Shown here piece by piece: positions 1 to 64,000 of a stretch of 64,000 nucleotides of DNA. The stretch spans positions 116,433 through 180,432 of the forward strand of contig JAWBTQ010000002.1 of assembly GCA_038841535.1 (NCBI GenBank), read 5' to 3'. Made by a program: the position numbers and the translations under genes. The stretch comes from Sulfolobales archaeon (GTDB taxonomy: Archaea; Thermoproteota; Thermoprotei_A; Sulfolobales; NBVN01). Numbering within the stretch: position 1 is the stretch's first letter; each line of letters opens with the position of its first letter. Below the pieces are notes generated by a model. It was not told the origin of the DNA. It was given only the letters and a program-made list of their open reading frames with translations, and ran no database searches.

Positions 1-786
1 TCTGAGTGTGCCGTAGATCTCGACGGAGTCAGGTATTACGTTACTAGCCTTACTTGCCTCGATTCTAGGCGTTGAGACGACGATAGGTGTGAGAGGGTCT
101 ACGTTTCTGGCCACTACCTTCTGGATAGCGTTGTATATGTCTGCAGCTGGCACCGTGGGGTCCTTGGTTAACTCAGGGTGGGCAGCATGACCTCCTAAAC
201 CCTTGATCTTTATTACGAATGACGTAGAAGATGCGTTCATAGATCCCTTTCTTGTAGCTATCACACCAGACGGAAGCTCTGACCACACGTGAATACCGAA
301 AACGGCGTTTACGTCATCAAAAAAGCCCTCTTCTACGATTTTCTTCGCTCCAGCACCTCCTTCTTCAGCGGGTTGAAATACTAGCTTAACTGTTCCCCTT
401 AACTTACTTTTAATAGAGGATAGAACTCTAGCTGCTCCTAGAAGCATGGCTACGTGAGCATCATGACCACAAGCATGCATTTTCCCCGGAATCCTTGATT
501 TATACGGAACATCGTTTTCCTCCTGTATTGGGAGAGCGTCCATATCGGCTCTTAGTGCGAGAGTCCTCCCTTCACTAACCCTTAGTATACCAATAACTCC
601 CGTACCAGCGGTACGGGCGACTTGAAACCCTAAACGCACTAACTCTTCCTCAACTAGCTTCGATGTCCTGTACTCCTCATACCTTAGCTCGGGATACGAG
701 TGGATATCGCGTCGAACTTTAATGATGTAGTCGCTCATAAGCTTAGAGGCATTAATAATCTCTTCCTCTACGGGATCTAAGCTCAT
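1..786 (-). CDS. M20D family amidohydrolase/carboxypeptidase (runs off left edge)
   Basis: Manual translation from ATG 786: MSLDPVEEEI..RRDIHSYPELRYEE..ALRADMDALPIQEE..MHACGHDAH..FQPAEEG..FGIHVW. Confidence 0.9.
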   Translation of the reverse strand, partial: MSLDPVEEEIINASKLMSDYIIKVRRDIHSYPELRYEEYRTSKLVEEELVRLGFQVARTAGTGVIGILRVSEGRTLALRADMDALPIQEENDVPYKSRIPGKMHACGHDAHVAMLLGAARVLSSIKSKLRGTVKLVFQPAEEGGAGAKKIVEEGFFDDVNAVFGIHVWSELPSGVIATRKGSMNASSTSFVIKIKGLGGHAAHPELTKDPTVPAADIYNAIQKVVARNVDPLTPIVVSTPRIEASKASNVIPDSVEIYGTLR

Positions 787-944
787 TTTTATCACAAGTA
801 CATTTCAACTAATCAGGTAAAAACCTTCGAACTGTTTTGATGATACTAGAAATAGCTAAGAAATCCTCTGTTCTGTTTGGATTTCCAAACCTGTGAGGAG
901 TTAAGGTTTAATAACTTTGTTTTACTAATAGTAACGGTGATAAA

Positions 945-1388
945 ATGTCTTTAAACCTTATAAAGTACGCTAAGGAAGTCGAGGAGAGAGCTTTAGACTC
1001 TTACCTTCACAATACGAGGGTTCTGAGGCTTAGTGGGATAGACTTAAAAGACCTCGAGGACGTGGTTAAGAAGGTGTCGATCGAGACATGGATCCACAAA
1101 GAGATTGTAACTGGGATGCTGAAGGCGTATCAGGAAGCTCTAGATAGAGTGGTTGAAGTCATGCGGGATGTTGAAAGTATTACACCTACCGCTATCGAGA
1201 GAGCAGTTCTCGTGAAAATCCTGAAAGAACATCTACAGATAGAGACCGACATGATCGAAACATATAAGAAGCTTGCTAATGAACTCAAGTACCCAGTCCT
1301 TAAAGCTATTGCCGAGGCTTTAGCAAGAAACGAAGAAGAGCACCACAAAATGATTAGCGACCTAATCAGAAAGTACGAAGAAACGTAA
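945..1388 (+). CDS. Ferritin-like/rubrerythrin-like four-helix protein
   Basis: Helical sequence with two ExxH motifs (ETWIH, EEEHH) and a repeated E..Y pattern. Confidence 0.6.
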   Translation: MSLNLIKYAKEVEERALDSYLHNTRVLRLSGIDLKDLEDVVKKVSIETWIHKEIVTGMLKAYQEALDRVVEVMRDVESITPTAIERAVLVKILKEHLQIETDMIETYKKLANELKYPVLKAIAEALARNEEEHHKMISDLIRKYEET

Positions 1389-1466
1389 AAACATGTGAGT
1401 AGCAATTAACTCGCCACATTACTCTTATATTTACCTACATCGATAGTTTTTACTTGGAGATAAGCC

Positions 1467-1661
1467 TTGAAGTGCCCCTTCTGTGGCTATGATGGTCAGC
1501 CCGAAGTAGCTAAAGAGTGGAAATTCAGGTTCTATACGGTTCAAAGGGTTAAGTGCCCTAGGTGTGGTGGGATATTTAATCACTACGCTGGAACAACACC
1601 AGCGGGGAGGTTCTCAGAGTTTATAATTAGAGTTAAACCAAGGCCAAAGAGTGGAAGATAG
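1467..1661 (+). CDS. Small Zn-ribbon protein (CPFCG...CPRC), paralog of 63559-63771
   Basis: Two CxxC knuckles; WxFRFYxV and GxFNxY shared with the paralog. Confidence 0.75.
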   Translation: MKCPFCGYDGQPEVAKEWKFRFYTVQRVKCPRCGGIFNHYAGTTPAGRFSEFIIRVKPRPKSGR

Positions 1662-1786
1662 GTCTATTGCTCCAGCCTCATCACTTTATCAACCCTAATT
1701 TTGTTTTAGCAGCAAGCCCTTACTCTTTTAGTGTAGTGAAGAGGTCAAATTTATATAGTTATGTTGGCTATTAAGGCGGTGGAACG

Positions 1787-2770
1787 TTGAGAATAGGTGT
1801 TTACGGTTTTGGAGCCATTGGGAGGTTAGCTTCTAGGCTGATCCTAGAGCGCGGGCATGAGCTCGTAGGGGCTGTAGATATCGATGAGAAAATTGTTGGT
1901 AAAGACGTCGGTGAGCTTCTGGGCGTAGGTAGTTTAGGAGTCGAGGTGACTAAAGACGTTAGTGAGCTTGCCGATGCCGACGTAGTGATACATGCTACTG
2001 GGTCCTACCTTGATAGAGTCTTCGACCAGATAGCCTCCTTAGTAAAGATAGGTGTTCACGTAGTCTCTACGTGTGAAACTCTCTCCTATCCCTACTATAG
2101 ATACCCAGTTCTTGCCTTAAGGTTAGATGAACTGGCTAGAGCTTTCGGGTCTGTAGTAATTGGGACGGGCATAAACCCAGGTTACTTACTTGACACTTTA
2201 GTAGCGGTCCTAGCGGCTTCGGTTCCGTCAGTCAAGAGAGTGAAGGCTGTGAGAAGTCTAGACGCAGCTAAGAGAAGAGAGCCGTTTAGAAAGAAGATAG
2301 GTATCGGTGACGACCCAAGAGTTGTTGAAGAAAGGATAGCTAGAGGTGAGATCACAGGGCATGTAGGGTACGCTGAGTCGGTATACCTCATAGCACTAGC
2401 TGGGGACCTTAACCTCACGAAGGTGGTCGAGTGGCAGGGTAGTGTACCGGCTGAAGCAGATATCGAGTCATCAGGGATTAAAGTAGAGAAAGGCAAGAAC
2501 AAGGGGATCGTAGGGTATGGTGCCGGTTTTGTGGGCGAGCGGGAAGTAGTTAAAGTCGTTTTTGAGGCTTACGTTGGCGCCCCAGAGCACGAAGAAATTG
2601 AGGTTGAGGGTCATGAGTACTCAGTTAAGTGGAGGAGTACTGGAACACCTGGGGACTTAGGTACAGTAACTGTAGCTTTAAACGTAGCTGAGAGAGTCCC
2701 GTATATGTTGCCCGGGCTTAGGCTAATGACTGACATGCTACCATTTAAGATCAGGTTTGTTAAGGGGTAA
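1787..2770 (+). CDS. 2,4-diaminopentanoate dehydrogenase / DapB-like NAD(P)-dependent amine dehydrogenase family
   Basis: GxGxxG Rossmann motif, VVSTCE, GTGINPG, GHVGYAES, PGDxGT. Confidence 0.75.
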   Translation: MRIGVYGFGAIGRLASRLILERGHELVGAVDIDEKIVGKDVGELLGVGSLGVEVTKDVSELADADVVIHATGSYLDRVFDQIASLVKIGVHVVSTCETLSYPYYRYPVLALRLDELARAFGSVVIGTGINPGYLLDTLVAVLAASVPSVKRVKAVRSLDAAKRREPFRKKIGIGDDPRVVEERIARGEITGHVGYAESVYLIALAGDLNLTKVVEWQGSVPAEADIESSGIKVEKGKNKGIVGYGAGFVGEREVVKVVFEAYVGAPEHEEIEVEGHEYSVKWRSTGTPGDLGTVTVALNVAERVPYMLPGLRLMTDMLPFKIRFVKG

Positions 2771-2776
2771 TCTCAG

Positions 2777-4141
2777 GTGGACTACTCAACCTTAGAGAGC
2801 AGGCTGAGTAGCCTAATAAGTGAGCTCGAGAGCGAGTACCTCAAGAGAACACCGAAGAGTAAAGAGCTCTTTGAAAAGTCAAAGAAGCTTACTCCCGGTG
2901 GGGTAACCTACTCGATTAGATACTTCAGACCACACCCTGTTTACGTTTCGAGAGCTGAGGGAACTAGGGTTTGGGACGTCGACGGTAATGAGTACGTAGA
3001 CTACTGGATGGGTCACGGAACCCACATCCTGGGTCACGCACCAAAGTTCGTTCTCGATGCTGTAGTAGAAGCTATGAGGTCGGGAACTCACTTAGGCTAC
3101 GAGAACCCCTACGCTGTGGAGTACTCTGAGCTACTAACGAAGGTCGTGCCTGGCCTAGATATGGTTAGGTTCGCTAACAGTGGAACTGAAGCCAATATGT
3201 ACACGCTCAGGCTTGCTAGAGCGTTTACAAAGAGAAAGTACGTAGTTAAAGTCGAGGGTGGTTGGCACGGTGGATACGATGCATTACATACAGCTGTTTC
3301 TCCCCCGTTCACTGGTCCTGAATCAGCTGGACTCCCCGATGAGTACTTAAGGTATACTCTATCTGCTCCATATAATGACTCAGAAGCAGTTGAGGAGCTA
3401 TTGAGGAAGCACTCTGTTGGGGCTGTTATAGTTGAGCCTGTACTCGGGGCTGGTGGTTGCATAGCTCCTGTAGGTAATTACCTCAAGGAGCTTAGGGAGC
3501 TTACATACAGGTACGGTTCTCTACTAGTATTTGATGAAGTGATTACGGGGTTTAGGCTCGCACTAGGAGGAGGTCAGGAGTACTTTGGTGTTAAAGCAGA
3601 CCTAGTGGTCATGGGAAAAGTTGTTGGTGGAGGCTTTTCGGGCGCAGGTGCCTTTGGTGGGAGAGCAGAAATCATGGAGTTACTGGATCACTTGAAGATT
3701 CATGATCCAAGGTCTAGAGCCTTCCACGGAGGGACGTTTGTCGGTAACCCAGTCAATATGGTAGCTGGGTATACCTTGGTTAAGTACCTAGCTGAGAACA
3801 AGTCGCTTTATGAGGTTGCAAACAGAATGTGGGAAGAGTTTAGGAAGTACGTGGATAAAGTCTGTGAAGAATACGGAAGAATATGCTGGTCGACTGGTGC
3901 TGGAACCATGACCGGTATACACTTCACTAAGTTGAGGCCGCGAAACACTAGGGAGGTTTACGAGCTAAGGTGGAGTAAGCAGATTGAGTACGCTTACCAC
4001 CTCTACTCGAGATTAAGTGGTGTACTCTACATAAGCGAGAAACTAATACATCTTCTGCCGTCACTAGCTCACTCGAGAAAAGAAGTTGAGCTATTTACAG
4101 ATGTCTTTAGAAGCTTTTTAGCTAGAGTTCTCAAGGCCTGA
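2777..4141 (+). CDS. Class III PLP aminotransferase, glutamate-1-semialdehyde aminomutase-like
   Basis: WDVDGNEYVD, NSGTEA, FDEVITGFR, MGKVVGGG, HGGTFVGNP. Confidence 0.85.
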   Translation: MDYSTLESRLSSLISELESEYLKRTPKSKELFEKSKKLTPGGVTYSIRYFRPHPVYVSRAEGTRVWDVDGNEYVDYWMGHGTHILGHAPKFVLDAVVEAMRSGTHLGYENPYAVEYSELLTKVVPGLDMVRFANSGTEANMYTLRLARAFTKRKYVVKVEGGWHGGYDALHTAVSPPFTGPESAGLPDEYLRYTLSAPYNDSEAVEELLRKHSVGAVIVEPVLGAGGCIAPVGNYLKELRELTYRYGSLLVFDEVITGFRLALGGGQEYFGVKADLVVMGKVVGGGFSGAGAFGGRAEIMELLDHLKIHDPRSRAFHGGTFVGNPVNMVAGYTLVKYLAENKSLYEVANRMWEEFRKYVDKVCEEYGRICWSTGAGTMTGIHFTKLRPRNTREVYELRWSKQIEYAYHLYSRLSGVLYISEKLIHLLPSLAHSRKEVELFTDVFRSFLARVLKA

Positions 4142-4153
4142 TTCAGTTCTGCT

Positions 4154-5161
4154 TTAAGGAGCTTTCTCCTCAAACTCTACGTATCCTTGGTGAGTGCTAA
4201 TGCTAACCGTTATCCTGAGCTCAACTCTACCTCTCCATACCTCACTTACGGCTTTAAACACCTCTTTAGTGATGTCTTTCGAGACGGTTCTATAGGACGT
4301 GGGTACGAGCTGCACTACCCTATTAAGGGGGATAACTACGCCTATGCTTAGCTTCAGACGGTCCTTCTTAAGCTTGTAGTCTAGGTTCTCCACGACGAAA
4401 CCGAACCTCTCTGACGTTTTCAGTATAGCAGCTAGAACCCTCCATAATGCGGGGTCATCGGATTCTAAGTAGGTTCGGTAAGTTTCCATTACCCTTCCAC
4501 TAACGTGTTCTTTAACTCTAGACTCCAACTCTACCCTCCTAAAGTACAGGTTTCTCTCGACTAGATCTTTTATTACTGATAGCGCTACATGTAGAGGGTA
4601 GCGCAGATTCCCAACCCACTCGACCACTAACTTGATGTCTTCTTCTCTCTGTTCTATATGTAAAGAAGATAGTGTGAGACCTTGAGCTCTAAGCTCACTT
4701 AGAAGTCGTACTTGAACATCAAAAACTTCCTCTATCGAAACTCGTGGGGGTAATGGCTTGGGTGGAGCGGCTTTATGCTCCTTGATTCTTCTCACGACGT
4801 CAGAGTATTTTGCCTCAAAATCCTGTTCTGATAGCTCGTACACTATCACTTCACCTCCGGAAGTCCCGGCAGCTTCAACTATCTTGTCCAAGGCCTCACC
4901 TCCTGTAAGGTCTTCACCGATCGACTTAAAGTAGGCAGCTATGAATAGACCGCGAAGTATTACTATACTCCCCTCAGCCTCTCTAACACGTACTCTAGCA
5001 AAACATAGCTTCTCAGCACAGACACTCATCAAGACCTTTGCTAAATCTTCTCCCGCGCTTATACTCTTGACTAGCACTATCGAACCTTTTAGTAATGCTT
5101 CTAGCCGTAAAGACATCTCATCGATAGTATCGCTAGCAAATCTCAATACGTCTTTCTCCAA
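4154..5161 (-). CDS. Hypothetical protein
   Basis: 335-aa ORF with TTG start and normal codon usage; no motif recognised. Confidence 0.6.
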   Translation of the reverse strand: MEKDVLRFASDTIDEMSLRLEALLKGSIVLVKSISAGEDLAKVLMSVCAEKLCFARVRVREAEGSIVILRGLFIAAYFKSIGEDLTGGEALDKIVEAAGTSGGEVIVYELSEQDFEAKYSDVVRRIKEHKAAPPKPLPPRVSIEEVFDVQVRLLSELRAQGLTLSSLHIEQREEDIKLVVEWVGNLRYPLHVALSVIKDLVERNLYFRRVELESRVKEHVSGRVMETYRTYLESDDPALWRVLAAILKTSERFGFVVENLDYKLKKDRLKLSIGVVIPLNRVVQLVPTSYRTVSKDITKEVFKAVSEVWRGRVELRITVSISTHQGYVEFEEKAP

Positions 5162-5257
5162 CTTTACACCACAAACAGTCGAGTTTAGTAACTAATTAAT
5201 TGATATATGACCCGTATAATTTCTTAATTTACTACGCAATAACCTATTGGTGAGCAA

Positions 5258-5554
5258 ATGGTGACTCACGAGTTTCTCAAGGTTAAGAGGCTTGAACACG
5301 GTGTTTTAGGACTAGAGGTAGCTCTACCTAACTCTCCACCACTAATACTCCTCGCGGGTAGGAAGGCCTTCATAATGTGCGGATACCTTAATATAGAGCT
5401 AGCAGAAAAGCTAGGTGTCCCGTGCGTTCGCGTAACGGGAGTAAAAAGCGTTGAGGACTTGCTAGAGAAAGAAGTTCAAGAAGTAACAACTAAAGCCAGG
5501 GACATGAGTATCTCCCCTGGACTTAGAGTAAGGGACATACTAGATAAGCTCTAG
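5258..5554 (+). CDS. DUF1805/YunC family protein
   Basis: FIMCGYLN...RVTGVKSVEDLL...G signature. Confidence 0.8.
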   Translation: MVTHEFLKVKRLEHGVLGLEVALPNSPPLILLAGRKAFIMCGYLNIELAEKLGVPCVRVTGVKSVEDLLEKEVQEVTTKARDMSISPGLRVRDILDKL

Positions 5555-5612
5555 CCGTAATGAGAGCGTCTCCTAGTTCTCCCCTCATATTATAAACATT
5601 TTTGATTAGAAA

Positions 5613-5722
5613 GCGGAAACGGGATCTTTAGCTCTCTGCTGTGTTAACGATCCGAAGCCTATGACCTTCAGCCTCTCGAGGTTCGGCTGAAGCAGTGCAG
5701 AGCTAAAAGTCCCGCCCTTTTC
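5613..5722 (+). ncRNA. Candidate structured ncRNA (long stem with BHB-like junction)
   Basis: Arm 5620-5639 pairs with arm 5692-5714; TATA-like TTATAAA at ~5590; T-rich tail; lies between convergent genes. Confidence 0.45.
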
Positions 5723-5780
5723 TCCAACTTTCATTGGTATCTAGAAACTGCCTATAGTGTCATTGGTGGCTTTGGGTTAA

Positions 5781-6374
5781 CTATTTCGGTACTTCGTGGT
5801 GTTTTCTGCACCTGGCTTCGTAGCTCTCTCGACCGCCGATCAGTACCCTGGGGCTATCGTAGGGAGCTGGTCTTCCATCTAGTAACCTCTGGGTTCTAGT
5901 TGCGGGTCTTCCACACTTTTTTCCGTCTTTACCCGTGTGTGTACAGACAGCTCTCAGGACTCTAATGTCGTCTGCGTGCGGTAGGATCTCTTTGACTACC
6001 TCCCACGGCTCTCCTCTGAAGTCAAGGTTCAGAGCTGCTACTATGACTAGCCTATCGCTACTTAAGTCCAGCAGGAACTTTACGAGCTCTTTTGAGTATT
6101 CGAAGAACTGGAACTCGTCTATCCCGATGACGTCGTGCTCTAGTAAGATGTCTCGTACTCTGTAGAAGCCAGCGATGTCGGACTCTACGACTAGTGCATC
6201 CATCTCGAGACCGTCGTGGCTGACGACCTTGCTACTCGAATACCTAGTGTCTGTGGAGGGCTTGACTAGTACTACTCTATACCCGGCGATAGCATATTTT
6301 CTCAGAACTCTGAGTAGCTCAGTAGTCTTACCGGAGAACATAGGACCCACGATTATGCGCAACCCACCTACCAT
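5781..6374 (-). CDS. tdk: Thymidine kinase (TK1-type)
   Basis: GPMFSGKTTEL, DTRY, IDEFQFF, LNLDFRGEPW, Zn site C..C, IGGRESYEARCRKH. Confidence 0.95.
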   Translation of the reverse strand: MVGGLRIIVGPMFSGKTTELLRVLRKYAIAGYRVVLVKPSTDTRYSSSKVVSHDGLEMDALVVESDIAGFYRVRDILLEHDVIGIDEFQFFEYSKELVKFLLDLSSDRLVIVAALNLDFRGEPWEVVKEILPHADDIRVLRAVCTHTGKDGKKCGRPATRTQRLLDGRPAPYDSPRVLIGGRESYEARCRKHHEVPK

Positions 6375-6537
6375 ATGCTCCCTATTTCTAGCTAACTGAG
6401 GATACTTCTTAAAACAGCTCTAGTTCTAGGCTTGGGTAGATCGTATAGTAGGTTTCCCATGTCGCAGCTCACGGAGAATCTCTAGTGATGTATAGGTACC
6501 CTATCTCCTCGAACTTAAAATAGTTTCTGATCTCTAG

Positions 6538-6547
6538 GTTACGTAAT
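6538..6547. promoter_or_regulatory. Palindromic operator GTTACGTAAT upstream of TATA (TTTATTA 6554)
   Basis: Same motif at the same position in four promoters. Confidence 0.7.
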
Positions 6548-6591
6548 CTTCCCTTTATTAGCAGCCTGGTTTTCGCGATTACGGACGTGGC

Positions 6592-8751
6592 ATGGCGCAC
6601 ACGCATTCTCGGACTAGGGTTTACCCCCTAGGTTTATGGTATGGAGTCGGCAAAGTTACACCAGTCTTCGATGCGTCTAAAATCCGCGATGACCTGAGGA
6701 AGGTCAAGGATCTGGGTGTAGGCTTTGTTAGACTTTGGGTAAACTGGAGAGATATCGAGCCGAGACCGAGTGCGTACGCATTTGGAGAGTTGAAGGAGGC
6801 TATGGACGAGGCCGAGGAGATCGGGCTTTCCGTAGTAATCCAAGTCTACTTAGAGTTTGGACCAGATTGGCTTCCGAAACTCTACCCCGATGCCGTTTTT
6901 ATTTCTGAGTCCGACCTAAAGCTGTATCACCAAGGTAGCCCAGGAGTTTGCCTAGACCACCCCTCTGTGAGAAGGCATGCTGAGAGGTTTCTTGTGGAGC
7001 TAGCTGGGTTCGCAAAGAAGTACAGCAGCCTATATGCTTGGGACGTATGGAGCGAACCACAGATAGTCCAATGGGTGTTCAGGCTTGGGTTTCCTAAGTC
7101 AGTCTACTGCTACTGTGAGCACAGCGTGAAGAGGTTTAGGGAATGGCTTAAGGAGGTCTACGTAAGTATCGACGCGCTAAACGCGGCATGGCATAGGTCC
7201 TTCAATTCGTTTGAGGAGGTTCAGCCACCTAGGTTTGTAGTCCTTCACTATGCTAAGGAGAACATTGACTGGGTAGAGTTTAACGTCTGGAAGCTCAAGG
7301 AGGATCTGCGTTGGAGGGTCGAGACTATCAAGAAAGTCGACCGGGAGCATCTCGTAGCAAGTCACGCAGCTACGTCGTCAGTTCTATTGAACCCCCTATT
7401 TGGGCACCCAGACGACTGGGAAATGTCTAAAGTCGTAGACGTTTGGGGTACGTCTCTATACCCTAAGCACGCTCACAGAGTCCCTGATCCAGCTGTAGAT
7501 AGCTTCATTCTAACCTCAGTAAGGTCTTCTGCTGACGCATGGGGAAAGAGCTTTTGGATAGGGGAACTCCAGGGAGGCCAAGGAGTTGGGGGCCTAAAGA
7601 TAGCGGACGTAGTACACCCAGAAGACATTAACGTATGGTTCTGGCAGTCCGTAGCCCACGGCTCTAAGGGAGCCTTCGTATACCACTCCTATCCAATGAT
7701 GTGGGGTTACGAGTCTTCGGGATACGGTCTACTAGACCCCGCTGGCAATTTAACGAATAGAGCAAGGGCTTTAGCGTCTATATCAAACATAGTGAGAGAG
7801 TACGGAGACATGCTTGCAGAAGCTAGACCTTTGAAAGCTAAGTGCGCACTATTATATAATAAGCACTCGTACAGACTGCTGTGGGTTCTTCAGGAGGAGT
7901 CGGCAGCAGCATTCTCTAGGTCTCTCCTGGGTGTGTACAGAGTTCTATACAAGCATAACGTTCCTGTAGATGTGGTCTCCATAGAGCAGTTCATGAACGA
8001 CCCGAGTAGCTATGTGCTACTGATGGCTCCCTTCTCGATAGCTGTTTCCAAAGAATTCTCTGGTGCTCTAGAGAGGTTTGTATCGAGCGGAGGTGTGCTT
8101 TTGGCGGATGCTAGATTTGGGTGGTTCAAGGAGGACGGCTGGATAGACGGAGAGATACCGTGCTACAACCTCTCAAGAGTTCTCGGTGCAAGAGAGAAGT
8201 CCTGCAGAAGCTTAACTGAGTCGAAGGCTGTTATGAGGGTCGTGAACGAGGTAGTCCCAGGGCTCAAGTGTGGCGACATCGTGGGGATGTGGCACTATGC
8301 TGAAACCATGGAGTTATTAAGTGAGAACACTATCCCTGTAGCTGAAGTAGGTAGTGCAGAAACAGCTCTAACGATTAACAATTACGATAGGGGTTTCGCA
8401 CTGTGGGTTGGCACATCCATAGGGTTAGCCTATGAGAACATGCGTGACCTAGGCATAGAGAAGCTTATTAAGGGAGTTGTGGAGCTTGCTGGAATACGTC
8501 CACCCGCAATAGTGGATCCAGTAGGTGCTCTCGAAGTTAGAGTTCTTACTGTGGGAGGAGGAGGCGAGAGACTAGTGGTAATGATAAACCAAGGCTTAGA
8601 GGAGGTGAGAGCGAAAATAGCTTTCCCGGAGGACAAGTGGTTAGAGAAAATAAGAGACATAATAACGGGCAAGTCCTACGTGGTTAGAGGAGGTGAGCTC
8701 GAGCTGTCTGTGCCCCCTAGAGGTGTAATCGTTGGGTACTCAAGGCAGTAG
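6592..8751 (+). CDS. GH42-like glycoside hydrolase with trimerisation domain
   Basis: WRDIEP, acid/base WDVWSEP, CYC, LNAAW, nucleophile WIGELQGG, class-I GATase-like C-terminal domain. Confidence 0.8.
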   Translation: MAHTHSRTRVYPLGLWYGVGKVTPVFDASKIRDDLRKVKDLGVGFVRLWVNWRDIEPRPSAYAFGELKEAMDEAEEIGLSVVIQVYLEFGPDWLPKLYPDAVFISESDLKLYHQGSPGVCLDHPSVRRHAERFLVELAGFAKKYSSLYAWDVWSEPQIVQWVFRLGFPKSVYCYCEHSVKRFREWLKEVYVSIDALNAAWHRSFNSFEEVQPPRFVVLHYAKENIDWVEFNVWKLKEDLRWRVETIKKVDREHLVASHAATSSVLLNPLFGHPDDWEMSKVVDVWGTSLYPKHAHRVPDPAVDSFILTSVRSSADAWGKSFWIGELQGGQGVGGLKIADVVHPEDINVWFWQSVAHGSKGAFVYHSYPMMWGYESSGYGLLDPAGNLTNRARALASISNIVREYGDMLAEARPLKAKCALLYNKHSYRLLWVLQEESAAAFSRSLLGVYRVLYKHNVPVDVVSIEQFMNDPSSYVLLMAPFSIAVSKEFSGALERFVSSGGVLLADARFGWFKEDGWIDGEIPCYNLSRVLGAREKSCRSLTESKAVMRVVNEVVPGLKCGDIVGMWHYAETMELLSENTIPVAEVGSAETALTINNYDRGFALWVGTSIGLAYENMRDLGIEKLIKGVVELAGIRPPAIVDPVGALEVRVLTVGGGGERLVVMINQGLEEVRAKIAFPEDKWLEKIRDIITGKSYVVRGGELELSVPPRGVIVGYSRQ

Positions 8752-9538
8752 TGGAGCGAAAATCCGCGACTTGCCCCAGGAGTGGTACGAAAGAGTGCTC
8801 GGACTGCTCGACTACATCGCTAAAACCCAGCGCAAAAATATTGAGAAAGCAGCCGAAATCGTCGCAGACTCTATATTCAAGGGACATGTGTGTTTTCTGT
8901 TTGGGTCAGGTCATGCTGCTATACCAGTGATGGAGATTTTTCCTAGATATGGGTCGATGGTTGGGTTCGTGCCCATAGTAGACCTCCCTCTAATATCCTT
9001 CCTTAGGCTAGTGGGGGATATGGGCTATCCGCAGTTTGATTGCATAGAGAACTCGCCTGAGTATGGGCGCAGAATAGTTGAGAACTACGAGATTCACAGA
9101 GACGACTGCGCCATTGTCTTCTCTCATTCTGGTACTACGCCCGTCACCTTAGAGGTAGCACTACAGATTAAGAGCAGGGGTTCTAAAGTGATTGGGATAA
9201 CCTCGGTAGCTCATTCGTTGAGGGCTAGACCACGACATCCGTCTGGATTAAAGCTATTCGAGGTTGCTGATGTGGTTATAGATACAGGAGTACCACCGGG
9301 AGATGTTTCCATAGAGGTATTTAGCGGGGGAAAGCCTATCAAAGTAGGACCTCTCTCCACAATAGCGTTCGTGTTCGTAGCTAATTTTGTGCTCTTAAGC
9401 ACCTATGAGCAATTGCTCAAAGCCGGTTACGACCCTATAACGCTGCCAGTTAGAGGTTTCGACTCAGATGCCGACATCCTCATGAGGAAAGCCCTCAGTA
9501 AGTACAGAGAGCTATACTCTAAACACATCTCTAAGTAG
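8732..9538 (+). CDS. SIS-domain sugar-phosphate isomerase-like protein (UPF0309-type)
   Basis: FGSGHA, FSHSG, GITS, KLFEVADVVIDTGVPPGD, GPLST. Confidence 0.8.
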   Translation: MGTQGSSGAKIRDLPQEWYERVLGLLDYIAKTQRKNIEKAAEIVADSIFKGHVCFLFGSGHAAIPVMEIFPRYGSMVGFVPIVDLPLISFLRLVGDMGYPQFDCIENSPEYGRRIVENYEIHRDDCAIVFSHSGTTPVTLEVALQIKSRGSKVIGITSVAHSLRARPRHPSGLKLFEVADVVIDTGVPPGDVSIEVFSGGKPIKVGPLSTIAFVFVANFVLLSTYEQLLKAGYDPITLPVRGFDSDADILMRKALSKYRELYSKHISK

Positions 9539-9546
9539 GGGATGGA

Positions 9547-10503
9547 ATGGTGTTGCGCAACGTCGTATTGTCAATAGACGTTGGTGGAACTAAGATTGCG
9601 TACGCGTTTATCGACTCCGGAGGAGGAGTTCATGATTACGGTATCGTAAAAACTAGGAGAGCTGGGGGAAGGCAGGTTATCAACCAGCTCAGAGAGATCG
9701 TTAGATCCTGTCGCTACAAGAAGGTTGTTGGCGTGGGGGTGAGCGTGCCAGGCATAGTTAGAAACGGATCGGTTACCTGGGCACCTAACATTAGGGAATG
9801 GAGGGACGTCCATTTAGCCGATCTGATAAGCAGGGATATCCCCGAGGGAGGCCTAATAGAGGTCGTAGACGATAGGACGGCTAGCGCTCTGGGTGAGATG
9901 TGGCAGGGGGCGGCAAAGAGTCTATCAAATTTCATAGTGCTAGTCATAGGGACGGGAGTCGGTGCCGGCGTAGTTATTGACGGTAGGCCTGTCCATGGCT
10001 CAGCTGGTGTTTCGGGAGCTGTAGGTTGGTGGTTACTATCGCGAAGTCTTCCACATCGGAGTACCCGGAGAGGTTTTCTCGAAGAAGAGATAGGGGGATT
10101 AGCTCTCGATAGAATCGCCAGAAGGTACTCTTCATCAAGAACCTCAACAGGCTCTCCACTTCGCGAGCTATGCGAATTCGTCGATTCGACTTGCTTGTTT
10201 AGAGCTTACGACCTTGGGCACGATCTCGCAAAAAACACCCTAGAAAGGAAAGCAGTATTACTCGGGATCCTCATAGCTAACTTACTGAGCCTGCTTAACC
10301 CCGAGGCCGTTATACTAAGTGGTAGCGTCGGAGTTGAGCTAGGTAAAAGGTTTATGCCGCTCATCAGGAGAGTAGTTGAGGCAGTAGCGCAACCGTACGC
10401 CACCAAGAGCTACCGCTTAGAGGTATCAAGCCTAGGTCACTTGTCCTGCTTATACGGCTCTGCCTACTTCGTATTGAAAAGAATGGGGAGCATAGGTAAG
10501 TAA
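9547..10503 (+). CDS. ROK family sugar kinase (no HTH), probably amino-sugar kinase
   Basis: IDVGGTK, GVSVPG, DDRTASALGE, IGTGVGAG, LNPEAVILSG. Confidence 0.85.
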   Translation: MVLRNVVLSIDVGGTKIAYAFIDSGGGVHDYGIVKTRRAGGRQVINQLREIVRSCRYKKVVGVGVSVPGIVRNGSVTWAPNIREWRDVHLADLISRDIPEGGLIEVVDDRTASALGEMWQGAAKSLSNFIVLVIGTGVGAGVVIDGRPVHGSAGVSGAVGWWLLSRSLPHRSTRRGFLEEEIGGLALDRIARRYSSSRTSTGSPLRELCEFVDSTCLFRAYDLGHDLAKNTLERKAVLLGILIANLLSLLNPEAVILSGSVGVELGKRFMPLIRRVVEAVAQPYATKSYRLEVSSLGHLSCLYGSAYFVLKRMGSIGK

Positions 10504-10546
10504 TAAGACCACTTTTTTGTTCTGTTAGTTTCTAACTCGTGAGACT

Positions 10547-11761
10547 ATGCTGCTTGGAGTAGTTGAGGGGTTCTATGGGCCCGCCTGGGACTGGGTTGAG
10601 AGGATTAACATTATGGAGTTTCTGAGTAGGGTAGGTCTCAATGCCTACATATACGCACCTAAGTGGGATCCTCGTCATAGGGATTGGTGGAGGATTCCAT
10701 ACGAACCTGTCTTTGCTGATAGACTAAGCATGCTATTAGACTCGGCTTCTAGGTACGGAATCAGAGTTGTTTTCGCCCTAAGCCCGGGCTTAGACATGGA
10801 CTACTCGTCAGAGCACGATGTTAGATTGCTAGTAAAGAAGTTCTCTTGGGTTATGGAGCTGGGGGTTGAAGATTTAGCCGTGTTTTTAGACGATATCCCG
10901 CCGGTTCTTAGAGGAAAAGGGTTCAAGACTCTAGCAGAAGCTCAGTCTTCCTTAGTGAACAAGTTGCTTAGGGAGCTGAGACCTAAGTCGCTGGTGTTCT
11001 GCCCTACCTATTACCACAGTCTGCGGGAGGACTACATGAGAGAGATAGGCGATCTCGTTGATCCCGAGGTATACATAGTTTGGACTGGTATGTGGGTAGC
11101 CTCACACAAAATAGACGTAGGGGACTTAGAATCCGTGGCCAAGCTCTTAAAGAGAAAGCCGTTCATATGGGATAACTACCCAGTTAACGACTACTTCACC
11201 GTTTACGGAATTACGAGGCTACACCTAGGGCCCCTAAAGAACAGACCTAAAGAGTTCACCAAATATATCTCCGGCTACGCATCTAACCCCATGAATCAGT
11301 ATGAAGCATCTAAGATACCTCTATACACTATCGCAGAAGCCTTACTAAGTACGTCATACGACCCCGAAAAGAGTTTATCGGACGCTATAGACAGCATACT
11401 CAATAAGAACTCTAGGTACTGGTTTAAGAGGTTTGTGGAGTTTAACCGAGCTAACTTTATGGACTTAACGGAACGTACTATAACTAGAGAAAATGCTGAC
11501 GAGGTGATCGAGCTAGTCAGAGAACTTCGTGAATCTATAGGAAACAAGAAGTTGGTTAGAGAAGTTGACTCAGTGTTAAGCAAAATGGAGTCCATAGCCA
11601 GGTACTCTAAAAACGAGGTATCCTATCTAAGCTGGCGAGTTCAGACTGCAGGTGAGTACAGTCCCCCAATAACAGCTGAGAGAATGTTGAAGGAGGTGTT
11701 CGGAGTAGTAGCCCGACTCACTCCTTGGTACAGTAAGGCCTACGTAAAGCCCGAGGTGTAG
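10547..11761 (+). CDS. GH84 beta-N-acetylglucosaminidase (O-GlcNAcase family)
   Basis: GVVEGFYG, YIYAPKWDP.HR, ALSPG, catalytic DD (FLDDI), FCPTYY, WTG, WDNYPVNDY, NPMNQ. Confidence 0.92.
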   Translation: MLLGVVEGFYGPAWDWVERINIMEFLSRVGLNAYIYAPKWDPRHRDWWRIPYEPVFADRLSMLLDSASRYGIRVVFALSPGLDMDYSSEHDVRLLVKKFSWVMELGVEDLAVFLDDIPPVLRGKGFKTLAEAQSSLVNKLLRELRPKSLVFCPTYYHSLREDYMREIGDLVDPEVYIVWTGMWVASHKIDVGDLESVAKLLKRKPFIWDNYPVNDYFTVYGITRLHLGPLKNRPKEFTKYISGYASNPMNQYEASKIPLYTIAEALLSTSYDPEKSLSDAIDSILNKNSRYWFKRFVEFNRANFMDLTERTITRENADEVIELVRELRESIGNKKLVREVDSVLSKMESIARYSKNEVSYLSWRVQTAGEYSPPITAERMLKEVFGVVARLTPWYSKAYVKPEV

Positions 11762-11764
11762 AAA

Positions 11765-13048
11765 GTGATAATTAGGGCGTATAGGAGAGGTGATGAAGAG
11801 GAAGTCGTTGAGCTACTCAAGATGTGCTTTGATGACTTCAATAGGTGGGGTGTGTCAGCGGAGGACTGGCTTTCGTATGAGGAAGGAGACTACGGCTTTA
11901 AGATAGATAACGCTCTTGTTGCTGAAGTCAGTGGTAGATTGGTAGGACACCTTCACTTAGTGATACGGAATGCGTACATAGGTGAAGGTTCCTTTGATAT
12001 CTGCGGAATAGCTAATGTTTCAACTCACCCGGACTTCCGAGGTAGGGGTATAGCTACCGCCCTCGTGAAGAGAGCTATAGAGGTGTGTAGAGAAATGGGT
12101 TTACCTGTAGTTTCACTACTTACCGGCTATGGAGGTGAGGGGTATCGCGTATATAGGTCCGTGGGTTTTTCGAACACGGCTTTTCTGAGAGCATACGTAG
12201 GTGCTCGAGATAGTGTCGAAAAGTTTTTAGAGAGTTATGGGAAGATCAGGCTAGAAGTTGAAGAAATAGGCTACGGGAACATCGATGAAGTAGCTAAGCT
12301 TCACGATACGTTACGGAGGAAAGTAAATCTTGTCATATCGCGTCCCAGAGACTACTGGGTCAGCAAGGTACTGAAGAGATTCTTTTTCTATAGCTTCTTT
12401 TACGATCGCTCCGAGGAAGCTATAAAGCTACTCTTCAGAGACTCCTCCGGTCCGGTGGGTTATTCTCTGGCTTTTAGTGGGCAACGCGCCTCGAGGAACT
12501 ACTGGCAGAAAGATGCAGGAGTAGTACTTGAAGCTGTAGCTATCAACGAGAAATACTTGAAGAGCGTAATCTCCGAGACCCTAAGGCGACTACTCGATAG
12601 TGGGGCGAAGTTGTTCAGGCTCTACGTGCCACCATTATACAGGCCTATATTACGCTATAGCTTTGAGGAGTTCAAGGGGGGTTTACTAATGGACTACGTA
12701 ATCGACTTAAAGAAGCTTCTGAGCAGTATGAGGGATGAACTCTCGAGGAGAGCAGCTTCCGCAGAGCTTAGGGGCCCTATGGACATCAGCATAAGGAGTC
12801 CATATGGATGCGCAAATGTTAATGTAGTTGATTCTAATGTGGAGATAAGTAGTTCCTGTAAGTTCGAGAATGAAGTGGAGTTCACCAGAGATGGCATCGT
12901 TAAAACTATCTATGGAGTAAGCTCCATAGGCAAACTAGTAAATAAGGACCAGGTAATGAGAATAAACCTTAGCTCACAAGCTTTTAAAGCAGTAAATGCC
13001 CTCTTTCCGGCTAGACCAATATACATCCCAAGGATGGACCAGTGGTAG
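11765..13048 (+). CDS. Tandem-GNAT N-acetyltransferase (Eis/GlmA-like architecture)
   Basis: GIANVSTHPDFRGRGIA, YRSVGF; second degenerate GNAT domain and SCP2-like tail. Confidence 0.8.
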   Translation: MIIRAYRRGDEEEVVELLKMCFDDFNRWGVSAEDWLSYEEGDYGFKIDNALVAEVSGRLVGHLHLVIRNAYIGEGSFDICGIANVSTHPDFRGRGIATALVKRAIEVCREMGLPVVSLLTGYGGEGYRVYRSVGFSNTAFLRAYVGARDSVEKFLESYGKIRLEVEEIGYGNIDEVAKLHDTLRRKVNLVISRPRDYWVSKVLKRFFFYSFFYDRSEEAIKLLFRDSSGPVGYSLAFSGQRASRNYWQKDAGVVLEAVAINEKYLKSVISETLRRLLDSGAKLFRLYVPPLYRPILRYSFEEFKGGLLMDYVIDLKKLLSSMRDELSRRAASAELRGPMDISIRSPYGCANVNVVDSNVEISSSCKFENEVEFTRDGIVKTIYGVSSIGKLVNKDQVMRINLSSQAFKAVNALFPARPIYIPRMDQW

Positions 13049-13401
13049 TCGGAGAATCTGCGAGTCCACACGACTTCGAGCCTCTTAGGGAAGTACGAAA
13101 CGGAGATCTCGTAATTTTAAAGCCTCTTCAATATTCTATTCATAAAAGCAGAGCTATGTCGAGGTTCCCCAAAGAGATGTTAAAACTAATGTGCTAAGCG
13201 TTATTACGAGAAGACTAAAGTAGAGTAGAACGTGTGGATCATTACGCTCATATTGGGACCTACAGTACTCAGTTACTAGTGGAGGGTTAATCAGCAAATA
13301 GAATCTTAGAGTATGGACAGCACTTATAGCCACACCATGTACGGCAGCAAGTCACAGATTTTTCCAGTGTCCTGGGTCCTCTCTTAGTCTTGGGAGCTCT
13401 G

Positions 13402-13411
13402 GTTACGTAAC
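13402..13411. promoter_or_regulatory. Perfect palindrome GTTACGTAAC upstream of TATA (TTTAAAT 13419)
   Basis: Shared operator motif. Confidence 0.72.
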
Positions 13412-13447
13412 TCTGTGGTTTAAATGATTCTAGCGATCAACTCACGG

Positions 13448-15478
13448 GTGCTAACTACGCCTCTACAGAAGTGGGTGATTTATGTTATAGTTGTAGTAGT
13501 CATAGCTGCAGTTGCTGTCGGTATAGCAGCCCAGTTACTCCTTCCGCCACCAGCCGTTCAACCAACTCCCACACCTACCCCTACCGCAATTACCCCCGCA
13601 ACAACACCGACTCCCACAACACCTCCAACAGTGACACCTACGACTACTCCTTTACCTACAACACCGACTCCCACACCGACTCCTGGGGAGAAGGTAGTAT
13701 ACTTGTACGGTAGTTGGCCGCCCCCTGAGAACTATATTACTAACCCCCTGGTAGGTACCATAGGGATGCTTCACTACTATACCCACATGCCACTAGTGTT
13801 TCTAATACCCGCTGATAGAGCACCATTACCTGGGTTACTCGGTGAGTACCCTAAGCTCATTTCGCTCTTAGCTGATGCCTGGGTATTCAAAGAGTATCCA
13901 GGTTCGAATTTAACTATAGCGGAGGTAAAGCTTAAGAAAACTGGTTGGAGTGATGGTAATCCGCTAACAGCTGAGGACGTTTTTATTAGTATAGTGTACT
14001 ACGGATGCTTCTACAACTCATTTCCCGGCTACTATGAGGTAATTAATGAAACAGCTATAAGGAGGTACTGGAACGCTACGGGCATTAGATTCGAAACACT
14101 CACCTCGTGGATGTGGTCTTGGTACGGGATTTGGGCATCAAGAGAATACTACAAAGTGGAGCCATTGTGGCCGATCTGTATAGAGCAGTACAGGCTACTA
14201 AAGGAGCGCTACTACCTAACAACAGTGGGGAAGCCTGTACCTAAGGAATTAACGGATAGACTTACTCTGCTCAATAAGTGGTTCAGGGGGAACCTAACGG
14301 AGATAGCTAAGAAGGTCCCAGCATACCTAGCTAATGGACCCTTCTATCCAGCTAAGATCACAGAGTCCCACATTATTTGGGAGAAGAACCCGTACTTCTG
14401 GAACACTAAAGGTATGGCAATAGATAGATGGGTGATGCTAAGCACTCCTGAGACTGCAGTCATAATAGAGAACATCGGTCGCGGAGCCGTTACGTGGTCG
14501 ACGCTAACATCAATAGTGCCAGACATCGTTGACGCACTTAAAGCTATAAACAGAGACCTATTGGTGTACCCACTAACTCACTATCGCATGGTCGGCATAC
14601 TCTTCAATTTCCAGAGATACCCGATGAACGATACACACTTCCGTAGAGCGATCGCTTACCTTGTAAATAAAGACGCCATTTTCCAAACTCTTCCCTTCTA
14701 CGCTAAGGAGACCATACTAAACATAGGGCTACCGGAGGAGTTCTTGTGGAAATGGATCTCAAGCGACGACTTAAAGTACTTCACAAGGTACACCTACGAC
14801 CCCAAGAAGGCGGAAGAAGAACTGCTCGCCGGAGGCTTCAGAAAAGACCCTAGAACTGGTAAGTGGCTTCTACCGAACGGTACTCCCATATCCATTACCA
14901 TAACGATTACCTCTGATCCCATGTATGTAATACCAGCTGAAGCTATTGCCGGGATGCTTAACAGCTTCGGAATCACGACGCAGATAAGTGTTGTTCCATC
15001 AGCTGTTTGGACGACACTCGTTCGGACCTACGCTACTACCTACGCCGTAGAGAGAAATTACGACATAACCATCTGGATATCTAGCTTGATGTACGCTACT
15101 GCTCACCCGTACTGGACATGGTCCCACATACTCATGCTCGGATGGGGTGCTGGAGGAGCAATAGCTTTCCCGAACTGGTGGAACATACAGCATCCGTGGA
15201 AGAGCTGCACTAACGACGAAAACATATCTAGGTTGTTCACTATACTCTACAACAACCCTGGTACAGACGTCGAGAAGTGCGCCATTAAGGCGTTCGCATG
15301 GGTCGTCAACGAATATGTGCCTGTCTTACATTTGTACGAATATGGTGTCTGGGTATTCATGAACAGTAAGGACATCAAGGGATGGCCCCCGGAGGAAGAC
15401 CCGGTTTGGAGCGTAAGATTAATGGACGCTGGCTACTATCGAGCTCTCCTGCTACTCTCGATATATTACCTGCGTTAA
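13448..15478 (+). CDS. ABC transporter substrate-binding protein, family 5 (Dpp/Opp-type, likely oligosaccharide or muropeptide)
   Basis: N-terminal TM, Pro/Thr linker, WSDGNPLTAEDV, NGPF, FRRAIAYLVNK, YDPKKAEE; GTG 13448 preferred because ATG 13424 overlaps the TATA box. Confidence 0.85.
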   Translation: MLTTPLQKWVIYVIVVVVIAAVAVGIAAQLLLPPPAVQPTPTPTPTAITPATTPTPTTPPTVTPTTTPLPTTPTPTPTPGEKVVYLYGSWPPPENYITNPLVGTIGMLHYYTHMPLVFLIPADRAPLPGLLGEYPKLISLLADAWVFKEYPGSNLTIAEVKLKKTGWSDGNPLTAEDVFISIVYYGCFYNSFPGYYEVINETAIRRYWNATGIRFETLTSWMWSWYGIWASREYYKVEPLWPICIEQYRLLKERYYLTTVGKPVPKELTDRLTLLNKWFRGNLTEIAKKVPAYLANGPFYPAKITESHIIWEKNPYFWNTKGMAIDRWVMLSTPETAVIIENIGRGAVTWSTLTSIVPDIVDALKAINRDLLVYPLTHYRMVGILFNFQRYPMNDTHFRRAIAYLVNKDAIFQTLPFYAKETILNIGLPEEFLWKWISSDDLKYFTRYTYDPKKAEEELLAGGFRKDPRTGKWLLPNGTPISITITITSDPMYVIPAEAIAGMLNSFGITTQISVVPSAVWTTLVRTYATTYAVERNYDITIWISSLMYATAHPYWTWSHILMLGWGAGGAIAFPNWWNIQHPWKSCTNDENISRLFTILYNNPGTDVEKCAIKAFAWVVNEYVPVLHLYEYGVWVFMNSKDIKGWPPEEDPVWSVRLMDAGYYRALLLLSIYYLR

Positions 15479-15501
15479 GATCAGTCTACAGGCTGGTGTA
15501 A

Positions 15502-16530
15502 ATGGAGTTAACGGGAGTTTTTCCGTTCATTAAGTTACTCTCGAAGAGGGTTTTATATGCGATTTTAACAATTATGGTAGCCGTCTCGGTAACTTTCGTG
15601 GCTATAAGGTCTATGCCTGGAGATGTGCTTTACACGCTGGCAGTATCGCTAGCAGAAGAGCTGAGGATCTCCGTAGAGGAGGCCAAGAAGATAGTGTTCT
15701 ACATATACTATGGGATTGACGTCGAAGAACCGATCTACCTACAGTACCTTAAGTATGTCATTGGGTTACTGCAGGGGAACCTAGGGTACTCGACATACTT
15801 CAAAAGACCCGTTACTTACGTTGTAGCCAGGGCGCTAGGCTGGACAGCGTTTACTCTTTCCGTGGGGATCTCTCTGTCTTTCGCTATTGGGATACTGATA
15901 GGGATGCTGGCAGGTTTTAAGCGCGGAACTAAGTTTGACGCCATAGTATCTCTGACCTCGACAGTACTGTCGGCTATACCGGGATACGTAGTAGCGCTAC
16001 TACTGTACATCATGCTATCTGCGCGACTAGGACTCCTACCAGCAAGAGGAGCCTACTCACCGCACGTAGAACCGGGACTAAACCTAGCGTTTATGATCGA
16101 CGTACTCTACCACGCAGCTCTCCCAGTACTCACATACGTAGTGATAACTTTCTCTGGCTGGACGCTACTCATAAGATCGAACGTGGCGAAGATACTGGAG
16201 GAGGACTTTCTCAAGTACGCTGAGGCGCGGGGAATTAGCAGGAGGAGAATAGTGACTACCTACATAGGTAGAAACTCCATACTGCCAATAGTGCCTCTCC
16301 TGGCTATAAGAGTGGGGAGCATGATTGGCGGCTCTACCCTCATAGAAACGATCTTCGCGTATCCCGGTATGGGGTATTACCTATCTCTAGCTCTTAGCAT
16401 TAGAGATTACGGTCTTCTCCAGGGCATATACTTTATGATGATAGTCGCAACTATAGTTGCGGTAATAGTGGTCGAGTTCCTCACCCCGTTAATAGATCCA
16501 AGAGTTCGACGCGAGGTAGTAGCAACATGA
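15502..16530 (+). CDS. ABC permease (DppB/OppB-type)
   Basis: MPGD, GNLGYS, EAA loop AEARG, ETIFAYPGMG, IDPRVR. Confidence 0.92.
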   Translation: MELTGVFPFIKLLSKRVLYAILTIMVAVSVTFVAIRSMPGDVLYTLAVSLAEELRISVEEAKKIVFYIYYGIDVEEPIYLQYLKYVIGLLQGNLGYSTYFKRPVTYVVARALGWTAFTLSVGISLSFAIGILIGMLAGFKRGTKFDAIVSLTSTVLSAIPGYVVALLLYIMLSARLGLLPARGAYSPHVEPGLNLAFMIDVLYHAALPVLTYVVITFSGWTLLIRSNVAKILEEDFLKYAEARGISRRRIVTTYIGRNSILPIVPLLAIRVGSMIGGSTLIETIFAYPGMGYYLSLALSIRDYGLLQGIYFMMIVATIVAVIVVEFLTPLIDPRVRREVVAT

Positions 16531-17414
16531 CTTCCTACAGGAGTTCTAAGTCGAGACTTAAGCTCATATACTTAGACTTCGTGAGACCAGTAATCCTAAG
16601 CGGTAGAGGAGTCCTAGGTATCGCTATCATAGTCTCCATGATCTTTATGGCTACATTAGGGCCCGAGCTCATACCTCTAGATACGGGTGTTAAGCCGCAG
16701 ATGAAGTGGTGTCAGCCCTCTCTTGAGCATCCGCTAGGGTGCGACTACCTCGGCCGCGACCTGTTCTCACTGGTAGTTCACGGTTCGAGAGAGGTCTTCC
16801 TTATACCCTTCTGTGCTACTTTGATTGGTGTGGTCGTAGGGCTATCTATAGGTCTGTTAGCAGGTTATATTGGCGGGTTGGCTAGAAGAGCTCTAACCTC
16901 AGTAACTGACACGTGGTTAACAATACCGTCGTTTCCAGTAATATTTATATTAGCCTACGCTTTACCTAAGTCTCCGGTCTCCATAATACTTCTACTAACT
17001 CTCTTTAGCTGGCCCGGGCTAGCTAGAGCGGTAGCCGCTGAAGTATCCTCATTGAAGCGCAGAGACTACATCGAGGCGTGCGTTAACCTAGGCCTTGGGA
17101 GGGGCTACATACTGTTCAGAGAGATAGGACCTCACATACTCCCATTTGTAGCAATCAACTTCGCCTCGGTTTTCGTCGCAAACATGACGTCTCTAATAGG
17201 CATAGTCCTCCTCGGGGTAGCCCCACTGAACCCAACTAATTGGGGCTACTTACTAAACCAGATGATATTTACTTACAAGGGACTGCTCCTAGCTAATGCA
17301 TCAGTAGTGATAGTGTTGATGATACTCATGTTGGTTTTTATAAAGCTGGGTGTAGTGTTCTTTGCTCAATCCCTCGAAGAGGTCTTTAACCCAAGGTTGA
17401 GGAGGTATGAGTGA
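16527..17414 (+). CDS. ABC permease (DppC/OppC-type)
   Basis: HPLGCDYLGRD, WPGLARAV, FNPRLR. Confidence 0.92.
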   Translation: MTSYRSSKSRLKLIYLDFVRPVILSGRGVLGIAIIVSMIFMATLGPELIPLDTGVKPQMKWCQPSLEHPLGCDYLGRDLFSLVVHGSREVFLIPFCATLIGVVVGLSIGLLAGYIGGLARRALTSVTDTWLTIPSFPVIFILAYALPKSPVSIILLLTLFSWPGLARAVAAEVSSLKRRDYIEACVNLGLGRGYILFREIGPHILPFVAINFASVFVANMTSLIGIVLLGVAPLNPTNWGYLLNQMIFTYKGLLLANASVVIVLMILMLVFIKLGVVFFAQSLEEVFNPRLRRYE

Positions 17415-18414
17415 AAAACTCGATAAGAACCAGAAGCTGGTTATCCGTGACCTGAGAATGGAGTACCTAGTGAGAGAAGGGACCGTAAAAGCGGTAAACG
17501 GAGTCAACCTCACTATACCTGAGGGGAGGATTACCGCTATCGTGGGCGAGAGCGGCTCCGGGAAAACCTCTCTGGTTGAGACCTTTCTTAAAATTTTACC
17601 TAAAAACGCGAGAATAAGGTCCGGTAAGGCCCTTCTCAAGCTCTCCAACGGAACAGCTGTAGACCTGATAGAAGCGAGCGATAGCTTAATGAGAAAGCTA
17701 AGAGGGAGAGTCGTGGGATATATACCTCAAGGAGCGCAAAACTCTTTAAACCCTGTCTTAACCATCGAGCAGCACTTCCTCGAAACCCTCAGGGAGCATG
17801 GGACTCACTCTAAGGAGGCTATCGAGGAGAGAGTTCGCGCAATGCTTTCTCTCGTTAGGCTAGACCCTGAGGTCGTCTTGAAGAAGTACCCTCATGAGCT
17901 AAGTGGAGGCATGAAGCAGAGAGTTGTGATAGCATTGACTATGTTACTCCAACCGGAACTAGTAGTTCTAGACGAGCCAACTTCGGCTTTAGACATCTTC
18001 TCTCAAAGGGTTCTGCTGAACATACTCTACAAGATCCAGTCCACTTATAAGAATACCATGGTTTTGATCACACACGATATCCCGATAGTATCAGAGCTAA
18101 CCGATAGGGTGGCGGTTCTCTACGCAGGAGCTATAGTAGAGTCCGCAGATACGTACGAGGTATTCAAGGAGCCTATACACCCCTATACCTCTATGCTTAT
18201 ATCTGCCATACCTTCGGTAGTAGACGTCTACCTAAAGAGGGTGCCTAAGCCGGTACCTGGAGAGCCCCCCAGTCTTCTAAATCCACCACCAGGCTGCAGA
18301 TTCCATCCTAGATGTCCTCACGCTTTTGAGAAATGCAGGCTTAAGGAGCCTCCTACGGTAGAAGTGCACTCAGGTCACTTCGTTAGTTGCTGGCTGTACG
18401 CCGAGGGTGTGTAG
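17407..18414 (+). CDS. ABC ATPase (DppD/OppD-type)
   Basis: GESGSGKT, YPHELSGGMKQR, LDEPT, GCRFHPRC. Confidence 0.95.
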   Translation: MSEKLDKNQKLVIRDLRMEYLVREGTVKAVNGVNLTIPEGRITAIVGESGSGKTSLVETFLKILPKNARIRSGKALLKLSNGTAVDLIEASDSLMRKLRGRVVGYIPQGAQNSLNPVLTIEQHFLETLREHGTHSKEAIEERVRAMLSLVRLDPEVVLKKYPHELSGGMKQRVVIALTMLLQPELVVLDEPTSALDIFSQRVLLNILYKIQSTYKNTMVLITHDIPIVSELTDRVAVLYAGAIVESADTYEVFKEPIHPYTSMLISAIPSVVDVYLKRVPKPVPGEPPSLLNPPPGCRFHPRCPHAFEKCRLKEPPTVEVHSGHFVSCWLYAEGV

Positions 18415-18416
18415 AG

Positions 18417-19451
18417 ATGAAGAGGGTTGTCGCAGTAGAGAAGGTAAGTAAGACCTACTCCAGAGGGTTATTTAAGAAGAGGCTTATCAGTGCAGTGCAG
18501 AGCGCTTCTCTCGAGGTATCTAGCGGTGAGTTAATTAGTATCGTTGGTGAGAGCGGCTCCGGAAAGACTACTCTGGGAAAGTTGATGACTGGCTTAGTCC
18601 TTCCTAGTAGCGGGAGGCTAATCTGGAGAGACGTGGACGTAATTAAGAACGGAAGAATAGTCAATAGAGAGTTCTACTCTTCGAATAGACATAGATACGT
18701 ATACGTCCATCAAGACCCGTATAGTGCTCTAAATCCTTCTAAGAACGTATGGGACACTCTCAACCCGGTGATCAGTAAGTACAAGAAGCACTTAGGAACA
18801 TCGGATAAGTATAAAACAGTGATAGAGCTCCTAGAGGAGGTAGGACTAGTTCCAGCAGATTACTTCATCGATAAGTATCCTCACCACCTCTCTGGAGGTA
18901 TGAGGCAGAGACTTGCTCTAGCGAGAGCTCTGGCAGCTGATCCTCACTTCATAGTGGCAGACGAAATAGTGAGCATGGTAGACCCGTCAATAAGGATATC
19001 GCTAGTGAACCTCCTCAAGGATATAGTGAAGGCGCGCAATATCTCGGTAGTGTTCATATCTCACGACCTCGGAATATCTATTTATGCCGCTGAAAACAAC
19101 TTCATGTACGTGATGCTTAACGGGGTGGTCGTAGAGTACGGTCCTGCCTACGAGATAGCTTACTCCCCCGAACATCCGTATACAAGAGCCCTAATATCTA
19201 ATACATCCGTTCCACTACCCTCACGAGAGAAGCGTGTGAGAGAGCTAGATGGCGTTGCGGTCGAAGACAGTAAACCCAGGCCAAACACACTGTGCCCATT
19301 TGCTTCTCTATGCCCGTTTGTTGATTCAGAGTGCTCTTCTTTTGAGCTTGGGTTTTACTTAAAAGCAGGTGCTAAGCACTTCTCAGCGTGTTTAAAGACT
19401 GGAAAGCTACCTAAGTGGAAGCCCAGCTGGCTCCAAACCCTATCTGGGTAG
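18417..19451 (+). CDS. ABC ATPase (DppF/OppF-type)
   Basis: GESGSGKTT, YPHHLSGGMRQR, HPYT, C-terminal Cys cluster. Confidence 0.93.
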   Translation: MKRVVAVEKVSKTYSRGLFKKRLISAVQSASLEVSSGELISIVGESGSGKTTLGKLMTGLVLPSSGRLIWRDVDVIKNGRIVNREFYSSNRHRYVYVHQDPYSALNPSKNVWDTLNPVISKYKKHLGTSDKYKTVIELLEEVGLVPADYFIDKYPHHLSGGMRQRLALARALAADPHFIVADEIVSMVDPSIRISLVNLLKDIVKARNISVVFISHDLGISIYAAENNFMYVMLNGVVVEYGPAYEIAYSPEHPYTRALISNTSVPLPSREKRVRELDGVAVEDSKPRPNTLCPFASLCPFVDSECSSFELGFYLKAGAKHFSACLKTGKLPKWKPSWLQTLSG

Positions 19452-19456
19452 AGCAG

Positions 19457-19657
19457 ATGAGAGCACACCCAATTATTCTAGTCGACCTTCTAGCATTAGC
19501 CGTAGTCACATTAGTACTTTCCGCTGTAGCTCTAGCAATACTACAGCCATCTGATGAAGCATATCTGCCGGCACTCTCAGCCTTATTTATTTCTTTAGTC
19601 CTCGTCTTTGTAGCCCTAGTCGGGTTTAGGAGAGCTATTAAAGTAGAGAAAACGTAG
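19457..19657 (+). CDS. Small two-TM membrane protein
   Basis: Two hydrophobic stretches; directly follows the ABC operon. Confidence 0.6.
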   Translation: MRAHPIILVDLLALAVVTLVLSAVALAILQPSDEAYLPALSALFISLVLVFVALVGFRRAIKVEKT

Positions 19658-19661
19658 AGTC

Positions 19662-19671
19662 GTTACGTAAT
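19662..19671. promoter_or_regulatory. Palindromic operator GTTACGTAAT upstream of TATA (TTTAAAC 19680)
   Basis: Shared operator motif. Confidence 0.7.
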
Positions 19672-19703
19672 CCTTTCCCTTTAAACTTCTAACCCCAAAA
19701 AGT

Positions 19704-22373
19704 ATGGGGGAAATATTGAGAACTATTTATATCGTAATCCTGACTATAGTAGTGGTCGCGGCTATAGTCACCCCCACAGTTTTCCGGGTTCTTAAGCCTG
19801 AGACGTCGGAAACATCTACACCTATAGAAACTACGGCAGTAGCTTTCACTCTAGTACAGCTACCGCTTAGAAAAAGACCATTCGTGTGGACCTGGATCTA
19901 CAGCACGAAATCCAGCGAAGTCGCCGAGCTCCTGAGCAGATTCGGAGGTCGCGCGATAGATGTGGTCTCACCTGATTGGTACTATCTTACCGAGGACTTG
20001 AGTCTAGGTTTATACTACGAGAGAGGGGCGGAAGACCCAGGTTTTGTGAAACTTAGTAAAGACTCAGGAATCTTGATAGTCCCGATGGTTGTTTCTTCTA
20101 AAGGAGATAGAGTAAAGAACCTAATAACGAGTCGGGAAGCTATCGAGAGGTTCTCCAGGCAACTCGTAGAGACAGCAGCTAGAATGGGATACTCCGGCTT
20201 TAATATAGACTTCGAGGTAAGCCTCCCACTCTACTCTAGAGAGTTCGCTGAATTCATAGACTATCTTGCTAAGAGGCTTCATGAGGCTGGACTTATATTA
20301 ACTGTAGCAGTGCCCGCCAAGAGGGCTGAGATCCGTAGCGACTATCTAATGACTTACGACTACCAACTTCTAGCAAAAACAGACGCTGACTACATTATGA
20401 TCATGGCATACGACTACTACGAGATAGTGGGACCTAAGCCGGTCGCCCCCATGCCTTGGGTAGAGGACTGTATTGAGTACTCCCTAAGGTTCTTCCCTAG
20501 AGAAAAACTCGTTCTCGGCGTCCCTAATTACGGAAAAGTTTGGGACGACAAGGGCAAGTTAGTGAAGTGGTTACTGCACCAGGATTATCTGTCCATGGTA
20601 TCCCAGGGAGAGCGCTTTGTAGTAGACCTAAGCTCGAGAGAGCTTATGGCTAAAACAGCCGAGGGAGTAGCATACTACGTTGATGGAGAGATGGCGTACT
20701 ACCGAGCAAAGCTCGCACTCTCCCATCGCTTAGCCGGTGTAGCAATATGGAGACTCGACGGGGGAGACCTCGGCTTATGGGAGCTTCTCGAGGATTTCCG
20801 TCTCTCGCATGCGGGACCCCCCGACTACCCTCTAGCTAAGTGGATAGAGGCCTACTCAGGTAATTATCAAAAGTCAAACAGAACGGAAGTCAACTGGATA
20901 GTGGTCCACGTCACCGAGGGCTCGACTCAGTCTGCTATTAACTGGTTCCTAGACCCACGATCCGGAGTTTCAGCCCATTATATAATCTCGTTGGGAGGAT
21001 CGGTCTATCAAATGGTTATGGAGAAAGACATCGCTTGGCATGCGGGTAACAAGCAGTACAACCTACTGTCTATAGGTATAGAGCATGAGGGCTTCGTTAA
21101 GGCAAGGATGTTTACGGAATCTCAATACAGATCGTCCGCCCGCTTAATAGCATATCTAGCCTATAAGTATGGCATATCATTAGATCACGTAGTCGGCATA
21201 GCTCCTCCGGATCCCGCGGAAAGTAAAGGGATAATAGGGCACGACCAAGTTCCTGACCCGAGGAATCAGACGATAGGTGGAGGAATCTCCCACCACACTG
21301 ATCCTGGACCATACTGGGATTGGCGTTTATACATGGAGCTCGCGAGGAAGTACTACGAAGCCTTAGTAAGTGGAAATTATGAGAAGGCCTTTATCGCAGT
21401 GTGGTGGGGTGTTTACTCGGATAAGTGGAGCATGAATAGAGATGTCTGGCTTAAGCAGGTTAATGAAGCTCTAGCTAAGCTCAAGAGAGCTGGGGTTGAC
21501 GCTGTGTTCTTTCTAGTTAAGGACCCCTGGGGCTACGTATATTACAATAGCTCCTACGCACCTCTGAACCCGAAGTATTCTTGGGACGTTCTCGGCGATG
21601 TAGTGAAGGTCGCTAAAAAATATGGAATAGAGGTTTACGTATATATAAACGCTCTATCCGAGGGAGAGACCAGTCCCGGGTTCTATTTACAGCAGAACCC
21701 CCACTTCGCTCTCTATGATGAGTACGGAAACATGCTCGGTTGGGTAGACCCCTACTGTGAAGAATACGTGCAGAGGCTCCTCGACATAGTAGCTGAGATA
21801 TTGACTAAGTACCCCGAGGTCAGAGGGGTACAACTAGATAGAATAAGAGCTCCTCAGAGCAACGTCATCGGAAAATGCTCTTCGGAGGGTTTCTGGAAGC
21901 AATATGGTAAGAACCCCAAAGACGATATACGACTCTACCAGAAGTTTCTAGTTGACGGTATAACTAGCATAGTCAAGAGAGTTTCTGCTTTAGCTAAGAG
22001 CGCTAGGCCCGGCATTCACGTGTCTGCCGCAGTATTCCCGAGTCCAACCGCCGTTCATACCGTACTCCAGGATTGGATTTATTGGGTTAACGAGGGTGTG
22101 GTCGATGCTGTCGCAACAATGACCTACACAATAGACTTTACAACGTTTAAGAGTTACGTGACATCACAGCTCGGAACTATTAAAGACCCTAGTAAGCTCC
22201 TTATAGGTGTAGGAGCGTGGCAGCTATTAGACGAAATGCTGGTATCCCAACTGAGTTATGTGATAGAGGAGCTTAATCTCAAGGGAGCTGTTCTGTTTAA
22301 CTTAGACAGCCTAATAGACAAGAACCTGGCCGAAACCCTTACCAAGTTCAGACTTACATACTATTGCCGATAG
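19704..22373 (+). CDS. Membrane-anchored trimodular hydrolase: GH18 + N-acetylmuramoyl-L-alanine amidase (Amidase_2) + GHL10/DUF187
   Basis: N-terminal TM; GH18 GFNIDFE, IMAYD, LGVPNYG, GVAIWRL; amidase IVVHVTEG, SAHY, AWHAG, SIGIEHEG, IIGHDQ, HTDPG; GHL10 VFFLVK, GVQLDRIR, SAAVFP, QDWIYW. Confidence 0.88.
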   Translation: MGEILRTIYIVILTIVVVAAIVTPTVFRVLKPETSETSTPIETTAVAFTLVQLPLRKRPFVWTWIYSTKSSEVAELLSRFGGRAIDVVSPDWYYLTEDLSLGLYYERGAEDPGFVKLSKDSGILIVPMVVSSKGDRVKNLITSREAIERFSRQLVETAARMGYSGFNIDFEVSLPLYSREFAEFIDYLAKRLHEAGLILTVAVPAKRAEIRSDYLMTYDYQLLAKTDADYIMIMAYDYYEIVGPKPVAPMPWVEDCIEYSLRFFPREKLVLGVPNYGKVWDDKGKLVKWLLHQDYLSMVSQGERFVVDLSSRELMAKTAEGVAYYVDGEMAYYRAKLALSHRLAGVAIWRLDGGDLGLWELLEDFRLSHAGPPDYPLAKWIEAYSGNYQKSNRTEVNWIVVHVTEGSTQSAINWFLDPRSGVSAHYIISLGGSVYQMVMEKDIAWHAGNKQYNLLSIGIEHEGFVKARMFTESQYRSSARLIAYLAYKYGISLDHVVGIAPPDPAESKGIIGHDQVPDPRNQTIGGGISHHTDPGPYWDWRLYMELARKYYEALVSGNYEKAFIAVWWGVYSDKWSMNRDVWLKQVNEALAKLKRAGVDAVFFLVKDPWGYVYYNSSYAPLNPKYSWDVLGDVVKVAKKYGIEVYVYINALSEGETSPGFYLQQNPHFALYDEYGNMLGWVDPYCEEYVQRLLDIVAEILTKYPEVRGVQLDRIRAPQSNVIGKCSSEGFWKQYGKNPKDDIRLYQKFLVDGITSIVKRVSALAKSARPGIHVSAAVFPSPTAVHTVLQDWIYWVNEGVVDAVATMTYTIDFTTFKSYVTSQLGTIKDPSKLLIGVGAWQLLDEMLVSQLSYVIEELNLKGAVLFNLDSLIDKNLAETLTKFRLTYYCR

Positions 22374-22441
22374 AGCTTAAACTTAATACAGTACAACGAG
22401 TTCTATTTCGGTTATTTGCTGCGGATTTAAGTGGCCTAATC

Positions 22442-22680
22442 GAGTTGGGGTTCAGCTCTGATATAGGTTTGTATTGGTTGATTTTATTGCCTCATCTCTT
22501 ACTCCCGCATCCTGCTCGGGTCCTCATCGGGCTCTGGGGCGTCCGGGGAATCCTAGGCCGTATCACATCTCGGTTTATCCTCGGGAGAGCCCGCACTTCA
22601 TCTACGTAGCTCTCGACCACTCATCGAGTAACCTTCGCACATCGATCCACGCCGAGACACTCATAAACGTCTTTGTTGCA
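22442..22680 (-). mobile_element. Decayed IS200/IS605 tnpB 3' end / omegaRNA-like remnant
   Basis: Minus strand ..ATGAAGTGCGGG..GATTCCCCGGACGCCCCAGAGCCCGATGAGGACCCGAGCAGGATGCGGGAG..GATGAGGC resembles crenarchaeal tnpB ends as recalled; no intact ORF. Confidence 0.5.
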
Positions 22681-22732
22681 TCCATCAAGCAACATAAACC
22701 AACACGAAACTAGAAACAGTCACTTGAGGAAC

Positions 22733-23452
22733 CTACTTTGAGGGCAGTCTAGACCTTAGTGCTTCGACTAAGCTGTCTACTGAGGAGTGTGTCGACACTA
22801 TTAATGGCAGCATCTCCCTATCCGCTAGCCTTATCGCTAGAACGTCCACAGTTTTCGGCTGATGTATGACTACAGCCGCAGGTTTTGTTGGTGCTACTCG
22901 AACAGCTACCATCGGGGAGCGCCCAGTGCTTACCGCAGTAAAGATTAGTGCCCTTATGCTAGAAAGTCCCATTATACTCCAAAACTCGTTACCCCTAAGT
23001 CCCTCAATTGCCTCATAGCTGTTAATGACAGTGTAGCCGTATATGGGTAAAGCTATGAACCTAGAGTTAACAATGTACCCTTCTACAGCAGTAACTAGTT
23101 CGTCGAGCTTTATAGGGCGACTGAACTCTCTGATATCTAGAACACCCGCAATAAGCAATCCCATGCTCTGAGCTAAACCCTTAGTTACGGTATAGCCTGA
23201 GAGTTCATCGTACGTCATTAGGGCCTCAATAAACGTCTTAACGAACTTCATACCGGGTCTCCTCCTGCTTTTCTCATAGTCACTGATTACACTAGAAGCC
23301 ACCTTAAGGTACTTTGCTAGCTCTACTTGACTCAGTCCGAAAACAGTCCTCCACTTTCTAACCGCTTGACCTGGGTTATCGCTGAACACTATATCGCCAG
23401 CGATCTTCTTTTTAACTTCATCGACTACGTACCTAGGTATCATCTTATCCAC
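22733..23452 (-). CDS. Archaeal Xre-HTH transcriptional regulator with DRTGG-like C-terminal domain (COG1709-type)
   Basis: IAGDIVFSDNPG..RKWR..SQVELA..SVISDYE..RRPG; GRSPMVAVRV. Confidence 0.85.
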   Translation of the reverse strand: MDKMIPRYVVDEVKKKIAGDIVFSDNPGQAVRKWRTVFGLSQVELAKYLKVASSVISDYEKSRRRPGMKFVKTFIEALMTYDELSGYTVTKGLAQSMGLLIAGVLDIREFSRPIKLDELVTAVEGYIVNSRFIALPIYGYTVINSYEAIEGLRGNEFWSIMGLSSIRALIFTAVSTGRSPMVAVRVAPTKPAAVVIHQPKTVDVLAIRLADREMLPLIVSTHSSVDSLVEALRSRLPSK

Positions 23453-23681
23453 CCCGTAGTACAGCTACTGAGTAGAGCACCATAAATCTAACTCTACTAC
23501 CTAGTGGTATCACTAAATTTTTCCATGTTACTATTTGCGGGCAATCGCGCAGAGCCAATTCCAACATCAATCATAGCTATGCCTGACTCCTTAATAAATA
23601 CTCTCTATGAGTTAAACCATAAGTTGTTGTAGGACTAGCATGAGAGCGTTACTTATCAGAAACACTACTTAGGGTATTGAT

Positions 23682-23845
23682 CTAACCTCCTTCCTGGTCT
23701 GATGGGTGAAGGTTCCTCTGGGCGGGGAGGTCTGAGTTAAACTCCCTCCTACTAGAGGGTCTAGCCCTAGCAGAGTCTCTAGAGCATTACGCCAGCTACG
23801 TAGAGCGCGGGACTCGGGGATATGCTTTAACTACATCCACGAACA
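23682..23845 (-). mobile_element. Decayed IS200/IS605 right end with tnpB tail
   Basis: Minus strand ends GGAACCTTCACCCATCAGACCAGGAAGGAGGTTAG, 27/35 identical to the recalled crenarchaeal end GGAACCCTCGCCCTTCAGGGCGGGGAGGAGGTCAG; preceded by ATATCCCCGAGTCCC and ACCTCCCCGCCC. Confidence 0.55.
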
Positions 23846-23967
23846 CATCCATCAAGAAACCTAAAGACAAAAGAATGAGCACACTCACAACAAACGAACG
23901 CCACAATCCTTCTGCTTATCTACCTTCACTTCTTTTATTAGTTAAGACCTAGATGTAGGAGGGTGAC

Positions 23968-24498
23968 GTGGGTTCAGTTAAGGCTGACTGGGTTTACCTG
24001 CTTCATCCCAGACCTGCTTTCGCTATATGTTCCTCGGCCGAGAGTGCTTACGACTGTCTAGCCGCATCTTGGGTCACACCCGTGTCTAGAGAGCCACCGA
24101 TATTGATGGTAGCTCTATCTCCGAGGAGAGCTACTTACTCACTGATTAAGTCGTCGGGAAAGGCCACTGTTAACGTTCTCGATTGGAGTATGCTGGAGGC
24201 GCTACATTACTTGGGATCGACTAGCCTACATAAGAATCCCAACAAAATGGTTGATTCAGGCGTCAAGGTCTTACTCTCAGATGGCTACGTGAGGATCGAG
24301 GGCGCTCTGGCGGTTCTATACTGTAGTGTGAGGATGATTTTGACTATGGGCGACCACGATGCCGTATTCTTTGATGTAGTTGGCGTAGACGTGAATAAAG
24401 GGTATAAGCCTAAGGCTGAAGTAACGAAATACAATTACATAATGCACGTAGGTGGTGGCGAGTACACTACAAACGTAAATAGCGTGATAGTTCTTTGA
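23968..24498 (+). CDS. Flavin reductase-like (DIM6/NTAB) protein
   Basis: LLHPRP, ASWVTPVSREPP, GDH, HVGG. Confidence 0.85.
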   Translation: MGSVKADWVYLLHPRPAFAICSSAESAYDCLAASWVTPVSREPPILMVALSPRRATYSLIKSSGKATVNVLDWSMLEALHYLGSTSLHKNPNKMVDSGVKVLLSDGYVRIEGALAVLYCSVRMILTMGDHDAVFFDVVGVDVNKGYKPKAEVTKYNYIMHVGGGEYTTNVNSVIVL

Positions 24499-25070
24499 TA
24501 TCAGTAGAGTCACCCCTGAAAATCGCAGTTATAGTCTTAGGTGTGCTATCTGCTGTAAGCTTTTTTGCTATTCCGGCCGCCTCGTTTCTAGCACTAGTTT
24601 TTGGGGTTCTAACGACTGCGATAACGTTGAGTGAGTCGAGAATTGCGGTACTGATGCCACTGCTTCAAACAGCTGTCTGTATAGCGAGCCTCTACTACCT
24701 TGGGGAGGCACTCATATACGAGTCTCCCACTTCGCTCGTAACGGGAGTAGCACTATCTTTAGTCTCTATCCTCATGATGTATGTAGAAAGTAAGCTGCTA
24801 GTATTAAGGACTGGAATCGGGAAAACAGGGGTCGTAGTTGTTACGGCTGTCCTGGCTACTTTGCTCTATACCTACACCGTATCCATTCCTGCTGTTAGTA
24901 ACTTCATGAAGGAGGGTCTCTATGGGATAATTGAGTTAATAGCTTATAGCGGCCTTCTATATATTGGTGCGTCACTACCTTACTCCTCGACCATCCTATT
25001 CGGTCTCGTATATCTTATTTATGACTTACTTCGCTCGATTCAACCTAAAGAAGTCGTTCAACCTACTTAA
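24495..25070 (+). CDS. Hypothetical membrane protein
   Basis: Several TM segments; translationally coupled to the upstream gene. Confidence 0.6.
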   Translation: MISVESPLKIAVIVLGVLSAVSFFAIPAASFLALVFGVLTTAITLSESRIAVLMPLLQTAVCIASLYYLGEALIYESPTSLVTGVALSLVSILMMYVESKLLVLRTGIGKTGVVVVTAVLATLLYTYTVSIPAVSNFMKEGLYGIIELIAYSGLLYIGASLPYSSTILFGLVYLIYDLLRSIQPKEVVQPT

Positions 25071-26828
25071 GAGGCTGGGCAAGTTCGAGAAAACGGCGTC
25101 ATACCTTAACCCCAGTAGTTCCTTAAAACCCTTTTTAAGGTACCTCCTGTCTGCTAGAACTATAAACGCTCTATCTTTTTCGGACCTTATGGCTCTACCG
25201 AACGATTGAGTTACCCTAATCGACGCCTGCACATCCATAACTAGAGTATCTGCTGCGTCACCTACCTCACTCCTTAATGCCTCTCTAAAGTCTTCTACGT
25301 AATCATCCGGGCTGGGGTAAGGAATGCCGCATATGACTACGGCACTAATCAGAGAGAGACCAGAGCTATCTCTAAACTCAACTCCCTCAACTATCTTCCC
25401 TCCCGCAACGGCATTGATTAGTGTGTGTGGCTCGGCCGCGAGCAGCTTCTCTATATCAGCTACTTTAGTCTTCTCGCTTTCTACATAGGTACTGATGGAG
25501 TCCTTCAAGTACGTCACTACCTCATTCATGACCTCGTAGCTTGGGTAAACTGCTAGAACCGCTCTGTCAGTGCTCTCATACACTGATCGAACCAGCTTTG
25601 CATACTCCATGAACATCCTCGTAGACCTCAGCGGGTAACTCGTAGTTACGGACGTGTATACAGCGTAGAACACGTTCTCCCGTGGAAAGACGTGCCCGTA
25701 CTGCGCCTCGACATCCAGGTACTCAGTTTCCCTACCGACAACTTTATCTAGTACATCTTTAGGTGGTAAAGTCCCAGACATTAGGAGGACTCCGCGCGCT
25801 AGCCTAAGCCTCTCTCTCATGGGCTCGTAGCCTAGAGGGAGTGCGTGAAGCCTGAATGTATCGAAAGCAGATTGAGTGTAAAGAGAGAAAAAGTCCTTAG
25901 TGGCGAGCGCGAGAAACTTGACTAATCTACCTATAGATGAGGTCGTTCTCGCAAAAGCCTCGACTCCAACCTCCACTAGAGACTGTAGGTAGCTAAGCCT
26001 TATCGCATAGAAAGCTTCCTCCAGCTCGCGTAGGAGGTCCGCGTCTACTCCGATGCTTTGCTTCGAGACCCTCGTAAGCTTATTGAAGGTTACCCTGCTT
26101 AACGATTCCTCTACGTGTTTAACCTGTTGTGCTAGCTCTCCATAGCCGTGCCTCGAGAGCTCGCTCGCACTAGTTCTCAGAACGCTCTGGTTGACGGAGT
26201 CCGATAGAATTGATTGAGGAGAGACGAGAGTATGCGCTTCGTCAACGATGACGTAGAACTCGTCGAGTCCTACATCTGAAAAAGCGGTAGAGTACACAGT
26301 TTCGTTGAAGAGGTATGGATATGTCGCTATCGTGAGCTCTACCCTATCGGCTAACCCCGAGAGAGCAAAGAAGGGACAGGCAGAGAGCTCTCGAGCCACT
26401 AGTGATGCGAGCACGTGGGGGTCTAACTGGTCTGCGCTATTCAGTAGCTCGAGTAGCTCTTCTTGCGATACCTGCTTGAGGTTGGTGTAGTAGGGGCACA
26501 TGCTCTTCAGCCTCAGGAGCCGGCAGTTTAGCCAGAAATCCTCTGGAGAGACCTCTGCTCCCCTCACTAGAGGGCACATCCTCCTCCCGCTAAACACTAT
26601 GGTAAACGAGGCTCCGAGGTTTCTCGCTTCTCTTACTACTGGAGCGATCTCGTTCCTAGTCCTCACGACGTAGAGGACTCTCCCACTACCTACATGGCCA
26701 ACTAAGGCCACTACAGTCTTACCGTAGCCAGTCGGAGCCTTGACAGCTAAATACCCCCCGAGCCTCGACCTTATGAAGTTAGCAACTTCAAGCTGTCCCT
26801 TCCTTAAGTTTGCGTAAGGAAAACGCAT
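25026..26828 (-). CDS. xpd: XPD/Rad3 Fe-S DNA helicase
   Basis: APTGYGKT, four Fe-S Cys, DEAH, MSGTL, EGVEF, QSFGRAIRS, DRRY. Confidence 0.9.
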   Translation of the reverse strand: MRFPYANLRKGQLEVANFIRSRLGGYLAVKAPTGYGKTVVALVGHVGSGRVLYVVRTRNEIAPVVREARNLGASFTIVFSGRRMCPLVRGAEVSPEDFWLNCRLLRLKSMCPYYTNLKQVSQEELLELLNSADQLDPHVLASLVARELSACPFFALSGLADRVELTIATYPYLFNETVYSTAFSDVGLDEFYVIVDEAHTLVSPQSILSDSVNQSVLRTSASELSRHGYGELAQQVKHVEESLSRVTFNKLTRVSKQSIGVDADLLRELEEAFYAIRLSYLQSLVEVGVEAFARTTSSIGRLVKFLALATKDFFSLYTQSAFDTFRLHALPLGYEPMRERLRLARGVLLMSGTLPPKDVLDKVVGRETEYLDVEAQYGHVFPRENVFYAVYTSVTTSYPLRSTRMFMEYAKLVRSVYESTDRAVLAVYPSYEVMNEVVTYLKDSISTYVESEKTKVADIEKLLAAEPHTLINAVAGGKIVEGVEFRDSSGLSLISAVVICGIPYPSPDDYVEDFREALRSEVGDAADTLVMDVQASIRVTQSFGRAIRSEKDRAFIVLADRRYLKKGFKELLGLRYDAVFSNLPSLLSRLNDFFRLNRAK

Positions 26829-26992
26829 CAGACAGCCACCGCTTCAGCACCTATAAGAGGTTGTCGAGACTCTCATCACCGCGTGTAAATAGCTTTCGCA
26901 GAGCATAAAAACTCGTAAGCTAGTGACGGTAACCGTGCTATAAGGGAAGGGACAACCCGCTCTAGTAGGTAGGATGCGTCTGAGCGCACATT

Positions 26993-27943
26993 TCAGATGC
27001 GTAGTTTTAGATGCGTCTCAGCGAGAGACTTGAGTTCATTGACATCTCTCGGTAAGTGCCTCGCCCCTAGCCCCCCAGCTTTATAAGCCCCCATGAGGTT
27101 TCCCAGAGCGGCGCGCTGCTCCGAGGGTAGCCCCATCAGTAGCCCGTAGATAGCACCAGCATCGTAGGCATCACCGCAGCCTGTTGTATCGATTACCCTA
27201 CTAACTCTAACCGCTTCGATGTGTGCGAACTTCTCCCCCGAGTACACTAGAGACCCCCTACTGCCTATCTTCAAAAAGAGGTTCTTCGGCTTGAGTGCCG
27301 AGATCAGACTGGTCAAGGAGTTCTGTGTGTCTGGACCGAATAGCTCTCTGAGCTCGTCTAGGTTTATGAAGACATCGTAGATCGCGCCCCTGTACTTAGC
27401 CAGCACTTCAATAAGGAACCTCTTAGTTACGCCCCCAAGGTCTATGCCCACGGGTAGACCTAACCCAACAGAGTTATCGATCAGGTACTCGACAGACTTT
27501 CCGCCGTCCACGTTCCTGCTGGTGAACCCCGATATGAACGTGTAGTCAGACATGGCGAGCAGGTCTCTAGACTCCACATCGCTCAGGGTGTTATATGCGT
27601 TAGCACCCCTGTACCCAATTATTGTTCTCTCACCATTCTTTCTGATGATGACCACCATGATCCCGGTTACCAGTCCCTCGACCCTTCTGACACTAGTAGC
27701 CTCAACTTTTTCTCTGGTCAAGTCCTCCAGTATTAGTTCACCAAAGGGATCCGCTCCCACAGTCGAGACCAGTATGGGTCTCTGCCCCAGCCTAGATAGG
27801 GCGACACTCAGATTGCCCCCGGAGCCTCCTGGGACGAGGGCGCTTGTTTGCGCTACGTAGGAAACGTCTCTGAGCTCGACTACGTCTAGGTCTAAGAAGA
27901 AAAACAGATCTAGGTTCAAGTCCCCGTAAACGAGCACCTTCAT
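26993..27943 (-). CDS. PfkB family carbohydrate kinase
   Basis: PGGSGGN, VGADPFG, DTTGCGDAY. Confidence 0.9.
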   Translation of the reverse strand: MKVLVYGDLNLDLFFFLDLDVVELRDVSYVAQTSALVPGGSGGNLSVALSRLGQRPILVSTVGADPFGELILEDLTREKVEATSVRRVEGLVTGIMVVIIRKNGERTIIGYRGANAYNTLSDVESRDLLAMSDYTFISGFTSRNVDGGKSVEYLIDNSVGLGLPVGIDLGGVTKRFLIEVLAKYRGAIYDVFINLDELRELFGPDTQNSLTSLISALKPKNLFLKIGSRGSLVYSGEKFAHIEAVRVSRVIDTTGCGDAYDAGAIYGLLMGLPSEQRAALGNLMGAYKAGGLGARHLPRDVNELKSLAETHLKLRI

Positions 27944-27946
27944 GCT

Positions 27947-28837
27947 TCAGCTATTCCCCGACCTGATTTTCTTCACGACATCCATAAGCTTCCTCACTCT
28001 CTCGGGGTCTACAGGGTTCTGGGTCACACCATTGACCTTGAAGTACGTACCGACGATCGCTCCGTCAGCGTATTTGAGGAGCTCCTCGGCGTTATAGGGA
28101 GTCAGACCGCTACCAACTATCACAGGTGTGTCCCCAACCAGTTCCTTGACTTTCCTCACGTCGTCTGGTGATGGAGCCTCACCAGTCATCCTGCCAGTGA
28201 CCACTATGGCGTCTGCCATATAGAAGTCAGCCCAAGTCGTGTGAGTCTCGAGGTCAATACCAGGGAACACCACGCTGTGCTTCTTGACTACATCGACAAA
28301 GAACCTTACATCTTCTGCGTGAAGCACCTTCCTAAGCCTCATCAGGTCAGCTGCGTTTCCATGGTCTAGTTCTCCAGTATCCCACACGGCAGCACCAACG
28401 TATAAACATACCCTCACGAACTTAGCTCCAGCTGCCTTAGCGATCCCGAGCGCGGCCCTTCCCCCATTGTGAATTACTGTTATACCTACAGGAATACTTA
28501 CATTCTTAACTACGTGCCTAGCTACGACAGCGTGAGAAGCTACCTCCTCTGGAGGTATCCGTCTATACCCACTATAGTAGGGTAGATCCCACATGTTCTC
28601 TACTATCAACCCATCCACACCATTCTCTTCTAGAACTCTAGCCTCTCTTAGAGCGCGCTCTTCAATATCCTCGATCCCCCATCCCCCGTACGCCGGAGAA
28701 CCGGGGAGTGGAAGTAGGTGGATCATTCCTATAATGGCTTTATCGTTCTTGAACAGTTCCGTGATCGAGAACATCCTCCTCGAATAGAACCTCTTAGCCC
28801 AGTCAACAACCATATTATCGAGAACCTCTTTCTTCAA
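27947..28837 (-). CDS. BtpA/SgcQ family TIM-barrel protein (start uncertain)
   Basis: IIGMIHLLPLPGSP, VENMWDLPY, KKHS, VTGRMTG, ADGAIVGTYFK. Confidence 0.9.
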   Translation of the reverse strand: MKKEVLDNMVVDWAKRFYSRRMFSITELFKNDKAIIGMIHLLPLPGSPAYGGWGIEDIEERALREARVLEENGVDGLIVENMWDLPYYSGYRRIPPEEVASHAVVARHVVKNVSIPVGITVIHNGGRAALGIAKAAGAKFVRVCLYVGAAVWDTGELDHGNAADLMRLRKVLHAEDVRFFVDVVKKHSVVFPGIDLETHTTWADFYMADAIVVTGRMTGEAPSPDDVRKVKELVGDTPVIVGSGLTPYNAEELLKYADGAIVGTYFKVNGVTQNPVDPERVRKLMDVVKKIRSGNS

Positions 28838-29074
28838 ATACTACACCTATTACCTCAACTTTTTAACGAATTAAAGTACAACCTATTCCTCCTAAGGTCC
28901 GAGAGGTAGCCAAGTAGCAGACACAGTTCGCTCATCAGACTGACCACGAGAACTAGCATTAATTCTTAACATCCTTATTGTCGGCACCAGGCCTCCGCTA
29001 GCCCTTTAGCGAGTACCGTTTGATACGTTAAAAGCAGATATACTGTGGATGATGTACTGCACGGTGAGAGTGGT

Positions 29075-29470
29075 GTGCATGAGTGGGCTCTAGCTGAGGC
29101 AGTAAGCCTTGCTCTGTCTAATTACTCTAAACAGTCTGGAGTTAAGAGATTCAGACGCTTAGTTATAGGGTTAGGTGAACTGCAGTCGATCGATAAAGAG
29201 ATACTGGAGTTAGCGCTCGGCGAAACACTCAAGCTATATGGACTAGAGGTAGTAGAATTCGAGTTCATAACTGAGGAGGCCTCGTTTGAGTGTAGGTCAT
29301 GCGGTTTTAAGTGGAAGCTAGGAGATTTAGGTCTCTCCGATGAGGTTCGCGAGGCGATACACTTCCTCCCGGAAGCTACCTACGCGTACATAAAGTGTCC
29401 GAAGTGTGGTTCTCCGGATTACCTCATTACGGGAGGCAGAGGTCTCAGCATAATGGGTGTCGAGTATTGA
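29075..29470 (+). CDS. hypA: Hydrogenase nickel incorporation protein HypA
   Basis: GTG start gives MHEWALA; CRSC and CPKC Zn site; EAIHFLPE insertion. Confidence 0.92.
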   Translation: MHEWALAEAVSLALSNYSKQSGVKRFRRLVIGLGELQSIDKEILELALGETLKLYGLEVVEFEFITEEASFECRSCGFKWKLGDLGLSDEVREAIHFLPEATYAYIKCPKCGSPDYLITGGRGLSIMGVEY

Positions 29471-30216
29471 GCTATTTCGCAGATCCTAGGTTAAACGCTA
29501 TACCGGAAAGACTTAAGAACGTTAAATTGGTTGCTGTATTCACAAGTAGCAAGGGAGGAGTTGGAAAGACTCTGATATCTACTCTAACATCACTTCTACT
29601 CAGCAGGAAAGGCATTGGAGTAGGTCTTCTCGACTTAGACGTGACCAATCCAACAGTGCACACTCTCTTAGGGGTCGATCCTTACGAGGTTAGACCTCTA
29701 GAGGAAAGAGGGGTAGTGCCTCCTAAAGTGTTTGGAGTGAGCTTTATGTCACCAGTGTTCTTCACTATGGGTAAGCCGTCACCACTCAGAGGTGAGTCCG
29801 TATCTTCAGCGATTCGTGAAATGCTGTCAATAACTAGGTGGGAAGGAGTCGACGCATTGATTATAGATACTCCCCCCGGAATGGGTGATGAGCTTCTAGA
29901 GGTTCTCACATACATAAGAAGGTTTAGAGCCATAGTAGTTACGACACCCTCTGTACTAGCTATAGAATCAGCTACGAGAATAGCCGACGTGCTCGGTCAT
30001 AGAGTCGAGGCAGTAGTTTTAAACATGTTTTCGGGAAGAGTAGCACAGCTAAGCAGACTAGATACCTTGAAGTCGCTAGCACCTGTTTACACACTATCGT
30101 ACGATAGTGAAGTTGAGGAGTCGGTGGGGTCCCCGGAGAAGTTGATGTCTATAAAGCTCTCGCGTGAAGTAGATGAGCAAATAGTGAACCACATAGCTAG
30201 ACTTATGGCGGTATAG
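29467..30216 (+). CDS. Mrp/MinD-family P-loop ATPase, probably ATPase-type HypB
   Basis: SKGGVGKT, DLD, IDTPPG; lacks the Nbp35 CxxC; coupled to hypA as in Thermococcales. Confidence 0.75.
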   Translation: MSYFADPRLNAIPERLKNVKLVAVFTSSKGGVGKTLISTLTSLLLSRKGIGVGLLDLDVTNPTVHTLLGVDPYEVRPLEERGVVPPKVFGVSFMSPVFFTMGKPSPLRGESVSSAIREMLSITRWEGVDALIIDTPPGMGDELLEVLTYIRRFRAIVVTTPSVLAIESATRIADVLGHRVEAVVLNMFSGRVAQLSRLDTLKSLAPVYTLSYDSEVEESVGSPEKLMSIKLSREVDEQIVNHIARLMAV

Positions 30217-30226
30217 AGATTGTTGC

Positions 30227-30559
30227 TTACTTCGCTCTATACACCCTGTCGAGTAGCTTAAGCTTTTTCGCAACATCTAGGGCGAGCTTCTCTGGGTTTT
30301 CTTTAAGGATGTAGAAGCCGTATGGAGAGTACTCCACTAGCTCACAGCTCCACTCAAAGCTAGGCAGATACTCCGGGATAGTTACTTTAGCCACGTATAC
30401 GTCGACCATAGAGCCCTTAGTGATACTTACAACGTAAACTCTATCGTCTTTCTGTACGGATATTATGTAGCAGTCATCCATGCTCCTACTGACCGCCTTA
30501 TACCCAGCATCCTTTAGGTGCTTAGCGATGCAAGTCACAGCTTCTTCTACCATTACCAC
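30227..30559 (-). CDS. Hypothetical protein
   Basis: 110-aa ORF with an upstream AT-rich promoter-like sequence. Confidence 0.55.
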   Translation of the reverse strand: MVMVEEAVTCIAKHLKDAGYKAVSRSMDDCYIISVQKDDRVYVVSITKGSMVDVYVAKVTIPEYLPSFEWSCELVEYSPYGFYILKENPEKLALDVAKKLKLLDRVYRAK

Positions 30560-30645
30560 CTAGAACGATTATTAGAGTCATGCTTAAATTTTTGGACCCA
30601 AAAGAGTCTTGTAAACCAGTTACCAAGAGCTGGAGGTCTTAGCTA

Positions 30646-32121
30646 ATGCCAAATAGCATGAAGGTGGCCGAGAAATATAGGGAGAAAATTGTCGGAGGTG
30701 ACCCACTTAAGGTAGTTCTATGGCTAGCAGCTCCACTAGTTGTCGCACAGCTAGTCCACATATCATACAACCTTGTTGATGCGCTGTGGTTGAGTAAGCT
30801 TTACGAGGGGGCGCTAGCCGTTCCACGCCAGGTATGGCCGACTCTGATGTTCTTTTACGCTATAGCTATGGCTCTCTCAACAGCGAACTTAGCTATGATT
30901 TCTCAATACGTTGGTGCCGAGAGGTATGATGCGGCAAGTAAGACTGCGTCAAAGCTCTTTGCGTTTAACTTATCTCTCGCGCTAGCCATCTGCGTGGCAT
31001 ACGCTATCCTCAGACCATACATATTCTTGTATATTACAACAGTTCCACCCGAGCTTTACGGCGATGTGCTGAAGTATTCTAACATCATGCTTTTCGATAT
31101 ACTGTTTATGTACCTTGGTTCGGCGTTTACTACAGTTCTACAAGCAATTGGTGATACGAGAACCCCGACTTACATTAACGTAGCTGGAGCAGTTCTCAAC
31201 ATCGTACTAGACCCGTTACTGATCTTTGGCTGGCTCGGCTTTCCTACTATGGGGGTCGCGGGGGCGGCTATAGCAACAGTTGTATCGAGAGCTCTAGTAG
31301 CTATGGTGGCCATAAAGATGTTTGTAGGAGGCTTTAAAGGGATAAAGCTGTCCCTTGTTAAGCCTGATAGAGAGTGGATCGCTAGGTCAATAAGGATAGC
31401 TCTCCCTATAGCAGCCCTCCAGATGAGTAACTCTCTCGCGTTCATGGCTCAGCTCAGGCTCGTTAATACCTTCGGAAAGATAGTTGCTACAGCATATTCC
31501 ATAGGCTTTACTGTAATAGATATAGCAGATTCAGCTATGTGGGGGTTTTCGCAGGCAACAGCTATAGTAGTCGGTCAGTTAATAGGTGCGCAGCTCTTTA
31601 GTAAAGCTAAGAAGTCCGCTCTCTTGACTTCACTATTTGTTGGAGCGGTTACCAGCATAGGAGCCATCTTTGTTTACCTACTTCGATACCCTATAGCGTC
31701 TGTCTTTACTTCTAGTCCTGAGGTTCTAGCTGAAGCTACAAGGTTCATAGAGTACTTTGGTCTTACCGTCCCGTTCTTTGCTGTGTTCTTTGTAGGGTTC
31801 GCTGTTGGAAGAGGTTCCGGCCACACATATGTTCCTTCGGCAATAGCTTTCACTAGACTTTGGGGCATGAGGATAGGTCTAGGTTATCTCTTAGCATTAG
31901 GCCTCGGGTTGGGACCCGCCGGCATCTGGTTATCTATGGCTATAAGCAACGTTGGAGGCGGCATCATGTCTATAGCTTGGGTCGCACTAGGTAACTGGGC
32001 ACGCCCAGTCATAGAGGTTACCACTATAAAGCCAGGTGTAGCTACAGTACCACCCTCACTAAAATGCATGAGGAAGGAAGTTAATGAGGCTAATGAAGGC
32101 GTTAATAAGGACTACTCGTAA
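30646..32121 (+). CDS. MATE family efflux transporter
   Basis: YNLVDALW, GDTRTP, NIVLDPLLIFG, GVAGAAIAT; about 12 TM. Confidence 0.92.
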   Translation: MPNSMKVAEKYREKIVGGDPLKVVLWLAAPLVVAQLVHISYNLVDALWLSKLYEGALAVPRQVWPTLMFFYAIAMALSTANLAMISQYVGAERYDAASKTASKLFAFNLSLALAICVAYAILRPYIFLYITTVPPELYGDVLKYSNIMLFDILFMYLGSAFTTVLQAIGDTRTPTYINVAGAVLNIVLDPLLIFGWLGFPTMGVAGAAIATVVSRALVAMVAIKMFVGGFKGIKLSLVKPDREWIARSIRIALPIAALQMSNSLAFMAQLRLVNTFGKIVATAYSIGFTVIDIADSAMWGFSQATAIVVGQLIGAQLFSKAKKSALLTSLFVGAVTSIGAIFVYLLRYPIASVFTSSPEVLAEATRFIEYFGLTVPFFAVFFVGFAVGRGSGHTYVPSAIAFTRLWGMRIGLGYLLALGLGLGPAGIWLSMAISNVGGGIMSIAWVALGNWARPVIEVTTIKPGVATVPPSLKCMRKEVNEANEGVNKDYS

Positions 32122-32151
32122 GTAGCTAGAAGGAAAATGTAGGGTGGGAGT

Positions 32152-32343
32152 GTGAATATCGGTCGAATCGTTTCATCAGTTCTCCTAGCTACTTCAGTCT
32201 CTTTCTTTGCTTTATCGATATGGTTTGCCTACATAGAGAGATATATACCTTCCCTACTCTCGCTAACCTCAGGCTTAATTCTTTTGAGTAGTGCCCTAGG
32301 TATACTTAAAGAGCTTTTAGGTTCACGAAATTCAGGTAGGTAG
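32152..32343 (+). CDS. Small membrane protein
   Basis: Two TM segments; GGTGG RBS-like sequence upstream. Confidence 0.55.
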   Translation: MNIGRIVSSVLLATSVSFFALSIWFAYIERYIPSLLSLTSGLILLSSALGILKELLGSRNSGR

Positions 32344-32404
32344 CAAGCACAGTTGATTAATTCCCAGGTTTTGACCAAAAATATTTGAGTTTAAGCATTG
32401 TAGG

Positions 32405-32572
32405 CTAGTACCATACATCGTCAGGCAACATTTGTGTAACGTCGAGCTTAGTTAAGAGAACCTCTATCACTTCTTCATAGCTAAGTCTCCTCCCCAAGAG
32501 AACCTCTAACTCTCCAGCTACTCTGTCAAGTAGTTTGACTACTCTATCACTTAGCGAGACCGTAATAGCCAT
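32405..32572 (-). CDS. Small ribbon-helix-helix / VapB-like protein (55 aa, not in ORF track)
   Basis: MAITVSLSDRVVKLLDRVAGELEVLLGRRLSYEEVIEVLL..; TATA (TTTATATA) and GGTG upstream. Confidence 0.6.
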   Translation of the reverse strand: MAITVSLSDRVVKLLDRVAGELEVLLGRRLSYEEVIEVLLTKLDVTQMLPDDVWY

Positions 32573-32675
32573 TTATACACCAAGTCTAAATATTTCTAGT
32601 CAAAATATATAAACCATCCCTACACGGCACCAAAGTCATAGTAACTTGGAGAGTCTAAAAACGATGTGTTATCAT

Positions 32676-34463
32676 CTAAGTACTGCTGAATCCAAGACTG
32701 CTCGAAAGGTTTCTCCACTTAAGTCCGGATGCTAGCTTAAGCGTCATTAAGGCTAGAGTAGCTGAAACCACTGCTGAAATCAGTACTGCTGACATGAGAA
32801 GAGCTGAAGCTACGTGTACGGAGGCCGGGTTATACATTAACATGTTTACAACTACGGGAACTACTGGAACAGGGTGAGATGCTGAAACACCGTAACCTCC
32901 TGCTAGCACTAGTGACACACTAAATTCTGTAGAAGAGTATACTGAGGCTAGAGTAGCTGCTACAATGAAGGCATTTGATACTAGAGGTAGGGTAATAGTT
33001 CTAATAATGAGTCCTTGACTTGCTCCCAGGTTTAGTGCTTGCTCCTCCATGCTTCTGGATATCTTCTGGAGAGCAGCTGATAAAGGCCTTGTAGCGTAAG
33101 TTATCCTTCTTGATGCATATGCTAGAACGAGGTAAGGTGCTGGATTCGTTAGTGGGTCAAGAAGCGGTAAGCCTTTGAATACCTCATGAAACATCACGAA
33201 GTAGCCTATTCCTACAGCTATACCTGGGATAACTAGGGGAAGGGCTGTTAGTGCTTCAACTAGTGGTGAAAAAACTGTCTCCAATCTTAAGCTCACGTAA
33301 GTAGCTATGGAGGCTGTGAACATTATTAGGATTACGGAGAGAGTACTATAGACGACAGTATTTAATACTGAGCGCGCGTAGTAAGGATTGGTGAATACGG
33401 CTAGGTAGTTATTCAAGGTCAGTCCCCTTGGGGCGATGTATCCGTACCACCCGTCAGTAATAGAGTAAGCAATGGCTACAACCTTAGGTAGTAACGAGAG
33501 AGCTTGAAGCACTAGAGTTATAGTGATGGTAACGATAGCTAAGCGACCCATTCCAATCACTGTTGACTTAGTCGATACAACAGGGTATCTATAGGCCCTG
33601 AGGTTCTTCCAGAAGACTATGAAGATTGTGGACGCTAAAAGCGAGAGAACAACTACATACGTAATAGACCTGAGGCTCACTGCGTATCCGTATTCAGATA
33701 TGAAATCGTAGTACGCTATGTAAGCCAATAGGTTTCTAGCAGAATTATACCTACTAAATGCTACTGGTCCAGAGAGGTCTTCACATGATAGAACGAAGGT
33801 GAGAGTCCAGCTAACAATAAGGGCAGGTTTAGATAGGGGTATCACTATGCTCCTGATTACCTTAGGTCCTCTAGCACCTAAATTACTAGCAGCATCTACA
33901 ACGTTTCTGTCAATGAGGTCTACGTAGGCCGTCAAAACGATATGAGAAATTGGGTATAGGCTTAACACCTGGTAGATAAAAACACCGGTAATTCCCTCGA
34001 ACGTAACTCGATATCCTGTTAAGTACTCAGCTACTCTACTCAGCACTCCAAACTCTCTATGAAATAAGTGCGTTATGGCGTAGGCTGAAATGAAGGGTGT
34101 TGGTATGGAGGCAAAAAGAGGTAGTAAGTAACCAACCAGTGTTCTGAGCTTGCCCCTTATCCCTAGGCATGCTGTAGCAGAAAGTAGAGCTAGAAGGACT
34201 GTAGTTGAGGACACAGCAAAGCCTAGTAGGATAGTGTTAACAGTTGGACCGAAATCTAATCCTGTAAAAGCGATTATCCTGGTATCTGATAGCTCGTAGG
34301 CTCTCAGTAGTTCTCCGTCGGGAGGGATCTTCACACCCAAGTACCGAATGCCTGCGAGGGGGCTTCCGGCTAAGAAGCACGCAAGGGACGCTATTGGGGC
34401 TAGTAGGAATATCGACAGGAAGCATACCGGGATCAATACCATTAAGTGTAAGCTGTTTACCAT
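32676..34463 (-). CDS. ABC permease, FbpB/ThiP-type (duplicated domain)
   Basis: Two EAA-like loops (DAASNLGA, EQALNLGA); LPLVIPG. Confidence 0.85.
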   Translation of the reverse strand: MVNSLHLMVLIPVCFLSIFLLAPIASLACFLAGSPLAGIRYLGVKIPPDGELLRAYELSDTRIIAFTGLDFGPTVNTILLGFAVSSTTVLLALLSATACLGIRGKLRTLVGYLLPLFASIPTPFISAYAITHLFHREFGVLSRVAEYLTGYRVTFEGITGVFIYQVLSLYPISHIVLTAYVDLIDRNVVDAASNLGARGPKVIRSIVIPLSKPALIVSWTLTFVLSCEDLSGPVAFSRYNSARNLLAYIAYYDFISEYGYAVSLRSITYVVVLSLLASTIFIVFWKNLRAYRYPVVSTKSTVIGMGRLAIVTITITLVLQALSLLPKVVAIAYSITDGWYGYIAPRGLTLNNYLAVFTNPYYARSVLNTVVYSTLSVILIMFTASIATYVSLRLETVFSPLVEALTALPLVIPGIAVGIGYFVMFHEVFKGLPLLDPLTNPAPYLVLAYASRRITYATRPLSAALQKISRSMEEQALNLGASQGLIIRTITLPLVSNAFIVAATLASVYSSTEFSVSLVLAGGYGVSASHPVPVVPVVVNMLMYNPASVHVASALLMSAVLISAVVSATLALMTLKLASGLKWRNLSSSLGFSST

Positions 34464-35855
34464 TTACGTTCGACTCTGTAGCTCACTAAGTATCGCGCTG
34501 TACCTAGCGAGAGCAGCTGCTTTCACTGAGTCATAGAACTCAGATCTAAAGGCTGAGTCTTCAGCCACCAACTTGTTCAACTCAGTAGCGAGGCTCTTGG
34601 AGAACACTCTAGGTTCTCCCTTTATGCTAATAGTAAGCGGCGACCCCAGCTTGTGCGCTATCTCGAGTAGCTCTGCTCCAGAAAGGGTGCCTTTAATGTA
34701 GAGGTCTATTGCTAGCGACCAAACTTTCTTCAGGAGGGTGTTTGTGTCGGGGTCAGCTATTGCGGCTTCGAAATAGTAAACAGCAGACCTCTCCCATAGA
34801 GCGGCATCTTCTGGGTCATAGCTAAACGTATTAATCGACAGTACCTCGTACAATCGCTCTAGTGGCGTTCCCTCGGGTTTCACGTATGGCAGGTAGTAGA
34901 AGAGTTCAGCAAGAGCTCTCTGTCCCTCAACACTTAGCAACCACTTTATGAAGGCTACGGCCTCTCGCTCATTTTGAGATTTTTTAGCTACAGCCACTGG
35001 GCTTAAGTCCGGTAAGACTTCACCAAGAGCAGGATAAAACATTGCTTTACCGCTGCTTAGCTCTTCTGCTCTAATGCCGTATACTAAGACCGTTGGTGCT
35101 AGACCAGATATTCCGAGTGCGACATCATCTCTCGCTCTTTCTGAGCTTTCTACTATGTAGGAGTTAGCCCCGATAATGGTTAGCAACACCCAACCGTTTT
35201 CCCAACCGTATTTCTGAAGAATCATCTGCACAGTTCTAGCGGAAGTAGTGCTCTTAGTAGGCTTTGGGAAGGAGGCTATGCTCTCACCGTAAAGTATAGG
35301 TGTTGAGTACTTCGGTAACAGTAAGTCCCCCCAGGTCCGAGGAGGCTCAAGTCCGTACTTCCCGAGAAAGTCGATGTTGACTGTGTAACTAAAGACCGTC
35401 CTAGCGACAGCCACGAAGCACACACTCCCGTTAGGAAGCCTGTAAGAGTCTGCGCTTAAGCTCAGGATGATTTCATTCAGCTCTACATCCGATATCGGCC
35501 TTAAGTAGCCCTTATCGCACAGGTCTTTGTAAAGGGAGTAGCCACCGATGAAGAACAGGTCGGCCTTACCCTCCTCGGCGAATATCGGCCACTTCGATAC
35601 ATCCTCCTTCAAGAACATGACGTCCTTTATATTGTGCTCGCGAGCTACACTACTATTTAGAAATATTCTACGTAGAGCTTCTCCCTCGTCTGGTGCTAGC
35701 CGTGTGACAACTATTAGGACGACCTCTTTAGGTTGTTGAATCGCTGGAGTTGCACTTGGAAAACCAGTTAGGCTCACATAAGCAATAAAACCTCCAAACA
35801 CTACGACTGCTACAAGCAGAGACATGACTAAGTATCTTCTCATTGTCACCACCAA
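34464..35855 (-). CDS. ABC substrate-binding protein (Fe3+/thiamine/AfuA-like)
   Basis: N-terminal TM, PRTWGDL, PTKSTTS, ILQKYGWENGW, FIKWLLSVEGQ. Confidence 0.82.
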   Translation of the reverse strand: MVVTMRRYLVMSLLVAVVVFGGFIAYVSLTGFPSATPAIQQPKEVVLIVVTRLAPDEGEALRRIFLNSSVAREHNIKDVMFLKEDVSKWPIFAEEGKADLFFIGGYSLYKDLCDKGYLRPISDVELNEIILSLSADSYRLPNGSVCFVAVARTVFSYTVNIDFLGKYGLEPPRTWGDLLLPKYSTPILYGESIASFPKPTKSTTSARTVQMILQKYGWENGWVLLTIIGANSYIVESSERARDDVALGISGLAPTVLVYGIRAEELSSGKAMFYPALGEVLPDLSPVAVAKKSQNEREAVAFIKWLLSVEGQRALAELFYYLPYVKPEGTPLERLYEVLSINTFSYDPEDAALWERSAVYYFEAAIADPDTNTLLKKVWSLAIDLYIKGTLSGAELLEIAHKLGSPLTISIKGEPRVFSKSLATELNKLVAEDSAFRSEFYDSVKAAALARYSAILSELQSRT

Positions 35856-36024
35856 ACAAAGCTCTACTTTATCGCTTTTAAGGACATCGCAATTGACTAA
35901 GAATATCCTATGTTATAACATGACGTAGAGTGATCAGAGCTAACTCTACAGCAAGCACTTGAAGAGCAATAGAATAGCCGCACCTTACAGCTGAGTGCCC
36001 TATTACTCGGGGGAGCAGATTAAG

Positions 36025-36690
36025 TTAAGTGTAGCCAGCTAAGTACGTAATCACGGCTCCTATGCCTGCTATAACTGATATAGCAATTCCTGGTACAGGT
36101 AATCTGCGTCTTTGAGTAGCGATAAAGGCTACGACATACGCTAGCATTAATATTAAACCCAAGGCTCCGTGAACTACTGTGTTGATAAACATAGTTATGC
36201 CGCCCAGCACCACTCCCAGATTCCATAGGAAATCCTCGACTAAGTCTACTTTTATAGCTTGCCACAGCCTGGGACTAGTTATTGACACCAGCTTGGGAAC
36301 TATGGCAATGCTCATCAATAGGTACATTAGGGCGACGATAGCTACAGCTAGCACGTGACTCTCTAGTGGAAGCATCGAAATAGCGGAACCCAAGGCTATG
36401 TATGCTACTAGAATCGACGATATCAAGACTATGGAAACAGTGAATATGTATCTAAGCTTCATCAACACCACCTTTTTCTCTTTAATAGGTCTAGCAAGAG
36501 AGATCCTCACAAGTGAGTAAAACACGATAGTTAGAGCTGACACCGTAGATAAGCTAGCGTTACCTATAGAGGCATAGAATGCTGTTAAAACAGCTGCTGA
36601 AATGGGGACTACGTCGCGCCGCATAGCGTAGGTCGCAAAAGCGGATAGCGGAATGAGAACGAGGTACAGTAGAAGTTCTGCAGTGTTCAC
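36025..36690 (-). CDS. Membrane protein in MoxR operon
   Basis: Multiple TM segments; coupled to the DUF58 gene. Confidence 0.6.
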   Translation of the reverse strand: MNTAELLLYLVLIPLSAFATYAMRRDVVPISAAVLTAFYASIGNASLSTVSALTIVFYSLVRISLARPIKEKKVVLMKLRYIFTVSIVLISSILVAYIALGSAISMLPLESHVLAVAIVALMYLLMSIAIVPKLVSITSPRLWQAIKVDLVEDFLWNLGVVLGGITMFINTVVHGALGLILMLAYVVAFIATQRRRLPVPGIAISVIAGIGAVITYLAGYT

Positions 36691-37943
36691 TTTCTACCCC
36701 CCTTAGTATATTGTAGCACCATGCTTTCTTCGATAGGCTCCAGACCCCCACCAGCTCTCTCTAAAATACTCGATATGATGCTGTACAGCTTCTCGAGATC
36801 TTCTCTGTCAACATAGTGCTCGTACTCGAACCTGGGTATTAGCACCCTGAGCCTACTTCCAAACACCTCGATTAGGTCGGCAAACCTCGTAGGATTTTCC
36901 GTGGCTAGAGAGATAGGGTTCGCAACGAGAAGTACGGCTCCGTAGTCTGAGGCTTGCCTACCCATGTACGTAGGAACACTCGCGTATACACCCATGTGAG
37001 ATGAGCAATAGCAGTGTGGTGTAACATAAGAGAATACGTCAATGAGAGCTTTCGCAACGTCTTCGGTAGCACTTCTCACTACCTTAGCTGTAGCACTACA
37101 GCAGACTGCTAAATCTACTGGGACACTATATCTTGCTAAGCTTTGAACTAGTGAGCGAAGAGTTCTCAGCTCTATAGATGCGAGGGTGTTCGGGGGATTC
37201 CCGATACTCCAATCCCAAGCTCTCACGTCTAAAATCACGAGAACTCTAGCTGTAACCTCACCAAAGTCTTCTCTAACGTACACCCTCCCAGTACGAGCGT
37301 AAGCCTTCCAGACGATCTTTCTGTAGTCATCACCGGGAGTATACTCCCGGAAATCAGCTAGATCGTACATGCCTCCAGTAGCCTTACCGCGTATTATTAG
37401 ACCCCAGAGCTTCTCCACACTCTTTAGAGATAATCCCATACTACCGTAGTAAGGTAGAACAGTGATCGTCGTCGGAAAGGTAACGCGAGTTTGAGTAGTA
37501 AAGAAGCCTAGAGGACCGAAGGCGCGCACTTCGATATCTCTAAACACGTAGCTACCGGGCAAGAGAGGCTTTACTCTGTAAGAAAACATTGCGGTAGTGC
37601 CCTTCGGAAGCACGACGGCAGCCGATGGTTTCTCACTTAAAAAGAGGAACTCAGGTACTAGGTCAACTACTTCCGATAGTGCTACATCTCTATGGCTAGA
37701 GTTCTCCACGAAGACTTTGACCTCAACTTCCTCGAGCTCTGTAGCTACTTTAGCGCTTTCACGCATTATCGAAATACTTCCGATGGCATTCCCCGATTCT
37801 AAAGCTTGGTGGTAATCATAGTATAGTAGCAGGATGATCGATAGTGACAGCGCTAACAGAACTATGCTATCCACTCTAAAGCTGAGTAGTAGCAGTGATA
37901 GAGCCGCTAGAGCTACCGATAGACCTCTTAGGGTAAGTCTCAG
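36687..37943 (-). CDS. DUF58 family protein (probable CTG start at 37943)
   Basis: REYTPGDDYRKIVWKAYAR, VILDV; frame open upstream to CTG giving (M)RLTLRGL. Confidence 0.85.
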   Translation of the reverse strand: MRLTLRGLSVALAALSLLLLSFRVDSIVLLALSLSIILLLYYDYHQALESGNAIGSISIMRESAKVATELEEVEVKVFVENSSHRDVALSEVVDLVPEFLFLSEKPSAAVVLPKGTTAMFSYRVKPLLPGSYVFRDIEVRAFGPLGFFTTQTRVTFPTTITVLPYYGSMGLSLKSVEKLWGLIIRGKATGGMYDLADFREYTPGDDYRKIVWKAYARTGRVYVREDFGEVTARVLVILDVRAWDWSIGNPPNTLASIELRTLRSLVQSLARYSVPVDLAVCCSATAKVVRSATEDVAKALIDVFSYVTPHCYCSSHMGVYASVPTYMGRQASDYGAVLLVANPISLATENPTRFADLIEVFGSRLRVLIPRFEYEHYVDREDLEKLYSIISSILERAGGGLEPIEESMVLQYTKGGRK

Positions 37944-38881
37944 GGGACTTCCACCTTCTCTAACACGTCGGTTATTACGTCGCTAACTTTAATCCCGGAG
38001 ATCCTCGCCTCCGTTTTTAGAATGATCCTGTGGGATAACGTAGGATGCGCTACGTACTTTACGTCATCTGGCGTGACATAGTCGCGACTTCTCATGATGG
38101 CTACAGCCTTCGAGAGTAGGTACATAGCTATAGCACCCCTCGGTGACGCACCGAGTCTTACCATGGGGTGCTCTCTTGTTGTTTGGACTATCGCTGAGAT
38201 ATACTTCTTTACGTTTTGGTCAACAGTGATGTTCTTGACTATCTCGATGAGGTTCAACACGTTACCTAGGTCGAGAACAGGCTTCGTAGGTTCTGATACT
38301 ATTTCGTAATACTTGTCGAGAATAGATACAGTCTCACTTAAAGAGGGGTAGCCGATCTCTATTTTCGCTAAAAACCTATCTACCTGCGCTTCAGATAGGG
38401 GGAACGTGCCTTCAGTTTCAATAGGGTTCATAGTGGCTACTACTAAGAAGGGTCTAGGGAGAGGATATGTAGTACCTTCGACGGTTACCTGCCTCTCCTG
38501 CATAGCCTCTAGTAAAGCTGACTGCGTCTTAGGTGAAGCTCTGTTGATCTCGTCGACTAAAAGTATGTTTGTGAAAACCGGACCCTTTCTAAAGCTGAAC
38601 TCTGATGTCTTGGGGTTATAGACCACCACTCCTATGATATCGGAAGGTAGCATGTCTGGTGTAAACTGGACCCTCTTGAAGTCGAGACCCAGAGTACTCG
38701 ATATGGTTTTAGCCAGTAAGGTCTTAGCTACTCCCGGGACACCCTCTAATAGTACATGTCCTTCGGAAATTAGTGATGCTAGAATTAGCTCTACTTCTTT
38801 TCTTTTTCCTATTACTTTTCTCTCGATCTCGTCGATAACTTTTCGAACAGCAGATGAGAATACACGCACTTTACTTTCCAA
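37940..38881 (-). CDS. moxR: MoxR family AAA+ ATPase
   Basis: HVLLEGVPGVAKT, RVQFTPDMLPSD, DEINRASPKTQSALLEAM, GASPRG. Confidence 0.95.
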   Translation of the reverse strand: MESKVRVFSSAVRKVIDEIERKVIGKRKEVELILASLISEGHVLLEGVPGVAKTLLAKTISSTLGLDFKRVQFTPDMLPSDIIGVVVYNPKTSEFSFRKGPVFTNILLVDEINRASPKTQSALLEAMQERQVTVEGTTYPLPRPFLVVATMNPIETEGTFPLSEAQVDRFLAKIEIGYPSLSETVSILDKYYEIVSEPTKPVLDLGNVLNLIEIVKNITVDQNVKKYISAIVQTTREHPMVRLGASPRGAIAMYLLSKAVAIMRSRDYVTPDDVKYVAHPTLSHRIILKTEARISGIKVSDVITDVLEKVEVP

Positions 38882-39812
38882 TTCTATACACCCAGCTTAA
38901 CCAACCCTCAACATATTCCTTAAACAATATATTTACCTCAGGTGGAGTGCTTTTTCCTCTTCTGCGGACTGATGGCTTGGGTAAACTCGCCAAAGACCTG
39001 GGAGAGATTAAAGCAAGTATCAGCAACCCTGTGATCACGACTCTGAAAGTACCGGTCGCAGGGTCCCTGAGGAGAACGTATTCAGCGACCTTACCTACGT
39101 AGTATGGTATACTGACAAGGAACTTTGGAGAGACTAATCTCTCCGTGAATACCCGCCCACTCTCATAAAACACCACAGTATCTCTATCCAGTAGTGCCAG
39201 CACGAAAGATAGATGTGCTTGTCTGTATCTGGAACGCAGAACCTCGTTAATGAAGATGCTGGAGTCGCCGAACACCAATATCTTACCCTTTCCATGACGA
39301 ACCTCTGTAGCTACAGGTATACCGCTTACCCAACAAATAGGTATGCCACCTAATACCTCCCTGTATACATTAAAGAGCACGGTACGGTTAAACCCACTCA
39401 CACAACATACTCCTAGGGATATGTCGCTGATCAACTGTCCTACACTAAGATTCACCTTTTCGAGGAGGGGTCTCGGAGTTGTGAACTCGTCTAGTACGAT
39501 TAATTCTCCCCCCTTCTCAACCCATCTCAAGATCTGAAGAATCTCGTACTCCTTTGGGAAAAAGTCCAAACCGAGTATGAGCAGAACAGAAGAGCTTGGA
39601 TCATATAGCCAAATGTCTTCTACGCTTCTAGCTGCCTTAATCTTTTTGTAGATAGTCATAGCGGAAACGAGCTCTGATAACCCCCCATCACCTCTGTTGT
39701 ACAGTGATGGAGGGTCGCCCTCTAGTGATTGAATTAGGGGGATCTGCATAATCGAGAGAAAAACGAGCCACAAGACAGCGACAGATAGGAGTAAGGCCCT
39801 AGATGGAAACAT
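38871..39812 (-). CDS. DUF4350-like membrane-anchored protein
   Basis: SLYNRGDGGLS, GGELIVLDEF, GDSSIFINE; MoxR operon context. Confidence 0.7.
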   Translation of the reverse strand: MFPSRALLLSVAVLWLVFLSIMQIPLIQSLEGDPPSLYNRGDGGLSELVSAMTIYKKIKAARSVEDIWLYDPSSSVLLILGLDFFPKEYEILQILRWVEKGGELIVLDEFTTPRPLLEKVNLSVGQLISDISLGVCCVSGFNRTVLFNVYREVLGGIPICWVSGIPVATEVRHGKGKILVFGDSSIFINEVLRSRYRQAHLSFVLALLDRDTVVFYESGRVFTERLVSPKFLVSIPYYVGKVAEYVLLRDPATGTFRVVITGLLILALISPRSLASLPKPSVRRRGKSTPPEVNILFKEYVEGWLSWVYRIGK

Positions 39813-40320
39813 CGAGCTTCACCAGAACCTCCTTGCCCTCTGGACTTAGCTCTTTAGATCCGTAAACAACGTCCTCATATAGTTGGACGAAATCCTCGTA
39901 CTCACTTCTGCCGTACCTCGTGAGTAGCTCCCTAGGAGTACATTTCCTACATCCTAAAGCGTCTCTCAGCTTTAGGTAATACTTCCTTAAGACAAGCTTT
40001 ACTCCCGGATATACGTATTCAACAACGTCTCCCATGTGTTGACTCGGCAACCTCTTCGTGAGGATGTAGTGCTTAGCGAACGAAACAATGTCCTTGCCGT
40101 ACCACACAGTAATTAAAAAGAGGACAATCATTATGGCAATTACCGCTGTTGCTAGTAAAGCTAACAAGGCTAGTGGATCAGCCGAAGCTAGTAAATCCTT
40201 AAAGGTAGTAAGCGTAGAGGTTCTATTGTGTACTAAACTGAGGTTGCCTAAGGAAAATTCAGCTTCTATGCCTGACTCTACATTCTGCTGAATCGGAAAA
40301 TACCTAATTACCTCCGACAT
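39799..40320 (-). CDS. DUF4129-like membrane protein
   Basis: TM followed by TPRE...LYEDVVYG. Confidence 0.65.
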   Translation of the reverse strand: MSEVIRYFPIQQNVESGIEAEFSLGNLSLVHNRTSTLTTFKDLLASADPLALLALLATAVIAIMIVLFLITVWYGKDIVSFAKHYILTKRLPSQHMGDVVEYVYPGVKLVLRKYYLKLRDALGCRKCTPRELLTRYGRSEYEDFVQLYEDVVYGSKELSPEGKEVLVKLDVSI

Positions 40321-40843
40321 ATTCCTTCATACCTAGGTACCCGCTGTTTACTACTTTTTCTCTAGTATCTAGGGGCTTCCAGTTAGCCCACAGCCCTCTC
40401 GTTATTTTAGCATAGTCGCGAGTAGCGATCAAAGGTAGAAGCACGGAGACCCCATTTACGGCATGTAAATCGTGCTCTGAGCAGCTTGGAATACTACCCT
40501 CATCGCCGCCCAGAGCCACAGTAAATCCCAAGCCCATCACTCTGAGTAACCAGCAACCCGAAACTTAAAAATCTTTACAAAGCACCTAAGAGGAGGCGTT
40601 GAGACTCTGCCTGGATAACGTGATAATCAAAGTACTCTGGGTCTACTCTGTTAAAGATGCTACTGCCTTGCTTTCCCCACTAAACGCTTTAGAAGTAGCA
40701 TCCAAAAGTAACTGAATCGTCGCTGGAGTCTTCTCAGAGCATAACATTGCTTTCTATACGTATGCTTCGAGCTGATCTCTGTTAACTGAAAACTTTGTTA
40801 AGCCTGCGGCTTCCTAAGTACTGGAATTCACCAAATAAATCGG

Positions 40844-41515
40844 CTAGCGGAAGCCTCCGGCTACTTGCAGTCTGTCAGATACGCGAAAGCCCGTCTTTAT
40901 CGCTAAATCGACAGCTACTTTCAACCTATTGTTTAGTTCCTCGATGCTCGATGCCTGAGGCATTAGAAATACTGAAGATGGGTCGACATCAAATAACTTC
41001 ACGATCTCTTCTATCTCACTCAAGTCTCCGTATTCCTCAATAACAAACTTGAGGTATATCTTAGACTTCATGCTTTTGGGCAAGTCCCTAAACTTAGTGG
41101 AACATCTCCTAAGATCTTCAGGCATACCGGAATTCTCTAGCTTTGGTGACACTATGAGCCTATCAACTACTTCTAACACACCACTTGGATCAATAGTGCA
41201 GTTAGTCTCAACTTCGATTTCTACGTTACTGTTCTCCTTTTTTAGTTTTACCACAAGCTCTCTTACCTCATCTTTTTGTAGGAGAGGTTCTCCACCGGTT
41301 ATAACGACTAGCTTTATTCTGCTGTAAGTTCTTAGGAGGCATAGCACCTCCCTAGTTACTAACTCCACGGGCATGTCCTCGCCAAGAGTCCAAGCGTATT
41401 TAGTGTCACACCATAGGCACCTTAGATTACATTGAGCAAGCCTGAGGAAGACGGCTGGTACACCAAGACTGGGACCTTCGCCTTGGACTGAGACGAAGAC
41501 TTCAGAAACCCTCAT
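40844..41515 (-). CDS. queE: 7-carboxy-7-deazaguanine synthase (radical SAM)
   Basis: EVFVSVQGEG, CNLRCLWCDTKY, TGGEPLL, ETN, VSPKL. Confidence 0.92.
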   Translation of the reverse strand: MRVSEVFVSVQGEGPSLGVPAVFLRLAQCNLRCLWCDTKYAWTLGEDMPVELVTREVLCLLRTYSRIKLVVITGGEPLLQKDEVRELVVKLKKENSNVEIEVETNCTIDPSGVLEVVDRLIVSPKLENSGMPEDLRRCSTKFRDLPKSMKSKIYLKFVIEEYGDLSEIEEIVKLFDVDPSSVFLMPQASSIEELNNRLKVAVDLAIKTGFRVSDRLQVAGGFR

Positions 41516-41901
41516 TCTGATACCTCAACGCAGTATCTTCCCTCATTGCTACACAACTCAACACTGTATACCTGCGCGATATGCTTTTTGGTTTCTAACA
41601 GAATGTAGTGAGCGATGTATTCAGCAGATAGGTCCTCGACTCCGAGCTCCTCGTTGAGATACTTGTGATCGAGGTTTTCAGTAATCTTTTTAACAACAGA
41701 CTCCAACATCTTCAAGTCGACCGCTATGTTCCCCTCACCAAGAGACTCAGAAATAGCGCATACTCTAGTTTTAAAGTCGTGACCGTGAACGAGCCTCCCG
41801 ACACCTTTGTGGGACTTTATCGTGTGAGCCGCACTGAACACTTCCGTAACACATACTCTGTACTTCACGCTATCACCTATGATTCCACGATTATTGTACA
41901 C
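41512..41901 (-). CDS. queD: 6-carboxytetrahydropterin synthase-like protein
   Basis: FSAAH, HGH, LDHKYLNE, SAEYIA; coupled to queE. Confidence 0.8.
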   Translation of the reverse strand: MYNNRGIIGDSVKYRVCVTEVFSAAHTIKSHKGVGRLVHGHDFKTRVCAISESLGEGNIAVDLKMLESVVKKITENLDHKYLNEELGVEDLSAEYIAHYILLETKKHIAQVYSVELCSNEGRYCVEVSE

Positions 41902-41951
41902 CTAATTGAATAAGCTTACAACTTAAGGCTTCACTTTTTGGGATGAGTGGG

Positions 41952-42719
41952 CTAGGTCAAATCCCCGCAAGCACAGAATACTTCGTGAAGCATCTTATAC
42001 AGCTCATCGATTCCATACCCCTCTATTGAAGAAACGGCAATGAGTCTTCCAGCCTTTAGGTACCTCTTCACCAAATCTAATACCTCGGACAGCATCTCCG
42101 ATAAAACGCCGGAACCGCTCCTACTGAGGTTGCTAACAATTTCCTCAACCTCAAGGTGGATGCTATGTGATACTAAACCCCCGGGGGTCCCAGAGGCATC
42201 TGCTTTACTGAGTACTGGCACTATCGGTATTTCGAGCCTCAACTGAGCTACTATACCCAGCAGAACGGAGACCGCAGCTCCCGCCCCGTATCTCCCTAAG
42301 GTCGAGTCAAGCAGGAAAACCCCTACGGGTTCAGATGCTTTTTTCACTACTTGAATAAGCTTTAGTCCAGAAGGTCTGAAGATGACGATCTCCATCTGCC
42401 CTGGAGTGTCAACTAGTATGTAATCTCCCTTAAGAACGCTGAGTGCTTCATATACCTCTCTATAGCTTTCCGCTAGTATGTCAACAGCTCTAACTATAGC
42501 TGCGTTTGGTCCTAGACCTTCTCTTACCATGACGTCTCGCGTTTTAACTATGCTTCTCGCATCAAATGAAGGAGTGTATGGCAAGAACTCAACGGCTGGA
42601 TCAAGGTTTACGTAGTCTACAGTGAACCCCGAGTTCTCGAGCCACTTACCAAAAGCCCACGTTAGTAGTGTTTTTCCGGAGCCAGCGGGACCGAGAAATA
42701 ACACAGATAGCTTCGGCAT
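41952..42719 (-). CDS. GPN-loop GTPase
   Basis: GPAGSGKT, VNLDP, LGPN, DTPGQME, SKAD. Confidence 0.92.
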   Translation of the reverse strand: MPKLSVLFLGPAGSGKTLLTWAFGKWLENSGFTVDYVNLDPAVEFLPYTPSFDARSIVKTRDVMVREGLGPNAAIVRAVDILAESYREVYEALSVLKGDYILVDTPGQMEIVIFRPSGLKLIQVVKKASEPVGVFLLDSTLGRYGAGAAVSVLLGIVAQLRLEIPIVPVLSKADASGTPGGLVSHSIHLEVEEIVSNLSRSGSGVLSEMLSEVLDLVKRYLKAGRLIAVSSIEGYGIDELYKMLHEVFCACGDLT

Positions 42720-42734
42720 GCTGATCTAAGCTGG

Positions 42735-44951
42735 CTAGAACTGAGATATGAAGTCTTCCGGTCTTGGAGGTTCTGGCTGAAGACCCTTTCTAGACCTTAT
42801 GGACTTAACTACGGCCGGTAACAGTTGCTCAGGTACTGATGACCACTTACTGAACTCCGTACCCCAGAAGGCTCTTCCAGCAGTGGCGCTCCTGAGCTCG
42901 CTAGCTAAGTCCATGGACTCAGCGATGGGTAGTTCTGCCATGATTCTAGCGGAAGTCGGTGTAGTGTAGACCACGTCAATAACCTTACCCCGCCTTCTCG
43001 ATACAACGCTAATTACAGAACTTATCAGGTCTGCGGGAACTCTAACGTCAAGTTTTTGAAGAGGTTCTAGCAGTGTTGGTCTAGACATCAGTATGCCAGC
43101 ATATATCGGGTTCCTTGTTGCTGGGTAGAGCTGTGCTGGACCTCGGTGAGCCGGATCTTCGTGTATGACGGCGTCGTGAAGCACCACCTTTATACCTCTA
43201 ACAGGCTCCATAGCCATGGGACCTTCTTTCATCGCCAGCCTGAAGCCCTGTATTATGGTGTCTCTAACCTCCCTTAAGTACTGAACTCCTGCGGTCCTAT
43301 CAACGAAAACGTTTATGTTTTCGTCTATAGCCCAGATCCTCCTCGCTTCATCGTAGTCCCAACCGGCTTGATCCCTCAGTATCTTAGCTCTCTCGCGCGA
43401 GTCCATATCTTCCGTAATGACGCCCTGCTGGATCAGCTTAATGGTCTCCTCGTTCAATGGCTCAACACTTATGTAGAGCTTGTTATGCTTATTGGGGGAC
43501 TTACCCTCAATAACCTGTGACACTTCCCTACACGTCTCTCTGTAGACGACGAGAGGCGGTGATGTATCGACTTCTACCCCGTAGTTCTCCTTAAGGAATG
43601 TGAGGGCTATCTCCAAGTGGAGTGGGCCCATACCTGAAATCAGGTATTCTCCGGTCTCCTCGTTGATCTTAACGAGTATGTTAGGGTCCTCGATACTCAG
43701 CTTCCTCAAAGCTTCTACAAGCTTCGGCAAGTCCGCGGTTTTCTTTGCCTCAATAGCCATAGTGACTACTGGCTCCGAGACGTACCTTAGCCTCTCAAAA
43801 GGTACTACAGAGTCCTTGAAGGCTGTTAGCACAACGGTCTCACCAGACCTCGCCATATCGAGCCCTAGGGTAGCAGCAATGTTTCCGGCAGAAATACTCT
43901 CTACTACCTCTCTTATCGGACCCATGTACAGGCTTACCTGTAGTACTCTCTGCTTGGACTTAGACATGAGGAGCCAGACTTCCTCACCAGCCCTCAGGGT
44001 CCCTGAGAAAACCCTACCCGTTGCCACGAAGCCTGCGTGAGGGTCTAACCTCATGTCGTTGACGAAGTAGACCAGCGGACCAGACGGGTCTGCCCTCATC
44101 ATCGCTTTACCGACGTCGCTATCTAAGTCACCTCTCCATATCTTTGGTATCCTGTAGCTCTGGGCTTCCTTAGGGTTAGGAACGAACTTCACGACTGTGT
44201 CCAGTATAGCCTCGTGTAGAGGAGCAAGTTTAGCGAGTTCTTCAACTCCCTCCTTTCCCTTTTCGTAAGCACCTACAATATCACTAAACTTTATCCCCTT
44301 CTTTTGAGCTATCGGTACTGTTATACCCCACTTGTCTCTAGCAGCACCTAGGATCACAGTCCCCTTCACAGGGTCGAATGCCCACTTCTCTTTAAACTCC
44401 GGCTCAGCGAATTCAGATAGCAGGGAGTTCATAGTCTTAATGATCTCCACAAACCGCTGCTGAACTTCTTGAGCAGTAAACTTTAATTCCTTAATTAACC
44501 TATCAACCTTATTGATGAAGAGTATTGGCCTCACTCGCTCCTCTAGAGCCTGCCTCAGCACAGTCTCAGTCTGAGTCATCACACCTTCAACAGCGTCGAC
44601 AACGACGAGGGCACCATCGAGAACTCTTAAGGACCTTGTTACCTTACCACTGAAGTCGACGTGGCCGGGTGTATCGATGAGGTTTACGACATATGGCTTA
44701 CCGGCGAACTCGTGGTAGAGGCTGATGTTGGCCGCTTTAACAGTAATCCCTCTCTTCTGCTCCACGTCTAGGTAGTCGAGCGCAAGAGCTTCGCCAGCAA
44801 CCTTCATGGATATGATCCCGGAGGCTGCTAATAGGAGGTCCGACGTAGTCGTCTTACCGTGGTCTACGTGAGCTATTATTCCTATGTTCCTGACTTGATC
44901 GATGTTACCCATTATACCCTGTATCTGCTCAACAGTCTTATACCTAGGCAT
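42735..44951 (-). CDS. fusA: Archaeal elongation factor 2
   Basis: [23 protein letters not shown], diphthamide loop [11 protein letters not shown]. Confidence 0.98.
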
Positions 44952-45218
44952 ACCCTACTCCAACTCAAGAGCTCTACTTATTGCCTTATAAGCTCGAATT
45001 GAATCAAGAAATAAGAAACTAACCGCAATTGATGAAGATCGTAAGGACTACGTTAAACATAGCAAACCTTATTATAATTTTAGGAAGGGTACGGTCTCAT
45101 GACTACATCGCTGGATGATCTACTATTCCCAATTACCGGTTGTTAGGACCTCCAATAGTTGCCCTATCTTAAAACAAAAATGTTTGTAGTATCTTTAAGT
45201 GTTTTTCTTTACGGGTAA

Positions 45219-46670
45219 CTACTCACCGAAGAATCTGTTGAGTGTTTGCTGTGATGGGAGCTTCGTTACCATACATACCGGTATAGTTACGGCAAAGTTA
45301 GCGGCTAACCCCCATATTCCCGAGTGCACTCCGTACGGATCTTTCCACACGAACGAGGTTAAAATCACGACTAAGCAGCCGATCAGTATGCCCGCCATTA
45401 CACCAGCCTTCGTAGCTTTCCGCCAGATGTACCCGAATACTGTACCCGGGAAGAATTGGACTACGAACGAGTATGCTACTAACAGAAGGTATACCAGTAG
45501 GGCTGGAGCATATAGCGCGAGGAGGAGTGACACTATCGTTATAATGAGTGTGAGAGACCTAGCTATCCAAGCAGTAGTCACATCGCTTGCCTTAGGCCAA
45601 AGACCTCTTTGAATCCAGTTTCTCGCTATTATAGCCGCCGATGCTTGGATCAGTCCCCCACCTGTTGAAACAGCTGCTGCTAACCCTCCGGCCCCGACTA
45701 AGCCGACTATCGTTGCTGGGTATATGATTTTTATTGTCTCCATGACGGCCATATCGGCAACTCTGAGACCAGGAACTAGGATTAGAGCAGAGTAACCAGC
45801 TAGGATGATGGGGAAGGCAAGTATAGAGTACCACGGCATTAGAGCGGTGGATCTCATTGGTGCTTCAGGTGATTTAGCTGCGTAAACCCTCATAACGAGG
45901 TGTGGAAACATCCAGAACCCCAATGTCGTCAGGAGAAGGGATGACATGTACCACTGGATTGGGTGTATAGCCTTGGCTCCAGGAGGAACTAGGTGCGACG
46001 GAAACTCACGCGAGATTACGTCAAACAGCTTATCGATTCCACCAACACCGATTATAGGAACACCTAGTACTATGAAGGCGCACACAAACATCAGTATTCC
46101 CTGAAGAACGTTAGTCCACAGAATCCCTCTGGCCCCACCTATGAATATAAACACGGCAGTACACAGAAACGCTATTATGAATGCCGTAGTTCTATCTATC
46201 GCACCGTAGCTAGCAGATTCTACGATTATCCCAACACCAGTGATCTGTAGCTGAATGTAGGGTAAGAGGGCGAGGACCCCGATTATTGCTACTATTACGC
46301 CTAGCAGTCTGCTCTCGTACCTATCTGCGAAATAGTCTGCCTGCGTAATGTAACTGAATCTCTTAGAGTATGTCCAATAGTACCTCGCTAAGAGGAAACC
46401 AGTACAGTATGCTGTCGTGAAGTACGCAGGTGCGTAGTAAATGGAGTATCCGTAGCTAAACGCCCAGCCAGCTAGTCCTAAGAAGGTGAAGGCGCTATAT
46501 ATCTCTGCTGCTAGAGCAAAGTACATCACGATAGCTCTTATCTCTCTTGAGGCCACGGTCCACTCCTCCAAGCTAAACTTCTTTATTATTCCGGCAAGTG
46601 CTGCGACAATAGTGGTAATCGCTAGCCAAGAGAATATTATTATTAAGGCTATGACCTCCATACCGACCAC
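45219..46670 (-). CDS. Sodium:solute symporter family protein
   Basis: AEIYSAFTFLG, DYFADRY, WTNVLQG, AAAVST; about 13 TM. Confidence 0.9.
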   Translation of the reverse strand: MVGMEVIALIIIFSWLAITTIVAALAGIIKKFSLEEWTVASREIRAIVMYFALAAEIYSAFTFLGLAGWAFSYGYSIYYAPAYFTTAYCTGFLLARYYWTYSKRFSYITQADYFADRYESRLLGVIVAIIGVLALLPYIQLQITGVGIIVESASYGAIDRTTAFIIAFLCTAVFIFIGGARGILWTNVLQGILMFVCAFIVLGVPIIGVGGIDKLFDVISREFPSHLVPPGAKAIHPIQWYMSSLLLTTLGFWMFPHLVMRVYAAKSPEAPMRSTALMPWYSILAFPIILAGYSALILVPGLRVADMAVMETIKIIYPATIVGLVGAGGLAAAVSTGGGLIQASAAIIARNWIQRGLWPKASDVTTAWIARSLTLIITIVSLLLALYAPALLVYLLLVAYSFVVQFFPGTVFGYIWRKATKAGVMAGILIGCLVVILTSFVWKDPYGVHSGIWGLAANFAVTIPVCMVTKLPSQQTLNRFFGE

Positions 46671-46901
46671 CTATATCTCTCTCCTCGACCTCATTTCCCT
46701 CACTCTGATAGTGTAGGCAACCGTTAGAATGAGGGGACCTAGCACCATCCATAGAAGGTGCCAGAAGAGGTTAAACGGCATTCCGAGGACGCGGGGCTCT
46801 AAAACGTAGAGAACTACTGGTGCCGATAGTATTAGTACCGCTGGAGGAATAGCTGCGAGAATTACAGCTATTTTCTCCGCAGTAAGCGGCAAGCTTACCA
46901 C
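46671..46901 (-). CDS. Small symporter accessory membrane protein (DUF3311-like)
   Basis: EPRVLGMPFNLFWHLLW; immediately upstream of the symporter; GTG start chosen. Confidence 0.7.
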   Translation of the reverse strand: MVSLPLTAEKIAVILAAIPPAVLILSAPVVLYVLEPRVLGMPFNLFWHLLWMVLGPLILTVAYTIRVREMRSRREI

Positions 46902-46963
46902 CGTATAAAAAGTAATAATAGGTTTAAATACTTTTCTTAGAATAGATAGGCGGTGAAAGGTCT

Positions 46964-48220
46964 TTGGATTATCCACACTTAAGTAGGAAAGAGAGCGAAG
47001 TTTTAAACTTCCTCACCGATCTTAAAGACTACATATCCAATCTGACAACGGAACTCGTTAAGATTCCAACTGTTAACCCTCCCGGAGAGCATTACGAAGA
47101 GTTCGCTGAGTTCTTGGCTAAGGAGCTAGAAGGAATAGGATTCCAAGTCGACTTAATCAGAGTTCCGACGGATGAGCTCGAGAAACACGGCGTCCGACAG
47201 CCACGTGTAGTAGTCGTAGGAACTTTAAGGTTTGCGGAGGTAGCTAAGACTCTAGTGCTTAACGGCCATTACGATGTTGTTCCACCTGGTAGTGGCTGGA
47301 GTACTGACCCGTTTCAGCCCGTAGTGCGTAATGGGAACATCTATGGGCGCGGTGTAGCAGATATGAAGGGAGCGCTAGCATCTATGATAGCTGCTGTTAA
47401 GTCCATAGTTCAGAGCGGAGTCAGCCTCAAAGGAAACATCATATTCATCGCTACTCCGGACGAGGAGACAGGTGGTCATCTGGGAGCAGGCTATTTGGTT
47501 AAGAAAAGACTGGTTCGAGGTGATGCTTGCGTCATAGGAGAACCTACAGAACCTGATAAAGTAGATATAGCCGAGAAAGGGGCTCTATGGGTCGAGCTCA
47601 TTACTTATGGTAGATCAGCTCATGGGAGCATGCCCCACCTTGGTGTTAACGCTGTCGAGAAGATGGCTAAGGTCATAGTGTCTTTGGAGAGTCTAAAGAA
47701 AGCGTTTGCCGAAAGAAGATCTAAGACACCGCTCCCAGAGCATGTGAGGTATGACACAATAAACATCGGTGGCGTAATCCAGGGAGGTACGAAGATAAAT
47801 GTAGTACCTGATAAGTGCTCATGCACTCTAGACATTAGAGTAATACCAGAAGAAACCATCGAAGCTGTCGAGAAAGCTCTAGTAGACTTTCTAGAAGGGT
47901 TGCGGAGAGAGGATCCGGAGCTTAAGCTAGATATGAGGGTTATTGATAGAATAGATCCCGCATACACTAGTGAAACCGAGGAGATCGTTGAAGGCATTAA
48001 AAGCGCTATAAGCGTAGTAGTAGGTCGCAGTGCTCGGCTCGGAGCTCTTCCAGGTTTTACTGACATGAGGTGGTTTAAGGCGTTGATGCCAACTGTACTC
48101 TACGGACCGGGAAGCATCTCCCAAGCCCACGTACCCGACGAACACGTTGCTCTAGAAAACCTACTTACTGCTGCGAAAGTTTACGCCTTAACCTCTATGA
48201 GGTTCTTAGGATACTCTTAA
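46964..48220 (+). CDS. M20 family metallopeptidase/deacylase (ArgE/DapE-like)
   Basis: NGHYDVVP, GRGVADMKG, PDEETGG, GEPT, AHGSMP, AHVPDE. Confidence 0.9.
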   Translation: MDYPHLSRKESEVLNFLTDLKDYISNLTTELVKIPTVNPPGEHYEEFAEFLAKELEGIGFQVDLIRVPTDELEKHGVRQPRVVVVGTLRFAEVAKTLVLNGHYDVVPPGSGWSTDPFQPVVRNGNIYGRGVADMKGALASMIAAVKSIVQSGVSLKGNIIFIATPDEETGGHLGAGYLVKKRLVRGDACVIGEPTEPDKVDIAEKGALWVELITYGRSAHGSMPHLGVNAVEKMAKVIVSLESLKKAFAERRSKTPLPEHVRYDTINIGGVIQGGTKINVVPDKCSCTLDIRVIPEETIEAVEKALVDFLEGLRREDPELKLDMRVIDRIDPAYTSETEEIVEGIKSAISVVVGRSARLGALPGFTDMRWFKALMPTVLYGPGSISQAHVPDEHVALENLLTAAKVYALTSMRFLGYS

Positions 48221-48415
48221 ACACCTATAGCATGGGCTGTAGAGTGAAACTCTATCTACGTATACTTTATGGGTCAGAACTCCCCTTTGTTAGTAACTAC
48301 TGTATATCCAGCGCTCTATTCGGAGGGTAGTTCACTCATTTTTGATATGCCTCTATAATGCTTAAATAACCAGTGACTGTGAAAGCTTATTTTACTGCTT
48401 TCTATACTTAGTGCG

Positions 48416-48652
48416 GTGTATAACTTGCCTCTAAAAGTTAAAGTAAACTGGGACCTCTGCATAGCAGATGGAGTGTGCTATGCCCTCTGCCCTCAGGTAT
48501 TCGAGGCAGGCCCCGACGGGAAAGCTCAGATAGTTAAGGAATTCAGGGGTGGCCAGCCTAACGAGGGGAAGATACCAGACGATCTTAAGGACTGCGCCGA
48601 GCAGTCGAGAGTAGCCTGTCCCGTCGGAGCGATATCGATAGAACCAGAATAG
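48416..48652 (+). CDS. Single-cluster ferredoxin with Asp ligand (CxxDxxC...CP)
   Basis: CIADGVCYALCP...CPVGAI. Confidence 0.9.
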   Translation: MYNLPLKVKVNWDLCIADGVCYALCPQVFEAGPDGKAQIVKEFRGGQPNEGKIPDDLKDCAEQSRVACPVGAISIEPE

Positions 48653-49098
48653 TAGTTCACTGAACCACGAGATTCAATTTTCTTTTTACTTAAGAGCTGG
48701 CCGTAATAGAGGAGGTCTAGTGTTCCCCTAACCTAACGCAGGTTCACGGTTTACTACCTAGCTATCTTCTCAGAAGCTTCTCCTAGATGGGAGCACGGTT
48801 TCTCACTCTCATAGTATGCGAAAGCAGTACTATGCTCGTCGCAAAGAATGCATTTAACGACTTCATCCAACAAGGACTCAGGTGCAACATAAGAAGTCTC
48901 CGTAGGTAAAACCTCCTTCATTTTTGGCAGTGTACCTCGTGTAGATTAAGCATAACCACATAGCTAAATCTGTCTCGACATAGTCTAGTATAGCTGATAC
49001 TTGCGAGACTAGCTCCTACGCAAAACATCAAACTCCCCGTGAACTGAAATAGAAAGCTATTTAGCGTTATGTCTGGAATCGTAGTTACTGAAGATGCC

Positions 49099-49971
49099 TT
49101 ACTTTCTATACTTGCTTAAAGCTCTTGAGATCTTTTCTACCTCATCTTCTCTCAGGGGCCTAAAGAATTCGATTAGAGCAAACTCTTTTCCGTATATAGC
49201 GGATAGAGACCCGTATACCGAGAAGTTTAGCGGCATAGCCTTTAGGTCGACTGCTAAGGTGAGGATCTTTCTGTACAGCTCTAAAGCTCTAGAGTACTCT
49301 CCATTTGTGTAGGCTTTGTAGAGGCTTACGAAGAGGTCTGGGAACACGTTAGCTAGAGCGGATACGTAACCTCTAGCTCCTGCGACTAGGGCTGGTAGAG
49401 TAGTTTCGTCAGCACCATTGAAGACAGTTAGGTCTTCGATTGTTGTTAGGTCTGCTATTTGAAGAACGTTTGCTGCGCTATCCTTTATACCAACTAGGTT
49501 TTTAAGCTCCTTCTTAAGCTTTCTTACTAGTTTCGGGTCGACATTGTAGCCAGTGTTTTGGGGTATGTTATATATAAAGAACGGTAATTCCGTTAGAGAA
49601 GCTATTTTAGTGAAGAACCTAAACGCTCCTTCTTCATCTATTCTAAAGTAGTACATTACGTTAGAGGCGACAGCATCAACACCGCACTTTTCTGAGGTCT
49701 TCACAAGATCCCTAATTTCTTCGAACTCTATAGAAGCTGCGTTAACTATTACGAATGCTGACTTTCTGTTTTCAGCTACATACTTCACGAGCTCGAGCTT
49801 ACTCTTAATTCCCATAGCGTGACCTAGGCCCGTCGTAGAAACAATGAAGAGGCCGTTAATGCCCGACCGAAGGAGCCTATCAAGGTGCTCACCGAGTAAC
49901 GTGAAGTTGATTTCATGACCATTGAACGGAACGGCTAGTGCCGGGACAACCCCGAAAAATCTGTTTGACAT
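49099..49971 (-). CDS. DHDPS/NAL family aldolase (KDG aldolase-like)
   Basis: STTG, IYNIPQNTG, GIKDS Schiff-base Lys. Confidence 0.88.
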   Translation of the reverse strand: MSNRFFGVVPALAVPFNGHEINFTLLGEHLDRLLRSGINGLFIVSTTGLGHAMGIKSKLELVKYVAENRKSAFVIVNAASIEFEEIRDLVKTSEKCGVDAVASNVMYYFRIDEEGAFRFFTKIASLTELPFFIYNIPQNTGYNVDPKLVRKLKKELKNLVGIKDSAANVLQIADLTTIEDLTVFNGADETTLPALVAGARGYVSALANVFPDLFVSLYKAYTNGEYSRALELYRKILTLAVDLKAMPLNFSVYGSLSAIYGKEFALIEFFRPLREDEVEKISRALSKYRK

Positions 49972-50039
49972 ATTTCCACCTATAGCAGATTACACAGTAG
50001 GATTTAAAGGTAATAAAGAAGGTTAACTGGGGTAGTACG

Positions 50040-51647
50040 TTGTGTAGCGGTTTACGTAGTCCACACGTAGCTAGGGTGTCTACGCTTGTGATAGTAAGTG
50101 TAGTGGTATTACTCGTATTGCTCTCAATAGCCGCATACGTCATGTTTCTACCCTCGGAAAGGCAGGTCTCCACACAAACATCACCCACTCTCACGACACC
50201 TACTCCCACTAGTCCTACTCCCACACCTACTCCCACAACACCTACTCCCACACCTCAAACAACTCCCCAGATAACTACTCCAGCAACAACAACTCCAACA
50301 CCAACACCCACCGTGGGGCCCAGCATAGAGCTTGTCGTAATAACTAGGCACTCGACGGATATTCAAATAGCTGCTAGGCAGAAGTTCCTTCAGAGCGAGC
50401 TAGCCAAGAAGTATGGAATAACGAACTTGAGGTTTCTATACATCGACGCTCCGGCATGGATAGACACGATAAAGCAGTACCTCGAGGCCGGGAGGTCGAT
50501 AGACGTAGCGTGGGGCGGAGGACCGACTCTATTCGATATGTTACTGAGTAGTGGTCTACTCTCTCCGATCAAGAGCCCGGTAGTCCTAAGCGTACTTTCA
50601 GACATCCCGAAGGAAATAGCCGGCGCTAGCATGGTAAGAGACGTCAACGGTAGCATATACTGGATAGCGGCAGCCATATCGTCGTTTGGGTTTACGGTGA
50701 ACGAGGTTAAGGTGAGTCAGCTAGGGATACCTTACCCAAGGAGCTGGGCAGACCTAGCTAGACCCGAGTACGCTATAAGAATGCCTCCACCAGTCGCGGG
50801 TTTAGCAGACGCCATCTACAGCACGAGTAATACGAGGATGTTTGAGATAATTGTTCAAACCTACGGATGGGTGAGTGGGTGGAAGCTTTTGACTCTCATA
50901 GGGGCTAACTCCGTTGTCTACACAGGCTCTGGCGACGTTAGAGAGGGAGTCATAAGGGGTGATATAGCTGTTGGACTTACGATCGACTTTTACGGATATG
51001 GTGCGCAGCTTGAGAATCCGAACACTAAGTACGTGCTGCCAGCAGACGGGACAGCGATCAACGGCGATCCAATAGCTCTTCTAGTGAGTAGCAGGAACTC
51101 CGAGGCAGCTCAAGCGTTTATAGCATGGGTCCTAAGCCCGGAAGGACAGACGATATGGATGGACGAGAAGATCAACAGAATGCCCATAAACCCGAAGGTA
51201 TTCGATGTAACCGAGGAGGGTAGGAAGAGGCCAGACCTGAAGAGGGCTTATGAGGATACCCTGAGAGCTCTAGCCATAGAGTTCAGCGATGAACTGGCAC
51301 TCAGCTATGAGCAGGCATTAATGTGGTTCTTTCATGCTACTATAGGAGACCCGACAGTAAACTCTAAGCTAAAGGAGGTCTGGAAGGAGCTCTCACTGGC
51401 TTACCTGACCGGGAGGATTAGCAAAGAGAAATTTGAAGAGCTTATCGACGATTTAGGAAACCCTGAAAAGCTTGCCTTCAGAATTCCCGGGTCTGGAGCT
51501 ACGGCTACGTTTACTGAGAAACTAGCTCAAGAACTGAACGATAAGGTGGCGACGGACAGAGATTTTAGAGACGCAATAGTAAGGGAATGGAAGGAGAGAG
51601 CTATCGAGAGATATGACTCGGTCCTACGGAAGTTGTGGAGCCTATAG
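50040..51647 (+). CDS. ABC substrate-binding protein (AfuA-like) with Pro/Thr linker, paralog of 34464-35855
   Basis: TM, PT linker, ITRH, WGGGPTLF, STSNTRMFEII, NGDPIA. Confidence 0.85.
   Translation: MCSGLRSPHVARVSTLVIVSVVVLLVLLSIAAYVMFLPSERQVSTQTSPTLTTPTPTSPTPTPTPTTPTPTPQTTPQITTPATTTPTPTPTVGPSIELVVITRHSTDIQIAARQKFLQSELAKKYGITNLRFLYIDAPAWIDTIKQYLEAGRSIDVAWGGGPTLFDMLLSSGLLSPIKSPVVLSVLSDIPKEIAGASMVRDVNGSIYWIAAAISSFGFTVNEVKVSQLGIPYPRSWADLARPEYAIRMPPPVAGLADAIYSTSNTRMFEIIVQTYGWVSGWKLLTLIGANSVVYTGSGDVREGVIRGDIAVGLTIDFYGYGAQLENPNTKYVLPADGTAINGDPIALLVSSRNSEAAQAFIAWVLSPEGQTIWMDEKINRMPINPKVFDVTEEGRKRPDLKRAYEDTLRALAIEFSDELALSYEQALMWFFHATIGDPTVNSKLKEVWKELSLAYLTGRISKEKFEELIDDLGNPEKLAFRIPGSGATATFTEKLAQELNDKVATDRDFRDAIVREWKERAIERYDSVLRKLWSL
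50194..50311 (+). repeat. Pro/Thr linker DNA, copy 1 of an inverted repeat
   Basis: Identical to the reverse complement of 52027-52129 except for a 15-nt insertion (AACACCTACTCCCAC). Confidence 0.9.
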
Positions 51648-51860
51648 TAGTGGCAATATTTTTTCTTATTAGGTTGTGAAGTTTAAACCCTAGTTTCTGT
51701 TCCCTAGTTACCAGGGGTCAGAACACGCAAGGATAAATCCTGTTTATTGCTTAATACCAAGGGCTAAAACAAAAAGAGAATTGCGGGCAAAGAATCAGCT
51801 AAAGAGGGCAGTTGAATACCGTTTATCTGCTGGTAAGATCTACTGGTAAGGTGAGCACGC

Positions 51861-53951
51861 TCATGACCTCATCTTCTTGTGCAAAAGAACGATAACTACA
51901 GCTAAAGTTATCACTAGCGCAGCTACAACCGCTAGAGTGCTTAAGCTAGGTCCTACCGTGGGAGCTGGTGGTGTGGTGGGACTAGGAGTTGTGGAGGGAG
52001 TTTCTGAGGTGACACTTACAGGACTCGTGGGTGTTGGTGTTGGAGTTGTTGTTGCTGGAGTAGTTATCTGGGGAGTTGTTTGAGGTGTGGGAGTAGGTGT
52101 GGGAGTAGGACTAGTGGGAGTAGGTGTCGGCCTCAAATACTCTATGAAGATCGTCTCTGAGGCCATGTTGCCAAAAGCATCGAATAGGAGCAGCGTAAGA
52201 TTAGCGTAGCTAGCTTTAGCTGGAGGCATCAACAAACTCAGCTTAGCTTGCCCAGGATCGGCTGGAACGAGCTCTAGCTCTGCATATGAGATTGGGTTGC
52301 GATCGGCATCATGCCATACGACTCTGGCGATTCCACCCATTACTGCTGTAGTATCAGTAACGGAAACCTCGACGAGAACTTGGTCAACTTCAGGTCTGGG
52401 TCTTACTGGAAATAGGCGTAATCCCGTGATAACTGGTGGTTCTAAATCATCATCTCCTATACAGCTTAGTGTGATAAATATCCCAGTGGCAGTCTCCTCT
52501 AACCCTATCTCGACCTCAGTAATAACCATCTCACTATTGCCCCAAGTAGCTGAGTAGGTAGTGTAATCCTTAATTTTCTCTCTAATACCTACTAGAGGCC
52601 TAATCAAGAACACTGAGGGTCTCTCGCATTTATCACTCACTAAGTACACAGGAAACCTTTCGGGGAGTTGGGAGAAGCCATTTCCCAGAACCTTAATGAA
52701 GACAGCGGAACCCGAACTAAACTCCACCTGCCTGTAGTGTACAGGCTCTATGTTTAAGCTATTGACCACGTCTCTCAGAGACTTATCTGCCGGTAAAAAT
52801 ACGGAAATACTGCCGTTTCTGTAAATACGTACTAATCTATAGCCGTTGTAGTACGATCTAGATCCACCAAGAGTTAATGTAGTCAAGAAGACCGTTTTTT
52901 CGTTATATACGGCGTAACCATCGCTATGTATATGTCCAGCCAATACCAGAGTCACGTTGTAGCTATCCACGAGTTCTAGAAACCTCTTAGTCAAGCTGGG
53001 GACGTTAGCCCAGCTACTGTAGAAGTGGTTAGTCGCTTCTTGCGGTGAGATTGAGCCTCTGAAGCCTCCTCTAAATATAGGGTAGTGAAGGGCGACAACC
53101 TTGACCTCAGCATCGTAGTTAGTCTTAAGGACATTCTCGATAAAGTCTAGCTGAGATATGTCGGCATAGCCTAGAGCAGTGTCTACTCCAACTATAAGGT
53201 ATGGCCCGAACCGGCGATACCAGTAGGGTGAGCCCACTACGCTACCGTAAACCCTCTGGTAGAGCTCGGGCGGTATTCCAGCACCGTCGTGGTTTCCGGG
53301 AACTGTTAGGATAGGTTTCACGAGGTACTTCAAACCCTTCAAATAGTACATCAGTTCGTCTACCGATCCCGGGTGGTCTGCTGTATCACCGGTGTTTAAT
53401 ACGAGGTCTACGTCTAAGGCGTTAGCTAGAAAGAATGCCGAGAGCAAGTGGTGGTACGAAGTTCCAAGAGGAGTCAGCGGTGTTATTAGGTGGACATCAC
53501 TTATGTGCATCAAGGTTAAAGCGTCCGGAACGTCTCGGAATACCGAGACGCACTTATCTCTGAATAGCACCCCCTGTACTGTCTCAAGCTGTAGACTACA
53601 CACGATTACTTTCCCACTAACGACCACTCTCTCTGCTACTCGAAACCTCAGAACTAACCTGTCACCCTCTCTTCGCTTACTGAGTAGCTCGATTTGATAT
53701 CTAGCTACTTGGTTTTGAGAGGGACACGCTAGGTAGGCCCGCAACTCACCTGAGTCGAGTAGTCCGGCAGGATCATAAACAGATACATCGAGATAGCCTC
53801 CCGGAAATGTTAGCGCGTTGAGGGCTTCAGTCGGGTCTACGATTTTAGGTTCTTCTACTTGAGCTAGAGAACTCACGGATATGAGCAAGCTTAGGAGTAT
53901 AATTGAAGCCACAGGTAAACACGCTGTCAACCTCCGCAAGCACGCCACCAT
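51861..53951 (-). CDS. Secreted, C-terminally anchored calcineurin-like metallophosphoesterase
   Basis: Signal peptide; SDVH, TGD, PGNHD, LHYP, GHIH; PT linker and C-terminal TM. Confidence 0.88.
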   Translation of the reverse strand: MVACLRRLTACLPVASIILLSLLISVSSLAQVEEPKIVDPTEALNALTFPGGYLDVSVYDPAGLLDSGELRAYLACPSQNQVARYQIELLSKRREGDRLVLRFRVAERVVVSGKVIVCSLQLETVQGVLFRDKCVSVFRDVPDALTLMHISDVHLITPLTPLGTSYHHLLSAFFLANALDVDLVLNTGDTADHPGSVDELMYYLKGLKYLVKPILTVPGNHDGAGIPPELYQRVYGSVVGSPYWYRRFGPYLIVGVDTALGYADISQLDFIENVLKTNYDAEVKVVALHYPIFRGGFRGSISPQEATNHFYSSWANVPSLTKRFLELVDSYNVTLVLAGHIHSDGYAVYNEKTVFLTTLTLGGSRSYYNGYRLVRIYRNGSISVFLPADKSLRDVVNSLNIEPVHYRQVEFSSGSAVFIKVLGNGFSQLPERFPVYLVSDKCERPSVFLIRPLVGIREKIKDYTTYSATWGNSEMVITEVEIGLEETATGIFITLSCIGDDDLEPPVITGLRLFPVRPRPEVDQVLVEVSVTDTTAVMGGIARVVWHDADRNPISYAELELVPADPGQAKLSLLMPPAKASYANLTLLLFDAFGNMASETIFIEYLRPTPTPTSPTPTPTPTPQTTPQITTPATTTPTPTPTSPVSVTSETPSTTPSPTTPPAPTVGPSLSTLAVVAALVITLAVVIVLLHKKMRS
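52027..52129 (-). repeat. Pro/Thr linker DNA, copy 2 of an inverted repeat
   Basis: 103 nt identical to copy 1. Confidence 0.9.
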
Positions 53952-54195
53952 ACCCTAATCACCGATCACCATATTTCCGTGTAGTATAAATGCAGTAGAA
54001 TATACCAGGTACTCTTGGCTAGAACCTATTCAATAAATAGCACACCACAGCTCTCGCCGCACTATGTCTTAGTAAGTTCATAGGAGTATTGGGGCGGGCT
54101 GAAGAAATAAGAACGTACATCTAAGAGCTGGTTTCGACAGGTCCTAGTCCAAGCACGTTATTACCTCGAACAAAACACTTTAACTGGGCACAGGG

Positions 54196-55143
54196 GTGAA
54201 GTCCGCAGTAAGAAAAATAGTAAGAGTAGGGAAGAAGTCGTACGCTGTTGTTATACCTAAAAAGTGGCTAAACTTCCTAAGGGCACATCCCGGGGAACCC
54301 GCCTATATAGTTATGAACGACGACGGTACTATTACCATAGCTCCCCTGAAGACTACTGAAAGTGCTCCAGCTAGGGTGACTGCTCACACTGCTCTCTCTA
54401 CTCTATCTGCTGACAGCAGGTCTATCACTAAAGTTGTTTTAGCTCTGTATTCGGCAGGCCTCAGTAGTCTAATTGTTGAAGCTGGGATACGCTGGGACGC
54501 TGTTTCCATACCGCAAGAGCTGGCGAGAGTCGAGCAATTAGAGGGCAGAGCACTCATAAGCTTCAGGGAACTTAGAGCTGATCCCCGCGAGGTCCTCGAG
54601 AACATGGTCCGCAAGGTTAGGGATGCATTTAGGCTGTTTTACGAAAACCTGGAGAGGTTTTCCCCCGAAATATGGGAAGAAATCCATAGACTAGAGGGCG
54701 AGCTCGATGTAATGGTGCACTTAGTCTTGAGGCTAGCCATAAGGAAGTTAGTAGCGGAAACCCTGAGGAGGGGGTTGGAGAGCGATACCCTAGTTCGGAG
54801 TATACTTGACGTATCGGTAGCCAAGCTTCTCGAAGATCTCTCTGACTGCGTAGATAGGTCTGTACACCGCATTAAGGAGTACTCTACCATCTCAAGGGAT
54901 TACAGAAACTTGTTCATTAAGGTAAGTGATTTAAGTGATGATGTGATGATGTGCTATCTACACCGCTGCTCAATTGATGATGTGATATTAAACCTTAATA
55001 AAGCGTCGAAGCTCCGGGAAGAACTAAAGGAGCTCATGTCAGTATCGGCGTCTCCACTTCAAACACTGCTATCAGAAATTGAGGTAGCACTAACCTTAGT
55101 AGAGGACTTGCTAGAGGCCACCCTCGTCCTAGCTTACGGGTGA
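54196..55143 (+). CDS. AbrB-domain + PhoU-like regulator
   Basis: RKIVRVGKKSYAVVIPKKW N-terminus; helical PhoU-like repeat (E..LD, LEDLSD). Confidence 0.75.
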   Translation: MKSAVRKIVRVGKKSYAVVIPKKWLNFLRAHPGEPAYIVMNDDGTITIAPLKTTESAPARVTAHTALSTLSADSRSITKVVLALYSAGLSSLIVEAGIRWDAVSIPQELARVEQLEGRALISFRELRADPREVLENMVRKVRDAFRLFYENLERFSPEIWEEIHRLEGELDVMVHLVLRLAIRKLVAETLRRGLESDTLVRSILDVSVAKLLEDLSDCVDRSVHRIKEYSTISRDYRNLFIKVSDLSDDVMMCYLHRCSIDDVILNLNKASKLREELKELMSVSASPLQTLLSEIEVALTLVEDLLEATLVLAYG

Positions 55144-55150
55144 TGTCGTC

Positions 55151-56341
55151 TTGCTCAAATACGAAGGCTTGGTCTTGAGGGAGGCCAGAGTCGTTACTCC
55201 TCACAGGGTTATACAGAACGGGTACGTAGCAATAGAGTCCGGGAGAGTAGTAGATGTAGGTGATGAACCTTATAGAGGTGGAGAAGGCCTAGACGAGCTG
55301 TACCTTAAAGGCATGGCCGTTGGTCCTGGGTTTATCGATACACATATTCACGGGGCTTTTGGTATAGACTTAAGTGCGGCGACACCTAGCGAGATCGTTA
55401 GACTATCTGAAGAATTAACTAAGTATGGTGTAACCTCGTTTGTTCCTACAGCGGTTACTCTCCCCCATGAAGAGCTCCTTAGGTTCTGTAGAAATGTCTT
55501 GGCAGCATCTAGACAAGCTAGGGGAGCTAGAATACTGGGGATACACCTAGAGGGTCCGTTCCTAAACCCTAGGAGGGCTGGCGCTCAAAACCCCGCATAC
55601 ATGAGACCTGCTAAAGTGGCTGAGCTTAAAGAACTTGCTAGCGTTTCGAGTGGGCTACTGAAGTCTATAACCGTCGCACCAGAGGTGGAGGGAGTTACCG
55701 AGCTCATACGGAACGCTACGATGATGGGCGTTGTAGTGCAAGTAGGACATACAGACGCAACATACTCCGAGACCATCGAGGCAGTAGAGTTGGGGGCGAC
55801 TAAAGCCACACACCTATACAACGCTATGAGCGGCATACACCACAGAACTCCGGGAGCCGCTCTTGCCCTACTTCAGGCTAATAGTGTCTACCTCGAGCTC
55901 ATTGTTGACTTTGTTCATGTCGCACCTGAAGTCGTTAAGTTCACTATAGACTACGCTAGTTACCGTAGAGTAGTGCTTATTTCTGACTCTATCTCAGCTA
56001 CCGGTCTTCCAGAAGGTTCGTACAAGCTAGGTGGTCTAGACGTAGAAGTCAGAAAAGGTGTTGCTAGAGTAGCTGGTAAGGACGTATTAGCTGGGAGCAC
56101 TCTAACCATGAAGCAAGCCTTCTACAACGTAATCTCCTTAGGTTCCCGGCTTGAGGAGGCTTTCTACATGGCTTCAACAGCTCCAGCAGAGTCTTTGGGG
56201 GTGTCCTTAGATTTAGGAAGTATAGTACCGGGGCGTAGAGCTGACTTAGTAGTTCTAGGAAGAGACGGAAGTGTCGTGGCGACATTTATAGGTGGGAAAC
56301 TCGTTTACTCTAGAGAAGACTTCAGTGAACTAATGAGCTGA
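55151..56341 (+). CDS. nagA: N-acetylglucosamine-6-phosphate deacetylase
   Basis: PGFIDTHIHG, GIHLEGPF, GHTDA, THLYNAM, ISDS, LAGSTL. Confidence 0.93.
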   Translation: MLKYEGLVLREARVVTPHRVIQNGYVAIESGRVVDVGDEPYRGGEGLDELYLKGMAVGPGFIDTHIHGAFGIDLSAATPSEIVRLSEELTKYGVTSFVPTAVTLPHEELLRFCRNVLAASRQARGARILGIHLEGPFLNPRRAGAQNPAYMRPAKVAELKELASVSSGLLKSITVAPEVEGVTELIRNATMMGVVVQVGHTDATYSETIEAVELGATKATHLYNAMSGIHHRTPGAALALLQANSVYLELIVDFVHVAPEVVKFTIDYASYRRVVLISDSISATGLPEGSYKLGGLDVEVRKGVARVAGKDVLAGSTLTMKQAFYNVISLGSRLEEAFYMASTAPAESLGVSLDLGSIVPGRRADLVVLGRDGSVVATFIGGKLVYSREDFSELMS

Positions 56342-56371
56342 CCGCTCCTATGTTAGAGAGTGAAGTCTAGA

Positions 56372-56379
56372 GTACGTAA
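56372..56379. promoter_or_regulatory. Degenerate operator GTACGTAA upstream of the serine hydrolase promoter
   Basis: One mismatch to TTACGTAA; AT-rich TATA-like sequence about 7 nt downstream. Confidence 0.4.
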
Positions 56380-56407
56380 GTAAATCTTAACTAATTATAC
56401 TGAGTAC

Positions 56408-57553
56408 ATGAACTACGGGGTGTTAGTAGTGCTCGAGAATTGCGACACAAAAGAGTTAAACATCAAGTTATCAAGACTAGAAAAAGCTAGAGCTGTAGCT
56501 GAATCTTACGTTGGGACGGCGTACCCAGGATACGACCTCCTAATATTAAAGGATGGCTGTTTGGCTTCAAGGAGCTTTTCCGGTCACGCGGAGATAGTGC
56601 CTAAAGTTAGACCCCTCAGAGAGGACTCCATGTTCGACGTAGCTTCTCTAACTAAGGTTTTAGTCACCTCATTAGTCTACTCTAGGCTTGTCGAAGAGGG
56701 TCTATTAAGTCTCAGGCAGAAGGTAGTAGAGCTTGCTCCAGAGTTTGGGAAGACACCGGCCGGTAGTAACTACGTTAAGGAAAGAGTGGCGTTGTGGATG
56801 CTGCTCTCTCACACTTCTGGTCTACCGGCTTGGTTACCACTATACAAGACGTGTAAAACTCGTGATGAAGTGTTTGAAGTCGCACTAAAGTCTTTTCCCT
56901 CCTACGAGCCCGGAAGGGACGTACTCTACAGCGACATCAATTACATAGTCCTCACGTACTTAGCTGAGAAAGTAACTGGTGAAAGAATTGACAAGCTCTT
57001 CGATAAACTAATAGCTAAGCCGCTAAACCTCAAGAGGTCGGCGTTCAATCCTTTGGAGAAGGGATATAGTAGGGATGATGTGGTAGCGACGGAGGTGGTG
57101 GAGTGGCGGGGGGGTACTGTGGTTGGGGTAGTCCACGACGAAAACGCTCTAGCCATGGGTGGTATCTCAGGACACGCAGGACTGTTTACGACCACGGTCG
57201 AGACAGCTGTAATCGTTAGAGAGATAATTTGCGCGTATAGAAGAGATTGTGACTCTCTGGTATCAAGGCCCACCGCTACGTCAATGCTCAGTCCTTGGGC
57301 TTGCGGAGAGGGATGTTACGGTTTGGGTTGGCAGGTAAGCGAGCCGAGTAAGGGTTTGAGCCCTCTAACTGACTATAGGTACACCTTGATAGCTGGACAT
57401 ACGGGTTTCACGGGTACCTCGATCCTTATGGTACCTCAAGAGTCTCTTGCTGTAGTATTCTATACTAATAGAGTTCATCCAACTAGAGCTAATGAGCAGA
57501 TCAGGCATGTCAGAGTTTTACTGCATAACGTAGTTCTCTCATCTATTAACTAA
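56408..57553 (+). CDS. Beta-lactamase-fold serine hydrolase, AmiE-like
   Basis: FDVASLTK (SxxK), LLSHTSGL, YSD, VHDENA..MGGISGHAGLF, GHTGFTGT, TNRVHP. Confidence 0.85.
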   Translation: MNYGVLVVLENCDTKELNIKLSRLEKARAVAESYVGTAYPGYDLLILKDGCLASRSFSGHAEIVPKVRPLREDSMFDVASLTKVLVTSLVYSRLVEEGLLSLRQKVVELAPEFGKTPAGSNYVKERVALWMLLSHTSGLPAWLPLYKTCKTRDEVFEVALKSFPSYEPGRDVLYSDINYIVLTYLAEKVTGERIDKLFDKLIAKPLNLKRSAFNPLEKGYSRDDVVATEVVEWRGGTVVGVVHDENALAMGGISGHAGLFTTTVETAVIVREIICAYRRDCDSLVSRPTATSMLSPWACGEGCYGLGWQVSEPSKGLSPLTDYRYTLIAGHTGFTGTSILMVPQESLAVVFYTNRVHPTRANEQIRHVRVLLHNVVLSSIN

Positions 57554-57708
57554 CTTATTCATAACTTGGGAAGGGTTTTCGCGTAAGCTAACTCCTTCTG
57601 AGTTCTGCTTAGTAGGTATTCGTAGCTCAAAAATCTCGGAGAAGCAGTAGGCACTAAGGCACGCAGTATTGTTACTAAGGTTGAACGGTTTGACTGCGTT
57701 AAGCAGTA

Positions 57709-57718
57709 ATTACGTAAC
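57709..57718. promoter_or_regulatory. Palindromic operator ATTACGTAAC upstream of TATA-like TTTATG/CTTAAA
   Basis: Shared operator motif. Confidence 0.65.
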
Positions 57719-57767
57719 ACCGAGTTCTTTATGCTTAAACTCACTATTATTTGGAGAGGTATGCGGT

Positions 57768-58511
57768 ATGGGTACGTCTATCACAATATCTTGCTTAGCT
57801 GAACTCGTTTCTGGCATTATCTCGCGTATAGCCTCTGAGGAAAGAGAAGGTCTCGAGAGAGCTTCAGAGGAGGTGGCTAAAGCATTAACGTTAGGTGGTT
57901 TTGAGTACTTATTCGGTACGGGTCACTCGATGTTAGTTGCCCTAGAGGCGTTCTTTAGAGCGGGAGGATTAGTCAGAGCTTTTCCTATATTGGACCTCTC
58001 TCTCATGGGAATTCCGTCTGCCACTAGAGCGAGCCACCTTGAAAGGCTTCCAGGGTACTCTAAGGCTATAGTTGAGTCCATCGACATAGTCCCGAACTCT
58101 GTAGCAATAGTAGTGAGCAACTCGGGAAAGAACTCCGGACCCGTCGAAATGGCTCTCGAGCTAAGGTCGAGGGGGGTCAAGGTCATAGGCATAACGTCGC
58201 TTGAGTACTCTAAGAAGCTACGACCGGAAAACCAATACGGGAAGAAGCTGTACGAAGTAGTCGATATAGTAATCGACAACAAAGTCCCAGAGGGAGATGC
58301 TGCTTACACAGTGTCAGAGTCCGTTAGGGTGTTCCCCATATCTACGATAGTAAACGCCTTCATAGTTCACGCAGTAAACGCGAGAGCTGTAGAGCTCGTT
58401 AGAGATCGAGGCCATGAGCCAGAGGTTTGGACTAGCGTAAACGTTCCAGGAGGTAAAGAAAGAAACAGAGCTTACCTAAGGAAGTATGCGAACATCCTCA
58501 AGTACATTTAG
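57768..58511 (+). CDS. SIS-domain protein (UPF0309-type), paralog of 8732-9538
   Basis: FGTGHS, RAGGL, LERLPGY, SNSGKN, DNKVPEGDA, SVNVPGG; ATG 57768 lies downstream of the promoter. Confidence 0.85.
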   Translation: MGTSITISCLAELVSGIISRIASEEREGLERASEEVAKALTLGGFEYLFGTGHSMLVALEAFFRAGGLVRAFPILDLSLMGIPSATRASHLERLPGYSKAIVESIDIVPNSVAIVVSNSGKNSGPVEMALELRSRGVKVIGITSLEYSKKLRPENQYGKKLYEVVDIVIDNKVPEGDAAYTVSESVRVFPISTIVNAFIVHAVNARAVELVRDRGHEPEVWTSVNVPGGKERNRAYLRKYANILKYI

Positions 58512-58699
58512 CAGATGGGAGCACTCACTACGCTGACTTAACTAAGCATGAAAGAGTGGTGTAGCTGCTCTTTTCTCTATAGGTTTCTGTAGGTCTCTCT
58601 ATGGTGCTTGGAGCTATTGGCGCGACCGGGTATACACACCGTATACACATCAGCGCTTACAAGAACTCTGCGTCTATAAACCTTAGCCAGTGACTCCGG

Positions 58700-58786
58700 G
58701 TTTCCGAGACCTACGGCAGTCCGTGGGGAGGGGGCTCGGGGAAACCGTGATGAACCATCCCAGGGGGACCTACGGAAACATTCAAA
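58700..58786 (+). ncRNA. GC-rich structured element (H/ACA-like RNA or IS200/IS605 right end)
   Basis: GTTTCCG/CGGAAAC closing stem, inner GTCC/GGAC and GGGA/TCCC stems, GTGATGA, ends ACA-TTCAA. Confidence 0.35.
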
Positions 58787-58827
58787 GTGAAGTAGGTTAG
58801 CCGCACCTTTCAGTGTGTTTCCGCGGC

Positions 58828-60747
58828 TCATGAGTACTTACTGTTAACTACGTCATCCCTGCTAGGAAGCTCGCCGAGGATCTTCCTCAGTAGCTTTATG
58901 TAGTATTGAGTGTCTACATCGTTCTTGAATTCCGACCGATGTTCCCTAAGGCCTAGTCTAGATGCGTAAAGTATGAAGGGAGGACCTCCTCCAGATGTAG
59001 CATAGCTCGGTGGTCTTACGTAACTACTCCTTCGGTGCGGGCTGCCTCGATGTATTAGTAGCTCACCTATCTCTAGGCTTCCAGAGGAGACCTTCGCGAT
59101 GTATCTCTCTATTACCTCAGTAGCTCTAGCTACAGCAGTCAGCATTTCTAGTTGGTTACTGCTTCTAGCTAGCTCAGCTACAGCCTCTAGCTGGGCTTTC
59201 TTCACTATCTGCGGAGTATCTCTCCTCACGCAGAGGAGGCCTTTAACCTTCACTTCTCCGGAAGATAGCCTACCTAAGTACCTGTTTGAAGCACCCCTGG
59301 AGTCGCCCGTCTTCTTCGGTATGTAGAGCCAGGTGTAGTACGCTTCGACCTTAGTCTCGAAGCTTGTCGCAGAAGCTATTTCTTCAGATAGTTCCGAGCA
59401 CGCACGTTCCGATGGAACCTCACTCACGAAAACACTGTCTACTAGTGCGTGAACTACGGTGTAACCCAGTCTCTCCGCAGTCTTCTTCGCTAGAGTCACT
59501 ACGTACCTACTGGAGCTCGTAACTACTTCGTGTGCCGAGATAGAGCCGAAGAGGCTGTTTCTATACCCTAAGTACCCGAAGCTAGCTACTAAGACCCACT
59601 TGCAGGCCTTCCTCCTAGAGTCGTAGACCTTCAGACCGGTGCTTCTGTAGAGGTCTTCGTATAGCTTCTTCAACCACAAGATCCTCCTTATGCTCGATGG
59701 AACGATGCCCTCTCTATCTAAGCAGACTCTGTGGGGAACCCAGTCTAGCTCTAGTTGAGTAGAGCATACTGGAGCGTTCACGGTCTCTCCAGAGACGTTG
59801 TACTTAACCATTATACTCGGGTAGAGAGACCGAAAGTCTATTTGGCAAACACTCCAGTAGAGACCCGGCGACGGCTGGTAGACTACTCCACCTCGGTCGT
59901 ACAGTAGGAGCTCGTCTAGACTACGAAAGGACTCAGCTCTCCTAGTACTCCTCCTAGTGAAGTACCTCCTGCTCCTAGCCTCGAGTGCCTCAACGGTCGT
60001 CAGTACCCTACCTATGGAGGTGTTGCTCATTAAGCTCAGCGGTGTGTAGCTTAGCCTAGACCACTCGAAGTACTCAGAGGCAGTGTGTGGTTCTCCTATA
60101 ATCCACGAGTGCGCAGAAGAAGATACAGAAGGCTCTTCCTCAACCAGCCTGAAGTAGACCTCCCCACTCACGACCCCTACGTGGTACCTACTAGAAGAAA
60201 TGCGGGAAGCGAGGTCTTTAACTCTATCGAAGTACTCGAGACCTTGTGCTACCTCAAGTACGTACCTACCTCCGTCTACGTAGACTCTGAGAGTGTCGAG
60301 CTCGGGGTCTCTGTGAGTCGGGTCCCACTCTAGAGGCTCTACCGACTCACCTACTGAGACCTTAGTCATCGGTCTAAGCCCTCTAGTGTAGAGAGAGTCT
60401 ACCAGTGGGTGTGGAAAGGTGTTCACAGGCTCTAAACCCTTTCTAGAGCCTTCTCTCAGTACCTGCTTGAGTGTACTTAAGCTTCTAACCTCAAATACTA
60501 CGAGCTTCTCGAGCTCTAGGTAGTAGGGTGGAGAGTACCACTCCTCAACCCAAGCTCTCTCAGCTAGTCCCACGTCAACTAGTTCTCGAGCGACACTCTC
60601 CGGGTTTCTAGCCCTCAAGAAGCCGCGGAAAGGTATGTCGAGCTTCTTCTCGACTACTCTCCTATCGGGCTCTGAGTAGAGTAAGAGGGTCACTCCACTA
60701 GCGCTCGGTTTAGCGTCCAGCAACCACATCTCCACACTCTTCACCAC
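58828..60747 (-). CDS. polB2: Family B DNA polymerase PolB2 (Dpo2-type, degenerate exonuclease)
   Basis: DFRSLYPSI, KWVLVASFGYLG, altered motif C HALVDS, NRYLG, KGLLCVRRDTP. Confidence 0.9.
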   Translation of the reverse strand: MVKSVEMWLLDAKPSASGVTLLLYSEPDRRVVEKKLDIPFRGFLRARNPESVARELVDVGLAERAWVEEWYSPPYYLELEKLVVFEVRSLSTLKQVLREGSRKGLEPVNTFPHPLVDSLYTRGLRPMTKVSVGESVEPLEWDPTHRDPELDTLRVYVDGGRYVLEVAQGLEYFDRVKDLASRISSSRYHVGVVSGEVYFRLVEEEPSVSSSAHSWIIGEPHTASEYFEWSRLSYTPLSLMSNTSIGRVLTTVEALEARSRRYFTRRSTRRAESFRSLDELLLYDRGGVVYQPSPGLYWSVCQIDFRSLYPSIMVKYNVSGETVNAPVCSTQLELDWVPHRVCLDREGIVPSSIRRILWLKKLYEDLYRSTGLKVYDSRRKACKWVLVASFGYLGYRNSLFGSISAHEVVTSSSRYVVTLAKKTAERLGYTVVHALVDSVFVSEVPSERACSELSEEIASATSFETKVEAYYTWLYIPKKTGDSRGASNRYLGRLSSGEVKVKGLLCVRRDTPQIVKKAQLEAVAELARSSNQLEMLTAVARATEVIERYIAKVSSGSLEIGELLIHRGSPHRRSSYVRPPSYATSGGGPPFILYASRLGLREHRSEFKNDVDTQYYIKLLRKILGELPSRDDVVNSKYS

Positions 60748-60754
60748 AGCAGCG

Positions 60755-60988
60755 TTACCTGCGTCCCTCTCTACACGTATCTACGAGCTTTCTAGCTAAG
60801 TGAGCTAGTAACACCTCTAGTGGGTCTACAGAGCCAACGTGTGAGAAAGCTGAGATAGTTTCGTCTAAGCCTTCTAGAAAGAACTCGAAGCCCTCTCTAT
60901 ACCTCGGTCCCAGTAGCTCTGCTACCTTCTCTAGTCTCTCAGTGTACTTGTAGACGAGCTGCTTGAGGGGTGTAGTAGTTCTACCCAA
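60755..60988 (-). CDS. Small PolB2-associated helical protein (arCOG07300-like)
   Basis: MGRTT N-terminus; lies between the RadA-like gene and polB2. Confidence 0.75.
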   Translation of the reverse strand: MGRTTTPLKQLVYKYTERLEKVAELLGPRYREGFEFFLEGLDETISAFSHVGSVDPLEVLLAHLARKLVDTCREGRR

Positions 60989-61658
60989 GGGCTTCAGCCC
61001 GCTCCTGCTTTCGAGTAACCCAGTCGAGCAGAGTCTTCCTCTTCTCTAGTAGTGCTATGTCTTCCAGTAGCTTTACGTGAAAAACAGCTAGAGCACCACT
61101 CGGCTTCCCCGGGTGCTTGACGAGCTCTGCGAGAACTCTACTGCCCTGCTTCACTAGCTTCACTATTACCTTAACGACGTGGTGGTGCATCGAGCCACCC
61201 TCCGGAAGCTTCTCACCGAACTTAGTGTAGGTATTGAAGATGAACGTCCTATTCCTCCGAGAGACTCTCGCTATAAGCCCCGAGATCGCTGTCGCCTCCC
61301 AATACTCGGAGGGGTCTCTAGGTAGAAAGCTGTAGGGGTAGGCCAGCACTACCGAGGCTCCTTCTACCTCGAGTCCACTCAGTACCTCTCTAACCTCGGA
61401 GTTACTGAAGGCTCTAGCGACCATTACGTTACTTAGAGAGCAGTCGTAGACTCTACAGAACCTCAGGAGTAAGTCCGTCCTCAAGCCCCCGAACTCTTGC
61501 GCTACCACTAAGTACACTCTCTCGTACCTACTCCTGTAGGCAACCGCTACGTGGAGAATGTAGGAAGTTAGCAGAGGGTCTCCGTAGAGCTCTAGAGGCC
61601 AGTACCTATCTAGAGGTTCTACGAGCCTATCGATAAAGCTAAAGCCTATCGTTGCCAG
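60981..61658 (-). CDS. Degenerate RadA/RecA-fold protein of the PolB2 operon (probable CTG start)
   Basis: TIGFSFIDRLV..LELYG (no Walker A lysine), QEFGG, VARAF, GGSMHHH, LVKHP. Confidence 0.75.
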   Translation of the reverse strand: MATIGFSFIDRLVEPLDRYWPLELYGDPLLTSYILHVAVAYRSRYERVYLVVAQEFGGLRTDLLLRFCRVYDCSLSNVMVARAFSNSEVREVLSGLEVEGASVVLAYPYSFLPRDPSEYWEATAISGLIARVSRRNRTFIFNTYTKFGEKLPEGGSMHHHVVKVIVKLVKQGSRVLAELVKHPGKPSGALAVFHVKLLEDIALLEKRKTLLDWVTRKQERAEALG

Positions 61659-61754
61659 AGCTCGCTCCCAATATACCGAGAGCTAATAAAGAGGTACTGA
61701 AAGAGCCCTCTGCGGGAGGGGCTCTCTGCGCTTCAACAGCTTCCTCGGTGCGAG

Positions 61755-63152
61755 CTACTTCGGGCTAGACGCCGAGAGCCTCGAGAAGTTTAGTAGAGTT
61801 AGAGCTACGTGCTTCATGCCCAGTACGAAGTCTCTCACTCTTATGTTTTCGTTTGGTGCGTGAACTCTAGACCCGTAGTACCCTACTCCAGCTCCCGTCA
61901 TCGGTATGCGGGCTATGTCGGTGAATATGTATATCGGACCGGAGCCTCCGGATAGTGGTGCTAGCTCGGGGTCTCGACCGTAGACTTCTCTAGCAGCCTC
62001 TACTGACGCTCTAACTATAGGTTCTCCAGGCTTAGTGTACCCGGAGGGGTACATGCTGTGCACTACCACCTCGGCGTCAGAGAAGCCGGTTTCGCTTAGG
62101 TAGCGCTTGAGGTTCTCCAAGATCTTCTCTGGCTTCTGCCCGGGTACGGGCCTTATGTCTATCTTGACTCCAGCTAGAGACGGCACTATAGTCTTAGACC
62201 CCCTACCGGTGTACCCTGCGTAAACCCCGGAGGCGTTTAGAGAGGGCTTAGTGTAGAGCTCTCTCAGAGCTTCCTCACCAGTCAAGCCCCTAACGAACTC
62301 CTTCAGACCCAGCTCACTCTTCAACTCCTCCAGCTCTTCGTAGCTCAACTTCTTGATCAGTTCTTCAGCGTCCCTCAGGAACTCCTCACTAACACCGTCG
62401 TAGAACCCCGGTATCTTGACGAACCCGTCCCCGGTCTTTAAGTTAACGAGTAGCTTCGCCAACCTCCACACAGGGTTGGGAACCAGGGGTGCCGCACCAC
62501 TGTGGACGTCTCTAGAGGGACCCTTCAGCACTATCTCGACGTAGAGCATGCCCTTGAACCCCAGGGATATCCCTAGAGAGCCGTCCCTCCTCACGTACCC
62601 CGTCTCCCAGATGCCTCCATCGGCCTTAACCCAGTCGAGGCTATCCCTAACTACATCGAGTAGCGTTGGAGACCCCACCTCCTCCTCACCCTCTATAAGG
62701 AACTTCACCCTCAGGTCGAGCTCCTCTAAGTAGTCAGCTAGTGAGTCTACAGCACCCAATCTAGCCGCTATATTCCCCTTGTTATCGGCGACCCCCCTAC
62801 CGAACAGCAAGCCGCCTCTAGCGGTAACCCTAAACGGGTCGGACTCCCACAGCTCGAGAGGGTCCGGTGGCTGTACGTCGTAGTGGTTGTACATCAAGAT
62901 AGTGCGGGAGCCAGACCCCAGCTCAGCAAGCACCACTGGGGGGCCTCCAGTAGACTTTAGGGAGACCCTGAAGCCCCTCTCCTTAAGTAGGTCGGCCACG
63001 TATTTCGCACACTCCCCCAACTCCTCAGACTTCCAAGCGGCAACAGACTTGAAGGACACTAGCTCTCCGAGTATGTCTACGTACCTCCCATAGCTCTCGT
63101 CAACGAACTTGAGAACCCTCGACTTAACCCGAGAGACACTATCGTATCCCAC
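61755..63152 (-). CDS. M20 family dipeptidase (CNDP/ArgE-like)
   Basis: YNHYDVQP, GRGVADNKG, EGEEEVGS, DVHSG, HAPNENI. Confidence 0.9.
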   Translation of the reverse strand: MGYDSVSRVKSRVLKFVDESYGRYVDILGELVSFKSVAAWKSEELGECAKYVADLLKERGFRVSLKSTGGPPVVLAELGSGSRTILMYNHYDVQPPDPLELWESDPFRVTARGGLLFGRGVADNKGNIAARLGAVDSLADYLEELDLRVKFLIEGEEEVGSPTLLDVVRDSLDWVKADGGIWETGYVRRDGSLGISLGFKGMLYVEIVLKGPSRDVHSGAAPLVPNPVWRLAKLLVNLKTGDGFVKIPGFYDGVSEEFLRDAEELIKKLSYEELEELKSELGLKEFVRGLTGEEALRELYTKPSLNASGVYAGYTGRGSKTIVPSLAGVKIDIRPVPGQKPEKILENLKRYLSETGFSDAEVVVHSMYPSGYTKPGEPIVRASVEAAREVYGRDPELAPLSGGSGPIYIFTDIARIPMTGAGVGYYGSRVHAPNENIRVRDFVLGMKHVALTLLNFSRLSASSPK

Positions 63153-63412
63153 AACCTACGCCAAAAGTAATCTATGATCTCAAATAAATCTCCGCTTTCC
63201 GCGCCGACAGGAGCATGAGCTAGGCGTTAGCCACCGGTCACCCCACTCTAGCCAGCAGAGCTACGGCCGGGGTCTACCGCACCGCTACACACCGATGCCA
63301 GGGGATAGTCTGCCTACTGATAGTGGTTTCACTGTGGGAGACCGATCGATGGCTCTAACCACCCTCAGTTTTATAACTAGACAAGAGATCTACAGCGGGT
63401 GTTGTAGGGTTT

Positions 63413-63562
63413 ATGCCTACTATGGCTCGTACTAGGGTTGGTAGGTACTACAGGACGACCATCCCCAGGGAGGTCCGCAAGCTCCTGGAGCTGAGGGATA
63501 ACGACGAGGTCGAGTGGGTCTTCGAGAACGGAGCAGTCTACGTTAGAAAAGCACAGAGGTGA
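63413..63562 (+). CDS. AbrB/SpoVT-type small DNA-binding protein (49 aa, not in ORF track)
   Basis: MPTMARTRVGRYYRTTIPREVRKLLELRDNDEVEWVFENGAVYVRKAQR. Confidence 0.8.
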   Translation: MPTMARTRVGRYYRTTIPREVRKLLELRDNDEVEWVFENGAVYVRKAQR

Positions 63563-63771
63563 GCAAAGTGGTTAGGTGCCCGTTCTGCGGGTTTGAATCC
63601 GATCTAGGTGGGTTTAAGCAAGTGCAAGAGCCCTGGAGGTTTAGGTTCTACGAGGTTAGAATGCTGGAGTGTCCTAAGTGCAAAGGTGTGTTCAACTACT
63701 ACGAGGGTTTTTCACCAAGAGGTAAGCGTTCCTCGTTCATGATTAAAATGCGACCGCGGGCTAGAGCATGA
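63559..63771 (+). CDS. Small Zn-ribbon protein
   Basis: CPFCG...CPKC; GTGA and ATGA overlaps with both neighbours. Confidence 0.8.
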   Translation: MSKVVRCPFCGFESDLGGFKQVQEPWRFRFYEVRMLECPKCKGVFNYYEGFSPRGKRSSFMIKMRPRARA

Positions 63772-64000
63772 GTGGTAAGGTTCTCGTACCTCAAATAGAC
63801 ATAGATGATGTAGTTAACTGCATTAAGCAGAGTGTTAGAACAGCTAGAAACGAGGAGGAAGTTAGAGCAAGGGTTTCAGTAAGGTGCATTGAGGAGAAGA
63901 TACTGAAGCCCCTGGGTATAACCCAGTACGGTCACTATGAGTACACCCTCGTCTCAGGTGCTAGAGTTGATGCACTCTATGGTCATGTAATAATAGAGTA
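63768..64000 (+). CDS. N-terminus of a probable type IIG restriction-modification enzyme (runs off right edge)
   Basis: ..ARNEEEVR..YEYTLVSGARVDALYGHVIIEY, a PD-(D/E)xK-like N-terminal nuclease pattern; methylase part not visible. Confidence 0.6.
   Translation, partial: MSGKVLVPQIDIDDVVNCIKQSVRTARNEEEVRARVSVRCIEEKILKPLGITQYGHYEYTLVSGARVDALYGHVIIE

Follow-up and report, generated by a model that had tools for sequence, protein, structure and literature searches.

A gene set in a Sulfolobales archaeon that most likely allows the cutting up, import and burning of bacterial peptidoglycan

Known systems and the source of the window

The closest described systems are those of bacterial MurNAc recycling. 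In Bacillus subtilis these comprise murQ-murR-murP-amiE-nagZ-ybbC (namZ), while Escherichia coli has NagZ, AmpD, AnmK, MurQ, NagK and NagA, with yfeW located in a murQ-murP-yfeW operon (PMC5061867). Denuded glycans are broken down in E. coli by DigH (PMC12288456). It has been reported that murein-free archaea encode exported murein hydrolases; scavenging was raised there as a question, and OppBCDF-MppA homologues were found to be enriched (Strock et al., PLoS Biol 2025, PMC12352652). The terms Thermoprot*, Crenarchaeota, recycl* and catabol* are absent from the main text of that paper. A further relevant enzyme is NagS (SCO4393, PDB 9eol), the GlcNAc-6P dehydratase of Streptomyces, which is reported to be related to MurQ and catalyses the dehydration step in their common chemistry. 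True NagS has been reported only in Streptomycetaceae, and bacterial homologues with ~30% identity, for which no function is known, lacked the NagS activity (PMC12680351). The NagS paper does not mention MurNAc-6P.

The window analysed here, meaning the whole stretch of 64,000 nucleotides, belongs to a Sulfolobales-order (Desulfurococcales-type) hot-spring archaeon, known from a metagenome-assembled genome that is 84% complete (G000). Its 180-kb contig carries genes for EF-2, an XPD-type helicase and a family-B polymerase, and is collinear with the contig of a congener at 78–97% nucleotide identity. These features make it unlikely that locus A is a misassembled bacterial contig, a possibility raised in the preliminary description of the window. 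That description proposed that a murein-free archaeon depolymerises, imports and catabolises bacterial peptidoglycan with a regulon of two loci, A and B. Every domain it named was recovered at its coordinates by Pfam and NCBIfam searches, with the exception of a tandem GNAT. The proposal itself is supported here, and strengthened by genes elsewhere in the genome, which also means that the system is not self-contained. With a probability of roughly 0.75, judged from sequence, the window encodes the greater part of a system that catabolises bacterial peptidoglycan, and this apparently co-regulated gene set most likely lets the archaeon cut up, import and burn that polymer. All genes described below lie on the plus strand.

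The surface enzyme and the rest of locus A

The 889-aa protein encoded at 19704–22373 combines three Pfam domains: GH18 (residues 140–352), Amidase_2 (394–536, E 5.7e-30) and GHL10 (584–816). A membrane helix at its N-terminus leads into a Thr/Ser-rich linker, so a membrane-anchored location on the cell surface is plausible. The Amidase_2 domain retains its Zn ligands (H in VVHVTE, H in IIGHDQ and D in HHTDPG), and the GH18 domain retains the D-x-E motif as NIDFE. Solved structures that best match the GH18 domain include those of YdhD, YaaH and a cortical-lytic enzyme. The domain is assigned to the spore-cortex-lytic subfamily and is closer to cortex-lytic enzymes than to processive chitinases. 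The GHL10 domain, of the DigH family, shares 25% identity with E. coli DigH over 267 aa (E 2e-8), a protein that reaches 453 bits against PF02638; the same GHL10 subfamily is fused to two unrelated Amidase_2 types. Murein-acting relatives were found for all three domains. Judging from family and retained motifs, the Amidase_2 domain would strip stem peptides off MurNAc outside the cell, and the GHL10 and GH18 domains would cut the denuded glycan. The homologue in G017, which has Lys in place of the catalytic Glu of GH18, counts against the peptidoglycan reading.

The fragments would be taken up by an importer encoded immediately upstream, which according to Pfam comprises a family-5 solute-binding protein (SBP_bac_5, 13424–15478) with a membrane anchor and a Thr/Pro linker, two ABC permeases (15502–17414) and two ABC ATPases with oligo_HPY tails (17407–19451), an Opp-type arrangement. 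The true start of the binding protein gene is probably downstream of 13424, and the gene is covered by RNA-library contigs from close relatives.

The remaining genes of locus A encode mostly cytoplasmic sugar enzymes. The first is a cytoplasmic GH42-like glycosidase (6592–8751; Pfam GH42 4.5e-43 plus GH42M), with a nucleophile Glu that matches the one of PDB 3tts in an alignment and a probable acid/base Glu within WSEP; of the order's 201 genomes, only G000, G151 and G017 have orthologues above 50% identity. It is followed by SISa (8732–9538), an SIS_2 protein of the NagS family (NCBIfam PRK02947), and by a ROK sugar kinase (9547–10503; Pfam ROK 5e-38), which may be a MurNAc and/or GlcNAc kinase. 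A second ROK gene is present elsewhere in the genome. The cytoplasmic GH84 beta-N-acetylglucosaminidase (10547–11761; Pfam NAGidase E 1.4e-82) clusters in other genomes with NagA, the beta-lactamase-fold gene of locus B, SISb and AnmK, and would release GlcNAc inside the cell as a stand-in for NagZ. The 427-aa acetyltransferase (11765–13048) had been described as a tandem GNAT comparable to GlmA. Pfam finds one GNAT domain only, at residues 3–136, and no match at E≤5 in the last 277 residues; its AlphaFold model (mean pLDDT 41) is too poor for use.

Locus A is a mosaic of an older GH84-GNAT pair and an accessory module. The syntenic place in the congener G181 contains only TK-GH84-GNAT-HTH, so that GH84 and GNAT are kept there, and the surface enzyme, importer, GH42-like glycosidase, SISa and ROK kinase are absent. 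The gene order GH42-SISa-ROK-GNAT-SBP-ABC-surface enzyme is kept in G151, G017 and metagenome contigs.

Locus B, the palindrome and MurNAc genes elsewhere

Locus B begins with a gene missing from the preliminary description (54196–55143), which by Pfam encodes an AbrB/MazE-type DNA-binding domain with a weak PhoU-like tail. This gene adjoins NagA in G000, G181 and G193, and adjoins the surface enzyme in G151 and in metagenome loci. It is followed by NagA, the GlcNAc-6-phosphate deacetylase (55151–56341; TIGR00221 316.4 bits, cut-off 225.65), which would deacetylate GlcNAc-6P.

The next gene (56408–57553) encodes the cytoplasmic serine hydrolase previously called AmiE-like, and its beta-lactamase fold is borne out by Pfam. 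It belongs to the PBP4B clade, being 29% identical across 387 aligned positions to E. coli YfeW/PBP4B (E 4e-50), and carries the SxxK, YSD and HTG motifs; its NCBIfam PBP4B score of 178.5 bits is under the cut-off of 385. To our knowledge, the sole characterised amidase of this clade is B. subtilis AmiE, which we take to be a member of it. Of 16 archaeal MurQ loci fetched from other Thermoproteota, 6 have an orthologue with 35–40% identity at 1–5 kb from the canonical MurQ gene. Pfam annotation covered five of the 16, and the four of these with an orthologue also contain a BadF-type kinase and NamZ (4/4), GH3 (2/4) and AnmK (1/4). This context suggests a MurNAc-L-Ala amidase or muropeptide peptidase, which would detach the peptide from MurNAc or anhMurNAc as a stand-in for AmiE/AmpD. 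The locus ends with SISb (57768–58511), a second SIS_2 protein of the NagS family (NCBIfam PRK02947), whose start is likely ATG 57768 and not TTG 57669.

The palindrome TTACGTAA occurs five times in the window, where 1.1 copies would be expected, and none of 100 shuffled sequences contains as many. Four copies lie 5–13 nt upstream of a TATA-like box, and these serve the GH42 operon, the SBP operon and the surface enzyme at locus A, and SISb at locus B. The copy at 6539–6546 precedes TTTATT by 7 nt and the start of the GH42-like gene by 46 nt, and is not conserved in G151 or the G017-like locus. The copy ahead of the SBP gene (13403–13410, 7 nt upstream of TTTAAA) is conserved in 4 of 5 lineages compared, and that ahead of the surface enzyme gene (19663–19670, 10 nt upstream of TTTAAA) in 6 of 7. 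The copy ahead of SISb is at 57710–57717, and the palindrome likewise precedes SISb or a GH84-SISb operon in G151, G181, G017, G049, G059, G078 and G175. The fifth copy, at 59016, is within a family-B polymerase-like ORF. The claim that both loci carry the palindrome therefore holds for three locus A promoters and SISb, but not for the AbrB-NagA-beta-lactamase-fold operon, whose promoter has no copy; there is no more than a half site, at 56373. The AnmK and NamZ loci of the same genome also have no operator copy. It is proposed that TTACGTAA acts as a common operator at the BRE/TATA edge of the four promoters, and that the AbrB/PhoU-like protein, a candidate regulator encoded in the system itself, probably reads it.

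Outside the window, the genome also encodes AnmK (242 bits, spanning a 127-nt contig overlap), NamZ (PF07075 187.8 bits plus PF20732 157.8 bits), LysA directly after NamZ (diaminopimelate decarboxylase; TIGR01048 413.7 bits, cut-off 297.9) and a BadF-type sugar kinase, which strengthens the peptidoglycan reading. LysA also adjoins GH3-MurK-MurQ-NamZ in a genome of another family (G352). The position of AnmK and NamZ outside loci A and B counts against the reading. Inside the cell, NamZ would release terminal MurNAc, AnmK would turn anhMurNAc into MurNAc-6P, the ROK and/or BadF-type kinase would phosphorylate MurNAc and GlcNAc, and LysA would convert released meso-diaminopimelate to lysine.

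AnmK is found in 20 of the order's 201 genomes, and all genomes with the beta-lactamase-fold gene (17), NamZ (12) or strong GH18 or surface-enzyme matches (9) fall within this set. All nine of the latter carry both the beta-lactamase-fold gene and AnmK, as expected from the proposed co-occurrence of the two loci. SISb-like genes are present in 19 of the 20.

Candidate etherase, alternative readings and comparison with known systems

Of 401 sampled Thermoproteota, 37 have a MurQ that scores over the cut-off, and none of these belongs to the window's order. Within that order, neither MurQ nor NagB passes its cut-off in any of five near-complete genomes that carry AnmK, and neither was detected in G000. 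Because of this, and because 14 of 20 AnmK genomes carry this gene at most 5 kb from the beta-lactamase-fold gene and/or SISb, a NagS-family SIS_2 protein is the best candidate for the MurNAc-6-phosphate etherase. Most likely this is the widespread paralogue SISb, which would remove D-lactate to yield GlcNAc-6P as a stand-in for MurQ. SISb matches PDB 9eol with 134 bits and retains all six NagS residues (H53, R64, S91, E94, D179 and N228) that have been named as acting on the N-acetylated substrate (PMC12680351). SISa retains H53, R64, E94 and D179, changes S91 to D and N228 to G, and has orthologues only in G000, G151 and G017, being confined to genomes with the surface enzyme. Neither protein shows significant direct similarity to E. 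coli MurQ. The SIS_2 domains described earlier are present at both loci; for the widespread SISb, the deaminase role then given to them is matched, at the least, by an etherase role.

A tentative alternative, less favoured but of real weight, is that SISb is a GlcN-6P deaminase replacing NagB, with MurNAc-6P either left unprocessed or passed to SISa or another enzyme. It would account for the missing NagB and for the widespread NagA-SISb adjacency, which extends to genomes without AnmK: in the 23 such genomes with SISb-like genes, often next to NagA, a deaminase fits as well as an etherase. This alternative would leave MurNAc-6P without an outlet in the 17 of 20 AnmK genomes that have no SISa. 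Moreover, it is SISb and not a GlmS-type SIS protein that adjoins AnmK in G049, G059, G078 and G094, and the retention of all six residues points to an N-acetylated substrate. GlcN-6P deamination is performed by other SIS proteins, the GlmS-isomerase-like deaminases, and the two GlmS-like genes per genome, one of them ~2 kb from the cluster in G012, could supply it. The context of SISb thus fits an etherase at least as well as a deaminase, and the step from GlcN-6P to fructose-6P may be carried out by SISa, SISb or a second GlmS-like protein.

It is unlikely that the surface enzyme is mainly a weapon lysing neighbouring bacteria, with its linkage to catabolic genes secondary. Archaeal peptidoglycan hydrolases do kill bacteria (PMC12352652), and the enzyme is predicted to be exposed at the cell surface and is an accessory gene that varies within the genus. 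It is also predicted to be tethered and not released, it has its operator in common with the importer, it always adjoins the importer and cytoplasmic sugar enzymes, and it co-varies as a single block with GH42-SISa-ROK; killing and feeding are in any case compatible.

Least probable of all is a regulon for GlcNAc/chitin or the host's own N-glycans, in which GH18 would be a chitinase or endo-glycosidase, GH84 a chitobiase, ROK a GlcNAc kinase, NagA the deacetylase and both SIS_2 proteins GlcN-6P deaminases. An archaeal chitin pathway exists in Thermococcus, GH18, GH84, NagA and family-5/Opp-type importers form the usual chitin toolkit and suit either substrate equally, the missing NagB calls for some deaminase, and family f10 has NagA paired with SISb where AnmK and the beta-lactamase-fold gene are absent. 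The murein-like domains would then be incidental, however, leaving unexplained the intact Amidase_2 fused to a DigH-type GHL10, the cortex-lytic affinity of the GH18, AnmK, NamZ with its adjacent LysA, and a PBP4B-clade protein found in MurQ clusters elsewhere.

Read as peptidoglycan catabolism, the system follows the step order of bacterial MurNAc and muropeptide recycling (GlcNAc removal, peptide removal, MurNAc phosphorylation, lactyl-ether cleavage and deacetylation), and its AnmK, NamZ, NagA and PBP4B-clade protein are true homologues. It would represent foraging and not recycling, because the host makes no murein. In addition, the archaeon has GH84 in place of NagZ (GH3), an ABC importer in place of a PTS, a NagS-family SIS_2 protein in place of MurQ and NagB, neither of which was detected, and an AbrB/PhoU-like candidate regulator in place of MurR. 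One classical bacterial enzyme, MurQ, has apparently been replaced by an unrelated protein. SISb is in the same family as NagS (PRK02947/UPF0309) and keeps its six named residues, whereas its gene context of AnmK, NagA and a PBP4B-like gene points to a lactyl-ether lyase or deaminase.

The surface enzyme resembles the E. coli septal amidases and DigH (YddW), in which the amidase acts first and the GHL10 enzyme, of the same Pfam family, acts on peptide-free strands (PMC12288456). The archaeal protein differs in fusing both activities with a GH18 domain, in its predicted membrane anchor and in its Amidase_2 fold compared to Amidase_3, and it is only 25% identical to DigH. Like the bacteria-killing archaeal hydrolases, it is a predicted exported murein hydrolase in a host without murein (PMC12352652), but here it is tied physically and regulatorily to an importer and a cytoplasmic MurNAc route. 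Finally, the canonical MurK-MurQ-NamZ-NagZ-AnmK clusters of other Thermoproteota have the same PBP4B-clade protein, NamZ, AnmK and presumed substrate. Those clusters keep MurQ, a BadF-type MurK and GH3, while the window's order, in which MurQ was not found, uses SIS_2, ROK and GH84, and some of its members add the fused surface hydrolase.

Gene content of the two loci and of their genome

Locus A (6592-22373) runs on one strand and encodes a GH42-like protein, an SIS protein (SISa, 8732-9538), a ROK kinase, GH84, a GNAT protein, a family-5 binding protein, two permeases, two ATPases, and an 889-residue surface enzyme (19704-22373) that joins GH18, Amidase_2 and GHL10 domains. Locus B (54196-58511) encodes an AbrB/MazE-type protein with a weak PhoU-like tail, NagA, a beta-lactamase-fold protein of the PBP4B clade (56408-57553), and a second SIS protein (SISb, 57768-58511). 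Every domain that the preliminary description had named was recovered by Pfam and NCBIfam searches at the position given for it, the GNAT, which it had called tandem, as a single domain, and the feature is real. NagA passes the TIGR00221 equivalog cut-off (316.4 vs 225.65 bits), and the GH42-like protein keeps both candidate catalytic glutamates. In the ESM Atlas, SISa and the GH42-like protein matched only their own families. Residues 151-427 of the GNAT protein gave no Pfam match and weak PDB matches to GNAT proteins of 388-396 residues; its AlphaFold2 model, built from a four-sequence alignment, has a mean pLDDT of 41 and is too poor for fold search.

The window spans 116433-180432 of contig C2. 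The genome is a 1.56 Mb metagenome-assembled genome (MAG) in 40 contigs, 84% complete; the closest relatives that bear a name are MAGs labelled “Sulfolobales archaeon” and “Desulfurococcaceae archaeon”. The public runs containing this stretch are hot-spring metagenomes. Misassembly of a bacterial contig is unlikely because genes for EF-2, an XPD-type helicase and family-B polymerases lie between the two loci and because the contig is collinear with that of a congener. Contigs of the metatranscriptome X13, 90-99% alike, fall on 22 of the 30 bins of positions 6400-22500, where DNA carry-over is possible; they place much of locus A in an RNA library, which is a weak hint of expression, and carry no information on levels, just as the uncovered bins carry none. 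Elsewhere in the window, a pair of genes at 1787-4141 may serve an ornithine-type amino-acid fermentation: the first resembles 2,4-diaminopentanoate dehydrogenase (Ord, 198 bits, under the cut-off) and the second a class-III aminotransferase/aminomutase. Two M20 peptidases (46964-48220 and 61755-63152), one of them a near-threshold succinyl-diaminopimelate desuccinylase-type deacylase (367.6 vs 374 bits), could act on wall-derived peptides; nothing ties either to the operator described below.

Further genes were found by searching proteins from the MurQ clusters of other archaea against this genome. NamZ lies outside the window on contig C27 (PF07075, 187.8 bits; PF20732, 157.8 bits; both over cut-offs) and is 41% identical to the NamZ of a MurQ cluster. 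It is followed directly, on the same strand, by LysA (TIGR01048, 413.7 vs 297.9 bits; L155:1666-4082 for the pair), with a pyroglutamyl peptidase gene next door. AnmK is split by an assembly break between contigs C28 (L156:14-946) and C6 (L157:11620-11970), which are placed as neighbours because their ends overlap by 127 nt; across this junction it is full length, scores 242 and 69 bits on PF03702 (over the cut-off) and is 44% identical to a MurQ-cluster AnmK. The AnmK family includes levoglucosan kinases too, and the substrate of this member is assigned from its context. A BadF-type kinase is encoded on the window's own contig, and the same search of this 84% complete genome gave no MurQ, GH3 or PIG-L match. 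Contamination as the source of the NamZ and AnmK contigs is ruled out by the presence of both genes in all three congeners; in one of these (G151), NamZ adjoins the GH42 operon on the locus-A contig.

In another genome, G352, a LysA gene stands beside the MurQ cluster (L144:6331-7563), and no DapF was found in the 84% complete genome studied here. Given its adjacency to NamZ here and to a MurQ cluster in G352, and with no DapF found, LysA appears to salvage meso-diaminopimelate that comes from bacterial walls. The preliminary description had read the two loci as a near-complete route for peptidoglycan catabolism. With NamZ, AnmK and LysA in the genome, this is largely right, although incomplete, as key genes lie outside both loci.

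Enzymes predicted to act on the bacterial wall

The surface enzyme begins with a membrane helix followed by a Thr/Ser-rich linker. Its Amidase_2 domain (PF01510, 104.8 bits vs a cut-off of 26) shares 43-51% identity with numerous amidases that bacteria secrete, and it has the AWHAG/SIGIE core. The zinc ligands, which we take from the family literature to be His, His and Asp/Cys, align to those of AmpDh2 as the H in VVHVTE, the H in IIGHDQ and the D in HHTDPG, and they are likewise kept in the archaeal orthologues; the AmpDh2 lysine two residues before the Asp is a histidine in the surface enzyme. The three-domain protein forms nine clusters at 90% identity, and all of the taxon-named ones are archaeal.

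The GH18 signature is a catalytic D-x-E where strand 4 ends; the surface enzyme keeps it, and it reads NIDFE in the three-domain proteins P0001-P0008. Among the nearest solved relatives of the domain are YdhD and YaaH of B. subtilis and a “cortical-lytic enzyme”; it belongs to the spore-cortex subfamily rather than to the classical chitinases. Two divergent orthologues, P0009 (NIVLE) and P0010 (G017:C24, L027; NIDLK, with the catalytic Glu changed to Lys), have a degenerate GH18 motif and conserved Amidase_2 and GHL10 domains, and their GH18 domain may have turned into a binding module.

The GHL10 domain scores 65 bits on PF02638 (cut-off 27.9), on which the K-12 digH product scores 453 bits, and matches E. 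coli DigH by BLASTP at E 2e-8 and 25% identity. DigH is reported to degrade specifically the peptide-free glycans that amidases leave (PMC12288456). In other organisms, a second, Cys-type Amidase_2 is independently fused to the same GHL10 subfamily, and these two independent fusions argue that the amidase and GHL10 activities would work together. Two-domain Amidase_2+GHL10 homologues on other metagenome contigs were found without catabolic neighbours and adjoin M28-FtsX and DUF6785 genes. On three unrelated contigs (L106:1093-11443, L117:635-10638 and L110:241-13186), Amidase_2+GHL10 or GHL10-only genes lie in a recurring cluster with a fusion of M28 peptidase and FtsX permease of ~1490 residues, membrane proteins of DUF6785/DUF6784, and a ~630-residue protein that matches no Pfam family.

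The beta-lactamase-fold protein has the motifs SLTK (SxxK), YSD and HTG. Its best NCBIfam family by far is PBP4B (NF002968), at 178.5 bits below a cut-off of 385; the next family scores 58.7 bits. It is 29% identical to YfeW over 387 aligned positions (E 4e-50). B. subtilis AmiE is reported to have MurNAc-L-Ala amidase activity; as a control, NF002968 was run over 14 named genomes and exceeded its cut-off in one only, a result uninformative on whether AmiE is an equivalog.

Of 401 Thermoproteota sampled, 37 have a MurQ that passes the curated cut-off, none of them in the window's order. Sixteen of these 37 loci were fetched (L139-L154), and Pfam was run on 48 ORFs of five of them. An orthologue of the beta-lactamase-fold protein lies 1-5 kb from MurQ in six of the 16, with 35-40% identity to the window's protein and 33-37% to E. 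coli PBP4B. Among the five annotated loci, a BadF-type kinase adjoins MurQ in all, NamZ stands beside MurQ in the four that hold the beta-lactamase-fold orthologue, GH3 occurs in two, GNAT together with a PIG-L deacetylase in two, and AnmK in one. No paper describing archaeal MurQ clusters of Thermoproteota was found in the literature searched, which lay outside subscription journals.

A candidate MurNAc-6P etherase

AnmK makes MurNAc-6P, for which MurQ is, to our knowledge, the only catabolic outlet. The MurQ profile NF003915 reaches its cut-off in none of five near-complete (97-99%) AnmK-bearing genomes (best 39.7 vs 168 bits) and has no match in the 84% complete genome of the window. Compared with E. 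coli MurQ by BLASTP, SISa and SISb gave nothing significant beyond the SIS core. Both instead pass NF002805 (PRK02947/UPF0309; cut-off 135), SISa with 219 bits and SISb with 248 bits. The only characterised member of this family known to us is NagS of Streptomyces.

This enzyme, a GlcNAc-6P dehydratase, is reported to be related to MurQ; residues H53, R64, E94 and D179 are essential, while S91 and N228 contribute (PMC12680351). SISb keeps all six of these residues and SISa lacks S91 and N228, a comparison to be read with the report that homologues of ~30% identity lack NagS activity (PMC12680351). MurNAc-6P goes unmentioned in that paper, and a literature search found no paper under “UPF0309”. 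On MurNAc-6P, the same chemistry as that of NagS would eliminate the 3-O-lactyl group and then add water. With no MurQ found, a family chemistry of the right kind and the NagS residues kept, SISb is proposed as the MurNAc-6P etherase, at about an even chance.

The alternative is that SISb is a GlcN-6P deaminase, a function for which NagB (PF01182) gave no match in the window's genome or in five near-complete relatives. Pairs of NagA and SISb in genomes without AnmK favour this assignment, but it would leave 17 of 20 AnmK genomes without an outlet for MurNAc-6P, and the two GlmS-like genes present per genome could supply the deaminase instead. One such GlmS-like protein might be the catabolic GlcN-6P deaminase. 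In the window's genome these genes are at L061/L065 and L062/L064; in the relative G012, a 612-aa GlmS-like ORF (C43:50804-51010) is ~2 kb from a cluster of AnmK, the beta-lactamase-fold gene, SISb and NagA.

Operator, distribution and the pathway as a whole

The window contains five copies of the palindrome TTACGTAA where 1.1 are expected, and this count was reached in none of 100 shuffles. Four copies sit 5-13 nt upstream of a TATA-like box, before the GH42 operon, the binding-protein operon, the surface enzyme, and SISb (likely start ATG 57768). This position at the BRE/TATA edge is compatible with activation or repression alike. The preliminary description had placed the palindrome at both loci, which holds for three locus-A promoters and SISb but not for the promoter of the AbrB-NagA-beta-lactamase-fold operon, where no copy was found. 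The fifth copy (59016-59023) falls within the 3′ portion of an opposite-strand ORF that resembles family-B polymerases, and it probably arose by chance.

In other lineages, TTACGTAA precedes the binding-protein gene in four of five compared, the surface-enzyme gene in six of seven, and SISb or a GH84-SISb operon in G151, G181, G017, G049, G059, G078 and G175. This conservation argues that it is a real operator. Across the 1.56 Mb genome there are 57 sites; those that passed a strict promoter filter, in which the TATA pattern failed to match the SISb promoter, were the three of locus A and two at contig ends, one of which is within the AnmK coding region. A further site, upstream of a gene for a geranylgeranyl-reductase-family protein, was dropped. 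The AbrB/PhoU-like gene travels with the system, adjoining NagA in the window's genome, G181 and G193, adjoining the surface enzyme in G151 and metagenome loci, and separating AnmK from the beta-lactamase-fold gene in G017 and G006. Its product is thus the best candidate for the reader of the operator.

Among 201 genomes of the order, AnmK is found in 20. The beta-lactamase-fold gene (17 genomes), NamZ (12) and strong matches to the GH18/surface enzyme (nine, three of full length) occur entirely inside this set of 20, so the expected co-occurrence of the two loci is borne out in all nine strong surface-enzyme genomes. SISb-like genes are in 42 genomes, including 19 of the 20; the exception, G115, is 71% complete. 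Because these genomes are related (families f1, f4, f6 and f12), the counts do not represent independent events. In 14 of the 20, the beta-lactamase-fold gene and/or SISb is found no more than 5 kb from AnmK. The order in G108 is NagA-AnmK-beta-lactamase-fold and then SISb-GH84, and SISb is paired with AnmK in G049, G059 and G078.

The set appears to be modular. In the congener G181, the syntenic place holds only thymidine kinase-GH84-GNAT-HTH, without GH42-SISa-ROK on one side and without the importer and surface enzyme on the other, and this genome keeps AnmK, NamZ, NagA, the beta-lactamase-fold gene and SISb. In the congener G193 (L075, C107), AbrB-NagA-beta-lactamase-fold-SISb adjoins GH84 and thymidine kinase; what forms two loci in the window is thus a single locus there, without the accessory module. 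Orthologues of the GH42-like protein and SISa are found only in the three genomes with a full-length surface enzyme, and the gene order is conserved in metagenome contigs. The core set would serve the use of soluble anhydro-muropeptides shed by growing bacteria, and the accessory module would allow some of these archaea to attack intact walls. The MurNAc released by such an attack would be of the non-anhydro form and require a kinase (ROK), and further products may be processed by the GH42-like protein and SISa.

Taken together, MurQ may be replaced by a NagS-family SIS_2 protein in part of the order, within a largely non-orthologous peptidoglycan-foraging pathway under AbrB/PhoU-type control at TTACGTAA; the probability of this joint reading is put at roughly 0.45. 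Its parts would be the fused amidase/DigH/GH18 surface enzyme, an Opp-type importer, GH84, the PBP4B-clade amidase, AnmK, NamZ and LysA. If true, bacterial walls and released anhydro-muropeptides are a direct food source for hot-spring archaea. A 2025 study presents wall-cutting enzymes of archaea as weapons and leaves open whether they kill or eat (PMC12352652). Here the wall-cutting enzyme is tied by position and a shared operator to an importer, and the same genome has a predicted intracellular route for wall-specific MurNAc and diaminopimelate, which makes the “eat” hypothesis testable with a handful of recombinant proteins. Lactyl-ether cleavage would also be a candidate function for a large uncharacterised part of the NagS/UPF0309 family, and a module present or absent within one genus could link genotype to hot-spring niche.

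No description of an archaeal MurNAc catabolic pathway was found in the full-text literature searched, which lay outside subscription journals. The archaeal MurQ loci mirror the murQ-amiE-nagZ-ybbC cluster of B. subtilis and the murQ-murP-yfeW operon of E. coli (PMC5061867). The pathway proposed here stands outside the MurQ-based system because MurQ, which defines that system, was searched for and not found in the 84% complete genome of the window or in five near-complete AnmK-bearing genomes. It has true members of the AnmK, NamZ, NagA, LysA, Amidase_2, GH18, GHL10 and PBP4B-clade families, and it would work analogously to bacterial peptidoglycan recycling, as a variant of a known pathway with a testable candidate for a new etherase.

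Follow-up and report, generated by a model that had tools for sequence, protein, structure and literature searches.

A membrane-anchored GH18, amidase, and GHL10 fusion as the probable front end of bacterial peptidoglycan consumption in a Sulfolobales archaeon

Introduction

What use could an archaeon have for a surface protein assembled from bacterial-type wall-cleaving domains, when, to our knowledge, its order makes no murein? The question is raised by a stretch of 64,000 nucleotides (the window) from a Sulfolobales archaeon, in which an earlier reading of the sequence (the original prediction) recognized a gene for a membrane-anchored triple hydrolase of either nutritional or antibacterial use. 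It was only in 2025 that archaea were found to produce enzymes against bacterial walls, which were read as weapons, and the Discussion of that study leaves open whether bacteria are a competitor or a resource (PMC12352652).

Results

The window carries at 19704..22373 an uninterrupted open reading frame for a protein of 889 amino acids, the triple hydrolase (P0001). All features given here lie on the + strand. An N-terminal membrane helix is followed by a disordered linker and by GH18, Amidase_2, and GHL10 domains. The original prediction had named these three domains, and each scores above its Pfam gathering threshold. Its estimates of the domain limits lie within about 10–20 nt of those from the model and the structural alignments, and the motifs that it quoted (NIDFE, MAYD in IMIMAYDYY, WRL in AIWRLD, IVVHVT, GIEHEG, IIGHD, and HTDPG) are all found in the translation. 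The structural model that it had proposed could be obtained with confidence (pLDDT 92.7, pTM 0.75). GHL6 also scores above its Pfam cut-off (36.4 versus 35 bits), and a weak GH85 match stays under the cut-off (E 0.0022). No cell-wall-binding domain (LysM, PG_binding, SH3, SLH, and similar) was found among Pfam matches to E 0.1.

The single N-terminal transmembrane segment, also foreseen, corresponds to a helix of residues 2–28 in the model (19707..19787), with a Kyte-Doolittle maximum of 2.74 in a 19-residue window. It leads into a disordered stalk of low pLDDT rich in Thr, Ser, Pro, and Glu (19788..19871, about residues 29–56), and the model falls below a pLDDT of 50 at residues 24–52. Hydrophobic N-termini are common to the family, and the length of the stalk differs among its members. 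Judged from its sequence, the helix and the flexible stalk tether the protein to the outside of the membrane.

The GH18 domain (19872..20810, residues 57–369 by model and structural alignment) is of the SleL/YdhD type. The Glyco_hydro_18 profile (PF00704) matches residues 140–352 with 66.4 bits (cut-off 29.6, E 4.7e-18), and structural alignment of the model recovers the (beta/alpha)8 fold, with 5jh8 (Z 35.6, 302 residues, rmsd 2.3) and SleL 4s3k (Z 33.8, 301 residues, rmsd 2.6). By sequence, 5jh8, YdhD (3cz8), 4q6t, 4wiw, SI-CLP, and YaaH/SleL match at E 2e-20 to 7e-9, and no true chitinase does better than 9e-6, which bears out the earlier view that the domain lies nearer to the SleL/YaaH/YdhD enzymes than to chitinases of the classical kind. 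Instead of the classical DxxDxDxE motif, the protein reads S-G-F-N-I-D-F-E, with Ser and Asn replacing the first two Asp. Within the GFNIDFE motif (N167, D169, E171), D169 and E171 form an Asp-x-Glu pair at the end of strand 4 that aligns with nvDFE/tiDFE of 5jh8 and YdhD. For this protein, where each of the modules looks competent, the claim of three catalytic modules appears sound, but it does not extend to the whole family: 2 of 10 full-length members, P0009 (NIVLE) and P0010/G013 (NIDLK), have lost the GH18 Asp or Glu.

The second domain (20820..21371, about residues 373–556) is an Amidase_2 of the zinc N-acetylmuramoyl-L-alanine amidase type; PF01510 matches residues 394–536 with 104.8 bits (cut-off 26, E 5.7e-30), covering profile positions 3–131 of 131. 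H402, E460, H513, and D533, which we take from work on AmpD to be the zinc ligands His, His, and Asp and the catalytic Glu, are unchanged in 10/10 family members, in agreement with the prediction that the key residues of the amidase are kept. H402, E460, and D533 align with AmpDh2; an insertion disturbs this pairwise alignment, and H513 was placed through the GIIGHD motif. Such a domain would cut the amide bond between MurNAc and L-Ala.

The GHL10 domain (21384..22358, residues 561–885) is a TIM barrel of the Cwp19/DigH type. It belongs to a divergent subfamily: PF02638 matches residues 584–816 with 65.0 bits (cut-off 27.9, E 8e-18). Model residues 561–884 superpose on Cwp19 (5oq3, Z 34.4, rmsd 2.5 A, 309 residues), and the profile of the family recovers Cwp19 at E 3.7e-30. 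The PF02638 profile also finds matches in the E. coli control genome, and one family member is labeled 'lipoprotein YddW' by JGI. The putative active site of Cwp19 consists of Trp36, Arg132, Asp195/196, Tyr297, Gly328, and Phe367 (PMC5765458), and W567, D712, Y808, G835, and F865 align with positions of this site. The register at D712 is ambiguous: the HMM alignment, which is ungapped, pairs it with Asp195, and guidance by the canonical LD[YF]xRYP motif pairs it with Asp196. Cwp19, the one GHL10 member for which products have been analyzed, is described as a lytic transglycosylase that degrades peptidoglycan to 1,6-anhydro-muropeptides (PMC6016235). Starch cleavage, and with it an action on alpha-glucans, is claimed for one GHL10 protein (PMC9967864). 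By analogy with the peptidoglycan-acting members, the GHL10 domain of the triple hydrolase would cleave the glycan backbone of peptidoglycan, either lytically or hydrolytically. The original prediction, which had it cutting denuded strands, fits the pairing with an amidase. A lytic transglycosylase activity as in Cwp19 would suit the AnmK of the genome better than plain hydrolysis.

The hydrolase gene is preceded at 19662..19685 by GTTACGTAAT, 8 nt, and the TATA-like box TTTAAA, which ends 18 nt before the ATG. Upstream, an Opp/Dpp-type ABC importer (13402..19451) starts with its own GTTACGTAAC and TTTAAA element (13402–13424) and comprises a membrane-anchored SBP_bac_5 binding protein (13424–15478), two permeases (15502–17414), and two ATPases (17407–19451). 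A cytoplasmic catabolic unit (6538..13048) starts with GTTACGTAAT and TTTATT (6538–6559) and encodes a GH42-like protein (6592–8751), the UPF0309/NagS-family SIS_2 protein SISa (8732–9538), a ROK kinase (9547–10503), a GH84 beta-N-acetylglucosaminidase (10547–11761), and an Eis-like GNAT (11765–13048). GTTACGTAAY and a TATA-like box thus head each of the three units, and the pattern GTTACGTAAYN{6,12}TTTAWW has three matches in the 1.56 Mb genome, all 5' of these units, with none for the reversed control. The arrangement is kept 5' of the binding-protein and hydrolase orthologs in the congeners G201 and G208, where the importer genes are colinear. A near-copy, ATTACGTAAC (57709–57718) with TTTATG, precedes a second SIS gene (SISb, below), and the motif was not seen 5' of AnmK or the NagA unit in the host genome. 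The shared candidate operator suggests that the hydrolase gene, the importer, and the catabolic unit are co-regulated. By hydrophobicity, N-terminal anchors are found only in the binding protein and the hydrolase and in none of the catabolic-unit proteins. Within 10 kb, there was no sign of genes for immunity, toxins, or secretion.

A second amino-sugar cluster of four genes (54196..58511) encodes an AbrB/MazE-domain protein (54196–55143), NagA (55151–56341; TIGR00221, 316 bits against an equivalog cut-off of 225.65), a PBP4B-like serine hydrolase (56408–57553), and the UPF0309 SIS_2 protein SISb (probable start at ATG 57768, end of cluster at 58511). The PBP4B-like protein is 29% identical to E. 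coli YfeW (E 4e-50), the gene of which comes after murQ-murP in strain K-12. AnmK and NamZ are encoded on contigs other than that of the hydrolase: AnmK (PF03702, 242 bits for positions 2–279 and 68.7 bits for 258–364) is split over contigs C28 and C6, the ends of which overlap, and NamZ scores 187.8 bits for NamZ_N and 157.8 bits for NamZ_C. In the genome, which is 83.8% complete, we found no canonical MurQ (best NF003915 match 38.8 bits, cut-off 168), no NagB, and no PIG-L deacetylase. Both SIS proteins exceed the PRK02947 (NagS/UPF0309 SIS_2) cut-off of 135 bits (SISa 219, SISb 248). SISb has no significant similarity to E. coli MurQ (E 0.14) and matches 9eol at E 3.5e-38, its GHS and GD aligning with H53 and D179 of NagS, where changes are described as abolishing function. 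Distant NagS homologs are described as failing to use GlcNAc-6P (PMC12680351). Related gene clusters occur in sister genera, in the genomes G322 (AnmK-PBP4B-SIS-NagA), G237 (SIS-GH84-kinase-PBP4B-AnmK), and G012 (PBP4B-regulator-AnmK ... ABC-NamZ). A GH18-only homolog adjoins GH84 and AnmK in G009, and NamZ is the divergent neighbor of the operon in G201.

That the host is an archaeon, as the original prediction assumed, agrees with the nearest relatives, which are named Sulfolobales or Desulfurococcaceae archaeon, with the genes in the window for family-B polymerases, an XPD-type helicase, and an EF-2-type elongation factor, and with synteny, which three other archaeal genomes preserve. The triple fusion is rare: nine further protein clusters carry GH18, Amidase_2, and GHL10, and the full-length fusion is present in 4 of the 325 genomes of the order. 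Within the genus, 3/10 genomes have the fusion and 7/10 have AnmK, so the cytoplasmic pathway exists without the fusion. A strong homolog of the triple hydrolase was found in 10 genomes, all among the 23 of 325 with AnmK, and in none of the 302 AnmK-negative genomes, although the genomes with both are kin and these counts overstate their independence. The pairing of amidase and GHL10 recurs in other Thermoproteota, and in a sample of the phylum the two are fused or adjacent in 6 of the 16 Amidase_2-positive genomes. In the family alignment, the amidase and GHL10 are the most conserved parts, with residues strongly conserved among relatives at 44 to 91% identity, and GH18 is the part that decays.

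Discussion

Our analysis indicates that the triple hydrolase is probably the extracellular front end of an archaeal pathway for consuming bacterial peptidoglycan, and its sole surface-exposed enzyme. By homology, the zinc amidase would remove the stem peptides from MurNAc, the GHL10 barrel would cut the denuded MurNAc-GlcNAc bonds, perhaps partly as a lytic transglycosylase that leaves 1,6-anhydro-MurNAc ends as in Cwp19, and the SleL-like GH18 would cleave the GlcNAc-MurNAc bonds. Of the processing line first proposed, the amidase and GHL10 steps gain from families with peptidoglycan-acting members (AmpD and AmpDh2; Cwp19 and DigH) and from a pairing that recurs; in what order the modules act, and what GH18 contributes, is conjectural. 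Genomic context suggests that the fragments may enter through the co-regulated importer, that GH84 and NamZ may remove terminal GlcNAc and MurNAc inside the cell, and that the ROK kinase and AnmK may make the sugar 6-phosphates. A UPF0309/NagS-family SIS protein might replace the missing MurQ etherase, NagA would deacetylate GlcNAc-6-phosphate, and the PBP4B-like protein and M20 peptidases could handle the peptides. The full scheme, a complete pathway put together by the archaeon itself in which a surface murein shredder (amidase, GHL10 lytic transglycosylase, and GH18 glucosaminidase) delivers anhydro-muropeptides to the importer, AnmK, NamZ, and GH84 lead to MurNAc-6-phosphate, and a UPF0309/NagS-type SIS protein rather than MurQ acts as the etherase, is a tentative proposal, somewhat more doubtful than not.

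Between the two uses first envisaged, nutrition is favored over killing because the predicted operator is common to the importer and the catabolic genes, because AnmK, NamZ, and NagA co-occur with the triple hydrolase, and because the protein has no wall-binding domain. Contact lysis of neighboring bacteria in competition or predation, with the importer only mopping up debris, seems unlikely. Peptidoglycan hydrolases of a haloarchaeon are described as killing bacteria (PMC12352652). An amidase with two glycan-cleaving modules could hit both bond types of the wall, and predation and feeding are compatible; however, the protein is predicted to be anchored rather than released, and within 10 kb neither immunity nor toxin nor secretion genes were seen. 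Many hot-spring bacteria have outer membranes or S-layers, which would keep an anchored enzyme from reaching the wall.

Slightly less probable still is a locus for chitin or another GlcNAc polymer, in which GH18 would be the working chitinase-like module and the amidase and GHL10 would target other glycoconjugates or have a binding role alone. GH18, GH84, the ROK kinase, NagA, and the GH42-like gene are equally suited to chitin or other GlcNAc oligomers, and together with the Opp/Dpp-type importer they resemble archaeal chitin clusters such as that of Thermococcus kodakarensis; the top structural match of the GH18 domain, 5jh8, is also labeled a chitinase. Nevertheless, the catalytic motif is reduced to S-x-x-N-x-D-x-E, the nearest characterized relatives are the cortex-lytic SleL/YaaH, GH18 is the very domain that decays in the family, and no part in the use of chitin falls to AnmK, NamZ, or the PBP4B-like protein. 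Remodeling of the cell's own surface or matrix (N-glycans, S-layer glycans, or exopolysaccharide), or a fusion kept by drift, is very improbable despite the endo-beta-N-acetylglucosaminidases among GH18, the weak GH85 match, and the alpha-glucan claim for one GHL10 member, because an intact muramoyl-alanine amidase would have no self substrate in an order that, as far as we know, lacks murein, the amidase and GHL10 residues are strongly conserved, and a patchy accessory gene is ill-suited to envelope housekeeping.

If peptidoglycan feeding is correct, bacterial wall material, a large necromass pool, would join the substrates of hyperthermophilic archaea, bacterial-derived domains would have been rebuilt into a new architecture, and MurQ would have been replaced by a non-orthologous protein; the enzymes, among them the candidate thermostable lysin of the original prediction, could also provide heat-stable peptidoglycan-cutting tools for analytical or lytic use. 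The complete pathway, if true, would be the first for murein catabolism in archaea, would provide a function for the widespread UPF0309 family, and would make bacterial cell walls part of the food of a hot-spring lineage of Thermoproteota, answering the competitor-or-resource question of 2025 with 'the resource'. That question becomes testable with this locus, which combines a single anchored enzyme and a single importer with a shared predicted operator and defined cytoplasmic enzymes.

Each module has known relatives. SleL/YaaH and YdhD of Bacillus, which are N-acetylglucosaminidases, are the best characterized relatives of residues 57–369 by sequence and structure and have the reduced x-I-D-F-E motif in common with them, but in Bacillus LysM repeats accompany the domain and the target is the cell's own spore cortex, whereas the triple hydrolase lacks LysM and is anchored by a membrane helix. 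AmpD (1j3g) and AmpDh2 (4bj4) align with the amidase, in which the two His, the Glu, and the Asp are conserved, although about 20 extra residues precede its second His and its nearest sequences (41–48% identity) are multidomain bacterial amidases rather than AmpD. DigH (YddW) of Escherichia coli, likened to the GHL10 domain through family (PF02638) and description, reportedly acts after the division amidases, an order that agrees with the fused or adjacent amidase and GHL10 of Thermoproteota. It is described as a hydrolase specific for denuded glycan and as a separate periplasmic lipoprotein that works on the cell's own septum (PMC12288456), in contrast to a fusion. Cwp19 of Clostridioides difficile (5oq2/5oq3) is, like the triple hydrolase, attached to the cell surface, and its Trp36, conserved Asp, Tyr297, Gly328, and Phe367 have counterparts; however, identity is 18%, the Arg132 loop (4 residues) is absent, and LDRIR stands against FDDYF in Cwp19. 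Moreover, Cwp19 is a bacterial autolysin on CWB2 repeats, whereas the archaeal GHL10 is fused to two catalytic modules in a host without murein.

At the pathway level, AnmK, NamZ, NagA, and a YfeW-like protein are shared with bacterial MurNAc catabolism (AnmK-MurQ-NagA, murQ-murP-yfeW in E. coli, and NamZ in B. subtilis), but the archaeon has no wall to recycle, UPF0309 SIS proteins stand in place of MurQ and NagB in the gene clusters, and uptake would be by an ABC system instead of a PTS or AmpG. Exogenous wall fragments as food have a bacterial precedent in Fidelibacter multiformis, described as a muropeptide scavenger (PMC11652737). Strock et al. 2025 require of their hydrolases one or more catalytic Pfam domains together with one or more that bind the cell wall, with PF01510 in, and PF02638 and PF00704 absent from, their catalytic-domain list (S10 Table), and in 12 of the 13 supplementary files 'Thermoproteota' and 'Sulfolobales' occur only in a phage-host table and the review file (PMC12352652). 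Like the triple hydrolase, their proteins are archaeal and made from bacterial-type wall-cleaving domains; ours falls outside the definition, having the catalytic PF01510 and no wall-binding domain. Theirs are described as secreted killers, whereas the triple hydrolase is anchored and appears tied to import and catabolism.

An intact three-domain hydrolase with an N-terminal anchor

The open reading frame at 19704-22373 (+) is intact and encodes a protein of 889 aa in which three Pfam domains score above their gathering thresholds: Glyco_hydro_18 (residues 140-352, E 4.7e-18), Amidase_2 (residues 394-536, E 5.7e-30), and GHL10 (residues 584-816, E 8e-18). This confirms the triple-domain hydrolase of the original prediction, whose quoted motifs were all found in the translation. 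The AlphaFold2 model, computed from an alignment of 44 rows, is confident (mean pLDDT 92.7, pTM 0.75) and consists of a helix at residues 2-28, disorder at 24-52, and then three compact domains. The archaeal host also held up: the nearest relatives carry the title Sulfolobales archaeon or Desulfurococcaceae archaeon. The window encodes family-B polymerases, an elongation factor of the EF-2 type, and a helicase of the XPD type, and the G+C over the hydrolase gene (0.47-0.48) equals that of the remainder of the window. The source assembly comprises 1.56 Mb in 40 contigs (completeness 83.8%, contamination 0.77%). Another open reading frame, at 58828-60747 (-), 639 aa, matches family-B DNA polymerases only weakly (E 6.9e-19), gave no exonuclease domain match, and may be a degenerate PolB paralogue.

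The GH18 module had been placed closer to SleL, YaaH, and YdhD than to chitinases, and indeed YdhD, YaaH, and SleL rank far above true chitinases by sequence. In fold comparison of the model, residues 57-369 match 5jh8 at Z 35.6 and SleL, a glucosaminidase of the spore cortex, at Z 33.8. The classical chitinase motif DxxDxDxE reads SxxNxDxE here, with the catalytic D-x-E retained (D169, E171). A membrane-anchored protein of ~400 aa carrying GH18 only occurs in 7 genomes, at 42-60% identity and with NIDFE in every one. Genome G013 has NIDLK in its fused GH18, yet also encodes a separate intact GH18, and the motif is NIVLE in the homologous cluster P0009. Because of these stand-alone proteins and altered motifs, we regard GH18 as a mobile, dispensable module, with Amidase_2 and GHL10 as the conserved core. 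In G012 and G014, a stand-alone GH18 homologue and a GH4 (NAD-dependent) glycosidase are divergently oriented, with a family III CoA-transferase nearby (loci L040 3520-5112 and L003 1436-2980), a neighborhood that differs from the one in the window.

The amidase residues H402, E460, H513, and D533 show no variation among the 10 full-length family members and align with the residues of AmpDh2 and AmpD, except for a ~20-residue insertion. The best named relatives of this domain are bacterial (41-48% identity), and such best matches suggest a bacterial origin of the domains.

A single-sequence PDB search with the GHL10 domain gave no significant relative (best E 0.0033, a fucosidase), and the relationship to Cwp19 was detected by family profile and fold comparison only. 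The subfamily profile finds Cwp19 at E 3.7e-30, and model residues 561-884 superpose on the Cwp19 functional region over 309 residues (Z 34.4, rmsd 2.5 A). Among the active-site residues proposed for Cwp19 in PMC5765458, Trp36, the conserved Asp, Tyr297, Gly328, and Phe367 have counterparts here, the alignment register of the Asp being ambiguous by one position, whereas the Arg132 loop is missing.

Distribution of the fusion

A search of 5.8 billion proteins returned 168 at E <= 1e-3 among 7999 candidates scored. All three domains were found in 9 clusters besides the query (P0002-P0010, 44-91% identity), and Amidase_2 plus GHL10 only in 4 further clusters. An exhaustive search of representatives gave 13372 proteins at E <= 1e-3, with full-length cover in 2 among the best 150 of the 13372. 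Within the order, the full-length fusion occurs in 4 of 325 genomes, namely, the source genome, two congeners, and G013. In a phylum sample of 401 genomes, Amidase_2 is present in 16 and GHL10, over its cut-off, in 42; in 6 of the 16 Amidase_2-positive genomes, the pair is either fused or lies within 500 bp. Within the genus, the fusion is found in 3 of 10 genomes and AnmK in 7 of 10, and for some relatives soluble muropeptides alone probably suffice.

A shared promoter element links the hydrolase to an importer

The genes from 6592 to 22373 are all on the + strand, in the order GH42-like, SIS_2 (UPF0309/PRK02947), ROK kinase, GH84 beta-N-acetylglucosaminidase, Eis-like GNAT, SBP_bac_5, two permeases, two Opp/Dpp-type ATPases, and the hydrolase. 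This order is colinear in the congeners G201 (without GH84) and G208, and in G013 the fusion gene adjoins Opp/Dpp-type ATPases. Three units, the catabolic unit, the importer, and the hydrolase gene, each have directly upstream the element GTTACGTAA(T/C) (from 6538, 13402, and 19662, respectively), followed by 6-8 nt and a TATA-like box. This composite has exactly 3 matches genome-wide, every one at this locus, against 0 for its reversed control. Specificity lies only in the composite with the TATA-like box: the bare 8-mer palindrome TTACGTAA was rejected as a signal (57 in the genome against ~31 expected from base composition), as was GTTACGTAA with one mismatch (17 matches in the window against 14.3 expected). 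In G201 and G208, GTTACGTAAC plus TATAAT or TTAAAA precedes the binding-protein and hydrolase genes. No copy of the motif was detected ahead of AnmK, the AbrB-NagA unit, or the PBP4B-like gene, nor ahead of the G201 GH42 or the G013 fusion gene.

The binding protein and the hydrolase are also the only locus or pathway proteins checked that have N-terminal hydrophobic anchors; none was found in GH42, SIS, ROK, GH84, GNAT, NagA, the PBP4B-like protein, or NamZ. For the binding protein, the listed ATG (13424) coincides in part with the TATA-like box TTTAAA (13419-13424), and translation probably starts further downstream, for instance at GTG 13448, which would give a leaderless or short-leader mRNA.

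The cytoplasmic GH42-like protein (6592-8751, 719 aa) heads the operon, and G201 retains it. It is hard to see a role for a beta-galactosidase in murein use, and this protein may have another specificity, such as that of the exo-glucosaminidase known from Thermococcus. GNAT acetyltransferases recur in these clusters, as the Eis-like protein (11765-13048, 427 aa) in the window and as small GNATs by AnmK and SIS in G006 and G005 (L085 2726-3217 and L087 7472-7957). At 1787-4141, a gene resembling 2,4-diaminopentanoate dehydrogenase (198 bits to NF040740, under the cut-off) neighbors a class-III aminotransferase or aminomutase, which suggests diamino-acid catabolism near the locus. No tRNA was found, and Rfam gave no match in the window or in 22300-22800. 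The intergenic region 3' of the hydrolase (22447-22730) is a copy of a dispersed, MITE-like repeat of ~100-285 bp with >40 copies spread across many of the genome's contigs at 68-93% identity; sequence-run depth rises about four-fold over it, and many run contigs break at 22447 and 22500.

Near-identical DNA is found in runs labelled hot springs metagenome. At least half of the sampled words are present in 11 of the 17 runs listed; 10 of these 11 were flagged as possible sources of the window and X11 was not. Logan contigs of the RNA-labelled run X13 are 90-99% alike over 25 of the 30 bins of 6000-23500, including importer and hydrolase, with no cover on 6584-8335; such a library may contain DNA and its contigs show neither level nor strand, and the contigs hint only weakly at transcription of the locus in a related strain.

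A wider set of murein-sugar genes

The window holds a second cluster (54196-58511), with genes for an AbrB/MazE-domain protein, for NagA (scoring 316 bits, which exceeds the equivalog cut-off), for a serine hydrolase resembling PBP4B, and for another SIS protein of the UPF0309 family. The PBP4B-like protein matches NF002968 at 2e-52 and E. coli YfeW at 29% identity (E 4e-50), with the SxxK motif kept; in E. coli K-12, yfeW directly follows murQ-murP. Elsewhere in the genome, AnmK is split across the overlapping ends of two contigs, and contig C27 (locus L093) carries NamZ (2925-4082, -) and, 18 bp on, a PLP decarboxylase of the Orn/DAP/Arg family (1666-2907, -). A pyroglutamyl peptidase adjoins this pair, and the decarboxylase might salvage diaminopimelate from stem peptides.

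These genes are neighbors in sister genera: AnmK-PBP4B-SIS-NagA in G322; SIS-GH84-BadF-type kinase-PBP4B-AnmK, with NagA nearby, in G237; PBP4B-AbrB protein-AnmK, with SBP_bac_5, permeases, and NamZ, in G012; and a GH18-only protein, GH84, and AnmK in G009. In G201, NamZ is divergent from the operon. Order-wide, AnmK is present in 23 of 325 genomes and NamZ, over its cut-off, in 16. A strong hydrolase or GH18 homologue was found in 10 genomes, all AnmK-positive and 7 with NamZ, and in none of the 302 AnmK-negative genomes, counts that are descriptive, carry no statistical test, and come from genomes that are kin. In families f9 and f13, a single genome carries both AnmK and a strong homologue.

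Searches of the source genome (83.8% complete) found neither a canonical MurQ nor a NagB, and for this reason the two SIS_2 proteins (8732-9538 and 57768-58511) are candidates for the etherase and/or deaminase steps. They are UPF0309/NagS-family paralogues, 37% identical, and both keep H53 and D179 of Streptomyces NagS. PMC12680351 describes NagS as related to MurQ and its distant homologues as not using GlcNAc-6-P. The second protein, whose likely start at 57768 has ATTACGTAAC and TTTATG upstream, shows no relationship to E. coli MurQ in pairwise comparison. Of the steps in the pathway proposed here, the replacement of MurQ is the least secure.

Proposed pathway

Alongside the observed architecture, membrane anchoring, conserved residues, shared operator, and gene inventory, we propose a route in which the amidase would denude the glycan, GHL10 would cleave MurNAc-GlcNAc bonds, and GH18 would cleave GlcNAc-MurNAc bonds. 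The ABC system would take up the products, which GH84 and NamZ would trim and the ROK kinase and AnmK would phosphorylate, before a UPF0309 SIS protein acts in place of MurQ, followed by NagA. A GHL10 that acts as Cwp19 does would explain the need for AnmK. The interpretation given in the original prediction is supported in part. It had left open a nutritional or an antibacterial role; the gene context, with an importer and murein-sugar catabolic genes, favors nutrition over killing. There is a good chance that the hydrolase is the extracellular front end of an archaeal pathway consuming bacterial peptidoglycan.

Comparison with known systems

Each domain of the hydrolase belongs to a known family. 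Cwp19, a GHL10 (Pfam02638) enzyme, can lyse cells of Micrococcus, according to PMC6016235; its products are 1,6-anhydro-muropeptides and, where MurNAc is unsubstituted, reducing-end products. DigH is described in PMC12288456 as a hydrolase specific for denuded glycan. Caution is warranted, as another GHL10 protein is reported to degrade starch (PMC9967864). Feeding on wall fragments is known in bacteria (e.g., PMC11652737). No prior report of archaeal AnmK, archaeal MurNAc catabolism, or the three-module architecture was found among the papers listed in searches of PMC and bioRxiv collections. A 2025 study (PMC12352652) described archaeal wall hydrolases as killers that are secreted, and its definition calls for a catalytic plus a wall-binding domain. 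In contrast to those, the hydrolase described here has no binding domain, and GHL10 and GH18 are absent from the domain list of that study. What is new here is the three-module architecture, the co-regulation of the triple hydrolase with an importer, and its setting in an archaeal murein-sugar catabolic gene set without MurQ.
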